64,000 nt of DNA. Origin: Lytechinus pictus (Eukaryota). Below are positions 1-64,000 of the stretch, one piece after another. Positions within the stretch are counted from its first letter, which is position 1, and the number at the start of each line of letters is the position of its first letter. A program made the translations under genes and the position numbers. The stretch lies in assembly GCF_037042905.1 (NCBI RefSeq), contig NC_087251.1, forward strand, positions 23,252,001 to 23,316,000, written 5' to 3'. The notes under the pieces were generated by a model, which was not told where the DNA came from, ran no database searches, and saw only the letters and a program-made list of their open reading frames with translations.

Positions 1-134
1 TATAAATAATGAAAAACAAATAATCATTATTTGTAAATAATGAAAAACAAATAATCATTATTTATAAATAATGAAAAACAAATAATCATTATTTATAAAT
101 AATGAAAAACAAATAATCATTATTTATAAATAAT
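1..134. repeat. 31-bp AT-rich tandem repeat, about 4.3 copies, running off the window start
   Basis: TATAAATAATGAAAAACAAATAATCATTATT at 1, 32, 63, 94 and partial at 125; degenerate copies continue to about 310. Confidence 0.9.
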
Positions 135-334
135 GGAATGTCGAACTATTATTATTTACAAATAATGAAGTATTACTTGGAATTATATATAAATAATTAG
201 AAATGATATTTTATATAATAGTAGTTATTTACAAATAAAATGTAAATTATATATAAATAATAGTTATTATTTAATAAATAATGATTATATAACAAATAAT
301 TGTTCTATATAATATTGGTACATTCGGCGCCTCA

Positions 335-1847
335 TAATGAACCCCCCTTACATCTAAGATACGAAAAACTCTCTTTACACTATGCGATAAAGTTAAAAAA
401 TAACTCTCATAATCCGACATATGATTGTACATTCACGCCACGATATATTAATTTTTATACTAGTAAACCATCAGCCATCAAAACTTTTGGTTTACGTACT
501 AAAGAAGCTTTAACACATATACTGGATGCTACTAACGTAGCTCCTTCCTTGATATATAATATTCCACCATGGATGATTGCTGAACCAGTAATTGATTTTA
601 CACTAAGAACATATAAAAAGGGTTTTACAAGTGATTTAGTTTTCCTAAATAAATTTGGAGAAATAAGACATAAATATAGTAATTATCGTGCAATCTATAC
701 AGATGGATCAAAACACCAGAATAAAGTAGGTGCGGCTTGTATCAGTGGTCCTATACAAAGACAAGTTAGATTGCCAGATAGTTCTTCCATATATACTGCT
801 GAGTTATTAGCTTTGAAAATGGCTTTAGGTGTTGTAGAAAACTGTGTCGGTAGACTTTTTGTTATTTATACAGATTCTTTGTCTTCTTTAACGGCATTAC
901 AAAATAGAAATCATAAACATCCTTATATTGTTCAGTTATTGGAAATTCTGTATAAACTCAATACACTAGGTAAACAAATAATATTTGTTTGGATACCAAG
1001 CCATACAGGTATTCAAGGTAATGAAAAAGCTGATAAGTTAGCTAAAGAAGCTTTAGATCTGGATATAACAGAAATACAGATACCTTACACTGATCTAAAA
1101 TCAAAGGTTAATACTTATATTAGAAATAAATGGCAAACATCATGGGATCTAAATCCTAATAATAAACTCCATCAACACCAACCAAGACTTGAATCACAAA
1201 ATACTCTTCCATTAGCTAAACGACGGGAAGACATTGTATTGACCCGTGCTCGTATTGGACATTCTCACTTAACACATGCATATTTATTTGCAGGAGAAAA
1301 TCCACCTCAATGCATATCATGTAATTGTACACTTACAGTAAAACACATCCTCATTGAATGTGTTGATTTTGCACATATTCGTACTAACTTTTATGATGTT
1401 CCTGACCTTAAGATATTATTTAGATATATTTCACGATTATGTATTGTAAATTTCCTAAAGGAGATCAATCTGTTTATTAGATTTTAGGTGGGAAACTGTT
1501 CGATTCCCAATCACAACAGGTATACCCTTGGGCAAGGTATTTTATTCCAATTGTCTAGTCTTTCGGAGGAGACTCTAAGCCGTCGGTCCCGTGTAAGGGA
1601 GAGTCACACCATTTGCACGTTAAAAAACCTACTCCTCTTTTCGTAAAGAGTAGGGAAGTTATCCCGGGGAAGTAGTTAACATATTAATTTATTGCTGATA
1701 ATCACTTATTTATAATCCTGTTCCTTTGTAAAGTTGCATTAGGGTAATTTGTACTGTATTATAGTAACCTTTCCAGATTAACTGTCCGACACTTATATGA
1801 CACGCATGTGTTGATAGTGTCGTTAAATTTTTATCAATCAATCAATC
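335..1847 (+). mobile_element. Non-LTR retrotransposon (I/Nimb-type) 3' portion, copy 1: RNase H, CCHC knuckle, 3' UTR, (CAAT)n tail
   Basis: ORF ending at 1487 has RNase H motifs YTDGS, AELLA, TDS, WIPSH, GNEKAD and C-terminal CISC..KHILIEC; identity to copy 2 begins at TAATGAACCCC (335); tail ATCAATCAATCAATC ends at 1847. Confidence 0.92.
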
Positions 1848-3692
1848 CTGTAGTTCAACAAACTAAATACCTAGGCTTAATATTTGATAATAAATTCAAT
1901 TTTAAAGCTCATATTGATTATGTAAGACTAAAGTGTCATAAAGCTTTAAATCTTTTGAAGGTTGTGTCCAAAATGGATTGGGGTGCTGATCGCATTGTCC
2001 TTCTCCGTTTATATAGATCTTTAGTTAGACCTAAGCTTGATTATGGCAGTGCAGTTTATAGTTCCGCCCGAACGTCATATCTTGAAAAATTGAAACCCAT
2101 ACAGAATCAAGGACTTCGACTTTGTCTAGGAGCATTTCGTACATCTCCTATGGAGAGTCTTTATGTGGAGGCTAATGAACCCCCCTTACATCTAAGATAC
2201 GAAAAACTCTCTTTACACTATGCGATAAAGTTAAAAAATAACTCTCATAATCCGACATATGATTGTACATTCACGCCACGATATATTAATTTTTATACTA
2301 GTAAACCATCAGCCATCAAAACTTTTGGTTTACGTACGAAAGAAGCTTTAACACATATACTGGATGCTACTAACGTAGCTCCTTCCTTGATATCTAATAT
2401 GCCACCATGGATGATTGCTGAACCAGTAATTGATTTTACACTAAGAACATATAAAAAGGGTTTTACAAGTGATTTAGTTTTCCTAAATAAATTTGGAGAA
2501 ATGAGACATAAATATAGTAATTATCGTGCAATCTATACAGATGGATCAAAACACCAGAATAAAGTAGGTGCGGCTTGTATCAGTGGTCCTATACAAAGAC
2601 AAGTTAGATTGCCAGATAGTTCTTCCATATATACTGATGAGTTATTAGCTTTGAAAATGGCTTTAGGTGTTGTAGAAAACTGTGTCGGTAGACTTTTTGT
2701 TATTTATACAGATTCTTTGTCTTCTTTAACGGCATTACAAAATAGAAATCATAAACATCCTTATATTGTTCAGTTATTGGAAATTCTGTATAAACTCAAT
2801 ACACTAGATAAACGAATAATATTTGTTTGGATACCAAGCCAGACAGGTATTCAAGGTAATGAAAAAGCTGATAAGTTAGCTAAAGAAGCTTTAGATCTGG
2901 ATATAACAGAAATACAGATACCTTACACTGATCTAAAATCAAAGGTTAATACTTATATTAGAAATAAATGGCAAACATCATGGGATCTAAATCCTAATAA
3001 TAAACTCCATCAACACCAACCAAGACTTGAATCACAAAATACTCTTCCATTAGCTAAACGACGGGAAGACATTGTATTGACCCGTGCTCGTATTGGACAT
3101 TCTCACTTAACACATGCATATTTATTTGCAGGAGAAAATCCACCTCAATGCATATCATGTAATTGTACACTTACAGTAAAACACATCCTCATTGAATGTG
3201 CTGATTTTGCACATATTCGTACTAACTTTTATGATGTTCCTGACCTTAAGATATTATTTAGAGATATTTCACGATTATGTATTGTAAATTTCCTAAAGGA
3301 GATCAATCTGTTTATTAGATTTTAGGTGGGAAACTGTTCGATTCCCAATCACAACAGGTATACCCTTGGGCAAGGTATTTTATTCCAATTGTCTAGTCTT
3401 TCGGAGGAGACTCTAAGCCGTCGGTCCCGTGTAAGGGAGAGTCACACCATTTGCACGTTAAAAAACCTACTCCTCTTTTCGTAAAGAGTAGGGAAGTTAT
3501 CCCGGGGAAGTAGTTAACATATTAATTTATTGCTGATAATCACTTATTTATAATCCTGTTCCTTTGTAAAGTTGCATTAGGGTAATTTGTAATTTGTACT
3601 GTATTATAGTAACCTTTCCAGATTAACTGTCCGACACTTATATGACACGCATGTGTTGATAGTGTCGTTAAATTTTTATCAATCAATCAATC
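1848..3692 (+). mobile_element. Same LINE, copy 2, 5'-truncated within the RT domain and joined directly to the tail of copy 1
   Basis: KYLGLIFD and WGADRIVLLRLYRSLVRPKLDYG RT C-terminal motifs, RNase H, CCHC; stop at 3325; about 99% identical to copy 1; same tail ends at 3692. Confidence 0.93.
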
Positions 3693-3737
3693 GACTCGCC
3701 ATACGGCGGCCGTCGGGGAAATGTGACTGAGGCGCCG
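3693..3737. mobile_element. Right-hand remnant of a small TIR element related to the 33168-33331 MITE
   Basis: GACTCGCCATACGGCGGCCGTCGGGGAAATGTGACTGAGG resembles GACTTGCCGTATGGCCGCCATAGAGCAAATGTGACCGAGG at 33290-33329. Confidence 0.55.
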
Positions 3738-3891
3738 GCGTTCTTAATAGCTGAGATCCTTTTTTCGGCCTCACCAAAGTTTTCAAAAGGGAGGATAGGT
3801 TTGGGGAACTTTGATATAAGCTATGCCTACCAATGTTCTCTTACCCCATTTCTTTCACCACATATCCATCTTCTATCTTTCAGGAAAAACA

Positions 3892-5082
3892 ATGACAGAC
3901 ACCGACATCTCAACCTTTGAGAACCAGACGAGAGGACAGACAATATTCATCCATGTTGACACAAGACTTGCTTTATTAATTTCGCTGTACACGGTGATTG
4001 GTTTCATGACAATAGTATGTAACGTTATAGTCATTGCTACGTATTGGAAATTCTCCGACGCAAAGAAAGATGTGGCCAACACTTTGATCTTGAATTTGTC
4101 TTACGCTGATCTACTGGTTGGGGTTATTAATGTCCCCATAATTGCCGTTGTAGAATTTCACCAAGGACAGTGGATCTTTGGTGAGGTCTCGTGCAAGATA
4201 GTTATAGCTGTCAGCTATCTCGATACCTTAATTCCTGTGGTGATCATGTTGATGCTCATGGCCCATAGGAGAATGTCTGTTTCCAGAAATGCTCACATTC
4301 GCAATTATTTGAAGAGAAGACATATCCACAGTATGATGGCAATTATCTGGTTGGTACTTCTTTTGTTTTACCTCATGATATCTTTTGGCTTTCCGAAAAT
4401 AAGCCAACGTAGGTATGTGGACTACGAGAGCTTCTGTGAGATGGAGATGATTTACCACAAACCATTTGCTGTAGCTTTGACCATATTTGAATTCATTTTG
4501 CCCGTAATTTGTCTCTCGGTGATGACAATAAATTTACTCTATACCATTTGGAAACAGTCGCATATCATGGTAGGTATCAGCAACAGTTTCCAACGAAATG
4601 AAACTGAAAGACATCCCGATCACGACCTGTGTCCAAACAGTTCGGCAAATGGAATGTCTTCAGAATTGAACATGTCCTCCCGCATGTCCTCAGCGCTACC
4701 GGCAACATCCTGTCAACCTCAGACCTTAAACTCCACAGGTTCTAGAATGGCGAGTCTTCAAACAAAATCAAACCAGCATCGTGACAATAACCGAGAAGAA
4801 AACCCAGAAAATAGAGGTGGTCGATCATGCTGTTTTCGACCCGTTAGAGGCATTCGTCGTTCTAGTCGTGCCTTGTTAGCCATCATCCTGTGCCACATGT
4901 TCTTTTGGTCACCTCATGCAGTAACGAGCTTGATAAGAGCAGTGTGCCCAAGATGCATCTCAGTTGCTACGTTTCGTTACGCTACCATATCTCTCGGATT
5001 GAATAGCGTGGTAAACCCATTTCTTTACGCTTTTACTAGTCGCCACTACAGAATGGGAATCCTTCGACTTTCTCGATGTTGA
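3892..5082 (+). CDS. Rhodopsin-like (class A) GPCR, 396 aa, single coding exon, amine-receptor-like scaffold with atypical motifs
   Basis: Seven hydrophobic segments; TM1 CN, TM2 NLSYADLLVG, ECL1 WIFGEVSC, TM5 FILP, TM6 FWSP, TM7 NSVVNPFLY; pyrimidine tract plus CAG acceptor at 3883 just before ATG 3892, so the ORF-track start at 3823 is probably intronic. Confidence 0.9.
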   Translation: MTDTDISTFENQTRGQTIFIHVDTRLALLISLYTVIGFMTIVCNVIVIATYWKFSDAKKDVANTLILNLSYADLLVGVINVPIIAVVEFHQGQWIFGEVSCKIVIAVSYLDTLIPVVIMLMLMAHRRMSVSRNAHIRNYLKRRHIHSMMAIIWLVLLLFYLMISFGFPKISQRRYVDYESFCEMEMIYHKPFAVALTIFEFILPVICLSVMTINLLYTIWKQSHIMVGISNSFQRNETERHPDHDLCPNSSANGMSSELNMSSRMSSALPATSCQPQTLNSTGSRMASLQTKSNQHRDNNREENPENRGGRSCCFRPVRGIRRSSRALLAIILCHMFFWSPHAVTSLIRAVCPRCISVATFRYATISLGLNSVVNPFLYAFTSRHYRMGILRLSRC

Positions 5083-5884
5083 TGACTTCTGACACCCTGA
5101 CCGACACCAAAGCCATACATTTTCTGACATATTTTTTAAAGTGTTTGATGAGTCTTTGCTTTCTTTCAATATTCGAGGTTATATTGTCTGGCGCGGTTCT
5201 AGACTTTTTTTTTGGGGGGGGGGGGGGCTTATAGGGGCTTGAGAAATTTTCGACGTTTGTTTATTCAATACAGTGAAAAATTGCCTTTTGTGGGTACCCT
5301 TATACTGACCAAGCAGCTAGTACCCCCCCCCCTTCCCTCCTATAAAAATATTCCTAATACCATGCGAGGGAGCGTAGCGATTACCCCCCCCCCCAAACAA
5401 AAGCAAAATCAAATTTCAAAATGCTTAAGAATTTTCATATATAACATGAATCAGGTCCTAATGAATGTTATAGATGTAGATGAGGACATTTAACGATAAG
5501 GGGGGGGGGGCTGGTGATCAGGAAACGGGTTTGTGTCGTTACTCTCTCATGGCGTTTTTTAAGAGTGATATTCTCCAAATTTAGAGACCTTTGAAGATAA
5601 AAAAAAGTATAATAGAACATGGCAGGAGATGGGTTTTAATGTCAATGACACCCCTTACATATATTATGAGTGAATTTTTTTTAAAGTGAAACCTAGCATT
5701 TCGAGTACTATGAACTTCCAAATAAATGTACATCTGCAACATCGTTAAAATACTTTAATGGGATACTCAACATGAATATAGGCTGCAAAAGAATACGACC
5801 CATTGATCACTGCCCCGTATAACGCAAAAGTCTACACAATAGAGTATTGTAGAGAATAGAGTCACACCATTCTTCGTGTTGCTT

Positions 5885-6160
5885 CTATCGTGGAGCGGGG
5901 GACAGGGACGATCGCCATGAAAATATTGGGGATGCGGCAAACACATAGATTTGCCCTGCCCAATAATGATTTTGACAATATGAAAAATTTATCAATCCAA
6001 TGCAAAAATGTGTTAGAAATAAAAAACGTCTGAAAGCGCTATAAAACCAAACTTGACGTGCAAAATTCTGTCTTATGATTTGGCTCGCGGAGCGCGCCGA
6101 AAACTTTGGACATTGTCTTTAACCCCTCTCACCATCTGAAACATGGATCGACACTCCTGA
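5885..6160 (+). mobile_element. Degenerate copy of the hAT-type MITE seen at 14460-14851
   Basis: Shares CGATCGCC..ATGAAAATATTGGGG..CAAACA and the terminal ATGGATCGAC..CCTG. Confidence 0.55.
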
Positions 6161-6206
6161 ATCTAAACTATGTTTTAAATAACTTTTGCCTCAGTCAGGG
6201 AGTATA

Positions 6207-7892
6207 CAGTGCGTCCAAAAAACTATACACTTTTAAAATGGCTGCCAAATAAAAAAAAATATATCACTTTGGGGGGAAACACTTACACATATGGAAGCCA
6301 ATAAAGTCAACTATCAAATGACATCAAAAAGTTGGGAAACTATTCATGCTTGAGCGAGCACTGCCCACTGAAACAAAGGGTATGAAAATTAGGCTGGGCC
6401 GGAATTTGCCTTCCAATTTCTGTCAGTTGTTGAAAGGCAAATCCTTAATTAAATTGAACTTTAATGCATGAGTAAACACAAATTACACTTTTTGGGCAGC
6501 ATTTCAACTTTATCATGTGGATCGCAGCAATGTTTTCATGAGAGTCAGGAGAATAGGGGGTGAGATAGGACTTAAGTGGGAGAAGTAGGTTGATGGAATA
6601 ATGGTCAACAAAACATTTAGCCTCCCCCCCCCCTCACTCTCTCCCGCCCTCCCCTCCTGTTGAGAGACTGATTGCTATTGTCATGTACGCGTGAAGTCCA
6701 TAGCAGAATGTCGATTCAATGATAAATTCTGAATTGGGGCATAAACGTTTTCCTATCAATCAATTTAATCAATAATTTATCAATAAATAACTAATTCGAT
6801 GTGCAATGTGATCAATCAAACATTCAGTTTTTTTCCAATGAATTATATCATAAATCATCAGTCAATTTCTTGGTAATCATTCAATGAAAAAAAAACTGAC
6901 CATCAGCCACCGGTCACTTGGCAGTTAAGTTTTGAATAGTCTACAATGTAGGAAGTGAGACAGAGAGAGAGAGGGGGGAGCCTGAGAAATGGAGATGTAG
7001 GGGGAGGGGGTAAATATGACTTTTAATTTGTAAAAGGACAAAAAGAAGAGGAATGCCCATTTAATCAAGTCTTACCATATCTTGTCCTCTTCCTTGTAAC
7101 AGGTATCGTTACTCTGACCATGGACCTATTACGAATAGGTCCATGCTCACACACTGCTGGAGGTCCACAAGATGAATATACTACACTAAAATTACAATTC
7201 TGTTCACTCATGCGTTAAATTTCAATTTAGTAACTCATGAAAGTTGTGTAAGAAACCAAAACTTATCTCACTCATTAATTTAGCATAACACCCTTAGCTT
7301 TGCAAGTTCCAAAGGACTAACCACTCAAAAAACTGTAAGGCTAATTACTGCCCAGCCTAGCCGAGCTTAGTCTCTCAGGAGGAGAGAAGGGGGGAGGATA
7401 TAGAGATGGAGGAAGGGGGTGCTAAATGTTCTGTTGACCTTTATCCCATCAACGTACTTCATCTACTTAAGTTCTATCTTACCCCCTATTCTCCTGACTC
7501 TCGTGAACATATTGCTGAAATCCTTATGATAAAGTCAAAATGCTGCACTAAAAATTGCAATTGATGATCACTCATGCAATAAATTTCAATTAAATAAAGC
7601 ATGAAATTTTCTCAAACAACAAACTGATCACAATTGATCATTGATTCATCACAAAACCCTCAACTTTGCAAGTTCAAAAAAACAAACCTGAAATTCCGGC
7701 CCAGCCTAATTTTCATACCCTTTGTTTCAGTGGGCAGTGCTCGCTCAAGCATGAATAGTTTTCCAACTTTTTGTGTCATTTAAAAGTTGACTTTATTGGC
7801 TTTCCATACATATAAATCTTTCCCCCTTAAGTGATATATTTTCTATTTGGCAGCCATTTCAAAATTGTATAGTTTTTTGGGGGGACGCACTG
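6207..7892. mobile_element. Tc1/mariner-type non-autonomous element with long TIRs
   Basis: TA|CAGTGCGTCC ... GGACGCACTG|TA; about 210-bp near-perfect TIRs plus further diverged inverted similarity (about 6440-6625 vs 7410-7600); no transposase ORF. Confidence 0.88.
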
Positions 7893-7894
7893 TA

Positions 7895-8654
7895 CAGTGC
7901 GTCCCAGAAAAAACGAAACCGAGATTTAGCGATGATTTATCATAACTTAATCAAAAATAGAATAGACAAATGACCTACCAATGTAAAGCTTAGAATCTCC
8001 TCTTTCATCTTATATTACTCCTCATTCACGCATGAGTGAGCAAAAACAATTGGAAGGAAGGATACCAAAAACTAATTTGGCGGGGGGTATATGAATTTTT
8101 AAAAGAAAATCACATGTCTTAAAAGTTCAATATCTGCTCTTTAATTTGATACCTCAATTACAGAAAATGGTCAAGAAATAACAAAGTTCTGGTTATTTGA
8201 AATAAGGCTTGAATTTCCATAATGTCATTAAATAAACTGTTTTCACCGGTTCCCCACAGAAGCTATCGCATGGTTAACAAAAGACTTAATGCATGGCTGA
8301 TCGTAAACAAAACGGAGTGTCGAGTGAGTTTGAACGCTAGCCTGTAAAACCTCTTCATTTTATGAAATTATTGACATTCAAGCCTTATTTCAAATAACCA
8401 GAACTTTGTTAATTCTTGACCATTTGCTGTAATTGAGGTATCAAATTAAAGAGCAGATATTAAACTTTGTAAAAATGTGGTTTTTCTTTTGAAAGCTAGA
8501 TACAACCCGCCAAATGACTTTTTGGTATCCCCTCTTCAAATTGAAAGAGGAGATTCTAAGCTTTACATTGGTAGGTCATTTGTCTATTTTATTTGTGATT
8601 AAATTATGATAAATCATCGCTAAATCTCGGTTTCGTTTTTTCTGGGACGCACTG
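7895..8654. mobile_element. Tc1/mariner-type MITE, almost fully palindromic
   Basis: TA|CAGTGCGTCCCAGAAAAAACGAAACCGAGATTTAGCG ... CGCTAAATCTCGGTTTCGTTTTTCTGGGACGCACTG|TA; arms about 300 bp. Confidence 0.9.
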
Positions 8655-8922
8655 TATAGTAACAGAGCCATTCTACTATATTGCAGGAGATCATTGACTT
8701 CCTTTACCCGCACTGTAAACGAGCATTAATGTATTCTGCATTTAGATGTTATTTTGCGAGGAAGCGTTTAACGACCGAGCGAGAAGATTTTCGAATATGA
8801 ATAGTAAAAACTTTGATTTTAGAGCACTTGACGACATGAATGGAATAACACATTAATCAATGCATAATATATACACGCATATAGCGCGTACATATATATT
8901 TTTTTCCTTTGTGGTCGAACGT

Positions 8923-8953
<31 letters not shown>

Positions 8954-9745
8954 GGGGGGGGGGGCTTGAGCGCCTTTTTGGGTGGGGGTTTCAGTCCCCA
9001 AAGCCCCCCCCCCCCCACTCAGAACCGCGCGTGCAAATTGTACATAGACCTAGGGTAGGCCCTATTGTTTATACTCAAACTTATCTTGCGCTATTGGTGT
9101 TAGAATAAGATATAAGACCAAGTCAAATTATATTATGCATTCATAATGCTACATTTGTTTTTTCATATTAATGACACCGGGTTACTGTGCTCAAACACAT
9201 TTAAATAGAGTTCTTGCTTTACAGAAAAGAGCAATACAAGCAATTAACAACACCCACCCCAGAACATCTTCTTAACCACTATTATATAATTATAGTTTTG
9301 TTTTATGTTGCACAATCTAATAATAGCATCTTTTATGTATTTGTTTTAGCACCAGCTGCTTCCTCCCATATTCAACAATTCTTCTTCGATTTCGAATCGT
9401 ATGTTGTATGTTTTTAATGAGAATTTGAAATAAGTGAAAGAATGTAAAGAATGAATCCATCCATTACTGCAAGAAAGGGACTACAATGTCGTCATCTAAT
9501 GTTTCTCGGGCAAAGGACTATCTATTGTTGTGTTGTCATATCAAGGTTCTCTTTTGCTACCTTCAAATCCATAGCTGTTGATGTTTAGAACATACATATA
9601 GATGCTTTCACAGCTCATCGTTACAAGATGTCTAGATAACTCTCAATTTGTGGTAATATTCTCAAACATTTTCTCTGTATTTTTTAACGTCTTTAGCATG
9701 AACGCTGCGCAATAAAAAACTTATTCCAAACAGAATAGGGATTAA

Positions 9746-11194
9746 AGTTGAATTAAGAAGACGATTCCAAATATTGAGATATTTACATTAATAGCAACCT
9801 TACAACCCCCCAAACACTAATAGGTGATTCGACCCCCCATTTTCTTTTTTCAAAATAGTGAATTTGAACGATTTATCCCTACCCATTTTCCCTGAGTTCG
9901 CTCCTGCAATGCCTACCGAGACGGGTGTTCTTTGAGTGTGACGTCACCGGGGGGTATTCGGTCCCGGTGTAGTGCCGTTTTGTGTACTATGCACGTACTC
10001 CTTCATATGGAATAACTGCAGTTGAAGTTGTATCTGCGAGCCATAGAACTTGCAAAGAGGAAATGATTAAAATATTTGTGGCCGTACTATTATTCCAAAT
10101 ATGTGAATTCCCTCAGAATGATACCATAGACCCTAAAGGAATAATTTCAAGGTGAATAATATGAAATTTGATCGAGATCTTCTCACCAGTCGATAACGTA
10201 GCAGACGTGTTATTATGACATATGTATCCGCGTGTGACGCGGCTCTTGCAAAAAAACACAGTTGGTTGCGGAATTGCTTTGTGCCGACCGGCCGCCCGCT
10301 CCGGCGCAGCTAGCTGTCGAGCTACCGTACCGTTCTTGTTGTCTTCAACCATAGAGATGTATACTAGCTAATTACTATATATATGACTTTCTGTCTTCAA
10401 CTCACTTCCGAATTGCGTTTGTATGTGTGACGGTGACCCCTAGCGTAATTAAATATAGAAAACAACTCAGAAGGCCGAGAAAGAATACTATACGTTTGGT
10501 TCAAGATTGTTCTGTGGAATGAGATATGAGTGGAAATGATCCAGAGGATATAAAAGTGGAGTCAAAGACAAAAGAAAAGAAGAAAAAACGCCAGGGGATC
10601 GCTGCACGGCCATGAACTAAGTCGACGTACCAGACCATAACAGTACACTCAATGCCTGGGTGTTGTGTGTACTAGTATTATGCGTTCAGCGCGCGCTGAG
10701 CTAGCCGCCGGAATTACTTTCCAGCTACTCACTTGATTGAACATCGTGATAAAATAAATGAGAAATAGTGAAAATATCATTCAATAACTCACTGTTTGCT
10801 ATCTTACATCATGATTGAAGAGTTCATGGTGGTTATTCATACTGTTTTTTATACAGGGAAAGTAAAGATTTGTACATATCAGTCCTATTTGTTTGATTTG
10901 AGTTGCTTTGAAAAAAAATTGTAAAATATCTTTCTCTCTCTGCATAGCATTTCTGTATGACATTCAGGCACCTCTTATACTAAATTCCCCCCGGTGACGT
11001 CACACTCCGAGTGACTTTTCTGTACACTCGTCTCTCGGGCTCTGACAGGTGGCTAATTTCATAGACTTTCAAAGCAAAATATCGAGAAGGCAGAGGATTA
11101 TTGTGACATGCTATGTGTTTGAACAACTTATATATACTATATATTGTATGTAGAACCTATATTTATGGAAACTCACCCCCTTCTTAATTCAACT
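9746..11194. mobile_element. TTAA-targeting non-autonomous DNA element (Kolobok-like)
   Basis: TTAA|AGTTGAATTAAGAAG ... CTTCTTAATTCAACT|TTAA; internal inverted pair GAGTGTGACGTCACCGGGGGG (9934) / CCCCCCGGTGACGTCACACTC (10987). Confidence 0.75.
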
Positions 11195-11394
11195 TTAAAG
11201 AAAAACATGGATGACCCAGGAAGATAGAAAGCTATGTATATAAAAAAGAATATCTTATTCTTACATAAAAAAATACCCAAAAAATCCAACAAATCTAAAA
11301 TTAAACAAATATTTAAAAAAATGAAGAAATTTCGTGACTTACCAGCTGCATAGAGTCAATTCCGATCATTACACACATTGGAAGACAATCCGAG

Positions 11395-12910
11395 AACAAG
11401 TTCAAGTTTATTTATTCAAAACCAAATACATCACATCATAATCAAAATAGATATACATACAACGTAAATGTGTACATAAACACACATCAGTTAGATTATA
11501 GCATAGACGAATTGGTTTTAGGACCCCTTTTTAAAGCAAAGCTTGTGAGTGGGGCCCTGGAATACTTATGATTATTAACATAGAACATAGGATATACTAA
11601 TCTATAAAATACAAAAGGAGATAACAAATATATAATAAGGTTAAGATGCTAAAAATAGAATGGAAAACTATTACAAACACACATATATACACATACCCAC
11701 ACGCATTTTGGATAATCTTTTGAACATGAGAAGAGTTTTACTATTTTTTATATCAACAGGTAAACTGTTCCACTCTTTAATACAGGATAATTATATGAAA
11801 GTAGGTCAGAGTGACATTTGTTCTCGCAAATGGCTGACGAATAATAAACCTTTGACGTGTATTATATTTATGTATTTGTGAATTCTGAAGAAATAATTTT
11901 TTAAGGTACATTCTTGAGGCATTGCTTGTAGTTCGAACACACATTGAACGACACAACTTCACTTAGTGTTAGCATTTTCAGACGAAGAAATAACGGAGTA
12001 CTTGGATGGCTATAATTAGAATTTGTTTTAAGTCGTATTGCCCTTTTCTGCAATACTCTCAGTTTAACAAGATAAGACTTGAAAGTGTTTCCCCAGGCAA
12101 CATTACAATATGCCAAATAAGGTAGAACAATACTATTGTTTATTGTTATCAGTATTATTTCAGGTAAAATTGATTTACACCTACACTGCGAGACACCTTT
12201 GTGCAGACAGCATCTAGATGATTTTTCCAGGATAGGTGATATAACCCAATAAAAAAAATATTTGCACTTTGTTCAACATCATGACCCCCTGAAGACAAGT
12301 TATACGCCCTAGAAGTTTTTTACCCTTATATAGAGCGGAAAATTATGCACTTGGTTTTTTGAATATTCAAAAATAGCTTATTACAACAAAACCATGCATA
12401 CAGCTTCTTAATTTCTTGATTTGCATTCTGTAACAAATTTTCTACTGACTTATCAGCTAGCAACAGTCTGGTATCATCAGCAAACAGGGAGTATGAGAAT
12501 AATGTTGGTGAATGTATATATCGTTTACATAGATTTAGGACAACAGGGGACTAAGAACAGAACCCTGAGGTACACCATACTTAATCGTAGCATGTTTGGA
12601 TCTAGATCTATCTATCATAACAAATTGTGTTTTGTCACACAAATAGCTTCGGAACCATGACAATGCTACACCACGAATTCCATAATGTTCATGTTTCTTG
12701 AGAAGGACATCATGGTCAATGGTATCATATGCCTTTGAAAGATCTAAAAATATCCCCAGACAATATTTGTTTTTATCAATATCATTTATGATATTACTCA
12801 ATAGGTGAAAAACACCCATTTGTGTGGAGAAGTTTCTACGAAATCCGCACTGCTGAGAAATCAAGATGTTTCTTTTTAGATAAAACTCATTTAAACGTTT
12901 ATAAATTATA
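11395..12910 (-). mobile_element. Decayed CR1/L2-group LINE, RT and 3' end
   Basis: Minus-strand QCGFR, GIFLDLSKAYDTIDH, YGVPQGSVLSPLL, LFADDT (about 12470-12488), YCNVAWG..LQKRAIR; frameshifted; AATAAACTTGAACTTG-type tail near 11395-11418. Confidence 0.88.
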
Positions 12911-13179
12911 TTTGTTCCACTTGGAAATTGATAGATGATACAGTAGCTAATAATATTAAATCAAAACCTATTGACTCAATCTTTACTACTGATGTTCAAT
13001 CTGGATTGCTATTCACCGATTGCGAATGCAATAATTATTTTGTAACCACAGGTGAAAAGTTGGTAAATCAGCTTGCTTTTCATATTTCTTCATTTGCACT
13101 TTCATCTCATGATCAGAATCAGATCTTTATGTTTTTAACCCATTACATACATGGAAAGTTATGATATTGTTAGAATTTG

Positions 13180-13760
13180 CCAAACGAAAAATATGCGATT
13201 TCAGATTTGTACTCATTTTAAAGAAACTGAATTACTTTCTACCAGAAAAAGATAAAAAAAACTCCCGTGTATTAACTTCTAGAACCATTTAAGAGTTCAA
13301 ATTTGATTTTATAAATGACAACAGGATTAGGCAATTTAATTGTAAAAACAGTCATAGAATACTACCAAGTATAAGATAATCTAAGCAAATGAAAAAACAA
13401 ACATGATATTTCATGCAATTCTCGTTAAGTTCCAGAAACCGCTATCCATCTTCTTTTTAATGGTCAAGTGGAAAATGGCAAGAGTTTTTTTTTTATCGTT
13501 TCTAAATTAATAGCTGCTTTATTTGATGTTAATATTGTCTTAAGCGAAAAACTTAACTTAAAAAAATAGTAATTAAAAAAAGACAGAAATTAATGTTCTT
13601 TAATTTATTTTTTAACTTTTCACAATTTGTGAGATATTACAAAATGTTTTGGAAATTAGAATCACATGATTCATGCTTTTTATTTCATGAAAGAACTAAA
13701 AAACACGGAATTATTTAAATCGAAAGTACAATCAAAAGAAGAAGGTATCACTTTCAATCA
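13180..13760 (+). pseudogene. Possible heavily decayed L1/Tx1-like ORF2 C-terminus
   Basis: About 13405-13465 translates as DISCNSR*VPETAIHLLFN, resembling the CxxC..ET..H.L..C motif. Confidence 0.3.
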
Positions 13761-14459
13761 TTTATCACCAGTTTTATGTAATTTTATTTCATTTACGTAT
13801 TGTATGTGAGTTCTGTATATAGCGATTGTAAATACTATAATTTTATGAACAAATGAATTGAGTTTCTGCACTAAGAACGCACTTTAAAGACGTTGATTGC
13901 ATGGATATTGGTGTCATCGCTTCAGTACATGCAGGTCGTCTATTAAGTTCGTTTTAATGTATCATTTTCTTGATAATTATGTCTAAATATATTACTAACC
14001 TTGTCAGTTTATATTCTCAATTCATTCTTGATGTCGTATAATGATAGTCATAATTACACGTGTCTTTTACGAACGCATTGCATTGAGGACACCTTAGAAC
14101 GTCTTATATAATTATCCTTGGCCTAAAGCCTTTTTAGATTATTATGGCGTCCATATAAAAGTGTATATTGCCATTGGCGTATTTAGATTAAAATGTGCCC
14201 GGAAAATCTACCAATATTGCACCCAATGATTTCACTGTTATGTGATGATAAGACATATCTCACATATTCAATAATATATCAATACCTAATACTATATTTC
14301 TACATGAAGTATAACAGGAATATGTTTACCAACTCCAACTTCCCAACTTTCTTCAGAAAGTATTACTCATTCCTCTTCCAGATAAATCTCTGACGCACTA
14401 TCATTTTATTGGTTTCTTATTCACTACATTCCCCCTTCTCATTGACTGGTCCACTCCCC

Positions 14460-14657
14460 CAGAGGCGTCGATCCTGGGGGGGGCAGGGGGGGCGATCGCC
14501 CCACCAATGAAAATATTGGGGGGCAAACATATCATTTTGCCCCCCCAATAATTCCGGATATGCATAAAAATTTGAGCTCACTCTCGGCACTCGTACTATC
14601 TGTGTAGTGAGATACGTGTCTGTGTCTCATGAGTCATACATATATATAGATATATAC

Positions 14658-14721
<64 letters not shown>

Positions 14722-14728
14722 ATATATA

Positions 14729-14780
<52 letters not shown>

Positions 14781-14851
14781 TGTACGATCGAGCGCCTTTG
14801 GAACGTTAATGATTTCGCCCCCCCAATCTGAAAAATGGATCGACGCCCCTG
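14460..14851. mobile_element. hAT-type MITE containing (TA)n/(TG)n microsatellites
   Basis: TIR CAGAGGCGTCGATCC / GGATCGACGCCCCTG; 8-bp TSD CACTCCCC at 14452-14459 and 14852-14859. Confidence 0.88.
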
Positions 14852-15109
14852 CACTCCCCCAATTCAGAGTAAAGTTATGACGTTATGAAGTACTCCAGTC
14901 AGAATGATTTTGAGATTACTTTAGAGATCACAACTGATGATACTTCATCAGTTTGCATAGTTTTATTTTATCTTCTTCTTCAGAGTATAGTCACTTATCA
15001 TGTATCAGTTGTTATTGTCATCAAGTTATCATCATCTTCAATAAATGTTTACAATATGAAGTGTACATTATGGTTTGCTTTGTATTAATTTACGCTGGTT
15101 GAAAGTTAA

Positions 15110-15713
15110 AGGGATGCTCCGGGCTTAATATATTTATATCTCAATAAATAGAGAAAAATTCACAGAGCTAAATGCTGAAAACTTGATCAAAGTCGGATAA
15201 CAAATAACAAAGTTATCGAATTTTAAAGATTTGCATTATTCCGGTGAAACAGTTCTAGGCATGTCTTCATGAATATTCATTATAGGTGGGCTGATGATGT
15301 CATATCCCCACTTGTTCTTATGTATTTTATTATTTGAAATTAGGTTTATCAAAAAAAATTCTACCAAGAACTAAAACAATTGGATTGACAACTGATTAAG
15401 TGCATTAGATATTTCTTGCTGCAACTTACTTCATAATAATGGCGTCACATCATTTACACATTAAATTTATGAAAAATGAAGAAATTTTTTTTTTCATGTA
15501 ATAACATAAGAAAAGGAAAGTGGGGATGTGACATCATCAGCCCACCTAAAGAATATTCATGAAGACATGCCTAGAACTGTTTCACCAGAATGATGCAAAT
15601 CTTTAAAATTCAATAACTTTGTTATTTGTTTTCCGATTTTGAGGAAATTTTTAGCATTTTCTCTGTGAATATACTCTATTTAAATAGAAATATCTTCAGC
15701 CCGGAGCATCCCT
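15110..15713. mobile_element. Kolobok-like MITE with about 200-bp TIRs
   Basis: TTAA|AGGGATGCTCCGGGCT ... AGCCCGGAGCATCCCT|TTAA. Confidence 0.88.
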
Positions 15714-16519
15714 TTAAAGTGCAATCGATCCGACAGCTATATATGATATCACGACGGATACAAGATCAAAATTTTACAACGTTAATTGATTGTTCATAAG
15801 ATTGTAATTTCTCTCTTTATCCCTCTCGATCTTTTTCTTGACCCCCCCCCCCCCCGCCGTTTTCTCTCAAGTTTCCTTTTTCCAGCCCTAGAAGCCGGAC
15901 GCCCGGGACATGTATTTATGCGACTATCAAAATGTGATTTTAAAATCTGATATCCCCATCAATGTCCGAAAGAAGATGACAATATCCTAACACATCGCCT
16001 CAAAATGACCAAACACTGTTTTGTGTAGGTCACTGATCTGTAAAACTAGCACAGATCAGTGGTGCCAGCTGAAGTAACTTTGGTAATGACGTGTAGCTGG
16101 TTTGTGAAAGTAGGCCCAGTGACAGAAGATGTAAACGAGGGTGTATGCTGGGGTGTGAGGGTGTGTGTGAGGGTGCATATGTTAGTGTAGTAAGGAATGT
16201 GCGTGAGGGGTGTGTGTGTGTGGATGTTTTTGATGTGGTGATGAGTGTTACAAAATATGTAAGCTGCCAGTATTATTTACATTTTGCAGGTGACGGGTTA
16301 ATAATTGTAATTACTAATTTCCACACTGTGAGACGACAAGGAGCAAGGCAATCAAACGAACTCACTATGCTCTATGTTTATCATAATCGTCGATGCCCCT
16401 CCCCCCCCACACACACACATAATTTGCCGTCGAACGTCATAATATCTATGATGAATCAAATAATAATGGTAATACAAACTCAAAAAATAACAATAACTAG
16501 ATGCGGGCGAATTAGGTGG

Positions 16520-17360
16520 TATGTCGTCTCAGTTTGATTATGATGAGGACAATGATAATGACGATGATGTCTGATGACGATGATGATCATGTTGATGATA
16601 TTATGTTTGATAAACACATAGGTTCATAGCCATATAGATACACAGATTGATTGATTGATTGATAGATAGATAGATAGATAATAAAATAGATAAATAGATA
16701 GAAAGATAGACAAACATAAAGATAGATAGACAGATATATAGATATAAAGTTTAATAGAAAATAGATTACTATAAAGATTGCTAGATATATAGTCTGTCGT
16801 CTCAGTTTTCTTAAGCAACGAATATGAAAATGATTTATTTACAAATCAACTCCTTTATGATTAACATAGTAATGATGAGAATAGATTTTGACCATGATAA
16901 TGGTGATGATAATTATGGTAATAATTTTTTTTGACGATGATAATAATCTTGATGATGATGATCACTATAATGATGATGATGATGGTAATGATGATATATG
17001 TGATAAACACATATATTTACAGACAGATAGATATACATAAATACAAATAATCATGTAGATAGATAGGCAGATAGACAGACATATTTAAAAGATAAATATA
17101 TATTAGATAGATAGACTGATAGATAGATTGATTGAAAGATAGAAAGACAGATAATAGATCCAAAAACAGACAGACAGATAGATAGACAGATAGATTAATA
17201 AATATATAGATGAATCGGTAGAATTACAGACAAACATTAAGATGAATGATACTAGTACACGATAGATATAAAGCTTAATAGAAAGATAGATTAATATAGA
17301 TAGATAGTCTGTCGTCTCAGTTTTCTTGAGCAAGGAATATGAAATAATTCATTTACAAGA
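16520..17360. repeat. (GAT)n/(GATA)n microsatellite block, itself duplicated in tandem (period about 515 bp)
   Basis: AGTCTGTCGTCTCAGTTTTCTT-AGCAA-GAATATGAAA at about 16791 and 17306, each preceded by GAT and GATA runs. Confidence 0.75.
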
Positions 17361-17559
17361 TGAATTCTTTGATGCATGCAAATTTCGCCATCAACGACGA
17401 ACGACATGTCACTCTCGTGCACTACTCGTAAAAATTTCCAAAACTTTCAGTGTAAGGTCCTATGTTGCAATTAAAAAAACGGAGACGTGTACAACCACCA
17501 TCAATATTGGCTCCAATAAACAGAAAAGGGTGTAGTGTAATAACAATTAGTGACATTGG

Positions 17560-18290
17560 ACCAGGGACCGCGGAGCAAATTTGAATGTGGGGGAGGGGCG
17601 GGGGCACAGGGAAAAAAGGGCACATTTTCTTTCAAAAAGGGCACTGTCTTAAAACAAAGAAAAAATGACTTATCTACAGGATAATGGGGGGAAAATATGA
17701 GGGGGCTAGATATGTCGTATCACTTAATTTATAAGAAGCTGCGAGTGAGCAAAAAAATGTGACAATTTGATAAAGAAAATGCAATTCTGTGATAGATTTT
17801 GACATAATCAGAAGAAAATATTATATTTCACCCTTCTCTATTTCCTTTCTCTGTTTTTTTTTTTTGTGGGGGGCAAGAACCCCCATCTTTGCGCCACTGC
17901 TTATCTACCCCCTCGCATGACTCATAAAACTTTTAAAAGGCACGTAGAATCGATCAGAATATTTTTTTCTTGTTTTAAAGGGGCACTCGTTAACACACAA
18001 AACGGGTCCTTCTCGGGTGAAAGGAGCACAGAACATGTTCGTGAAGGGCTCTTTTTATGGGTACGTAAAAAGGGGCATCAATACAAGAAAGGGCACCTAT
18101 ACTAAGAAGGCAAAAGGGTTAACGGCATAAAACGGGTCCTTCTCAGGTATGAAAGGGGCACAGATCACATTCGTGAGGGGCACTTTTCATGGGTGAAAAG
18201 GGGCAATAATTCGACAAAGGGCACTTACAAGAAGGCAATGAGGCATTAGCCTGCTCACACACAACGAGTCCTTCTCAGGTGAACAGAGCA
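17560..18290. repeat. Repeat remnant with AAAGGGGCAC subrepeats and a duplicated unit of about 130 bp
   Basis: AACGGGTCCTTCTC at 18001, 18130 and a variant near 18262; many AAGGGCAC motifs. Confidence 0.55.
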
Positions 18291-19369
18291 TATACGTGCA
18301 CCAGCTATTTTTTATATTGACAAATTCTTAACTTTATAAATTGTGGGATGCATGCACCTCCGTCACCGTCAGGTAAAATTACTTTTTTAGATATAGGTTT
18401 TTTATTTCAAGTTGAGCGACCGGCCGTATGCATACTTTGAATTTGAAGAGAAAATGTTCTTTACTTGATCTGCAGATCCCAACTTTAAAGTTATGCGGCA
18501 GCCCGAACCCCGGCCCGAACATGTTCGGACTAAAGCAGATACGAACCTCGACTACTCATATCTGGCCAGTTTCCTGACCCATAATGCTAGTGTAGTCTAG
18601 TAATTAATATAGACCCACTTGAATGATAACATGCTAATTAACTATTCAATACTTTATACCGCAATAATTATGTTACCAAATAGCAAAACAATTACTTTTC
18701 CTCTCAAAACATGTTAGTTTCTCTTTACAAATACAATGACAGGTCAGTTAATTCTCTAATTAGTAGAGATCTGAAAACGTATATTTCAAGACTATGTATT
18801 TATGACACACAGTCAATTAGAGACAAAGAAAGAAGGAGAGGAACGATTTTAAAGGACACGTCGAAGAAAAGAAAGAAAATAATAGTTGGCCTAACGAGTT
18901 GGCGGTATACTAATAGTCAAATATGACTGGTCGCCATTAATTTCCAACAAACAACAACAACAGAGAGACCACACAGTTCACTCGCCCTTTAAACTTTGCC
19001 TACCGTATACTAGTCTGGTCTGTTAGCGAAATTATGTGGACACGGTGGACAAAAGCATGATTTTTTCTACAGACCTTTGTTTATGTATAAGAATTAAAAA
19101 TGGGGTATGCTCCAAAAAATCTGGCTGCAGGAACAGTGAAAAAATGGGTGAAAATGTCAGAATTTATGAGTTTAGATTGGTCTGATATATAGACTAGCAC
19201 CAGTGCAAAACTCAATAGCAGTGCATTATTTAGCATTGGTTTAGTTCTTAAATTCAGACCCCTTTTGAACAGATGTTCTGTTTGTCCTCACATCTCAATG
19301 CATCAAATATCTGAATGCAGATGCTAAACAAGCCGAAGGGTGGCGGTGGAGGGGGTTGAATGTTGGTGT

Positions 19370-19985
19370 GTATGTACATATTTTGATCTTGGGGTAAAGA
19401 TGTGCAAAACACATTTTTTGCATGTGTTGGAATTGGTGTTGCCATGGTAACAGTGTATTATGGCAAAAATAAGGTAAAAATCTTGCACTTAGAACTTCTT
19501 CCTCTGTTTTTAACTGATTCTCATGAAATTTGGCACACACATTGGTCTTGAGGTGAAGATATCCAAGACACATTTTTGTGTGTCTTTCAGAAATCTCGTT
19601 GCCATGGTAACAACATATTATATGGTGAAAATTGGGAAAAAACTTACAATTCAAACTGCTTCATCAGTTTTCAATCAATTCACATGAAATTCGGCACACA
19701 CATTGGTATTGAAGTAAAGATGTACAAGGCACTTTTTGTGTGTGTTTCAGAAATTGTGTTGCCATGGTAACAACATACTATATGACAAGATTTAGGTAAA
19801 AACCTTGCAATTTGAACTACTTCATCAGTTTTGAACCAATTCTCATGAAATTTGGCTCACACATTTGCCTTGGGGTAAAGATGTGCAAGAACCATTTTTG
19901 TGCATTTGTCAGAGAGTGCATTGCCATGGTAACCACATATGATAGCCAGAAATGCAGGAAAACTCATTGTGGATCAAACTACTTC
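19370..19985 (+). repeat. 160-bp tandem array (about 4 units) of a Helentron-type element in the left foldback arm; mirrored at about 22825-23425
   Basis: GTTGCCATGGTAAC at 19438, 19598, 19758 and a variant at 19920; 3' end GGGGTATTAATCACCTTCAGT..TTCTA near 20100-20130 recurs at 31560-31590. Confidence 0.75.
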
Positions 19986-21379
19986 CCCTGATCTTAGTCT
20001 CCGTGCTCATAAAAGTTGGAAGAAATATTCATCTTGGGGTAAAGATTCATATTAAATTCTAAATGTCTTCTCTGCATTAAAATGTTCACGCCAGAGTGTG
20101 GGGTATTAATCACCTTCAGTAATATTTCTAGGTTTTGGAGGGAGGGGCGGGATTGGTCCTTAAAATCTGACATCAAAATAAAGAAGGTTAAAGGCGGTGG
20201 CCATTAGGAACATAAAAATGATAAACACTCTTAAAATAAGCATCCCCTCAAGGGCATAGGCTGGGGGTACACTGGGTGAATGTGAAACCTTCAGCTGAGG
20301 CAGAGGAGTTCCAACACTGGCAAGCAAAACGAAATGTGTACCCCTTCTACTTTCAACAGCTGATTTTCCAAACCTTAGTTCCACCTCCCCAAGATGTGCA
20401 CCCCTCCCCATGCCACTTTTAGTTCTACCTCCCCATGCTCAAACCAGTCTACGCCTTTGCCCCTCCGGGGTCTTTGCATTTTTAAAGCGAGACATTACTC
20501 CTTTTTTTGGGGGGGTCTTTAGAAAATGACCTCATAAAAGTAAAAGTTAAAGGATTATGACTAGGAACTTAACCCCCCCCCCCCGAAAAAATCGGGGGGC
20601 GATATATTTTTTGAGCAGAATAAAAAGCACCCCCCCCCCTAAAAGGTAAGAAGAGTCCTTTGCACTTCAGACCATTCATTTGAAGTTTAAGGCATTCTGA
20701 TTTGATAAAAAATTGTTTACGTACCCAATTAATCATTGTTTATTTATATTCTCCTACTCAGTCTTTTATTCATATTCCGTTCCTACTCTTTCTATTTAAC
20801 TTGATCACATCACTCTTGATTTTGAGCTTCACCATACCATCTCCTTCTGTTTCCTCTCTCCTTTTTTTACTCTCTCTCCAAGTATATTTTTTCTGACATA
20901 TTTTAGAGTGTACCTTTAATCATGCAACTAATCAAAGAAATATAAATATATACAAAAATCTCTGCACTCGTTTTAGAAATTCACTTGCAAATCCATGACT
21001 CAATAACATACCATATCAAAAATATACATATGTACGGAATAGATTTTAGCCTTCTATTTTCTTTCATTTAATTTTTTCAGTATATTTCTGTGACAGCCCC
21101 TGCTTTATACATCCTACATCTCCCATTGTCAAAAAATGAATATTATGTTTCAGTAGCCGTCGGATGCAAACTCTGACTGTCATGAAAAAAAAATGCAAAT
21201 AATTTTCCATTGGAGTAAAGACAAACTTATTCACTGTTCATTGAGCAAAAATGTAATGATGACTTTTATTTCTCTACATATAATCATATTCTAGTCATAT
21301 CCCTTTCAGATGGTGGTAACTGCAGGAATGGGAAAACTCAGTGATAAAACTAAAATTTTCACAGAGGATTTTCGGAAAA

Positions 21380-21660
21380 TAACTAAATCTATTTTTTCAA
21401 GCAACAGTTATTCCATTCTGAATGCTGCAACCTTGTTAATATGAATTTGATGCACCTTTACCAAAATATAATATCATGACAGTCATTTCTTCAATTCTTT
21501 AAACTAGACATTAAATATTGCTAATAGTATTATTCAGGACAGAGTGTAGCCAAAATGGAGTTTAAAAGATTTTGAAAAAAATGAATGTCATGGTATTATA
21601 TTTCGGTGTAGGTGTAAGCATTCAAAATTGAATAATTGTTGCTAGATAATAATGGATTAA
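21380..21660. repeat. Old small inverted repeat in the foldback spacer
   Basis: CACCTTTACCAAAATATAATATCATGAC (about 21453) vs GTCATGGTATTATATTTCGGTGTAGGTG (about 21587). Confidence 0.55.
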
Positions 21661-22198
21661 AATAGCAAAGAAAAATGTACTTAGAGAGGAAGACAAAGAG
21701 GGGGAGAGAGGAAACAAAACAAGAAGGTATGGTAAAGATCAAAAGTGCAAAAAGTGATGTAAGAAAGTCAGAGTAGGAACTGAAATGAACAAAAACTGAG
21801 TAGAAGCAAAATAAAACATTGATTTATAATAATTGGGCACCGGAAACGATCTTTTATCAAAGCAAAATGTTTTAGGCTTAAAATTAATATGCTGAAGTGC
21901 AAAGGATTTTTCTCCCCCCTTTTTTTTTTGGGGGGGGGGGGTTAAGTGCCTAGTCGTAATAATTTCCTTTACTCTTTATGTGACAATTTTCTAAAGCCCC
22001 CCCCCCCCCCAAAAAAAAAAAAAAAAAAAAAAAAATGGAAGGGGTGCTTTTTTAAGAGTGTTAAGTTCCTAATGGTCATGGCCTTTAACCTTTTATATCT
22101 TTATGTTGTCAGTTTTAATTACCTCCTCCGCCCCCCAAAAAAGAACCTATAAATATTATTGGAAGTGATTAATACCCTGCGCTATTATATGACGTTAA

Positions 22199-22750
22199 AG
22201 GGGAATCCAACCCAAATAAACACTTAGATGAAAAATCAGACAAGTTTATAGGTTTATCGGACAAACCATAATAAAGTTGTGAATTTATAAAGTTGTAAAC
22301 ATTGGTAATCACTATACCCGTGAAGACTTCAAATTGGCCGCATATGTGATGTCATAGTGATGTAAGGCAAGGACCAATCTTCCATGTACTGGAATAATTA
22401 ATTGGCTAAAATGTTTTTTTCAAAAGTTTTACAAATTGTATCTTTCTTTCATGAGGACATAAAAATACTACCAGGTTCATATTACGGCCCCAATGGAATA
22501 GGGATGAAGGAGAAAACCCAAAATCCTGATAATTAAGTACAAGGCCTATGGGAAAGTTGTCCTTGCAGCCTCGCCCCTTGTCATAATTTACTTACCTAGT
22601 TGCCAATTTGAAATCTACATACTAGTAGTCTTAGGGATCTTAATTTTAAAGCAACCATAAATTTTGCTTGTCCGATTTCTTTTAAACTTTCACCATTCTT
22701 ATTTTTCTCCTTTTCCACACAACATTTTATGACCAAGGCTGGATTCCCCT
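22199..22750. mobile_element. Kolobok-like MITE inserted in the right foldback arm only
   Basis: TTAA|AGGGGAATCCA ... TGGATTCCCCT|TTAA; absent from the mirror position in the left arm. Confidence 0.85.
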
Positions 22751-24313
22751 TTAACACTGAATACGAATCTTTACCCAAAATGAATATTTGTGTCAAATTT
22801 AATGAGCACAGGCTGAAAACAGAAGTAGATTGATCCACAATGAGTTTTCCTGCATTTCTAGCTATCATATGTGGTTACCCTGGCAATGCACTCTCTGACA
22901 AATGCAAAAAAAGGTTCTTGCACATCTTTACCTCAAGGCCTGTGAGCCGTATTTCATGAAAATTGGTTCAAAACTGATGAAGTAGTTCAAATTGCAAGGT
23001 TTTTACCTAAATCTTGCCATATAATATGTTGTTACCATGGCAACACAATTTCTGAAACACACACAAAAAGTGCCTTGTACATCTTTACTTCAATACCAAT
23101 GTGTGTGCCGAATTTCATGTGAATTGATTGAAAACTGATGAAGCAGTTTGAATTGTAAGTTTTTTCCCAATTTTCACCATGTAATATGTTGTTACCATGG
23201 CAACAAGAATTCTGAAAGACACACAAAAATGTGTCTTGGATATCTTCACCTCAAGACCAATGTGTGTGCCAAATTTCATGAGAATCAGTTAAAAACAGAG
23301 GAAGAAGTTCTAAGTGCAAGATTTTTACCTTATTTTTGCCATAATACACTGTTACCATGGCAACACCAATTCCAACACATGCAAAAAATGTGTTTTGCAC
23401 ATCTTTACCCCAAGATCAAAATATGTACATACACACCAACATTCAACCCCCTCCACCGCCACCCTTCGGCTTGTTTAGCATCTGCATTCAGATATTAATT
23501 TTGATGCATTTAGATGTGAGGAGAAACAGAACATCTGTTCAAAAGGGGTCTGAATTCTAGAACTAACCCAATGCAAAATAATGCACTGCTATTGAGTTTT
23601 GCACTGGCGCTAGTCTATATATCAGACCAATCTAAACTCATAAATTCTGACATTTTCACCCATTTTTTTCACTGTTCCTGCAGCCAGATTTTTTGGAGCA
23701 TACCCCATTTTTAATTCTTATACATAAACAAAGGTCTGGAGAAAAAATCATGCTTTTGTCCACCGTGTCCACAAGTAGGGTATTTTTGACGGTAACAGAC
23801 CGGACTATACCGAACTTTTTGAAATTCGATGTGGCCGGGTATTCCATCCACCGTATTCAAGTTAATCCGGCCGTAGCGCTCGGGAAAGCTGAAAAAAAAA
23901 AACTTCTAGCTCAGTCAGAGGTTAGGCAGGAGGACCATCCGTTTAAAGGTATGACTTAATAAATGATAATTCTCGAAATGATTTAACTTTAAGATACAAG
24001 TTGTGGCCGTAACTTTTTCTATAAAATTTCATTTGACTGTGAATAGGTACCTTGTAAATGTAATCAAGAATCGAGATGCGAGAGCCCATGCCATGGGCGT
24101 CAGTGTCACCAGCAAGCTCGGCGTTGACCGTTGTTTCCCCTGCCCTAACCCAGGGAGCTCCGGCCAGCTAAGCGGGCCGGGGCCCAGGTCAGAGTCGACC
24201 GTGCAAAACGAGGGAGACACGGGACTGGGCCTGGGGTAGATTGGGGTCTTAATAGTAATCTTGGCATGCCGCAATCTTAATAAAATGTGGAAACAGAATT
24301 TGGTAAGAGTTCC

Positions 24314-25284
24314 GGCGCTAGTGTAGTTTCGCACCTCCCCGTTTAATGGTTTTCAAACATACTACAATCTCACCCTAAATAATTCACAACCTAAATACTT
24401 GCATCTGAGCCTCCAAAGTACGGTACAGTAGAAGTTGAATATTTGCCGTTTTGACACTTTTTTACAAAGTTTTACACCTATTTCGGAATCACTCGGTCGC
24501 TTGATCAAGCTCAGCGCTGCACATAAGCAGTCGGTACGCGTACAGTACGTACCACCTAGTGACCTAGTGAAGTGCAAGAAGAGCGAGTTTTTCTATGGTA
24601 TCTTCAAAAAGATTTTCCCCCTCTTTCAGCTTGCACCAAGTATTACGGTAGTGCCAGTGGTTGTGCAGAGTGGTTGATGTTTGTTGTGTGAAGGTATGTG
24701 TATGGGGTGTGCGTGTGTGTGATTTTTTGAATGAAATAAGAAATGTGAAAAATGTGAATACACGTAGATTTAGCGATGAAAATAAGCTGAAAGAGGGGAA
24801 AAAAATCTTTTTGAAGATACCATAGAAAAACTCGCTCTTCTTGCACAACTGGGCGTTGTGGCGTGCGCCTGTAATCCAAGCTATGTGGGGAAGTTACAAA
24901 TTGATGCAGAGGTTCGAGGTTCGAGCCCTGGTCACGTCTTTCGGATGGTGACGTTAAAGGTCGGTCCCAGACGTAAATAATCATTTCTGATTGATACACG
25001 TCTGACAAAACTCAAATACACACACACTTCACTAGGTGGTACGTACTGCAGCGTACTGTGCGCGTACCGACTGCTAGTTATGTGCAGCGCTGAGCTTCAA
25101 GCGACCGAGTGATTCCGAAATAGGTGTAAAACTTTGTAAAAAAAAGTGTCAAAACGGCAAATATTCAACTTCTACTGGACTTTGGAGGCTCAGATGCAAG
25201 TATTTTAGGTTGTGAATTATTTAGGGTGAGATTGTACATGTTTGAAAACCATTAAACGGGGAGGTGCGAAACTACACTAGCGCC
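24314..25284. mobile_element. Long-TIR non-autonomous DNA element (Merlin- or MULE-like), host of the 7SL-headed SINE
   Basis: GGCGCTAGTGTAGTTTCGCACC ... GGTGCGAAACTACACTAGCGCC; about 320-bp arms; 8-bp TSD AGAGTTCC at 24306-24313 and 25285-25292. Confidence 0.88.
24847..25027 (+). mobile_element. 7SL RNA-derived SINE (Alu-domain head, B-box, Deu/Nin-like body, 3' stem-loop, (CA)n tail)
   Basis: ACTGGGCGTTGTGGCGTGCGCCTGTAATCCAAGCTA resembles the 7SL 5' end; GGTTCGAGCCC at 24918-24928; interrupts one arm of the host element at TTGCAC|TTCACTAGG. Confidence 0.75.
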
Positions 25285-25502
25285 AGAGTTCCATATGCAC
25301 CCCCACTAAAAATTGAAAATAAAATTAAAAACATGGAGAAGGTTCAGAATAATAATTTATCTAGAATCTAGTCCTAGGGCTAGGCTAAACATATATGATG
25401 GGGGAGTCGAAATACATACCAAAATATGGCTTTATTCCGTCAAATTTTGAGCAGGATCTAGTGCGTGTAATTTTCCATAGACATCGGTTTATTTAGTCAG
25501 TA

Positions 25503-26113
25503 CCGTATGGGTACTAGTATTCAACCCGGCATAATTCAAAGATTTTGACATATTCCCCAAAATATTTAGAAATAGGGAATTTATCTTAATTTCACACCTT
25601 TGTTATTTCCAGGGTAATCTGTTGTCGATATTTTCTTTGTCAATCTGTCGACTGTATGCGCGGAGGATCGAATTATGCGGCGATGGCCTTTTGCACTGAA
25701 TGGTACTAGTATTCAACCTAGTGAGGATTGATAGCAAATCTCAAAAGGGTTTAGATTGCTAAATTAGATCTAGATCTATGTAAGTCTATGGCTTTGATTA
25801 ATTCCCTGTTTGGTCTCATCTCAAATGGTCTAGTCCATAGTCAGATGGGACAAGGGCAGATTGAGAGACAGGGCCATCTTTCATCGCTAGGTTGAATACT
25901 AGTGCCGACGGGTTGAATACTAGTACCAAAATCCGTCGCCGTATAATTCGATCGCCCGCGCACACAGTCAACTGGTTGAAGAAAAAAATAACGGAAAAAG
26001 AATAACCAGCATTTGCTCTTGGAAATAAGATGGGTCTGAAATTCAGGTAAATTCTATATTTCTATATATTTGAGGAAACTCTCCAAACGGGTTGAATACT
26101 AGTGCCCTTACGG
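25503..26113. mobile_element. Palindromic TA-targeting MITE (pogo/Tc1-mariner-like) with repeated ACTAGTATTCAACC motifs
   Basis: TA|CCGTATGGGTACTAGTATTCAACCCG ... CGGGTTGAATACTAGTGCCCTTACGG|TA. Confidence 0.82.
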
Positions 26114-26186
26114 TAAAGGGTCTGTGAGTCGAGACTAGTCGAACTATCGGGTGATAATTGTTAAATACCCCTTCCGGTATCAGCGC

Positions 26187-26258
26187 TTTTCGCTAGCATA
26201 GCGGGAAAGGTCTTGACTGCAGATAAAACGAGGTGAGTTCGAGTCCCAACTAAGGGAA
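26187..26258 (+). pseudogene. Degenerate tRNA-Cys(GCA)-like sequence or SINE head
   Basis: A-box-like TAGCATAGCGG, TTGACTGCAGAT anticodon-arm match, B-box GTTCGAGTCC; stems do not pair well. Confidence 0.4.
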
Positions 26259-26289
26259 GTAACAGTATAAAAATGATAGAAAAATCTGA

Positions 26290-26546
26290 AGTGAACGAAC
26301 CGGAAGTCTCAACAATCTTTTGTTATTTTTGGTGGGGGGTGCATGTGGAACTCTTTCCCAGAATTTAGGCACAGCCTGGAACCTCGAAAAAACAAAATAT
26401 AGCCTCGGTCTCGATCGGCCATTTTGTTTTGAATTTTGAAAGAAGGAGAGGTATCGCGACAGAACTTTTCGTTTTTTTTAGGTTCCAGTCTGTGCCTCAA
26501 TGTCAGGATTTGTTTGTCACGATAGACCTTCATCCATATAATCGTG
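26290..26546 (+). promoter_or_regulatory. Candidate promoter and non-coding first exon of the formin gene
   Basis: ETS motif CCGGAAGT at 26301, YY1-like GCCATTTT near 26418, CpG-retaining region, strong donor GTG|GTAAGT at 26546/26547; CpG appears depleted downstream. Confidence 0.45.
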
Positions 26547-29149
26547 GTAAGTGCCACTCATTCAATGAACAAGGTTATGATATAACCTTGTTCTCTGTTG
26601 TATCTCCATGTGTGGCAAAATAAGGGTGGCAATGTTTGGCTTATTTTCTCTTTTTCTTTGGGACAAATGCTTGATTTTTTTACACAGACAGTTTCCATAA
26701 CACCTATTAATTATGGAAACTATTATTGGCTCTTCAGTAAATTTGATTCTTTAAATCATTTTTTTCTTGATTAAAAATAGAGATTGAAAAATGAAAATTT
26801 TCTTGCCATATTACTTTCCACCAATAGAGGGCGTACACAAAAATATGCCCAAAATTCAAATATTTGAGCGCTCTGGTGAATACAAAAAATATTCCCAAAT
26901 TACTAATGAAAAATAAATTGCAACTGTATGGAAATTAGTCATTTTGGTCACAAAAGTGATATTTCAATGATTTTTTTATAGTGTGTGCTCTGTACAGCAT
27001 TGGCATACCATAGTCCTAGTCCTACTTGTAGATTCCCTACAGGCAGGATGGTTGCAGTGAGCTAGTGTTAAGTGCATAATTTCTGTTTTCACATTTTATT
27101 AAGATTGCTATTGAGACCCCAAATCTACCCCAGTGTCTCCCTCGTTTTGCACGGTCGACTCCTGGGCTCCAGAGCTCCCTGGGTTACCCCATCCCGCGCC
27201 CTTGCCCTGCGATGTCGCGACTGTGTGTGTCTGAGCTGCATAGCTGAAGTTGAGACGGACAAATATGTTCTGCAAGACCAAGAGCCAAGAATCTTCAGGA
27301 TTGAAGGATGCAGGGTAATCCTGGGGGTTACCGACCTTTCCATCCTGGGTTTTAGGGGCATTGCTTACCTCCATGTTGTAGCTGTGCATTCTGTCATCTG
27401 TGATTGAATTCTCAATTTTTTAAATTGAAAATGGGATCACATGTCGTGAAAGTGGACTGAGCTGACTGAGGCTGAGCCAGGAGTTGAGTGTGAGTGACTA
27501 GCCAGGCCAGGGCCTAGTCCTAGATGCTACAGCCTATTTGACATAATCACAGAGTCCACTAGGCTAGAGTGTGACCCCCTCTGTCTATGTCTGTGACAGA
27601 GCGAGACGAGCAAGGCCAGGGTGTGATATTTTGACTTAAATTGTCCAAAAAATATATATGATAATGCCAATGGATTTCCTTTTTTCTTAGTTTGTGAAAC
27701 CTTGCTCATTTGTCCACTATCCCGGGGCCTGTTTCATAGCGAGATGAGTGATGCGTTAAAATGTCCAAGGACCATTCTTCTTCCGAGATAGGAAGATTGG
27801 CGACAAATCTGTGCTTTCCATTTCACAATAGCGATTTTGTCATCTAAGTCGGTGACATCGTGTGATGTCGAATCCGCAAATATCAGTCTATATCGTACCC
27901 TGAACATTTTATCAAGGAATGATGACTTAGACTCATGAAATAATATATTTCAATAAATCTGAAGATGAAAGAGATTTCAATTTGTAACAGTTTTCCGAAT
28001 TTATGTAGGAAGCTTTTTTTTACGATATGAGGTAAATCTATGGAAAGAAACAGCTCTAAAAATATAATTGAATAAAAGCAAAATTTCCATCAATTTCCTT
28101 ATAAAATCAGATGCCCTTTAAAGCCTATCTTTGTTTTATTAAATACAGCCTGTACCTCAAAATGCACCTGTCACTATTTGAATTCATTATGAGATGTATG
28201 TATGGGGCAGAATTTCTTAAAAGCTGTGTGCTGGCAAGCAAAATTTTTGACAAAAATCAAATTTTGTGATTGATTTTGACATGATCAGAAAACTATCATA
28301 TTTTACCCTTTTACCTTTTTGTCCTGCCTAAACGACCTATATCAATTTTCCTGTTTGTTAGTTTGTTATTATGTTTTTGTTCAACTTGATCTCATTTCTT
28401 TATTTCTGCATCAATTATTTTGGCACTTCGTACATAGGATCCTTGGGCAATACCACACGTGTGTCCACAAGGGTGATGGCTTCAAAGGTCAAATATTAAT
28501 GTTGAAGTTTTTGCTCGATTTGTTCTCATTTCTTTATTTCTGCATCAATTATGTTGACACTTGGAAAATATGATCTTGGGGTAATACCTGTTTATGAGGG
28601 GAATGGGGTCAAAGGTCAATCTTTTGTTCAAATTGCTCTCATTTCTTTATTTTTGCATCAATTGTGTTTACAATTGGTACAAATAACCGTTGGGTAATAC
28701 CATACATATGTTCATAAGGATAAAGTCAGAAGATCATACAGGGTGCATATTTCATTGATCACGATATCAGGCGAGACTGGTGTTTCGTGAACCACCTTGT
28801 TCCTATTATGCATTTGAGAAAAAAATACAACGCTTGAATATTCTCACATAAACGTTTTAAAAATAATGAAAACGGGACAAAACAGGATCCTGGGCAGTGC
28901 CGTATGGGTTGGAAGACAAATTGCTGAAATACAGGAATGTCCACTGAAATCTTGGAGGCTGGGATGTCTGGTCACCCTGCTTTCAATGTAGATTAAAGAT
29001 TTAATCTTGATACCAGACATTAAAGACCCTGACTACACTGCGGGCACTGCTTTCAGTTCGACCCAAATTTTTGTACCCTGACTCGGATCCATATTTTCTT
29101 GTGTTTACATCGTCAAGGCAGCTTGATCATGAGAATAAAGACCCGTAAT

Positions 29150-29345
29150 CTCAAAAGAGGTTTCAATTGTACCATGGTACAATACCATGGACTATGCAGA
29201 TTACACTTATTTCATGGTGTACACATAGTTAAATCCAATTGAATGTGCACTTTTGGCAAAGTGCGTTTAAAATGAAGCGCCTTAATGAAATAAATCTGCA
29301 TACATTATGGTTTTGTACCATGGTACAATTGAAACCTCATTTGAG
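29150..29345. repeat. Inverted repeat (MITE core)
   Basis: CTCAAAAGAGGTTTCAATTGTACCATGGTACAA vs TTGTACCATGGTACAATTGAAACCTCATTTGAG. Confidence 0.65.
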
Positions 29346-31645
29346 CACCCAGCATTTGGGTCCACTTGTGTTTACAGCCACAAAAGGCGGGCCTTGGGGC
29401 CAGTCTGAGACTACCTTCTGGAGGTGGTCTTGCTAACTCAAGTAATACTCATGCATTTTCTAATCAAAATTTAGGCCAGAGGCTGGCCTTTCACCCAATG
29501 TTTCAACTGGGTTAAAGAAAACAAAATGACAATCCAAAATAAATTTGTGTGAAGCAAGTTATCAGGTGAGGTACGGTACATTATTTCATGGAGGTAGAAA
29601 TCTACCTCCATGGTTATTTCGCCAAGTTGACTTATGAAAAGTTGTGTGTCAACATTACAAGATACGTTGTCTGGCCATGTCGATTTATAGAAAAAGTTCT
29701 GATGTCAACATGGCAAGATACATATCTCGCCAAGTAGGCTTATGAAAAGTTGTATGTAAACATGGTGAGATAATTATCTTGCCATGTTGACATATAAAGA
29801 GTAAGTGGTGAGATATACCCACATCATCCTGCATGTGGATATTGATCTGTAGCCAGCCACGCTTTTGCCTGGATTTGTTTTCAACGGGTTGTAGTGCTTG
29901 CATGCTGTGGATGTAAAATCGAATCCCACCATCTACTTATTATATGGTGAGGTAGCGTTTCATATACCTCGCCATGTTGACATATAACAATTTATATGTT
30001 GACTTGGGAATATAACATTTTTCAACATCTCCACAAGACGATGGCATAGCACTTTAAAGCTTCAATAGCAAATACAGACTGTTGTCTAAAAACAATCTAA
30101 AGTAAAATATAGTACAAGTGAAAATAATAATATTCATAATAATGATGATGATGGTGGTGGTGGTGGTGATGATGACAAAAATGATATTAATTAATATTGT
30201 CTTTTATTGGCAAATTGTCAAATCAAATTTGAGATACAGTGAGTATTAATGCATACACCCACCATACATGTACATTATTCATGATATCAGTTGCAAATAA
30301 AAATATATACTGTATATTGTTGACAAATGGCAATTTATCTATTTCGAATTTGAAATACAGTGTGTACAGTGCATTTTAATGCTTCCACCCACCATACAGT
30401 GTACATGAACATATCTTGAGATATGTACATGTGCATAGCATATCTCGAGATATGTTGTCTCAGTAGAAAGACCAGAGGCACTTGTTTATAGGTTAATTGT
30501 CTAAGAGTTAGACCATCCTGTGTACATTTGACGTAGGCTTATGTGGGAGGGGCGCTACTTTTTGGGTGGGGGATCAGAAACAATTGCCATTGAGAGACAA
30601 TGGACAAGTTATACCTGAATACATTGCTTTTACTGTAGCTAGCGATGAATAATTTTTCAATATACATGTAGCCAAACGTCACTCAAGGCCATGGCCTCCT
30701 GCAGGCTGCAGTCCTAATACGGGCGCAATGGTCTTTCCTTAATAATAAGCCATTAAAATTGCCCTGTATTTACTTGGCCATTTTGAATTTTGTCATACAT
30801 GTAAATGAGGTTTTAATAATTCAGCAATTTACTGTCTTGCCACTCCAAAATTGTACTTTGAAGACTGGAAGTTACATGTAGATGTGTAAGATGTATAAAT
30901 TCAGATCTGGCAATGAGTTATGCTGAAATTTTGACTGCACAATCAAGAATCCACCCATTTCCTTCAATGTAAGTTCAAGATCCAAAGACTTCCACAGAAA
31001 ACAATACAAAATAATGTCATAGCAATACATTCTTTGCATCAGTACAACTGTACAACTGGGAATAAAGTAAGTTTGATATTTAATGATTGATTTTTTGGTC
31101 TAAGTATGCAACATTCGTGTATACATGTACATGTATGTTTGTTCAACATACGATATGAAAGTTATTGTTGAAATGAGACAATGGCTGCTGACAATAATTA
31201 TTTGGAAAATACATTGTATGTTGTTGTACCCCTCCCCTTTGTACCTGGGAGTGTTATTCCTGCTTGCATAGTTGCTCCTCTGGAAATTTACACGTAGGTA
31301 TGGGTTTTAGGGGTCAGAATGATGTAGGAAGGATTGGGTTCGGGATTACATTTTACATTTGGCTTTGTGTGGATTTTCTTAGTAGGAGCAATAGTTGCAG
31401 GAGGAAATGTCATGGAACCAGTTATAAAAATGAAACAGAGTAGGGAATGACAAAATCAGAAAATTAGTTTTCTACCAATTCTCATGAAATTTAAAGATGG
31501 GCAAGATATATATTTTTTGCATGTGTTGGAAACTGTTGCCATGGTAATGGCATAGTGAGGGGGTATTAATCACCTTCAGTGATAGTTCTATTTTTTTTTT
31601 TTTTTTTTAATAAAGATTTTGATCTCATTATGACCTTATTCATAT

Positions 31646-32412
31646 GGGCAGTTCTACGGTTACGGAGTGACATCCAGAAACAAGTTTTTAGCGTTCAAAC
31701 AAAAATATCACCCATATTTAAATAGTTATTTGCAAAGAAATGGTACCTGACAGTAGTTGCTGAAACCCACTTTTCAAATTAATAACATTTGTTATTTTGA
31801 TCCACTGAATTAATGAGATATGAATATTCATAAACATGGTTACGGAGTGACTTAAAATAGACATGCATATTTGAGGAGAAAACTATTGCTCAAACTCTGT
31901 GAACTTTAAATGGCTATCACAATGTTGAGTTATTGAGTGGAATATATGTTGTTCTAGCTTTAATATGCTGCATTACATAAAAAATTTGGTGTATTTTTTC
32001 ATTAATTACAACTTAAAACATAAACCCATACCCGGTTACGGAGTGACATCTGAAATATTCACACACAGGCAACGTAAAATAAACTTATATTTTAAAACTT
32101 TCTTTTAAAATTATGTAAAATGATGACCTTCAGATTATCCAAAAGAAATTTTTACAAAACAAGCAATAGTTTTCTGTTAAATTGAAATTAAGTAAAAAAA
32201 AAACAATATATGTAGTCCCATACAATGTATAGAATTTTTGTATGGTTTGAATTCTCCTATAAGGAGATGCATGAGAAAAAAAATTGTGGCTAATTATGTT
32301 CCCCTTTTGTATTTATGAAATCTCATGAGTTTTGATAGAAAAATTTGATCCAGATTTGAAATAGAGCCAATATAAATTTTTGGAAAATGTCCACTTTTGC
32401 TTGGAATTGCCC
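31646..32412. mobile_element. Non-autonomous DNA element with short TIRs and ATAT flanks (Sola- or ISL2EU-like)
   Basis: ATAT|GGGCAGTTC ... GAATTGCCC|ATAT; GGTTACGGAGTGAC three times internally (about 31658, 31838, 32034). Confidence 0.65.
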
Positions 32413-32821
32413 ATATACCGGTACTCTAAAACATCTTGTTTACCGTTTTATTTTGAAATATCAAGCCTTAGATAACAACAGTAAGCCTACAATTAATATA
32501 CATGTACTGAATAAGAGAACAATTTCAACAACAATTACGTCATTGTACAAATGTAAAAACTTTCTGCTGGTGATAAAGTCATACCTGACAATGGGTCAAT
32601 TTTACCTAATAAACAGCACAAACATGCTATTTACTGTCCGTGGTCTTTGTGTTTACCCAGACTAGGTTGCGCTTAAATAGTGAATCCTAGAGCTGAACAA
32701 AAGAAGGAATGTGCTTATAACTGAAAGGTGAATTTGAGAGTTACAATATAAAGCAGTCTTGGTCCATTTGTAAAGCCTTTGTTCATCAAACTAGACAAGC
32801 TTGTTAATTTTGTTTTACAAG

Positions 32822-32904
32822 GTTGGGTGAGCAAAAACGTGTCTCATTCTTATCTCTATACTTTTGTGTATCCATTGATGTAGAATAGGGGGGTTCACAA
32901 AGAG
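32822..32904 (+). other. Possible non-coding 5' UTR exon of the formin gene
   Basis: T-rich tract plus AAG acceptor; strong donor GAG|GTAAGT. Confidence 0.35.
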
Positions 32905-33167
32905 GTAAGTATGACTTGGTTGTGTGCTGTATGAAAGGACTGTATCACCACATTGGTCATATCATGTGAAGAGGACGCACGCTACTACATCAATAAGATT
33001 GCACGTTACATATCGCATCACTGATAAGCATGACACATTTAATTCTTTTTTTAATCACCCTCCAGGGTCCGTAAAACAAAGCTTTACAATTTATCATGAC
33101 ACAGTTTTTTTTTTACAATCAATTTCAAGAACCACAATGCAAAATCAATTATATGATCAGTCCCTAA

Positions 33168-33331
33168 TCCCTCGGTCACATTTGCTCTACGGTGGCCGTA
33201 TGGTGAGTCGATAACAGCCGCTTTATTCATTTTTTTTTTCAAACCACCAATTTGTAGCTGGTGCAAAAAATGTTAAAACAGCTGTTTTCGACTTGCCGTA
33301 TGGCCGCCATAGAGCAAATGTGACCGAGGTA
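33168..33331. mobile_element. PIF/Harbinger-like MITE
   Basis: TAA|TCCCTCGGTCACATTTGCTCTA ... TAGAGCAAATGTGACCGAGGTA|TAA. Confidence 0.8.
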
Positions 33332-34204
33332 TAAGCTTTGTGTTATACAGGACCCAGAGAGAGACTGAAGTCTGACTTTTGCAAAAATTAAGATATATAT
33401 TTTGTTTTATTATGTACAACCAGAATGATTTTGAAATCAGTACCTAAACAATTACTTCGGTGATCCTGTATAATTTCTGATTATTGGTATTGCTATAAAC
33501 ATGTATTTACATTTAATTCATTCTTCTTTTGCCCTCCCCCCCCCCCCCCCCCCCCCTCTCACAGAAGCAGTGTGCATCATTGTTTTCCAAGATAATGACA
33601 TGTGGAGATCAATGAACAACAAATGAATGGAATCCCTGGATGGAACACTTGGACTTACTGCCCAGTGTAGAACGTCAAGACAAATTCATCCTCCCAATGA
33701 TGTCTAGTTACGACCAAGAAAAATATGTGTGATTGAGCTGAGAAATATCGCTTGTTATATAAAATGAGGTTTTTGGGCCTCTCTCTGGCTTGATGCTCTG
33801 TAGCCCTGTTGCTTGTACCCTGGCATTGTTATGTTCATGATAGAAATGGAAATTGCATTGAATAAGGTTTATGGATAAAAGGTGATTGGAATCATGTGAG
33901 CAGTTTTGTATAATGCAAATTGCCATGGGTGATTAGAATGGTAATCATTGAGATGAAATCAATCAGTTGGAATACCACAGCCGCAGTTGTTGGTTTGCTT
34001 GGCTGCTCACAAAGACGAGAAATAATAATCATAGAGAGCTGCTTTCATTTCCTCAGCTGAACTTGCTCTATTTACAACAGGAATGTCATTGAGGATTATG
34101 TTGAACTATGCAAGGAGAGGAAAGCTTATTCACTGTTTATCAGCAAGCAACGTCTTCGGGCATCAAATCTCCAAATATCTTACTGAGTAATTATTGGAAC
34201 AAAA

Positions 34205-35975
34205 ATGGAGAAGGGTCATAAATTTGTCATAAATGACAGTACTGGGTCCCATAAAACCAGTGGAAGTAGAGGCAATGGTGTCACAGAATATGGTGGAGGA
34301 AATACAGGAAAGGATCCTGGAGCTCTAACCTCACCTACCTCGCCCATGTCTGGTGGAGTAAGGACAGGAAATGGAAGGATGAACAGAATGCAAGCAGTAC
34401 GCACTGAGACCATTGAGGAGACAGTGTGCGTCTATGAGATCTCAAATCCAGGAAAAGACAATAATGCATTAGAGACAAGAAGAAAGTCTGAAACACTTTG
34501 TGCGGAGGTTTTGGCAAATGGTGCATTATCAAGGAGACGATCATCCAGTCCAAATACTGTTAGTGATATGCTGCAAGGCAGGAATAGAAGTGGTATCCCA
34601 TCACATACATCACATGGTATTAATTGGGATACTGCATTGCATCAAAATGAGAATAGTGGTTCTAACGGCCATTCTGGCCATGCTCAGCAAGCGGAAGAAG
34701 TTAATTTACCTGTAACATTTTTTAGGTCAGATTCACTTGTATCGAGTCCAGCAGACTTGACAACAACAGTATTAACTATGCAAGGTGGTCATGCGAAGAG
34801 TGGCAAAGATAATGGGAATGATTCTTTGGTAGCAGGTAAGAGCAGACACTCAACCCCTATGGATGGACTCTACAATATCAAATACAACCCTGCTTATAAA
34901 GAAGATGCTAGAACAATTATTGATGTTGATCCATCATCTCTAGGTAATTATAAACAGAATGGCCCTACGTGTGATCTTCTGAGAGGAGATCGATTGGAGC
35001 CTCCTACGTCCTTATTTCTGAAAGAGAAACTCTCTTTAATAGGCATGCAGGATAACACTCCTAGTGATATAGAATTCTATGATTGTCATTCACAACTTGG
35101 TGAACAAAGAGAAACTCCAGATCAAGAACTCTTTACTCCAGAAACTGACAGCAACTTGTTAAAACAAAGTGTGGACAATAATTACAGAAGCGATTTGTTA
35201 AGTTCTTCTGAAAGATGGCATACTGGAACAGAAGCTTCTGTCACTACACATCAAGCCATACACAATTCAGAAGAAGGTGATTTGAGTTTCATCAAGAAAA
35301 ATGGGCACACAAGACAGATGGATGGAGCTGAATTTACATCTCCACCCAATCCAGTTCGCATCCCAAGATTTCAGGAAGACCCAGGAAATTGTAAGGATCC
35401 AGAGCACATGAAGAATTCAAGAAATGGGAGTCCCGGTGCCATGGAAAGATTCAAGCACTTTCTTTCTTTTGGAGAGAAGGATCCGCCACAGGAAATGAAA
35501 GAGGCTCCATCTAGCTTCCCTGTGTCTTTCCCTTCTCTTCCAGACCTTTCAGCGTCCAACCAAGCTCTCAAATCCTTCAACTTTTCCCACGAGAAGTCCT
35601 ACCCATCACCTGAGAAGGGACGTCCAGCAATGACACCTAGTGAACGTGGAGAGAAGAGCTGGTGGAAGGATCCAACATATGGTTTCCCCTCTCCTGAGAT
35701 ATCTCTCAAGAGACCGCAGACACTCTTCAGGTTTAGTACTTGTACCTCCCCTTATGATAAAAATACAGAGACCCGAAAGACTCGTAGACGATCTACTGAG
35801 GTGCTTGTTGAGGGGTTATCCAGTCCATTGTCTGCCAGTGAAAGACTGCTCAGGTCACCAAGAACTCCAAGCAAACCAATGACTCCCAAGGAACCCTCAG
35901 CTTACGTTGCAGCCAGAGAGAAACAGGCGAAGCTGGATTTTAGGATTAACTTCAAGGACCAGGCAAACTTTACAG
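34205..35975 (+). CDS. FMN2: Formin coding exon 1 (long low-complexity N-terminus)
   Basis: 590-codon open frame; donor ACAG|GTATGT, phase 1; upstream acceptor uncertain (33564 or 34080). Confidence 0.8.
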
Positions 35976-38900
35976 GTATGTTTCCTGCATCTCATGAAAT
36001 TCTCTGTCAAGATTTAACATTTATTATTTGCCTGCTAGTCAATTCATTGCTTATGTAGGTAATATTCAATAGAAAATCATGATGGCCATCTGTGTTAACT
36101 TAGACCACACTTTTATGGAGTGCCAGTTGTCAACTCATTCAATAAAAATTATTCTTATTTGGCTGAAAAAAAGTTGAAAAATTGATTGAGTCATGAAGTA
36201 GGAAGAATTTGAAAGTTATGAAAATATCATTAATTTTAATGAATTAATTGATGCATTATTATTGCCATGAATGGGGAAGAAATATTATGAAGCCACAAGC
36301 ACTCCATAGAAGTGAGGTTTAAAATAGAGTTGAACCTAGGTTTAATCATTAATCATGTTTTACATTGCCATACTATGATTTATACATTTAAAAATCCTTA
36401 GAACTTAATTTTCTTTTCTCTCACCTCATTTCTTCCTGTTGATTTACATAGTTATATCAGAAGAATGTATCTCTTAATAGAATTTATGACATTCTGAATA
36501 ACGAAACATTAGATCTGTATGGTGTTTGTGATGATTTTGCAACAAAACACACTGTATTATTTATGTTTCCATGATTCGAACAAAATGCTTTCACATATGA
36601 TAGCATTAGCATATTACGTAACATTGAAGATACATACATGTACTGTAAGTTCTATACAAATGACTAACGATGCAAAACAGCATAACCTTCCATTGCGTAA
36701 TCAAGTTAGTTAGTAGCACAGCTTTACATTGATCGATTGATTTGCTGTGTACAATGTACTGTGCATGCTGCATAGTGCACCAAGCATGGTAAAATACTGA
36801 TTTAACTGCCATGAGCCAATTGGTATTAACGTATATGTTCACTTGTAATCACTTTGGAAATTATTGATTTTATACGAGTATTAGAACAATTAAGTAGTGT
36901 AGCTACATGTATAAAACGATTCGACTGACCTACATGTGCATGTACTATAACCACTTGGCCACCAAGTTATTTTATCCATTTATTTAAAGGGCAACCTGAC
37001 AGGAGTTTGTTGTTTGGTGTTGGTTTGTATTGGTTAAAAAACATGTGGGTACCACGTGTGATCATTAATTTCTCTATAGCTAGCAGATGTTTTTATATAC
37101 ATGTAGGAACAGATTTAAAGGGGAAGATCACCCTGACGAAAAAATTTATTGTAAAATTAGCAGAAAAACTGATTTAAATAAAATTGTTGAAGGTGTGAGA
37201 AAAATCCCTTAAAAATTAAGAAAGTTATTAGAATTTTAAGTTTTTTGCTCATCCGGCCCTTCGGGCCGGATGAGCTTATGCCGTGGCGTGGCGTACGTCG
37301 ACTGTTGTCCGTCCACAATTTCAAAATGCTTCTTCTTCGCCATTTCAAGTCCGATTTCAATTCTGTTTGCTTTATATGATAGCACTAGGTGGGGGATTCA
37401 AAACTTCTACACAGAATTTTGAAATTCATTAAATATGCTAATTTATGCGCATTTTTCAAAATTCACAAAAAATGCTTCTTTATTTGTTGACCAATTTTGA
37501 ATTTTTTGCTTCCATCTGGTAGAGCTTCATGAGGTACACCAAACTTCAACACAGAATTTTGAAATTTTGACTAGAACAATTTTTTTTGCTAATTTATGCA
37601 TATTTTTAAAAATTCACATAAAATGCTTCTTCTTTATTTGTTGACCGATTTTGATTGTTTTTTCCTTCCATCTGGTAGAGCTTCATGAGGTTCACCAAAC
37701 CTATACACAGAATTTTTAAATTTGGAGTAGAAAATTATTTATGCTAATTTATGCAAAATTCATAAATCACAGAAAATGCCTCTTTATTTATTGACTGAAT
37801 TTCAATATGCTTCTTCTTCGTCACTTCAAGTCTGATTTCAATTCTGTTTGCTTTATATGATAGCATTAGGTGGGGGATTCAAAACTTCTACACAGAATTT
37901 TGAAACTCATTAAATATGCTAATTTATGCGTATTTTTAAAAATTCACATAAAATGCTTCTTCTTCTTTAATTGTTGACCGATTTTGAATTTTTGTCTTCC
38001 ATCTGGTAGAACTTCATAGGTTCACCAAATTTTTACACAGAATTTTGAAATTTTCAGTAGAAACTTATTTATGCTAATTTATGTGAAATTTATTCATAAA
38101 TCACAGAAAATACCTCTTCTTTTTATTTGTTGACCGATTTTGATTTTTTTTCTTCCATCTGGTAGAGCTGCATGAGGTTCACCAAACTTGTACACGAAAT
38201 TTTGAAATTTTGTCTAGAAAATTATTTATGCTAATTTATGCAAAATTTATTCATAAATCACAAAAATGTTTTTTCTTCTTCATTTGTTGATCAATTTCAA
38301 TTTTGTTTGCTTTATATGATAGCTCAAGGTGGTGATACAAAATTTCAACACAGAATTTTGAAACTCATTAAATATGCTAATTTATTCATATATTTTCTAA
38401 ACTCACAAAAAATACTTATTTATTTGTTGATTGATTTTGATTATTTTTGTTCCATCTGAGAGCTACATGAGGTTCGCCAAGGTTCTACACAGAGTTAAGA
38501 AATTTTTACTAGAAAATTATTTGTGCTTACATACATGTAATTTATATGAAATTTATTCATAGATCAGTAATTTATATGAAATTTATTCATAGATCACAAA
38601 AAATGCTTCAATGTCATTTCTTCATCAATTTCAATTCTATATCCTCAATTTATGTCACCAATATAATTCACTACAGTGTCAACTGGGCTGAAATTAAAAT
38701 TGTGTTAAATTTTGTTGCGAGATGCCGGATGAGCTCCACATTATTGATGTTCTAGTTGATTTGTGTAGTCATAACAGAGCAGCTGCCCCATATGTTATGT
38801 AATATAGAATGCATAAATTTCTTCTTCTTTTTTTTTTGGGGGGGGTGCTCCAGAGCACCCCTGCTTCCCAGGGCCATGTTTTTACAATGAACTTTTTGTC

Positions 38901-41900
38901 AATGTCAGGGTGAACTTCTCTTTAAAGGCAGAGTCAACCCCTATATTAAGTTGAAAATAATGAACAGAGAAATCAAATTGCCATAACACTGAAAATTTCA
39001 TGAAATTACATGTAGATGTAAAATAAGAATAGCATTCAAAAAGTTTCATACAGTTGTATTTGTAGTTTACACCAATTTGTGTGTGGGGGGGGGGGTAAAT
39101 GGAAGTATACATGTAGGGCCTACATATGTAGATTGAATCTATAAGATCATCCAATAAATCTCTGACTCACCAAGATAATAATGGCAATATAATGATTTTC
39201 CAGGGTTGATGCTCTTTCATAGTGATAGTAGGTATATTCTCTGTTTTGTGAAGGCTGAGTGATCTTGCAGAATGATATCCATCATACATGCTATTTCACA
39301 TTCTCTTTAGTTTTCTTCCTCTCCCTCTTCCTCTTTCTCCTCCTTTTCCTCTTTCTCTTCAGTATTCTCCCTCTTCCTCCTCTCTCTCTCCTTCCCATGC
39401 TGATCCTCTATCTCCTTCACTTAGTTTTATTGAGGCACCCAAAGAACTCAAATAGCCAACAAGAAAGTATATCAGTTTGTTTGCTGAAAAAGGGGGTCTT
39501 TGCCATAATGTGATTTATTGTGGGGACTGAATCTGATTATAAAAAAATAAATTCATGTTCTTTTCATCATGGTGAAATTGCGCCAATTCAATTTTAATGC
39601 TAACATTTTCTCTGCGGGAGAGATTTCTTAATGCCATAATGGCACGAGGTCACATGCTGGGGAATGTTGAAAGGCCCTCTTGAAAGTCTCTCAAAACGAA
39701 TGCATTCCAGCATGGTTTCAAGAGGGATTTAAAATTTGGGGGTAAACTGACAATTGTTCAACCATGAATGGATTTGGAGTTTTACCAGAGTAATGTACAT
39801 TTAGGTTTATGTACCATGAAGGTTGTGATACAAGCATAATCTTGTACAGGGATGATGTTTTGAGATTAGAGGTGAAGAAGCACTATGCTGTAAAAAGCAA
39901 AATGTAAGATACATTTTAGGAATTTACATTGAAAATAATGAGTAACTTGGAAAAGCGATCTTCAGAACATACAGTACATGTAACTAAAAGAAGAATAAAT
40001 CATGATGTGAAATGTATTTAGTATTGGTTATTTTTCTCACACCTTTGTATTGTGTTTCTAATTTTTCTTACATCATGAAAATGAAAACATATCTGCTAAA
40101 TGAACAAAAAAAGGGGATGGGGTACTGTAATTCACTACATTGAGGTAGCACCTTTACCGAGGCTACAATCGGTAAAGGTGACGCCCCATGTCCCAATAAA
40201 TCAGTTGCAAAACAACACAATAACTTACTGGGTTTAATGTTGTTTGGGACAATGTATTAATTCATCTTGGGTAGTCAATTTTTATTGACTGTCTAATTGA
40301 AAACAGTATATTTTTCAGTCAGAACCATAATTTCAAGGATTAATTTTTTTTAACAGTATTTGCGTGTTCATGTGGCATCTCTACATAGTACATTTCAAAT
40401 TTACAAATATTTGATCAAGCCAACACTGGAACATTTGTGTAAAAGTAAACCATACCATTCCTCTTTAATATCGTTAATCCTTTGGATTAGCAAGTCATAC
40501 TTTTGGGTCGATTTATTAATAGTTTGAATATCATACTCCTCAATTAATCTGAGAGTTGATACAGTATGCAGGGTAATATGATAATGAAGCTTGGAGCTTT
40601 TCTCTACTCCCTAGGCCTCTGTAGTCTTTTCTAATGGTTAACCCATTGCCTATTTGACCCCTGAATAAAGCCTACATGTACACTGTATCTGGGATTAGAT
40701 ACATAAATGTATAGTCCAGTCCAGTAGTCCATTGGTTAATCCATTATATTTCAAATGTTAATTTATGTTGTTTTTAAGTTATCAAATTTGATAATGTGAA
40801 AAAAAATGTGTATTTACATGTACTTCCTTAACAAACTCATCAGTTTGGTCTCTCCTTTCTTTCCACCCTTTCTCCTTTCCCTTTTCCTCTCATCAGCTTT
40901 TGATCTTGAAGTCTGTGGATTTATAATGTCATCTTTAATATTTGGTGATTCAGATTTTTACATACATTTCCCCCATATTCATTTTGGGGGTAATTTTTGT
41001 GTATTGTTTGATGATCTGAATTCTGAAGTACAGCAACTGCATTTATGATGTGTTTATCATCAATCAGCAATGTTGTATGTATGGTTTTAGATTTCAAGTT
41101 GGTGAAATTAGATTATAATTCAGGGCCACCAGCTCTTGATATCAAATTATTAGAAGGTTATAAGCCCAGATTTGTTACATGTACATTGACATTTAGTCTC
41201 CTCGCAGATAGCACACTGCATGCTCACATTATTTCATCGTAGCATGAGAGAGATCAGATACCATTTTCAAGGGAACAGTATAGGCTACCAATACGAAGAT
41301 GAGAATGTTATGATCTTTAATTGTGGAATGGTTGATAATTCTCATGTATTGCCTTCCAGGTCGACGCCTCCTAGACTGGCTCTGTTCCTCTTCCTCCCTG
41401 CCGTGCTCATCACCTCCTTATCAGGAGGATGGGAGTGTGACAAGTCCATCTTCTATCTCTGAAAACCAGTCTGCTGCTCATCTCCTATGTACCAATCTCC
41501 TTGATATTGGTATCCTACAACCCCTTGAGAGTACATCAGGGACTGACATGTTTAAGGTAGGTTACTAAAGTCATAAGACAGCTTGAAACTTAGCTTCATT
41601 CTATTTTTGGTTTTTAGGTGTCAGAATAAAGTTTTCTTGCAGTGGTCTGTTGAGGTATGTAAATTGTATGCCTCAGTCATCATGCAGGATTCTGAAGAAA
41701 GCAAGTTTTTGTGGTACCGGTAACATTTTTTCCATGTCAGTGTTCTGAACCCCTAATGAAACAAGTTTAAGTGACTGCTACAGCAAAATACGTATTTGTG
41801 TACATACCTGCTCATAATTGTAATTGATTGTAAAACTTATACTGGTATACTTTTTTTTAAACCTTTCTCACACTTGATATATACAAATAAAAACCTTATT

Positions 41901-44900
41901 GAATTGAAGTATGGAAGTAGGATTAGATAGTGTGTCCCATTTTACCTCATTTGTCCCCAAAAGCAAATTTGCTTGTCTACGAAAAGGGGGTTTACACATA
42001 TCTCATCCCATCTCTGCCTAATACTGCGTGCAAATAACGGAGAGAAGTTTCCATTTCATTGGCTATATTGTGAAAACTGGAGCTCCCTATTGGCTCCCAT
42101 AGACAGAGATGGCCATTAATAAATTACTCCTCAAAATTCAGAAACACTTGCCCATAGCAAACCCACCAGCCATTAGGATGGTCTTTATACACAGTTTTTA
42201 GGTGTATTTGTTGTCATTTCTTATTAAAGTGTGAGGATGAAATATACACTAAAAGATGGCGCTTTATATTTGTATTTTATTACCGCTGTCAAGTTCATGA
42301 ATTGTTCTCATATTTCTACGTTGCTGGGGCAAGCCACAGGATCCCTACACACACCATAACAGTTGGGGGCATTTTTCATGTTGCAAAATTATTAGATTAT
42401 TTCCCTGTACAATGAAATTATCACATCACATCGATCCATTCTTGTTTGATTGTTAACATGGCAACTGTTGTAAGAATGGTTGCTGAATAGTCAAATTACA
42501 TGCCCATGTTCATAAATCATCCATACAGATTTGAGCTCATAGTACTGTACAAGTATTTGCTCATGTAGTAGCACAATCATTTTGAAAAGAGAAAGTTAGA
42601 ACCAAGCCTTGCTTGATAAACTTTTATCATTAGTGGACATCATGCTCTGACGGGGAGATACCAATAATTAGTTTTACATCTTGGAAATCAGGGTAAGATA
42701 TATTGAAAACTGAAATTAATTCATTTACTAAGGTTAGTGGTTAGATCTTGAAGTGATGCTTATTTAAAATTACAATTGGAATAAAATGAAAGGATATTTT
42801 AGGCAAGTTTACAGTACCTTGAAGAATTTGATGTTTTCAAAAAGTAACAGATTTTGCTAGATATTGAATTTTATAAAATGAATGTATACAAAACTGTATT
42901 ATCACTCTTTCTCTCTCCCTCCATCCCCTCTCTACTTTTTCTCTCCTCTCCTCCCCCCTCTTTCCTGTCTTGTCTTCTCTTCTCTTTCATCTCTTCTTTC
43001 ATCCAACATCCTTTTTTCTCTCCTCTGTTTCTCATACCCTCCCCCTCTTCATCTCCTCATTCTATCTCCAGTTGGACTCTATGTACTGTTGGAGACATGA
43101 GAACCAACTCTCCTCGTCATCATCTCTCTCCAGTGGTTCTGTAGTTGCGTCCCCTGGCAAACTCACTCCTGTATGGCCCCCTCCAAAATCACCAGAGGAT
43201 GAAGACAAAAATGGTGGAAAATACACAGAAGCTGGTAAGTCAAGACATGAAATTGAGTGTGGTGGACATGTTATTCTTTCATTTCCCTGCCAGAAGAAAT
43301 GAATGAAAACCAGATTTTAGAGCAATATGTCCCCATTTCTTCCTTTAGACATGCTTTCTTCCCATCACATATATTCAAACCGCTTGGTGTTCCATTTTCT
43401 GTCTGATACTTTGTACATAACCCGAGGACTAGTTCCAGGATATTTAGGGTGCAATACAGCAATATAAGCTTTAATTTGTCCCACAAATGCCACAATTGAT
43501 GAATGCAATGAGTTCTTATGAATAGTAATTATGAAGCATCCATGCGTTTTGTTTGTAGCATTATATGAACTGGAGATAGTGATCTGCATTGAAAATGTTA
43601 AAAATTGGTAATAACTAATCTCCAAACACAATTTTTTAAAGCAATAACGACATACATGTGGGTGATGTAGAGTGATGTAGGTCATAGAATTGAAAATTGT
43701 GTATAGAGAGTGAAAGGAAAGGTTGGAGAATCATCATGCATGGTCTTGCTCCAATGTATTGTGGGAAAACAGAATGAATCAAGGTCTGATGCCAATCGAT
43801 GAAGCCGTAGACTGAATAGCCTGAACAATTTGCTTTGTATTGAGCCATGAAGTTCATTTTTTTTTTTATTGTTGAACCTTTATTCTCGGAACACAAAGTG
43901 GTTCTGTTCCTACATGTACATTGGTCTTCTTAAAAGATTATTATATAGGATTGCACAATTAATACACTCCTGAATAACTCTCATGTAAATCTTCAATTTG
44001 ATTTAATGTAGCATGCATGTTGCATTCAAACTGAAAAATGTGAGTAGTTTCAGCAGTCATGGTGATTGAACAAATTGATATTTTTTGTCATTTTCACTCA
44101 AAATTGAAATCAGGTTGAATAATCTTGTATATGAAAAACAAGTTGGTAGGAAAAGTTTGAATAAAAAAAATATTAATATTTTAACGCACTAGTTACTGCT
44201 TTCACCGTTTGATTGGATTCGAAAGTCTTTGGTGGGGGACATGTAGATGGTTTAAAGTCCACCCTGACATAGAAATAAAATAGATTTTAAAAATAATGAA
44301 TAGAGAAACATATGTTGTTGTTGGGTGGACTTGGCCTTTATGAAAGTGTATCAGCTTATGGATCATACAGGTAGGAATAACTGAAGGTTAATATTTAAGA
44401 TACTTTATCAATATTGGGATATTCATCGAGTGGAGGCTATGCCACTGTGCCTGTGACATGTAGGAGACAGATACACAGCTACGTGTAGGCCTAAACCAGC
44501 ACTGCAACTGTGCTGCACAAAATGCAAAGATGGGTACTTGAGTTATTATTACAAGTAGCGATTCCTTTTTCTAAATAATGGAGCTATGGCCACCCTCTTT
44601 CCAATATGTTTGTTATGTATTCATAGAGAGAAAAGTGAGGTGTCCTTAATGGCTTGCCAACTATAAAAAAGAGAGACAATATTTGGTTGTTGTATGCATG
44701 GCCTTAGTTCCTTCTTTGTTCCTCCCACCTCCTAAATTTCTGTTGATTATTCATCCGTTGTGTGTCTATGGGAACACAAACCTCACTTTGAACCTCGCAA
44801 ATAATATATGTGGGTGAGTCATGCTCTATATTCCTTTCCTTTCATCTTCTTTTGATAAGACAACCAGACCAACAAATTGATGCATAACATTAGCAAAGAA

Positions 44901-47900
44901 GGCCTTTTTTACCTTGTTGTTTTATGACTGTTAGCTAGGGGTGATAATTCAGTGAGAAAAATACATACTACAATTTTAGTAAAAGTATAGAAAATCCATA
45001 TAGATAAATTTATAAAATATTGTGTTCTTCTGCCCCCCCCCCCTCCTTTTGCCTCTTTGTCTTTGATGAAAGACTCCAGTCATGATACAACTTCAACAAC
45101 TTACACTGTTCATTTCCAAAACATCAACACTGAAGCTCGTTTACACAATGAGACTGAAAAGTAAATATACATGAAACAAATGAATCAAATTGAATGTGTT
45201 GGCTTGATTTTGATGAAATAGTTATAGTCACTGACAATTGCCGAAGTCCAACTTGTGCACTCCATTTTAGTGCTGCCAGCTTGTATTTGGTATTTGGATA
45301 TTTTATCAGATTGAATTAATTTTTCACTGAACTCTCACATGTCCAGAGATTGGAGACTATCAGAATCTACAATTAAAATATTTTCCAAAATACCGAAGTA
45401 CCAAGACCATGCTGAATTATAAACGTACCCTTAGATTTCCTTTTTTTTTTCTCATTATTTCTTGTGGGTGCATGAATATACCAAAATTTGCTGGTCATGA
45501 CTTAAAGTCTCAATATTTGTGCAATCACATCTATAAAAATCGCACTGATGCAAATCATGTAATTATGCATACTCTGTAGGCTACATGTAGAGTGCTACTC
45601 CTTTATCACATTGTAAATGCCATTTTAATTGACACATGTATTAGTCTATAAACATTTATATTTTATCAAGAAAATAAAGATTTTTGTGAGGGCAACAAAT
45701 GTGCTTAGTATTATATTGTACATAGAAGATGAGATTTGTTCATGTAGGGCAAACAATGTTACTAGTACAGGTTAATACTTGACACTGAAATCCATGTTCC
45801 TGACCGACTCTTGAGACTGTACAATGTAGTCTGATGCATGGATAAATCCAGATCACCAATCTGCAGCACTCTCCCCCAGGCCCCAGGGACTGAAAAGAAT
45901 GAGTTTTCAGTACCTATCCCATCCCCCACAATTTGTTATAACAAGAACCTACAGACTTCAAAGTGAACAGTAAGACCTAATAACTTTGAGCCACCATGCA
46001 AATAAAACCAACAGAAGGAACATAGGTATAGGCCCTAAAAGATCCTCTTCCATTACAAGAGGAATTACTGCTAATAGGAAATAATTAAATGCAAGATTGA
46101 ACAGTGTACATGATAAGTCTTCCTGATACTTGATCAGACTGATACTTGTACTGTGCCTTGATAATGAAAGAACATTTTCATCAGTGTCAGGAATGGAAAA
46201 ACTTGCTTTTTGAATTATTTTAGCCATCTGATATTCAACAATAATATTACTCTTATAGTATTGTATTCCAGGTCATGTTCAGTGTTTATGATTGTCAAAA
46301 TTCAGAGCCAAGACAAACATGTACTTTATACGATTTTTATCCGTCAAATAGAATGTTAGTTTATTTATGTGGGAAACTATAGATGTTTATATATCCAAAT
46401 ATTATTAAAATGCTGATTAATCATAATTTTTTTCCCTCTTCATTGAAAAAAATAAATAATTGTACTAGTATGTAGTCCTTGGATGTAAATGATTGATACA
46501 TGTGTACAATGTAGGTAGCTAACAAATAATATCCAACCCTACCCTTCTCTGGGATATGTCATGATCACCACCTACTCATCACAATCTCAGAGTTATTAAA
46601 TAAAGAAAGGATCTTGAGCCTGAAGCAAACATTCCTACTCCCCATCATAACACTGTCAAATTGACATAGCTACACCTCAAACAAGCTGTAACCTTTAGAG
46701 ATCTTACCCTACCAGGCATTCCTACACGAGTCTAGGATTGCCAGTCAGTATTGGTAATGTTTTCATTGTTAAAGGATATACATGTAGAATGGCACATTTC
46801 AGTATGATGTATTAATATTGTTTTAAAGGACATTTAGTCAGTTACATGTACATTATAGTTAGACTTTTTTCCTCATTTCCATTTCTTTCTTTTCTTACGT
46901 GTATATGCAAAAGTTTTTTTCACAAGAGAATTATATTACTATTAGAGGGTAATATAATTATGTATTTCCCACTATTATATATAAGACAAACTTGTGTATT
47001 TTTTTATGATTCTGAGAAGTGAATAATGAGGATGCATCATAACAAGTTTAGATTTTGATCTAGGGGAAGTGTAAATATATGTTTAGACAAAAATTATCCA
47101 TGGATTTTTATTTGAATTACCTCACATTTATCTTGAAAAAAAGGAAAAAGGAAAAATTAGTCCATTATATCAGTACATTGTAATAGTTTTGCTGGTATGG
47201 TTGAACTGAAGTATTATGTTATTCATGCAGTTTTATCAATTCATAGTCCGTCCATCAGATCAGATTCAGAAGAAGTACATAATTGCCTTGGTGGTCAAAT
47301 TCATATATATTTATCAATCTAACCAATACATTTGAATTAGCTGGAAAGCTCTCTAGATCCCAAGCACTTACAAAGAGATCAATATGAAAATTCAATATCA
47401 GGGCTCCATCATGGCTAATTGAACCCTGAATTCCCCTGATATTAACGGTGGGTGAGAAAAATTTTCGGTTCATTTGAAACTGATAATTACTTGTTCTGTG
47501 TGATTGAGCTATTCTTTCTCTGATGAGCTTTAATTCTGGTGCATGATACCAATAGTACATTGCATTTTCAAATCACTGATATACAGCTAAAGCAGCTTTT
47601 CCCTGGGAGATGGAGATGGTTTATTTGTGTTATATTTATGTGACAATCTCATCTTCTTTTGCTATGTACAAGGTTTAAATTGATAGACAACTTTACCTAG
47701 CAATACATGTACATGGAGAATTTGAATTTTTTTAATGGTCGCATTACCTGTACAGTACTTCTCAGATTTGTATAGATATGAAAACTTGATTGCAACCTTT
47801 GATATGGGAGGCACTCATTTTTATCACTGTACTTTACTGTTTAAGACACGATTTGCGCGCGGCACATTTTGGGTGTAAATAAATGCCCAAAATTAGAAAA

Positions 47901-50900
47901 AGGATTTTTAGAAAGAAAATATGTACATGTAGGCAAAGAAAAACAAGAAAAAAGGGCATGTCAACTTTGAACTGGAATATGTACACTCACATTTAAGTAT
48001 TTTCTTCCATATTGGTTAATATTTTCATATAATTTAAATTCTTTATATTGGACATGTTTCATTGAGTTTACACTTTTTATATTCCATTCCCCCCCCCCCC
48101 CACACACACACACACTTTTGTTCAATTGCTAAAAAAATGTCATCTTTCATTCGAGGAAGCATGAAATATAGACAAGTTTTATTGACAATAGGAAAACAGA
48201 GACAAGGTTAAATCAATGAATTTATACACATCAACGTGGCAGTCACAATAGGTGTATTGATCTATTGTACTTGAACGTTCGTTCCCACATTCACCTTGTA
48301 TTGGTTATGTCTTGTCAAGACAAACTGGTACATCAAAATCAATATTACAGAAGTCACATTTGTGTAAATATTGCTTGAAAGGAGACTGGTTTTATTGACC
48401 AGGGAAAATAGAGAGTTTCCATATAATCAATGATTATGCTCATGAATACGATATGTATCATTAGGCCTGGAATTGCATGTACATGTAGAATACTTTTTTT
48501 TATTTGAAAACTCACCACCAATCTAAATTTAGAATTTCACCTGTATGTGTACTCTTAATGAATAGTTATATTCCAATGTGTCAACAGAAAAAAAATCCAT
48601 AGCAAAATTGATAATGATATTCAATCAAAATATACACTGTAGACATAATAGATTAAAAATCAACCAAACAATCATGTGTTTGAAAGAAAATATACCAGGT
48701 GGGTGTTTCATAAAGATGTTAGTAAGATAAGAGCGACTTTAAGAACGACTGGTGATCCTTTTTTTGGTAAATGGTAAACACCATTGGCGATAGTTTAGCG
48801 CGTAAGAAAGGTTCACCAGTCGTTCTTAAAGTCGCTTTTAACTTTTGAACAGCTTTATGAAACGGTCCCCTGATGAAGTAAACTATACTAGTTATGATTT
48901 GTTTTTTTCTTTTCATTTTTTTTTGTCTTGTATAATGTGCAATTTCATTGAACATTTTTTTTTTTCAGTCGGGTTATAATTGGTGGACAAGCAGACTATG
49001 TTTGATTTCACCTGAAAAAATATCTGTCCTTGTAGGAGTGTCCACATGATAATCTGAATTTATACACTCATTCTTTTCCCCTTCTCTCCAAAGATACAAT
49101 GCATTATGGTGTCCTGTTAAAAAAAAAAAAAAGAGGGAGAGAGTAATGATAGAAAGACCATGGGAGTTCAATTTGGAGACAGAGAACAAATACTGTGAAA
49201 TGGATTATAAGTGCAATTAGTACAAAGTTAGAAAAAAAATAGAGAATACAAACATTTTTACTTATACACTATTCAAAATCATATTGATGATAAATATTCA
49301 ACAATTATCTTTGTTGGGCATTCGGAAAAGCATAAAACAAAGAGAACAAATTAACAACAGGTGTTTTAGAACACATAATCATCCATACATATTAGCCAGT
49401 TGTAATCAGGGGGGGGGGGTGTTTGTTTTTACAAATCCATTTAAATGCTGAGGCTAATGAAGTTGACTGCCATATATTGATATGTGACCAAGTTACTATT
49501 GATCAGAGCAAGGCTGTGTACTTTCCCCAACAGCTCCAGCAAAGGACAACACAGCCTGAATTAGCTACTCTAATTTCCTGCATATACGATTACAAGACTG
49601 TTGTAGCGATCAAATGAGGATTCATGATATGAATACACGCACCAGCAGATGGTTGCGAGGCAGGGATTTTCAGAGCTCTGTGGTTATATTATGTGCGTCT
49701 GACATTTCACTATGATGGGATTATTTGATATAAGATTGTTATGATAATAGGGAATGTGCATCATGAGGGAGTTTATTTTGGCTATTAAGATATAATGTAA
49801 TTAAAACATGGTGCTTGTTTTGAGTGAGAATGACATATGTGGAGATGAGTAGAAATAAAAAATAGCTTACAAGAGTATGGTATGGTTGTACATGTAGACT
49901 TCAATTCTGAATATTGCATGTGACACAGGATTGTATTTCCTTCAGAGAGGGAAGGATAAAGAATGAGGAGAGGGAGAAAAAAAAAAGCACAAGACGGAGG
50001 GAATGAATCATTGTAGGTTAGCAGTGGCATATCTTTAGGTACATGTACATTTAGGGTAAAAAATCACCTAGGGCAAATGCTTAAATCTGTCACACAACAA
50101 TTGCTCCAGGCTTTATTTCGACTAAGATAAAGGGTTGAGTTACGGTTGCAATAGGGTTTCATATTAGGTTTAGGGTTAGGTTTAGGATAGTGTATTGTGT
50201 TAAATCCTTGATTTTCTTCTTTTTTTATACTTTTTTTGTCATTTCCCCCCCCCCCTTTGTCCAGCCCATTTACACCTCTGTATCTCAGAAATATAGGTTC
50301 AGATCGAGGTCAAGACTTTACACGCAATATTTTCGCCGTGCGAAATATTTTGACCGCGCCGCTTGCTGACTTTTTACTTTCAAGTCTTAAGCAACTTTTG
50401 AGACCAGTTTTCCGACACCAGGGTACGCGGTTCCGAAATTACGCAACATTATGTAGGTGCATGTCAGACAAAAAATTGTTCAAAAACGTGATTTCGTGTA
50501 CAAAGTGAATGCAAATTGTGTTTTCAACCAAAAATCATAAATGTATGATTATTTTTATTTTTACTGGTCTATTAAAATGTATGTATTTTATGCTGTTTAT
50601 GATCTCAGAAGAGTCCCCAACAAATTTCATTGAAAAAACAAAGAAAAACAAAAGGTCCAAAAACAAAGGAATACATAATAAATTGCAAAAAACAATATAA
50701 TGCATATGAAATTTATCTTATATCGCAATTTTTCTTCATGTACACTTGCTAAGAACACCACAAAGAGTTTTTATGCCAAAAATTTGAACATTTGGAGCTT
50801 TATTTAGGGAGTTAGAGGGAAAAGTATGATTTTGCTTACTAATTACGCACAAATTAGCATAATCACTTAATAGCAATTTGCATGAAATGAATTACTTTAC

Positions 50901-53900
50901 CATTTTGTAGATTATGTCCCAGACAACCTGTGTGCCAATTTTCAGCGCGGTTGCGTGGCCAACGGCCGGGTTTTTTAAGGGGGGGCCTGGGAGCCCCCCC
51001 CCTCCGGCTATATGAACTCCCAAAATACCCAGGTCTACATGTAGATAGGGTTAATACAGGCTTACATGTGATCTTGATGAAATTTGTGGCAATCTGGCCG
51101 TTTTTTTTAAATTTATTTATTCAAATCACTTTAGAAGGGCAATCTTGGGCTCTAAATTAAAAAACGATGAGAGAAGCGTAGCAGAATCGTAGAGAAAGAG
51201 AGAGTATGTGAGAGGGAGAAAGAGAGAAGGAGAAAACATCATGTTGTCCCTGTAAACAAAAATAAATTAATTTGAGTTTATTTTGAAGATTCAAAGCATG
51301 TATCATTCATTCTCTTACTATACTGGTAGGTGTATAACTGTATTAAAGATGGATGAATGCTACATGGTGAGAGAAATCAGAAACTTGCCTTAGGTTACTT
51401 ATGCATTTTATTTCTTTATGTTTTTCGATATTTTGGGTTAAAATGATAATTAATTGTGCCAATTTTTAGTGTATGATAAAAACAACATGATGATGTTAGT
51501 CATGTTACCAAGTTTCAAGAGCTAATAAAAGGAGAATGAATGTATAACTGTATATGAAGTGAAATCTTATGATTATTTCTTTGCAAGTAATCGTTTTTTT
51601 TTTGGTTATTTTTCAAGATGGAAGCAGCACAATCTTTTCCATTCACTGCTTTAGGATATATATTCTTTTTTTCATGAGTACATGTAGGTCTACAGTATGA
51701 GGTGCTTTTCATTATTAGCATTGTGATACAACATTAAAATGATACCTAACTGAAAGCAATTATTGTAGTTCACATTCCATGATTTGTGACCTCCAATTCC
51801 CTAGGAAGTCCTCTCCCATTTCAGATATTTGCTACCTTCTTTGATATTCAACCCAAACTACTCTTGTTGAAGATTGTAAACTTAAAACCTGTGAACTCCC
51901 AGAGAGTGTCAATTGGTGTTTTGTTATGAATCCATTTGAGGATCATTCACATACTATCGATTCCAACCACTGACCTGCTATTGAATTTGATCCCTCAACA
52001 AAGTAAATAGTATCGTCTGAATATGATGACAAATTGTTCTAGATAGCCCTCTTCAGATGGCTGTATAATGTAAGTCTACATGTAGTCTTTGGGTAGAAGT
52101 ACAGTTAAAAAGAATAAGGTCATCAGGAAAAGGGTCTTAAATACAAATCAGAAATATTAATTGTTTGTGGGGAACTTGAATGGAAATGTACAGATTATAG
52201 GAAATTTGAAAAATAACAGCACACCAGAGAGGGGATGGAAATGATGGAGTATATTTTTAAAAAAGAAGCAAAGTCATGAGGAAGTTTAATGACAAACCTA
52301 TCAATAGACCTACCAAGCGCTAACTCTGTTCAGTTTTCGTATTTATAACCAAATAACCATTCAATATGACATCTTACATATCTAATGTGAGATATATAAA
52401 GTGATATCGAGAGAAACAGTAAAGGAGACAATCAAATCCCCCCCCCCCTCAGAAAAAAAAAGGGGGGGAAACCTGGCTAAAAATTGAATTATCTCTTTTT
52501 CATTTGCGTACGATTCATATTTCATGCCCTATTTTGTCCAGGGTTTGTTAGTGACTGTGATGTGCTCTTTATACAGGCGAAAACATGTAAGGGGAAGGGA
52601 AAAAGCTATGTGTATCGGTGGAGGTCTTTGAGACGTGCAGTGCGGAGGTGGTTGTGGAGTCAATGAGACCCGAAGGTTAGGGTATTTGACTTATGTTTCA
52701 AGTCCCCATAGACTCAGCATTCTCTTCCCACTTTCTCTTATTTTCACAGAGCATCAGCAGTTGATCATGGGTCTGAAACGAGAGCACAAGGATGTTTTGG
52801 AGTGCTTGAAAGTAAGTCAGATTTTAACAGCACTTTTCATTCACTTTGAGTTTTAAGAATGTAATTCATTATAAATGGCCAGGTACAGGGTTTATCAAAT
52901 TGGAATACCTTTGTTAGTACCTCCTATCTTAATAATTTTAATTTGATTTCATTTATAAGGAAACGCAAACTGATGTGTGGTCTCTCATTGACTCTTTGTT
53001 ACAAATAGCTAGTCGTAAAATATGCCCTTTGAGATTACTATTAATAATGCAGAGATTGAATTATCTGATAATTTCATTTGCATAGAAACAATAAAATTTT
53101 CTGGGAAGAAAATTATTCAGTTTGCTACTTGTTGATATGATTATTACAGTATGAATGTATTTAGAGGTGAATAAGTGTGTGTTCATTCAAGTGGACCCAT
53201 ATAGAAGACTACATTGCTTATAATGTTGCATTATGGGTTTGGAAGGTGGCCAGATTTGAGGTGGTGCTATATAAGTCTACTTGTCTTATTTGTTTTTCTT
53301 TAAACTTTGACTTGCTCATAAATGTATGTTCCTTGTTTCTGTATTTCTCTCATTCTTTGTATAACCATTCTTGTGGTGGAAATCGGTTTATATAATTTTC
53401 TGCTCACATATGATGTTGGGCCTTGGGAGAATATACAGTGTTTACACACCAAATTTACTCAAGAAAAAAAAGATAGCGTGGCTATACCAGCATGGTATAT
53501 AGATTTATCTGTCTGATCATGAAAACAGATACGAACTAGGGTCAGAACATTGTTCCACCATAAAAGAATCATTCTTTTTATATATTTTATGTTTTATTAC
53601 TTATTTGCCACTTTAAACACATTCAATTTACGTTTATATTTAGTGTCCCTAGAATGAAATATACATCAGGGTTGGGCTTATATAAAACATAACTCTATGG
53701 ATGAGGGCCAGAAAGAACACTGTTTTTAAGTTGAGACATGTATGCTATACAATTAAGAAAAAAAAATGTTTGGAGTTTTTATAAAATGATCTGTATGGGC
53801 TATGGTTTGTTGTCAGATTGATTTTACAATGCATATCAACAATAAGTATGATATGATTTCACCATTATTGAATCATATGTTTACAGTAAGATGTAATTAC

Positions 53901-56900
53901 AGATGAATGTCTTATTTATGTTATTCTGCTGTATCAGTGATTTTATTTTTCTACTATTTGGTATCAGATCCCCTTTTTTCTGCACCTCTTTTATTTCTTT
54001 TGTATGTATTTGTTTGTCAAATAAAACATTTTTAAATGTAGTGTATTTTTGGGAGTTGATTACAAATTTGACAAGGGTAAATGTGATGAATGTATAATGA
54101 TAGGAAAACATTTTTAAAGACTGAATTGAATGACTTTAACTGCTTCATGTATTGTTTTTGTGGTTCTCAATCTTCCTTTTTTTACTTCCAGACTGAGCAT
54201 GAAATGTCAATCTTTGATGTAAGAGGACAACATGCAGCCCTAGTTTGTATGCTAGAAGATCAGTTATGTGATTTGAGAAAAAGAATTAAGGAACTAGAAG
54301 CTGAGCAATACAAATATACTAACAAACAATGTGTGGATGTTGCTGTTGAGACGGATAAGATAGAGATCAATCGGGAAGCCTTGCAGAGGCATATTGATAA
54401 GTTTGAGGAATTCCAACATGAGCAGGGGACGCAGGAGCACTCTCACAAAGCACAGAAGCCGTCAAAACATAAAGGACAGACAGGGTCGAACACTTTATCT
54501 CCTAATGAACTGCATCCATCAGCTGTGGCAGATATACCTCATGGTGCTGTGATCTCGCAGCCTCATCCTCCTCCACCACCTCCATTACCAGGGGCCATGC
54601 CAACCCCTCCACCTCCACCACCACCACCGCCTCTTGCCCTATCAGCACATACTGGTATGCCCCCTCCCCCAGCACCTCCACCATTACCAGGTGCCTTAGG
54701 ACATTCTTCACAACCACCTGCACCACCACCACCACCCTTTGGTGTACCAGGTGTTCCTGGAAAGGCTATGCTTATAACGCAGAAAGTACCAACTAAGCCT
54801 GTGATGGAACCGTCAGTGCCAATGAAACCACTCTACTGGAATAGAATTCAGCTCCACAAACTTGCCAGCCAACGAGGGAACAATATGTAAGCCCAGTTCT
54901 TAATAACAGTAGGCCTAGTCTCAATCAGTTCCTCTTACTTTATAAAAAGTCAGATGAATAAAAAAGATGTTGTTAGTTAGATGGATTGAATAATACTGGC
55001 ATCCTTATTATCTATAATGAGAGTCTGCAAGTGACAAAAGAATAATTGGGCTTACCAGTTACCACAAAGTCTGTTTTGCATGCAATTTTGATTGCCTAAG
55101 GCTTATTAACTGATTTAGTTTAGAATGTTTGATTCCAATTACAAGTCTAGATATTTCATGAAGTTCAATACAAAAATCATTATGACTTCTGACAACAATG
55201 ATTTATTACTCAAAATGACCTTTGATTACAATGATTTATAACTCAATTAGAATGACAATTTTCAGAATTTAAACTTGCTCTTTCTGGTATAGCCATTCAT
55301 TACTCACAATCAGTCATTATCTGTTGTTCACTACAATTTTTTTGTAATTTTATTATATAATAATATTATATTGAGGCAAATAAATCATCAGTGTAGTGAT
55401 GTAATAATGCTATTATTTATGTTTGTATGGATGCAATCATTAGGAAAGAAGCTGTTTGGATGGATATGAAGGAACCAGAGGTCACTCCAGAAGAACTTGA
55501 GGTACTCTTCAGCAAGAAACTAATGAAGAAAAAGAAACCACTGTCTGATAACTACAGCAAGCCTAAGGTCAAACAGGTATAGTTACTGGAAGATTGGATA
55601 ATAATGATATCTATTAATTAGTGTCATGATGAAGCTACGATTTCTAGGGGACTTACATGTAGCTTTGGATACAATGCAGTAATTTTGTGAGAAGACAAAG
55701 TACAACTAATTTTGTAAGAAGACAAACTTTGTGAGAAGACAAAGTAATCACACAATCAATGATATCTTGTAGTAAATTTCTCTTTTCTGTAAAATTTTTA
55801 ATAGAAATCAAATGAAAGTTATAATGTTGAAAAACAAAAGTTGTTTCAAAAAGCAGATTTAGAGTATTTTTATATATTTTTGTTTCATTTATTTTATTTC
55901 ATTTCCCCTCCCCCCCCCCCCCCCCCCGGGGGGGGGGAGGAAGAGAGGAGTACTTCTCCAGCCTCCAAGATGTCCTTGGAAATTTGGAAGTTCATGTTTC
56001 CATTCTGTGATATATAGGAGCACAAAACCTGATTCTTTTACATACATATTTATCATACATTTTTGTGTGTCAGTAAGGGTCATGGACTTTGAAGATGTGT
56101 GATAAAACAATCATGTTTCTTATCTTTCAGTCATTTTGTGATAAATTGTAGATTTGCCCATCAAACACCAGATGGTTTCTGCTCTTCATTGATCTCTCAA
56201 GTTAACAACTTTGTTCTATAGAGTCACGATGAACTTAATGTTTTCTTTACCTGGAGTAAACAATTGGAAATGTGTTAGTCTATGTTACTCCTTTTAAGCA
56301 CACTTGAAATAAGCACAAATATGGTTGCATGCATGTGATTAAATCAAAACTCATGTGCATTAAACACAGGTTTTGTTCACTTGCAAGTATTCAACATGAA
56401 TTTAGCCATATCATTTCGGTGTCATTGGAGAAAAAAATTACTCCCATTTCTCTCCATAATTAGATATTTGTTTTACAATGTGAAATCTTCAGTGCATGTC
56501 TTCAGTAATATGAATGCTGATGCTATCTTTCCTCAACTTTATATGAGATCACCTATGATATGATAGTTTATCCCATCATTTCCATTACTTGCTTATTAAT
56601 ATGTAAGTCTATTTGATGATGTGCAATTCATAATAAATTTATCTATGAAGAAATTGGTTTTATACAGTGCATTTCAGGGGAGCGTTTCATGAAAGGACTC
56701 GTCGGATGTTTTATCCGACAGTTACCATAGTAACAGTACCTCTCAGCCAATCAGAATCAGGGAAAGTTGTCAGAGTGACAACTTGTCGGACGAAAATGTT
56801 GATGAAATGCTCCCCAGACCTGTTAGGACTCTCAATGTGCTTTTGCAATATTTAAATAAGAACAGTGGAAATTAAATTAATATTACGTTTTAAACTTTTT

Positions 56901-59900
56901 GTGCGTTAACCTGTGATCCCCTCCCCCTTGTGTTGCATTATTGTATCAGCTCGCAGTAAACCCTTCTACGTTTTATAATACTCTGTAATTTTAGAGAACT
57001 ATAATTTTATCGGAACATTTTGAAAGGAAATGTTGTGAAGTAGCCTTGTAAAATGTTTTATGGGCTTTCTTGTCATGTATAGATTTTTTTGTAAACAAAT
57101 TTTCGGCATTACTCCTAGATGTGTTTAAGATCGCATGTTCGATCTGTAATGAAAATCAGAAAAAAAATTGGAACCAGTGGGATTCGAACCTGCCATCTAC
57201 TGCTTTCCGGGCAGCGACTTAACCACCAGGCTATTCTGGTTCACGGCTAAATCACAATGAACCGGAATTCAAATACCCTCGATCCTCTTCTTTCTGACTA
57301 ATTAATATGCAAATGCAGTCCGCCGTGGACAATAGATAGTAAATAGAGAGGCTTTAATAGGAGGAAATTATTTTAATTACAGACCGAACATGCGATCTTA
57401 AACACATACATGTAGGAGTAATGCCGAAAAATTTGTTTACAAATCATAATTTCCTCCTATTAAAGCCTCTCTATTTTCTATGTATAGATTTATTGGATTA
57501 CTGAGGTAAAAAACGAAACAAAACATAGATATTAGTTTAATTTTCTTTTTCTTCTTACCTTGCCGAACAAAACTTTGGCCTTGTTATCTTGGTTCTAGTG
57601 TCAGTGGCATGATTTGTTTGAATTCATGCCAAAATCATAATCTTACATAAAATACCCCTTTGAAAAGGAAAATAAAGTAAATCTCTGCCTAGTCAAAGAA
57701 CTCTGACAAAAGCACCTCTTTTTAATAGGTACCTTGCTTCATAACTCCTAACAATGAGCCTGACCATTGTATTGTTTGGGAGAAGGATTTTATTGATTTT
57801 CTCTTCTCTTTTTTTTGTCAATGAACTTCCTGGGTCTGCAGGAGGATGTATTGATTTTGTTTTATAATTTTAAAGAAGGTACAATAACTCTCCCATTTAG
57901 TGGTTTTTAATAGGGAAGTATGTGGTTGTGTAAAAATGTGAATGAAACATGTCTAAGGATGTGTATTGACGTGAACGAAACACACAAACAGTTAAACAAC
58001 ACCAACATTAATCAATCACACATGGTGATAAGGCATGGTGATAAGTATAAGGAATAATCTGAATGAATATTGATTCGTCCAGTTATCTTGAACAGTATTA
58101 GTCAGCTTTTAATCTTTTACTTGAGGTGACAAAAAATTGCAAAGTAAAAACTTTCAATTTGTCATTGGAAACGTTGCGACCTCATAGAATTATAAGTTTA
58201 TGCTATTGCAATTTTCAAAACTGTCTAATACTGCAGTTTATAATGATTGTAAGGGATTTCATGGCACAAGAGGAATTAACATACATGTGTATTTTTTTTT
58301 TTGACAGGTTGCGAAGTTGTTGGACAGCAAACGTTCTCAAGCTGTAGGTATATTCATGTCCAGTCTACATGTTGAGATGAGTGACATCAGACATGCTGTT
58401 CTTAATGTGGATATGTCCATTATTGATCTGGAGAATCTTCAGTCACTATATGAAATGGTAAGGCGAGAGAGTGGACCTAGCGGGATCCACCTTTGTATGA
58501 GGCTAATAAATTTTTTTGGTTGAGTTGATTTGCATTGAAGATAGGGTATCTAGGATTGTGGTCTAAATAGAAGTTTGCTTTGCTTTCATGAATGGACAGA
58601 ATGTTTGAATTTTTCTGAGCAATTTCAGTTTAATCATCATCTGAGCAATGTTTGTTTGTGTTTTGATCAAGTTTTAATTGCTTTATCATTCCAATACATT
58701 TCAAAGAGACTTTTGCAGAAATTTAGATTGAGTGCAACTTAATCAAAATCTAATGGTATTCATTAGGCAAACATAAGTCATAAATGTCTGTTTCTGACTG
58801 ATTAAACATCAAACTTAAAGATTCTTTGTGTTGGCTTTGTTTTAGGCAAGAGATGCTTTTGAATGATGCCTAAAACCAGAAATCCTTCAGCAACTGTATA
58901 AAATCCTGTTTTATTTATATAAATTCATATTCTCATTTTTGAACTAGTTTTATATTAAAAAAAAAGAAAATACAAGCGCAGAGCTGCCAAGTAGTACAGA
59001 TTTTCAGTAATTAGTACTGAAAAATAATGAGAATTCTGCTGGTCACATTCAGCATACTGATTTCAGTTTTACTATGTTGTCCTTTGTAATTTCTTTGAAA
59101 AAAGGCTGATTTCCTCCCCAAAATACTGATTTTCAGCTTTTACAATACTGAACTGTTTTTGTACAGGTTGGCAGCTCTGCAACCATTGATTTCTATTTGT
59201 GGGGTTATTTGTATTACAATCATCTTGTACTTGTTTGCTTTCAGAGACCTCAATCAGATGAGATCAAGATGATTAAAGAACACACAAAGAAAGATGGATC
59301 CAAACCACTTGACAAGCCTGAACAGTAAGCATACTGGAAAACTATTCTGGTATACAGTAAAACCTGCTTCAGTGGTCTCCTGTATATGAAGAGGATACCT
59401 GTCTATAAAGAACACATATTTTGATAACTTTTACAATATTGCCATATATACTAACAGTTTTATGCCACAAGGTCATAGGCCACAGAGGTTATTGTTTATC
59501 TTAATACTATGTTCAGAGAATGTCCATTTGACAAATTGACTGCCAACAGAGTGCACATGTACACTTGTACTATTTAGATGATTATTGGCAAATGTTGCCT
59601 CAAGGGGCATGTTGCCTTCATGCCCAAATAGCCAAGGTCACACAAGAAATTAATTATTTTGTTGGGTAAATTGATGTATTGATGGGATCACTGTTTTTAC
59701 ACAAATCAATATAATTGTAGTATTAATCTGTTTGCTTTAATTTCTTCATAAATTACTGAATAATCAATCATTAATTTCCTTACAATATATTTTTGTTTTC
59801 CATAAGGTTTCTGCTGGAGCTTTCTGAGATCCCAGACTTTGCAAATCGAGTCTTTTGTATCACATTCCAGTCAACATTTGAAGAGAATCTAATGGCTGTA

Positions 59901-61004
59901 AAATCGAGATTAACAATTATCTTGGATATATGTGAGGTGTGTATGATGATAATCTGTATACTTGTTTATTATTTATATTGCAATGTACAAGTATTATGTT
60001 AAAATGTACTCTAGATATTATTTTTTTGAGGTAGCTATTTTACAAGTCCTGTAAAGATATTTTTTATTGTGTTTATTAAACATTTTTCAACTACTTCTAC
60101 ACCAGTGTAACTTTTCTTTAGACGTATTTTGTACCTTACGACACACAGCTCTCCTGTCCAAGCGCCATAAAAGTCTAAATCAGGTATTCTAATGAATTGT
60201 GTTGGATATGTATTGATCTGGATTACATTAATGATAGCAATTTGACCATTTTAAAGGCCACATATTCAAAAGTTTTTTTTTTTCGGGGGGGGGGGGGGTT
60301 CCATCCATTCAACCCCACTAGAGGCAATTAAGTGGGCCCCTGGACTTAATGGTATGAGGTTATGCTCTCTTCAGTTGCTATGCATGTTTATTAGTGGCGC
60401 AGTACAGATTTCTGATATTGGCACTTCAACAAGTCTAATTGAGATCCCTTGGTCTAAAAACTGGAATGGGTCTATCCTAGTAACATTGCAACCACCAATA
60501 AACATGAGAAATGAAAAGCTGGCAATCACAATGGAAAGTTGGCCGTTTCAAACAAATCCAATGTCGGAAATAGCTGGCATTCTCTGATAATTCTAATTGC
60601 ATGGGGGGGGTTGACTGGGTGGCCCTCCCCCATATTTTTGGTGAATGCATCGCGGCTGCTGGGAAATTCAGATTTTCGCTCAGTTGCTTTTTTCTCCTGA
60701 ATCCTTGCGCACATTTTGATACCACATTTGTCCATATCTAGGAAGTGTCATATGCAGATTAGTAAGCATATATTTGTTTACACTAGCTTAGGTAGAATTA
60801 CCAAATTATCCCCAAAATGTGTAAAATATTCTTACAAATATGCCAGATGACATGATGCATTGAATAATTTAGTATAAATTCTGTCCCCTATTGGCATATT
60901 AACATTTTGGTCTCTTGTTTTTGTGATCTAGCATTTAAGAAATGGGTCAAGTGTGAAACAGTTTCTTGCATTGGTACTGGCAGTTGGAAACTTCATGAAT
61001 GGAG
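34205..61004 (+). CDS. FMN2: Formin, FMN/Cappuccino subfamily (FMN1/FMN2 orthologue), 5' partial: join(34205..35975,41360..41556,43072..43234,52750..52811,54192..54886,55444..55576,58308..58457,59245..59324,59807..59936,60932..61004,...)
   Basis: All ten exons have GT-AG boundaries and matching phases; VWPPPK, KYTEAE..LKREHK, FH1 polyproline, FH2 [35 protein letters not shown]; symbol given for the closest vertebrate relative as recalled. Confidence 0.92.
37119..38921. mobile_element. Kolobok-like MITE split by a nested Helentron-type element
   Basis: TTAA|AGGGGAAGATCACCCTGAC ... GTCAGGGTGAACTTCTCT|TTAA. Confidence 0.78.
37247..38757 (+). mobile_element. Helentron-associated non-autonomous element (HINE/DINE-1-like) with internal tandem repeats of about 160 bp
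   Basis: 5' hairpin GCTCATCCGGCCC-TTC-GGGCCGGATGAGC after a T run; 3' subTIR GCCGGATGAGC at 38724-38734, short hairpin ACAT..ATGT and CTAGTT end; repeated CCATCTGGTAGAGC..CACAGAATTTTGAAA units. Confidence 0.8.
41360..41556 (+). CDS. FMN2: Formin coding exon 2 (DEP-like region)
   Basis: [42 protein letters not shown]. Confidence 0.85.
43072..43234 (+). CDS. FMN2: Formin coding exon 3
   Basis: Long pyrimidine tract; [33 protein letters not shown]. Confidence 0.9.
48696..48872. mobile_element. Palindromic MITE (Harbinger-like)
   Basis: GTTTCATAAAG..AGCGACTTTAAGAACGACTGGTGA vs TCACCAGTCGTTCTTAAAGTCGCT..CTTTATGAAAC. Confidence 0.75.
50240..51050. mobile_element. piggyBac-like non-autonomous element, right portion
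   Basis: CpG-rich block within a CpG-poor intron, ending GATAGGG|TTAA; left terminus not found. Confidence 0.45.
52750..52811 (+). CDS. FMN2: Formin coding exon 4 (coiled coil)
   Basis: [40 protein letters not shown]. Confidence 0.9.
54192..54886 (+). CDS. FMN2: Formin coding exon 5 (coiled coil, FH1, start of FH2)
   Basis: [15 protein letters not shown], polyproline PPPPPLPG repeats, [20 protein letters not shown] phase 2. Confidence 0.93.
55444..55576 (+). CDS. FMN2: Formin coding exon 6 (FH2)
   Basis: [43 protein letters not shown]. Confidence 0.9.
56678..56814. mobile_element. Small MITE with 3-bp CAG TSD (Harbinger-like)
   Basis: CAG|GGGAGCGTTTCAT ... ATGAAATGCTCCC|CAG. Confidence 0.78.
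57087..57479 (-). mobile_element. TSD-flanked element with a tRNA-like cassette and interleaved inverted repeats
   Basis: 12-bp direct repeat ATGTATAGATTT at 57075-57086 and 57480-57491; inverted pairs 57091-57156/57369-57440 and 57341-57371/57447-57477. Confidence 0.75.
57170..57242 (-). ncRNA. tRNA-like Pol III cassette (not a canonical tRNA)
   Basis: GAACCAG..TAGCCTGGTGG (A box)..CTGC-CCGGAAA-GCAG..GGTTCGAATCC (B box)..CTGGTTC, followed by a T8 run. Confidence 0.55.
58308..58457 (+). CDS. FMN2: Formin coding exon 7 (FH2)
   Basis: [37 protein letters not shown]. Confidence 0.93.
58979..59179. mobile_element. hAT-like MITE
   Basis: TIR CAGAGCTGCCAA / TTGGCAGCTCTG; ATACTGA subrepeats; no clear TSD. 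Confidence 0.6.
59245..59324 (+). CDS. FMN2: Formin coding exon 8 (FH2)
   Basis: [28 protein letters not shown] phase 2. Confidence 0.92.
59807..59936 (+). CDS. FMN2: Formin coding exon 9 (FH2)
   Basis: [36 protein letters not shown]. Confidence 0.92.
60932..61004 (+). CDS. FMN2: Formin coding exon 10 (FH2); gene continues beyond the window
   Basis: [33 protein letters not shown] phase 1. Confidence 0.93.
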
Positions 61005-62574
61005 GTAAGAGTTCTTTTCAGTTGTTTATTTCTTAAAGATTCAAATTCTTGTAGCTGTAGTCTACTGCTACAGAAAATTAATTCAATTTACATTTTTATT
61101 ATTATTAATAATGTGTTATTATGGTTATTGTCTTTTTAATTTACGTGATATGAGAAATAATCTTTCTTGTCATTACATCATAGCTATGATGGGGATCAGA
61201 TGTTCCCACAGTTGATATATCCCTCATCGTTTTCCCCTTCTTGTACAAGGAATCACTTTTGAATGTGTAGCATTTTAAGGGAAATTTTGATACAAATCAA
61301 TCAACCGAAGAAAACATAATTGTTTAATGTTTTCAATACTTCATCTACTCCTATTACTTCCAAAGTACCACTACCATTTCTCCTTCTAAGTTTACCTCTA
61401 CTTCTTATTGAAGACAGTCTCAACCTTTTGCATGTTGTACAAACCCAGCAGTAGATAATGAGCTATAACTTCTAACCAAGTGACAGAATGGAATATTAGA
61501 TTGAGTATTAGGTAGTTCTATATGAGAAAATAAAGTTGTATGTTATCATGTCCGCTATGTATAGGTTTGTTGTGTTGAAGCGCAGTGTACACAAATGATA
61601 CAATACACCAGGCCTGTAATACACATTTGGGTGTGGAATTCGTTCAGTTAAAATCTGCAGATAAAAAACACTAAAGTGAGACAAGAATAGAGGTCTTTAT
61701 GCAAAACACAAGTCTGTTTTTTTTTTAAACAGGAACAATGGTCCATCCATGCCTTGTCTGCGTGGATATAAATGAAAAATTGGAGCAAGATTGTGAAGTG
61801 ATGAAAATCATGCAGAATAATGATTTTCAGATTCCTCCCCCTCCCTCCATCCAAGAAAAGAAATAATTAGACTTTAATTCATCAACCTTTTTTCGACATG
61901 TTCGGTCAACTGTTGACATGAATTCAATTTGTTGTGTATTATTATTTATTGATTTAATATCAAAATATGTTTATACAGGATTGAATACTTGACAACAACA
62001 TATAAAAGATAGTAACTTATGTTTTACAAATATAATGAATTGAATACATTAAATCAGAAAATCTGTAATACAAATATTATTCAAAATAAAGTATTCAGAT
62101 TTCTGTAGGAAATAACTGAAATGAGAAAAGTAACCGTAAAATAGAAATTAAGTAGTACGATTACCATTGACATAACAAATAATTCCACTGAATTTATGAA
62201 GAAAATTAGTTACATGTAAATGAGAATAGTCGAGCATAAAATACTAGATAGTAATATTGCAGTCAAGTAGAAATTAAGGAATATAATTATCACTGAGTAT
62301 AACATATTGAGTAAATCAGTAGAAAAATCAATAAAATTAGTATCATTGAGCATAAAGTATTGGGAACTTAATTGCTTAAGGTATGAAATATATTATATGA
62401 ATATCAACAAATTATAACATATTGGATAACCCATATCATTAATACAAGTCAGAGAGAAACAAAAATGGATCAAAATGTATCTAATACTAACACTGGAACA
62501 CTGGAACTAACACTTTGCATTCTGGATATATTGGGGTATAGCATTCCATCAGTAAGCACCAAAAATATAAAAGA

Positions 62575-62890
62575 TTAAAAAGTGATAGGTGAACAGTGGA
62601 TATGACTACTAAAGACTATGTTAGAAAATCTAAAAGTTTGTTTAAAAAGTGATAGGTGAACAGTGGATGTGACTACTAAAGACTATGTTAGAAAATCTAA
62701 AAGGTTGTTTAAAAAGTGATAGGTGAACAGTGGATGTGACTACTAAAGACTATGTTAGAAAATCTAAAAGTTTGTTTAAAAAGTGATAGGTGAACAGTGG
62801 ATGTGACTACTAAAGACTATGTTAGAAAATCTAAAAGGTTGTTTAAAAAGTGATAGGTGAACAGTCGGTGTGACTACTAAAGACTATGTT
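62575..62890. repeat. 67-bp minisatellite, about 4.7 copies
   Basis: AGTGATAGGTGAACAGT at 62581, 62648, 62715, 62782, 62849. Confidence 0.95.
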
Positions 62891-64000
62891 CAATGGCATT
62901 CTAAGTTCAATGACATGCTCCTTACTATTTCTTACAATGACATATGTGATTAAGGAACTCTACATCTGACTGATTCGATATTTTTATTATGCTTTGTTAT
63001 TCCAAAACTAAAAACTGTTTCTACAAATGGCATAGCGTCATTATCCATGTGCAGCAATCTAGTAGTCTAATTGGAAAGGATGATAACCATTTTAAAATGC
63101 CAAAGAGTTTCTGCTTGTTTTTTAGCCATGCAGACTTTCCTTTCATCTTCAATGTACAGCTTTTATTTATTTCCTTAATGCTTTCAGGATTTTTTTTTAT
63201 TTTCTTCGATAAAATTCAACAAGAAATATATATATATATACTTGCCTTTTAAAATATCTGGCAAGGATTGACATTTCATTAGGAACTTATTAATGACCCC
63301 ATATTTTGGTCAGTTAACTATGCATCTGACGCAACATGTAAAAAGATACTGCTTCTGCAGTCTGCCAGTAAATACAAAATAAGTTGTTTGTTTTCCACAT
63401 CATCATTTACATCCATCTCGACTTCCTTTTTTTTCTTATTTCTTATAGACCTTTTAATGTATATAAGTGAAATTTCAAATTACTACACCATGGCACCTCG
63501 CACTGATACACAATGGAAAGAAAGAACAAAACAAAGTAACAAAAATGATAATACAGTAAATGGTGTACAAAACTCCAAATTCCTACACAAACTCACTTTG
63601 ATTACATATATTTTCCAATATAGTCTACCTACAACCACATTATTTTTTATGAAAATATCCTCCCCAAATCACCGAAAAAACTTAGACAGGATAATTTTCC
63701 AGTAAATCAGGGTGCAGTGCAACCATCTTATCCCATTCTCTTTTTTTTTCCTGGAAAAAAACAACACATGTCTCACTAGAAAGCGCTAGGCCTCTATACG
63801 GACAGCACCATCTATCATGTTTGAGCCTACAGTCATAACAATGGCTGACTTTGCGAAGCTGCGGTGCTCGCTGCGATGATCCAATTGTAAAACCTAGTTT
63901 CATCGAGTCATTCTCTTTCTTTTGAGGTATGCTCAATGTATACCTCAATCATTTCAGCAGGAAAATTATCCAAGAATTTTGATAACCAATCGACTTCATT

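What the first reader, a model, noticed from the sequence alone, without database searches (positions are those of the whole stretch)
24847..25027. Alu-like 7SL-derived SINE in an invertebrate genome, with its empty site visible
Seen: a 181-bp insert interrupts the right arm of a long-TIR element, and the left arm preserves the uninterrupted site (TTGCAC|TTCACTAGG), so both boundaries are fixed to within a 3-bp CAC overlap. The head ACTGGGCGTTGTGGCGTGCGCCTGTAATCCAAGCTA matches the recalled human 7SL 5' end at about 28 of 36 positions. It keeps the Alu-domain fold: GGGCG/CGCCT helix, GCCTGTAR SRP9/14 motif, TCCA/TGGG helix, and loop-loop TGGC/GCTA complementarity. It then has a B-box (GGTTCGAGCCC, 24918-24928), a Deu/Nin-like motif (GTCTTTCGGATGGTGACGTTAAAGGTCGGTCCC, 24936-24968), a 3' stem-loop (CAGACGT..AATCA-TTTC-TGATT..ACGTCTG) and a (CA)n tail. 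Established: 7SL-derived SINEs are known from Euarchontoglires (Alu, B1) and, as I recall, hagfish; most others are tRNA- or 5S-derived. Inference: an independent origin of an SRP-binding SINE by grafting a 7SL head onto a Deu-type body.
Basis: partly seen in the sequence, partly recalled or inferred. Interest (0 to 1): 0.85.

Follow-up and report, generated by a model that had tools for sequence, protein, structure and literature searches.

The report
Sea urchin SINE with 7SL head
This is one copy of a young family of well over a thousand short retroposons in a sea urchin genome whose first ~47 bases were taken from the animal's own signal-recognition-particle (7SL) RNA, an origin reported so far only for Alu-type elements of a few mammals and one hagfish element.

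Summary
Window 24847-25027 is a 181-bp insert in the right arm of a long-inverted-repeat element, and the left arm keeps the uninterrupted site.

It is one copy of a dispersed family:
- 1838 first-look candidates.
- 833 exact hits to a 25-mer from the head.
- 1120 hits to the 3' stem-loop pattern.
- Most copies examined differ from the consensus by 0-6 bases.

The genome has seven true 7SL genes. SINE nt 2-32 match one of them 31/31, and homology runs to about nt 48. That is exactly the 5' domain of the Alu domain. No tRNA signal was found.

Homology to 7SL then stops. What follows is a tRNA-type B box, a 26-nt core motif shared with a co-resident tRNA-headed SINE, a stable 3' hairpin and a (CA)n tail.

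The host is a sea urchin near Lytechinus. I found no printed report of a 7SL-headed SINE in any invertebrate.

Pol III transcription, SRP9/14 binding and the partner LINE are inferred, not shown. Repbase and Dfam could not be searched.

The parts
24847..25027 (+). One full-length copy of the SINE (181 bp). It differs by 1 base from the consensus of the young subfamily.
24848..24894 (+). Head derived from 7SL RNA. It corresponds to the 5' domain of the Alu domain: closing helix ACU/AGU, helix 3 GGGCGU/GCGCCU, the UGUAAU turn, and helix 4 UCC/GGA with its loop.
   Evidence: 31/31 identity to the 7SL gene in L037 and 90-93% over 41 nt to the other six genes. 42 of 47 alignment columns match. Rfam SRP alignment. 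Two-hairpin fold like the genuine 7SL heads.
24852..24861 (+). GGCGTTGTGG, the counterpart of the 7SL box A. The human form is given as GGCGCGGTGG in PMC7245038.
   Evidence: Sequence read directly. The box A sequence comes from the paper section read. Promoter function is inferred.
24895..24910 (+). Linker of unknown origin (TTACAAATTGATGCAG).
   Evidence: No significant match to the rest of 7SL. Marginal match to the 3' flank of the 7SL genes.
24911..24928 (+). tRNA-type B box GGTTCGAGCCC (24918-24928), preceded by a 7-nt repeat GGTTCGA (24911-24917). The repeat is absent from 16 of 22 sampled copies.
24936..24968 (+). Core motif GTCTTTCGGATGGTGACGTTAAAGGTCGGTCCC. 26 nt of it align with the core of a co-resident tRNA-headed SINE.
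24968..25004 (+). 3' hairpin: a 7-bp outer stem (CAGACGT/ACGTCTG) and a 6-bp inner stem. Presumed recognition site for the partner LINE's reverse transcriptase.
   Evidence: -13 kcal/mol against -3.97 +/- 1.94 for shuffles, z -4.65, 0 of 200 shuffles as stable. The pattern is found 1120 times, control 10.
25005..25027 (+). Tail ACAAAACTCAAAT followed by (AC)n. The repeat length varies between copies.
24311..24632 (.). Left arm of the host long-inverted-repeat element. The uninterrupted target site lies between 24571 and 24572.
24784..25287 (.). Right arm of the host element, interrupted by the SINE.

Best explanation
The insert is a copy of a recently active, LINE-dependent short retroposon (SINE) of a sea urchin. 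It is modular.

**Modules.**
1. About 47 nt copied from the host's own 7SL RNA 5' end. This is the complete 5' domain of the SRP Alu domain and carries the 7SL box A.
2. A short linker and a tRNA-type B box.
3. A short core motif shared with another SINE of the same genome.
4. A stable hairpin and a (CA)n tail.

**Proposed working (inferred).**
- RNA polymerase III starts at the 7SL start site, using the 7SL box A and the B box about 55 nt downstream.
- The unit contains no TTTT, so it is transcribed whole.
- The 3' hairpin and repeat tail are recognised by the reverse transcriptase of a CR1/L2-type LINE.
- That enzyme copies the RNA into nicked target DNA. This gives 5' truncations, tails of variable length and short or absent target duplications.
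- The 7SL 5' domain probably also recruits SRP9/14 and brings the RNA to ribosomes that are translating the LINE protein, as proposed for Alu.

**Shown:** family, copy number, youth, 7SL origin of the head, insertion signatures, stable 3' hairpin.

**Inferred:** Pol III transcription, SRP9/14 binding, LINE partner.
For: **Family and copy number.**
- 1838 candidates; the 40 scored gave 48 matches at 91-100% identity.
- 833 exact head 25-mers, control 0.
- 1120 stem-loop patterns, control 10.

**Youth.**
- Most of the 57 aligned copies differ from the consensus by 0-2 bases. These were the best-scoring hits, so the sample is biased.
- A less biased sample took the first 24 places's list. Of these, 22 are full length and carry 0-6 substitutions, plus two indels that define subfamilies.

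**7SL origin.**
- Seven genes score 272-283 bits with Rfam Metazoa_SRP.
- SINE nt 2-32 match L037 at 31/31. The other six genes match at 90-93% over 41 nt.
- The SINE shares L037's ACU...AGU closing pair. The other genes have ACC...GGU.
- The SINE region scores 30 bits, E 4.2e-6, with the SRP model. No tRNA model hit at E<=10 and ARAGORN found none.

**Retroposition.**
- Target duplications of >=5 nt in 16 of 64 insertions, against 6.1% in mismatched-flank controls. Duplications of >=7 nt in 5 of 64, against 0.44%.
- 5'-truncated copies.
- Variable (CA)n length.
- An empty paralogous site in the window.

**Hairpin.** z -4.65, 0 of 200 shuffles as stable.

**Context.** All sea urchin SINEs listed in Ohshima 2013 are tRNA-headed with CR1 or L2 partners (table passage seen).
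Against: - No partner LINE was found. A tail-only search returned nothing. Two patterns built to exclude SINE bodies gave 1 and 19 hits, all truncated or internally deleted SINE copies with unrelated upstream DNA. All 100 listed stem-loop hits carry the SINE's own loop.
- Most insertions (48 of 64) show no duplication of >=5 nt.
- The whole-element fold is not more stable than shuffles (z -0.98), and its minimum-energy structure does not contain the Alu 5' fold.
- The head alone folds into the two expected hairpins, but no better than shuffles (z 0.24). The genuine 7SL heads behave the same way.
- The 3' half of the Alu domain, which helps clamp SRP9/14 in 7SL and Alu (recalled, not read here), is absent.
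- There is no expression evidence of any kind.
Confidence: 0.85

Rival explanations
1. The 7SL head serves only as a Pol III promoter, supplying box A and a defined start site. SRP9/14 binding plays no part in mobilisation. The element works like any tRNA-headed CR1/L2-dependent SINE, with a different promoter donor.
For: - Partner recognition in stringent-type SINEs rests on the 3' hairpin and tail, and a strong hairpin is present.
- Only half of the Alu domain is kept.
- The B box is tRNA-type, not 7SL-type.
- Head stability is not above shuffles.
Against: - The retained piece ends exactly at the boundary of the self-contained 5' domain. The closing helix is kept intact through a compensated pair, ACU/AGU.
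- Subfamily differences in the head fall in the helix-4 loop, not in the stems.
- From recall, not tested here: the 50-nt 5' domain alone binds SRP9/14 in mammals.
Confidence: 0.35
2. The first ~85 nt are a collapsed 7SL gene rather than 7SL RNA joined to an older SINE. A DNA deletion would have fused the 5' domain to the gene's terminator region and to the tRNA-like B-box module that lies just downstream of the urchin 7SL genes. The core and tail would have been added later.
For: - Six of seven 7SL genes carry GGTTCGAGTC(C/T) 20-50 nt past the terminator.
- SINE nt ~53-86 align to that flank at scores of 14-16, against 7.0 +/- 1.4 for shuffles (0-1 of 300), for the three genes of the C10 cluster and for L034.
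- Alignment to the T-arm of the co-resident tRNA-headed SINE scores only 9-11.
- No tRNA-A-box element with the same B-box/body junction was found (0 hits).
Against: - With the B box held fixed, 6-46 of 500 shuffles reach the score for those four genes. For L032 and L033 it is 59-391 of 500.
- Copies without the 7-nt repeat do not align significantly.
- The gene with the SINE-like head (L037) lacks the downstream B box.
- The variant copy in L134/L135 gives 10-390 of 1000.
Confidence: 0.2
3. The copies are independent chimeric retropseudogenes, each made when a reverse transcriptase switched template onto 7SL RNA. They would not be a self-propagating family.
For: Template-switch chimeras of small RNAs with LINE or SINE 3' parts are known in mammals (mentioned in the discussion of PMC7245038, read).
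Against: - The junction is identical in hundreds of copies.
- There is a subfamily structure with shared diagnostic indels.
- There are 833 exact copies of a 25-mer that carries the SINE-specific extra A. The gene-type 24-mer occurs only 11 times, 7 of them the genes themselves.
Confidence: 0.03
4. The head is a tRNA-derived or unrelated sequence that resembles 7SL by chance.
For: A tRNA-type B box follows the head.
Against: - ARAGORN finds no tRNA.
- No tRNA model hit at E<=10, while the SRP model scores E 4.2e-6.
- 31/31 identity to a host 7SL gene.
Confidence: 0.01

Closest known systems
Hagfish SINE1-1_EBu (Kojima 2020, PMC7245038; abstract, introduction, one results section and discussion read)
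   Same: - An independent birth of a 7SL-headed SINE outside mammals.
- Young, with a few thousand copies (2363 full-length in hagfish).
- A chimera of 7SL sequence with other SINE and LINE-type modules.
- A microsatellite tail rather than poly(A).
- A partner LINE that is not L1.
   Different: - Hagfish keeps 96 nt of the 7SL 5' part plus 44 nt of the 3' end. That gives a full Alu domain with both promoter boxes from 7SL.
- The urchin element keeps only about 47 nt, the 5' domain and box A, and uses a tRNA-type B box.
- Hagfish's tail is RTE-derived with (AAC)n. Here the tail is a hairpin plus (CA)n, and the partner is unidentified.
Alu / B1 (FLAM, PB1) of Euarchontoglires, and Urop of the shrew mole (Kosushkin 2026, PMC13023118; abstract and one discussion section read)
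   Same: - The head starts at the 7SL RNA start.
- The 5' domain is kept, with the UGUAAU turn and the two hairpins.
- Internal Pol III promoter.
   Different: - Those elements consist only of 7SL sequence with a ~183-nt central deletion.
- They end in poly(A) and are mobilised by L1.
- The urchin element has no 7SL 3' part, a foreign body and a non-poly(A) tail.
Sea urchin tRNA-derived SINEs (SURF1/SINE2-4c_SP, SINE2-3_SP DeuSINE, SINE2-8_SP), as listed in Ohshima 2013 (PMC3747384, table passage seen)
   Same: - Same host group.
- Modular build with a conserved core motif and a LINE-type 3' end.
- A co-resident tRNA-headed family in this genome shares 26 nt of the core.
   Different: - Their heads are tRNA-derived.
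- Their partners (CR1-4_SP, CR1Y_SP, L2-1_SP/CR1-3_SP) are named. I could not compare sequences with them.
Tree-shrew Tu-type and bushbaby GarnAlu tRNA/7SL chimeras (mentioned in the introduction of PMC7245038)
   Same: 7SL-derived and tRNA-type modules are combined in one SINE.
   Different: Those are fusions of existing SINE families that descend from the single mammalian 7SL SINE ancestor. This one took its head from an echinoderm 7SL gene.

Membership tests
SINE (formal definition of SINEBase, PMC3531059, passage seen) | Short (<1 kb), interspersed, non-tandem genomic repeat | tested here: met
   The unit is 181 bp and lies on many chromosomes with unrelated flanks. A few short tandem arrays also exist.
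SINE (formal definition of SINEBase) | [quoted passage not shown] | tested here: met
   833 exact head 25-mers. 1120 stem-loop patterns.
SINE (formal definition of SINEBase) | At least 60% identity to tRNA, 5S or 7SL RNA over at least 60 nt | tested here: inconclusive
   Clear homology covers 47 columns, 42 of them identical. A 106-column local alignment at 74/106 exists for the young form, but the part beyond column 47 adds no score and is not better than shuffles.
SINE (general) | [quoted passage not shown] | not testable with these tools
   The box A counterpart and the B box are present, and there is no TTTT inside the unit.
SINE1 (7SL-headed SINEs; Kojima 2020) | The 5' part is derived from 7SL RNA | tested here: met
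SINE1 as known so far (Alu, B1, SINE1-1_EBu, Urop) | A central deletion of 7SL that keeps both the 5' and 3' halves of the Alu domain | tested here: not met
   No significant similarity of SINE nt 49 onward to the rest of 7SL: 40 of 300 shuffles and 43-664 of 1000 shuffles reach the observed score.
SINE1 as known so far | Both promoter boxes come from 7SL | tested here: not met
   The box A region is identical to the host 7SL. The B box GGTTCGAGCCC is tRNA-type and does not align to the internal 7SL region.
Metazoan SRP RNA gene (Rfam RF00017) | Score at or above the gathering threshold of 70 bits | tested here: not met
   30 bits for the SINE. The seven real genes score 272-283 bits.
tRNA-derived SINE (SINE2) | tRNA-like head | tested here: not met
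   ARAGORN finds 0. No tRNA family hit at E<=10.
DeuSINE / Nin-DC superfamily | Central domain homologous to the Deu or Nin-DC consensus | not tested
   No reference sequence was available. The only proxy is a 26-nt match to a co-resident tRNA-headed SINE, with scores of 15-20 against 10.2 +/- 1.6 (6, 0 and 0 of 300 shuffles). The name Deu/Nin for that motif is recalled.
Stringent-type LINE-dependent SINE (CR1/L2 partner) | 3' end shared with an autonomous LINE of the same genome | tested here: inconclusive
   No LINE with this 3' end was found.

The most novel reading that the evidence does not exclude
This is a further independent birth of a 7SL-headed SINE and the first in an invertebrate. 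It shows that the ~47-nt 5' domain of the Alu domain is enough on its own. The 3' half and L1 are both dispensable. The same SRP9/14-binding module would then have been recruited convergently to serve a hairpin-recognising CR1/L2-type LINE. In its boldest form, the element is a collapsed 7SL transcription unit that carried along the gene's own downstream B-box module.
Probability: 0.35. Interest if true: 0.8.

Novelty: new variant of a known kind. Interest (0 to 1): 0.62.

Why it matters
**How rare the origin is.** 7SL-derived SINEs include Alu, the most abundant human repeat. Yet the origin is reported as extremely rare: one mammalian lineage, one hagfish family and, in 2026, a shrew mole (PMC7245038, PMC13023118).

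**What this case adds.** An echinoderm example would widen the phylogenetic range from vertebrates to invertebrate deuterostomes. It would also supply a natural minimal construct, with only the 5' domain kept. This bears on two open questions: which part of the Alu domain matters for retrotransposition, and whether ribosome tethering through SRP9/14 helps LINEs other than L1.

**Practical value.** Sea urchin embryos are an experimentally tractable system. The family is young enough (many copies 0-2 changes from consensus) that active source copies and insertion polymorphisms are likely to exist.

Tried and rejected
**Origin of the body**
- Continuation of 7SL homology beyond nt 48 was rejected. 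Body against the rest of 7SL scores 11 versus 9.1 +/- 1.5, with 40 of 300 shuffles reaching it. A colinear test gave 43-664 of 1000.
- Pattern for a tRNA A box with the same B-box/body junction: 0 hits.
- Linker and B box derived from the 7SL 3' flank: suggestive only.
- A variant copy with another linker (L134/L135) is a single insertion that was duplicated. It gives 2 hits at <=3 mismatches.

**Partner LINE**
- Tail-only DNA search: nothing rang, because the words are too common.
- 'Not-the-SINE upstream' patterns gave 1 and 19 hits, all truncated or internally deleted SINE copies.
- Nine loci positive for the stem-loop but lacking the head 25-mer were examined. Six were full-length SINEs with a point change and three were 5'-truncated SINEs.
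- Two apparent 'other-head' copies (L072, L085) turned out to be SINEs carrying a ~140-bp inverted-repeat element.

**Expression**
- No RNA holder listed.

**Taxon**
- The GPCR search and the Atlas were uninformative.
- The LINE ORF search was uninformative.
- No COX1 was found in the assembly.
- The question was settled by the formin exon.

**Other**
- Earlier findings of this scan: nothing relevant.
- The Nisson 1988 SURF1 paper is not held.
- The SINEBase supplements are not readable, so its table of sea urchin SINEs was not seen.

Full report
**Observation**

One search shows that they interrupt the right arm of an element with long inverted arms.
- One perfectly complementary 45-nt pair ends at 24846 (24572-24616 with 24802-24846).
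- The next pair resumes at 25029 (24543-24562 with 25029-25048).
- Read backwards, the left arm gives cttgcac|ttcactagg without the insert.
- The ends are therefore fixed to within the CAC shared by the target and the tail.

**It is a family**

A search of the window's own assembly (811.7 Mb, 368 contigs) found 1838 candidates. The 40 that were scored produced 48 listed matches at 91-100% identity, on many contigs.

| Pattern | Hits | Reversed control |
|---|---|---|
| Head 25-mer carrying the SINE-specific extra A | 833 (414 + 419) | 0 |
| Outer stem of the 3' hairpin with 8-40 free bases | 1120 | 10 |

All 100 listed stem-loop matches carry the SINE's own loop. Allowing for decay of exact words, this points to roughly 1,500-2,000 copies.

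**Age**

Most of the 57 aligned copies differ from the consensus by 0-2 bases. These were the best-scoring hits, so the sample is biased.

For a less biased sample I took the first 24 places's list.
- 22 were full length.
- One was fetched on the wrong side, and one was interrupted.
- The 22 carry 0-6 substitutions against the young consensus.
- They fall into the four combinations of two indels: a 7-nt repeat GGTTCGA (absent in 16 of 22) and a 2-nt TA in the helix-4 loop (absent in 12 of 22).

Older copies at 80-90% identity also exist. The family has several subfamilies and was active very recently.

**Signatures of retroposition**

- Flanks are unrelated between copies.
- Among 64 distinct full-length insertions, 16 have a target duplication of at least 5 nt and 5 have one of at least 7 nt. 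With flanks paired at random the rates are 6.1% and 0.44%.
- The other 48 have none that the test could see. Part of that is because duplications beginning with AC merge into the tail, as in the window copy.
- Tail length varies from about 5 to more than 15 CA units.
- 5'-truncated copies occur.
- The base before ACTGGG varies: A in 42 of 63, other bases in the rest. The transcribed unit therefore begins where the 7SL gene begins.

**The head is the host's own 7SL RNA**

Rfam finds nothing in the window at gathering thresholds. At relaxed thresholds, Metazoa_SRP aligns 24848-24942 at 30 bits, E 4.2e-6, with the 5' three-way junction matched base for base. No tRNA model appears at E<=10, and ARAGORN finds no tRNA.

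The same model finds seven full-length 7SL genes in the genome at 272-283 bits.
- The SINE's nt 2-32 are 31/31 identical to the gene in L037.
- They are 90-93% identical over 41 nt to the other six genes.
- The local alignment to L037 covers 47 columns, with 42 identities.
- L037 and the SINE share the closing helix ACU...AGU, where the other genes have ACC...GGU. That is a compensated pair, and it points to an L037-like gene as the source.
- The gene-type 24-mer without the extra A occurs only 11 times: seven genes, one SINE copy and three others.

Folded alone, the head forms the two hairpins separated by GUAA that the genuine 7SL heads also form. None of these is more stable than shuffles, so the energy test is uninformative here.

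**Where the 7SL part ends**

Nothing beyond nt 48 is demonstrably 7SL.
- Body against the rest of the gene scores 11 versus 9.1 +/- 1.5, with 40 of 300 shuffles reaching it.
- A colinear test against 7SL nt 45-135 gave 43-664 of 1000.

The retained piece is therefore the 5' domain of the Alu domain and no more. It contains GGCGTTGTGG, the counterpart of the human box A GGCGCGGTGG quoted in PMC7245038. It does not contain the 7SL box B or the 3' end.

**The rest of the element**

- A tRNA-type B box, GGTTCGAGCCC, lies about 55 nt after box A.
- The motif at 24936-24968 shares a 26-nt stretch (GGAT.G.GACGTTAAA....GGTCCC) with a tRNA-headed SINE family of the same genome. That family was found through a pattern designed to exclude this SINE: 66 hits, control 0.
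- Alignment scores to three copies of that family are 15, 19 and 20 against 10.2 +/- 1.6, with 6, 0 and 0 of 300 shuffles reaching them.
- Calling this motif Deu or Nin-DC rests on recall. Papers state that SINE2-3_SP of S. purpuratus is a DeuSINE, but I had no reference sequence.
- The 3' hairpin is strongly stable: -13 kcal/mol, z -4.65, 0 of 200 shuffles as stable.
- The unit has no run of four T, so Pol III would not terminate inside it.

**Origin of the linker and B box**

Six of the seven 7SL genes have a tRNA-like T-arm with GGTTCGAGTC(C/T) 20-50 nt after their terminator.
- SINE nt ~53-86 align to this flank at scores of 14-16, against 7.0 +/- 1.4, for four genes (0-1 of 300 shuffles).
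- That is better than the alignment to the T-arm of the co-resident tRNA-headed SINE (scores 9-11).
- With the B box held fixed, 6-46 of 500 shuffles reach the score for those genes, and far more for the other two.
- Copies without the 7-nt repeat do not align significantly.
- L037 lacks the module.

I keep this as a minority hypothesis. A pattern for a tRNA A box with the same B-box/body junction found nothing. No parent tRNA-headed SINE is known either.

**Partner LINE**

Not found. The CR1/L2-type assignment is an inference from two things: the hairpin-plus-microsatellite tail, and the published partners of other sea urchin SINEs.

**Host**

A 617-aa exon of a formin gene in the window is 94% identical to a Lytechinus variegatus protein, 68% to S. 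purpuratus and 40% to Diadema. The genome is therefore that of a sea urchin close to Lytechinus, and the 'invertebrate' part of the claim holds.

**Literature**

- Kojima 2020 (abstract, introduction, one results section and discussion read) calls the hagfish family the first clear SINE1 outside Euarchontoglires.
- Kosushkin et al. 2026 (abstract and one section read) state that no other taxa were known before their shrew-mole family.
- Searches for 7SL with SINE and hagfish, 7SL-derived with invertebrate, sea urchin with SINE and 7SL, Lytechinus with SINE, and sea urchin with retroposon and polymerase III returned no report of such an element.
- Repbase and Dfam could not be searched, and the SINEBase supplements were unreadable. 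An unpublished or mis-classed library entry may exist.

**Verdict**

This is a real, young, abundant SINE whose head is the 5' domain of the host's 7SL RNA. It works like a stringent-type SINE with an Alu-like head.

It meets the one defining feature of SINE1, a 7SL-derived head. It fails two features shared by all known SINE1 families: both halves of the Alu domain, and both promoter boxes from 7SL. I rate it a new variant of a known kind.

Noticed in passing
L031-L036 (own genome C10:7.91-7.92 Mb and C1:16.87-17.41 Mb), just 3' of the 7SL genes: Six of seven 7SL genes have a tRNA-like T-arm with a perfect B box, GGTTCGAGTC(C/T), 20-50 nt after the terminator. Spacing and surrounding sequence differ in L032 and L033. 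This may be a downstream Pol III promoter element, as in yeast U6 (recalled).
   Followed up: partly
L031, L035, L036 (C10 cluster of three 7SL genes): An old copy of this same SINE (about 80-90% identical to the consensus) ends about 35 nt upstream of each of three tandem 7SL genes, directly before the conserved GATATTTCCTTAATTTCGC upstream motif. It looks like one insertion that was duplicated together with the genes.
   Followed up: partly
L072 and L085: Two SINE copies each carry the same ~140-bp element with terminal inverted repeats (GGGGAG.GTTTCAT...). The two insertions lie within about 12 nt of each other in the SINE body. This suggests a MITE with a preferred target there.
   Followed up: partly
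Own genome C19:10865242-10865951, C2:17634172-17634687, C8:17842740-17843107, C8:6822129-6822506: Short head-to-tail arrays of 2-4 SINE units with identical junctions. They look like local tandem duplication rather than repeated insertion.
   Followed up: no
L039, L041-L043 (C18, C2, C4, C7) and L040 (C5): The same SINE dimer with the same flanks lies at four loci fetched on C18, C2, C4 and C7, and one search lists a matching pair of hits at a second place on C7. L040 (C5) has the same 5' flank, but only one unit was seen there. The dimer is carried by a larger repeated unit.
   Followed up: no
L050, L055, L057, L058, L066, L067, L069: A co-resident tRNA-headed SINE of about 400 bp, with A box TGGCTCAGTCGG, B box GGTTCGAGTCC and the core ...CTCGGATAGGACGTTAAATGGAGGTCCCGTGT... 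It is probably a DeuSINE of the SINE2-3_SP kind. That name is recalled and was not tested.
   Followed up: partly
L134/L135 (C1:43.04 Mb, C8:3.44 Mb) and L136 (C13:13.43 Mb): A variant copy with the gene-type head (CCAGCT, no extra A), a different linker and B-box region (TTCAGCCGAGGACGCAGGTTCGAAACTGAATC), and the same body and tail. It is present only as one duplicated insertion. L136 shares its head and then diverges.
   Followed up: partly
window 24311-25287: The host of the insertion is an ~800-bp element (without the SINE) made of two ~320-nt inverted arms around a ~150-nt centre. The arms differ by a 9-nt indel next to the insertion site. Its family was not identified.
   Followed up: no
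window 300-3322 (+) and 11904-12960 (-): LINE fragments. At 300-3322 there are two tandem partial copies with reverse transcriptase and RNase H, up to 80% identical to unnamed database proteins. At 11904-12960 there is a second reverse-transcriptase fragment on the other strand. Neither shares the SINE's tail.
   Followed up: partly
window 3892-5079 (+) and 34187-60000 (+): An intronless rhodopsin-type GPCR gene and a multi-exon formin (FH2) gene. The formin's large 617-aa exon served to place the host near Lytechinus.
   Followed up: partly

Follow-up and report, generated by a model that had tools for sequence, protein, structure and literature searches.

What could have placed one 8-base palindrome, made of a TA, two element-end bases, their reverse complement and a second TA, again and again along the body of a single gene of Lytechinus pictus? 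In the window analysed here, which is the whole stretch of 64,000 nucleotides, exactly 32 copies were counted (Table 1), all of them between 30265 and 62218 and at about one per kb, in agreement with an earlier count by eye of about 32 over the same interval. No copy was found in 1-30264 (32 vs. 0, p=1.3e-9), as had been stated before for 1-30000. The copies expected in 29501-64000 under Markov models of orders 1-4 were 1.1, 2.3, 3.3 and 6.5 when the motif was left in and 1.8-2.1 when it was masked, and the remaining 255 words with the same four-base core reached at most six copies each, so that the core words are not equally enriched and the effect is specific to the TA flanks. The enrichment is real. 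The observation that coding exons lacked the octamer also held: tblastn mapped 3,492 coding bases, which contained 0 of the 32 copies against an expectation of 3.5 (P=0.025). The spacing between copies was near random (CV 1.17).

The host gene encodes a formin (FH1/FH2), whose exons were each 92-100% identical to the L. variegatus protein P0001; the window yielded no match to the residues past approximately 1141 of the 1367-aa relative. A Pfam scan of two of the exons returned no family, and the name formin comes from the match to the protein relative instead. The octamers had been described as confined to the introns of this gene, but seven of the 32 (30265-32499) precede its first coding exon; a polypyrimidine tract with an AG at about 33515-33565 suggests that these seven are intronic too. 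The CpG o/e ratio was 0.33 in 30001-64000 compared to 0.67 upstream. Methylation had been proposed as the cue for this distribution, but nine CpG-poor kilobases upstream contained no octamer, and local CpG depletion at the octamers did not differ from that at plain TA sites (0.328 vs. 0.333).

Table 1. Positions of the octamers, their variants and the associated features in the window.
Feature	Positions	Strand	Evidence or remark
Octamer starts, first 16	30265, 30663, 30796, 30873, 31122, 31128, 32499, 36635, 36904, 37098, 38532, 39007, 39108, 39975, 40673, 40815		
Octamer starts, last 16	41176, 43911, 45582, 46779, 46843, 47704, 47924, 48480, 49889, 50040, 51036, 51679, 52077, 55654, 57407, 62211		
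Formin (FH1/FH2) coding exons 1-5	34205-35977, 41359-41559, 43069-43233, 52749-52811, 54189-54887	+	tblastn
Formin (FH1/FH2) coding exons 6-10	55445-55594, 58305-58457, 59245-59325, 59805-59936, 60932-61006	+	tblastn
Clean +6 insertion at a TA in a dispersed repeat	57407..57414		Six letters absent in family-copy contigs
Second, inverted copy of the 57407 repeat, with +2 at the same TA (57117) and no octamer	57088..57156	+	Arm alignment, contigs
+11 insertion at a TA in one tandem-repeat unit	38527..38539		Absent from 3/3 sister units aligned
Octamer in a dispersed repeat, other copies apparently about 5 bases shorter	39007..39014		Gap rows 39006-39013
Octamer near the TTAA-bounded end of a CpG-rich, high-copy repeat	51036..51043		Repeat about 50270-51055, CpG o/e 0.89
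Two octamers with a common TA	31122..31135		Probably two successive +6 events
Three footprint-like units with common TAs (2-, 4- and 3-base remnants)	36631..36647		
Octamer beside a 3-base (Sleeping-Beauty-type) remnant	39970..39982		
Octamer beside a 5-base remnant	40673..40689		
Centre-extended octamer variants (16)	30395..59570		
Variants with one extra central base	30395, 31210, 32221, 36750, 40679, 45820, 46505, 47174, 48633		
Variants with two extra central bases	31043, 32546, 39049, 39121, 46497, 58282, 59560		
Two nested or adjacent non-coding TA-flanked foldback elements, CAGTG..CACTG ends	6205..8656		6207-7892 and 7895-8654; one common TA

The origin of individual octamers was approached through repeats that carry them. 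All contigs from four of the 11 listed sequencing runs were compared with 38900-57600, which holds 20 of the 32 octamers, and the results come from the best-supported rows, that is, the best 12 of 610 gaps and the best 15 of 575 joints, all derived from repeats; none of these rows showed an element at an octamer site in another allele. Two of the 20 octamers (57407 and 39007) had a row among these best-supported gaps, both against paralogous copies, and a search for empty copies within the window found one for only two of the 32. Runs X1 and X5, which contained only a small share of the words searched for, contribute through this contig comparison only. The empty state was visible at three of the 32 octamers, and all three were changes of length, one of them a clean +6.

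The clean case is 57407, where the six-letter gap appeared in contigs of all four runs (3, 1, 8 and 5) and accounted for the majority of the depth in three of them. The contigs with the gap are paralogous family copies, and the inserted letters are not a copy of their own flank. In the inverted copy nearby, two letters at position 57117 were left out in 7, 7, 23 and 30 contigs of the four runs. The original prediction of an insertion in only one arm of this inverted pair was right as to the insertion, but the arms differ from each other by +4 plus a mismatch, and the true +6 exists only relative to other family copies. Likewise, the supposed small insertion in a repeat at 38532 is an insertion, but of 11 bases and not of 6; a possible reading takes it as one additional T together with a +4 remnant and a +6 scar. 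The octamer at 51036 had been listed among these insertions as well, beside a supposed piggyBac-like end, but the best-supported rows contained no empty copy of it, so that an insertion there is putative. At 39006-39013, the best three gap rows comprised 33, 28 and 38 contigs in run X1, and should these three gaps co-occur, the site shared by the family would be a CpG and not a TA. When empty copies of this repeat were sought in public collections with an 18-base flank, one viral and 118 metagenome loci were retrieved, none of which (0 of 119) continued like the window. At all three sites with a visible empty state the octamer behaves as an insertion and not as a substitution, at a TA in two of them (57407 and 38532) and at a possible CpG in the third (39007), and the pattern of substitutions from CpG-containing words without indels was found at none of the three.

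The fine structure of the octamers fits an end-joined excision break in two respects, stacking and extra central bases. Another TA-closed element-end remnant adjoined 8 of 64 octamer sides, compared to 124 of 5064 plain TA sides (p=1.7e-4), and 6 of 64 when the tandem pair was left out (p=0.005). After masking, variants with one extra central base numbered 8 vs. 1.87 expected (p=7e-4) and those with two extra central bases 7 vs. 1.89 (p=0.003), whereas off-centre one-base variants showed no excess (5 vs. 5.27), nor did central variants upstream (1 vs. 0.89 and 1 vs. 0.99). Variation of the octamer is concentrated at the presumed repair junction between two remnants. By manual reading, the extra bases matched CAGT ends in 5 of the 16 variants, no better than chance. 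Perfect copies were in excess by about 30 and one-substitution neighbours by about 7, a ratio of 0.23 with an upper bound of about 0.7, compared to 1.14 for a neutral steady state, and one-substitution near-matches were not depleted (39 vs. 32 expected). As the central-variant excess (about 11) is greater than the substitution excess, the central variants are unlikely to be products of decay.

The best explanation, to which we give a probability of roughly 0.6, is that the octamers are young excision scars of TA-targeting DNA transposons of the Tc1/mariner type. Most of the scars are young. An element with CA..TG ends would insert at a TA and duplicate it, and its transposase would cut two bases inside each element end, so that after excision each flank would end in the TA and a 3' overhang of two bases, the two overhangs being non-complementary. 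If the host's end joining retained both of them, the +6 scar would result, now and then lengthened at the junction by one or two bases, and the new TAs could serve again as targets, giving stacked scars; the gathering of scars in the transcribed gene body would reflect a bias, linked to chromatin, in insertion, excision or repair. A transposase probably made these particular octamers.

The footprint itself is already known from Tc1. In C. elegans, as reported for unc-22(st192) by van Schendel et al. (2015; PMC4490562), Tc1 excision leaves non-complementary two-base 3' overhangs, and the class 'L' footprint, found in 24 of 103 in-frame germ-line revertants, is the same octamer, with the identical 8-base product and +6 over the empty TA; TA-CA-TG-TA had been correctly anticipated as a Tc1-type footprint. 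A further 17 of the 103 revertants carried inserts exactly between the two overhangs, and 26 products were seen in the 103 worms. In the same assay, which detects in-frame products only, class 'L' made up 10 of 36 in lig-4 and 3 of 39 in polq-1 (PMC4490562). In contrast to this spectrum, a single product dominates here; it recurs roughly once per kb in natural non-coding DNA, is restricted to a gene body and has a flank that is one-sided. In rice, 8 of 94 reported excisions were perfect (PMC4423477), and the fact that both published spectra are far more mixed than the octamer field counts against the scar reading. The +4 footprint word was also not in excess (50 vs. 49), which speaks against it as well.

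For Sleeping Beauty, Frog Prince and ZB, end joining is reported to leave the TA duplication plus terminal element bases (PMC6943129, PMC3878927, PMC7913693). As around the target of these elements, A at -3 occurred with T at +3 at 9 of 32 octamers vs. 11% (p=0.007), a pairing that resembles the palindromic AT target of SB and ZB and was counted in favour of scars. However, with overhangs of three bases these elements leave a footprint of 7 bases, and the excess of the 3-base SB-type word was weak here (12 vs. 7.8), which was counted against. Their targets are also AT-rich at +1, whereas octamer sites favour G/C, and the T at +1 expected from the ATATATAT consensus was depleted (14 of 64 vs. 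36%).

The presence of CA..TG elements at TA in this genome, claimed by the original prediction, was borne out by the two at 6205-8656, and the octamer sequence is identical to the duplicated TA together with the two outermost bases at either end of these elements. Their proposed role as its source was not, given that they are non-coding, with neither an ORF of at least 100 aa nor a transposase, have no relatives in the gene body, and lie in the octamer-free zone; that intact CA..TG elements are found only there was counted against scars. Neither element has IR/DR, the best inner match to the outer 16-mers being 9-12 of 16. In published assays, methylation stimulates the excision of SB, Frog Prince and Minos, but not that of Tc1 (a two-base cutter), Himar1 or Hsmar1 (Jursch et al., 2013; PMC3680223). 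Such stimulation of IR/DR elements would offer a route by which elements exit methylated gene bodies yet stay in unmethylated DNA, but the local elements are without IR/DR and the CpG-poor DNA upstream is without scars. The idea of a fossil record of cut-and-paste traffic is retained in part, for the insertion at TA, the fine structure and the Tc1 precedent, but neither for this source nor for the methylation cue, nor for traffic targeted to the gene body, as biases in insertion, excision or repair would give the same picture in these data.

On the sense strand, a G or C stood 3' of the octamer in 26 of 32 cases and 5' in 13 of 32, with backgrounds of 0.34 and 0.31. This asymmetry (16 vs. 3 discordant sites, p=0.004, post hoc) was present also in the seven upstream octamers, and it is not predicted by a symmetric transposase. 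Avoidance of cryptic splice donors could cause such a bias, but plain intronic words with a motif-like ending differed only slightly between sense and antisense in their next base.

A flank tied to the direction of transcription, upstream sites included, would be at home in a host mutational process that writes a fixed palindrome into transcribed DNA with no transposon. A break or lesion at a TA followed on the sense strand by G/C, or at a methylated CpG, would be processed by polymerase-theta-like fold-back or templated synthesis, with the same product each time. The restriction of octamers to the transcription unit, with none in the CpG-poor DNA upstream, the possible CpG at the 39007 family site with a net +5, the near absence of other footprint classes and the failure to find a donor family within the window all agree with this process. 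We nevertheless consider it doubtful, since the 57407 insert is not copied from its flank, octamers are stacked with 3- and 5-base element-end remnants and have an exact precedent in Tc1, and their sites are not CpG-poorer than plain TA sites. No host enzyme is known that would insert an invariant core of four bases at TA.

It is considerably less probable that the octamer is a functional protein- or RNA-binding site, selected in introns whatever its origin. The predominance of perfect copies over one-substitution neighbours is also possible under purifying selection, and the strand bias could reflect selection at the RNA level. However, the octamers interrupt young repeats at arbitrary places with close to random spacing, the centre-extended variants, which would break the site, are enriched too, and plain intronic words with the motif-like ending show only a slight strand difference in the next base.

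More remote still is a methylation-linked substitution ratchet that turns near-matches into the palindrome, as in cyanobacterial HIP1, likewise a single 8-base palindrome far above expectation and linked to DNA methylation, for which an origin by substitution via mismatch repair has been modelled (Elhai, 2015; PMC4390886). Near-matches are few relative to perfect copies, and three CpG-bearing ones occur in the gene body vs. 0.44 expected under a local order-2 model. Unlike HIP1, the octamer arises by insertion and avoids coding exons; the three sites whose empty state can be seen all differ from it in length, with which the absence from coding exons is in keeping, and the near-matches are not depleted. 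Finally, simple decay of CpG-bearing precursors in methylated DNA, suggested earlier as an alternative, is refuted despite the low CpG ratio and three single-CpG precursors in the gene body, since even if all three precursor words decayed completely, no more than 2.95 copies would arise, vs. 32 (P(>=32)=2e-22), the sister words are not equally raised, and the visible sites are insertions.

Returning to excision scars, their confinement to the gene body may, tentatively, stem from a bias in insertion or, with slightly less confidence, from one in excision or repair; selection that removes whole elements from introns but spares the scar is an unlikely cause, and any other cause is more unlikely still. 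In the literature searched, no precedent was found for the density of the octamers, their confinement or their one-sided flank, and the accessible text of PMC5521727 and of bioRxiv 10.64898/2026.06.05.730382 contained nothing on the footprint sequence.

Excisions are mostly invisible or messy, which makes the rates and positions of cut-and-paste hard to measure in wild genomes; with a uniform scar in every kb of intron, one assembly would be enough to count excisions. The scars would also be a measurable source of intron indels, at about one per 50-100 substitutions provided that the age estimate is right, and through their confinement and polarity one could directly test whether gene-body chromatin is linked to transposon traffic and to the repair of germ-line breaks. 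A speculative and rather improbable generalization is that transcription-coupled insertion writes one palindrome into the gene bodies of marine invertebrates, at about 1-2% of the point-mutation rate and with a polarity set by transcription, either as hit-and-run traffic of a Tc1-type element that recognizes gene-body chromatin and is guided by the replication fork or RNA polymerase II, or as a transposon-free host repair that may act at methylated CpG. If this were true, the octamer would be a record, readable from the sequence, of germ-line transcription or chromatin state.

An exact word count placed 32 copies of the 8-base palindrome (a TA, two element-end bases, their reverse complement and a second TA) in the window, all of them within 30265-62218 and none in 1-30264, confirming the by-eye tally of the original prediction (about 32, with none in 1-30000). 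Markov models of 29501-64000 gave an expectation of 1.1 to 6.5 copies with the motif left in and ~2 with it masked. The prediction had also named an equal rise of all words with the same four-base core as contrary evidence, but among these 256 words the runner-up reached 6 copies. Zero copies upstream is the chance level (0.94 expected), and the anomaly is the octamer-rich gene body. Upstream, the first rank among non-simple palindromes goes to another TA-bounded 8-mer, which has 8 copies in 458-25918 (0.33 expected), 5 of them in duplicated or repeated segments, and 2 copies in the gene body.

The gene body belongs to a formin, whose proline-rich exon matches those of Lytechinus variegatus (93%) and Strongylocentrotus purpuratus (79%). 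No octamer was found in 3,492 coding bases (3.5 expected, P=0.025), as predicted, whereas the proposed confinement to introns is presumptive for 7 copies upstream of the first coding exon, where a polypyrimidine tract plus AG at ~33515-33565 suggests a 5'-UTR intron holding them. The CpG o/e is 0.33 in 30001-64000 vs. 0.67 upstream, a pattern that gene-body methylation, reported in the available text to fall mostly on introns in invertebrates (PMC8857917), would be expected to leave. Octamer presence is not predicted by this depletion, and methylation as their cue was not sustained: 9 CpG-poor upstream kilobases, most of them inside repeats, had 0 copies, compared with 28 in 29 such kilobases of the gene body and 4 in its 5 CpG-richer ones. 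The best CpG change point, at 26.5 kb, lies 3.8 kb before the first octamer. The main features are collected in the table.

Features of the window and their coordinates
Feature	Position	Strand	Remarks
Tandem copies of a non-LTR retrotransposon RNase H end	335-1847; 2173-3692		99% identical; recent duplication or assembly artefact
Rhodopsin-family GPCR reading frame	3820-5082	+	single exon; Pfam 7tm_1, E=1.6e-30; scar-free zone
Only intact TA-flanked CA..TG elements	6205-8656		non-coding
Foldback element	19011-23807		4.8 kb; ~1-kb arms 94-99% complementary; tandem units of 161 bases inside; no octamer despite CpG o/e of 0.30
CpG-rich stretch	23500-27500		o/e 0.7-1.0 in parts; directly upstream of CpG-poor zone; could hold formin promoter, though partly young repeats
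Formin coding exons (n=10)	34205-61006	+	mapped by sequence comparison; gene incomplete in window
Stack of three footprint-like units	36631-36647
Inverted pair of octamers with adjoining remnants	36635-36658; 39959-39982		20/24 bases matching; 3.3 kb apart
Tandem repeat between the pair	37317-38566
Very high-copy short palindromic elements	48696-48872; 52434; 56668-56870		intronic; contig depths add up to as much as several thousand times the single-copy level; none with TA-flanked CA..TG ends
Tandem array	62562-62890		67-base unit; 4.7 copies; 97% alike

Wherever an empty state could be seen, the octamer is an insertion. CpG decay, raised as an alternative in the prediction, would yield only ~3 copies if every CpG-bearing precursor had decayed, against 32 found, and the visible empty states differ in length. 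Such a state was visible at 3 of the 32 sites; the contigs of four read sets aligned to 38900-57600 covered 20 sites, with the best 12 of 610 gap rows considered, all from repeats and none giving an orthologous allele. At 57407, contigs of other repeat copies were exactly 6 bases shorter in 4/4 runs, with a bare TA remaining (3, 1, 8 and 5 contigs per run; the majority of depth in 3/4 runs). The octamer predicted in one arm only of this inverted repeat is thus a clean +6 relative to family copies, whereas the arms differ by +4 and a mismatch because a separate +2 stands at this TA in the partner (57117). Insertions at one TA in both copies suggest that the repeat family has a hot spot there. 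At 38532, the predicted small insertion does occur at a TA relative to 3/3 sister units, but it measures 11 bases and is not a clean 6. At 39007, the family copies among the displayed gap rows were shorter through scattered gaps, the three best-supported summing to 5; if these co-occur in one contig, the family site would be a CpG instead of TA.

The fine structure of the sites is compatible with a repaired break. In non-coding gene-body DNA, variants with one or two extra bases at the centre numbered 8 (1.87 expected) and 7 (1.89 expected), compared with 5 off-centre one-base variants (5.27 expected) and 1-4 at each of the other six two-base positions (1.2-1.4 expected; p=0.043 for the highest); upstream DNA showed no excess of centre-extended variants. 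A further TA-closed stretch that may be an element-end remnant bordered on 8/64 motif sides vs. 124/5064 plain TA sides, and an A at -3 together with a T at +3 occurred in 9/32 octamers vs. 11%. One copy of a local duplication carries the octamer (30265) and the other a centre-extended form (30395). The inverted pair, with no match beyond it, is probably two similar scar stacks, less probably an old element end.

One-substitution neighbours of the octamer numbered 39 vs. 32.1 expected (95% interval 27.7-53.3), and perfect copies were ~30 in excess, a ratio of 0.23, at most ~0.7, vs. 1.14 at neutral steady state. Under constant-rate accumulation this corresponds to roughly 0.06 substitutions per site, at most ~0.25. 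Two octamers lie inside repeats with CpG o/e of 0.89 and 1.02 amid the depleted gene body. Both observations suggest that the octamers are young, although selection on the word would give an equally low ratio, which is thus no proof of youth.

As described in the available text of PMC3878927 and PMC6943129, Tc1/mariner elements leave 3' overhangs of two or three bases when they excise, and terminal bases stay between the duplicated TA once the ends are joined. Tc1 at unc-22 of Caenorhabditis elegans leaves non-complementary overhangs of two bases (PMC4490562), and the consulted Supplementary Data 3 of that paper includes a product identical to the urchin octamer, matching the predicted footprint, in 24/103 repair-proficient revertants, 10/36 in lig-4 and 3/39 in polq-1, where total excision events fell more than 20-fold (PMC4490562). 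Precise excision accounted for 25/103 repair-proficient cases and inserts exactly between the two overhangs for 17/103 (Supplementary Data 3); these shares overstate the +6 because the assay detects in-frame products only. The octamer behaves like a Tc1 footprint, an assignment short of proof because neither a filled allele, among the displayed contig rows, all from repeats, nor a transposase was seen. A point that misfits the scar reading is that natural excision spectra are mixed, whereas the urchin gene body has hardly any surplus of footprints of other lengths. The elements at 6207-8654, named in the prediction as local examples of such Tc1-type elements, proved non-coding, lie in the scar-free zone, and have neither gene-body relatives nor IR/DR structure (two direct repeats inside each terminal inverted repeat).

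On the sense strand, G or C stood 3' of 26/32 octamers and 5' of 13/32, vs. 0.34 (3') and 0.31 (5') at plain TA sites (discordant pairs 16 vs. 3, p=0.004, post hoc). Sleeping Beauty (SB) and ZB favour AT at the +1 flank position, according to the part of PMC7913693 consulted, where the urchin octamers favour G/C on their 3' side. A symmetric transposase dimer should be blind to the direction of transcription, and the one-sided flank misfits the scar reading. The main competing reading, though an unlikely one, is an insertion process that is coupled to transcription and needs no transposon.

We favour, with a probability of about 0.62, the reading that the octamers are young scars from the excision of Tc1/mariner-type elements belonging to a two-base-cutting family. 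Such an element would excise, the host would join the ends with both overhangs retained, and some bias would collect the scars in the transcription unit. Methylation-stimulated excision would account for scars inside the gene body and elements outside it, but in the available text of PMC3680223 the effect was demonstrated with SB, Frog Prince and Minos, whereas Tc1 did not show it. The footprint itself is already known; among the openly available papers listed by our literature search, none dealt with its accumulation in gene bodies at genome scale. What the present analysis adds is the central-junction test, the stacking test, a limit on the age of the octamers, the exact precedent from Tc1 and the flank polarity.
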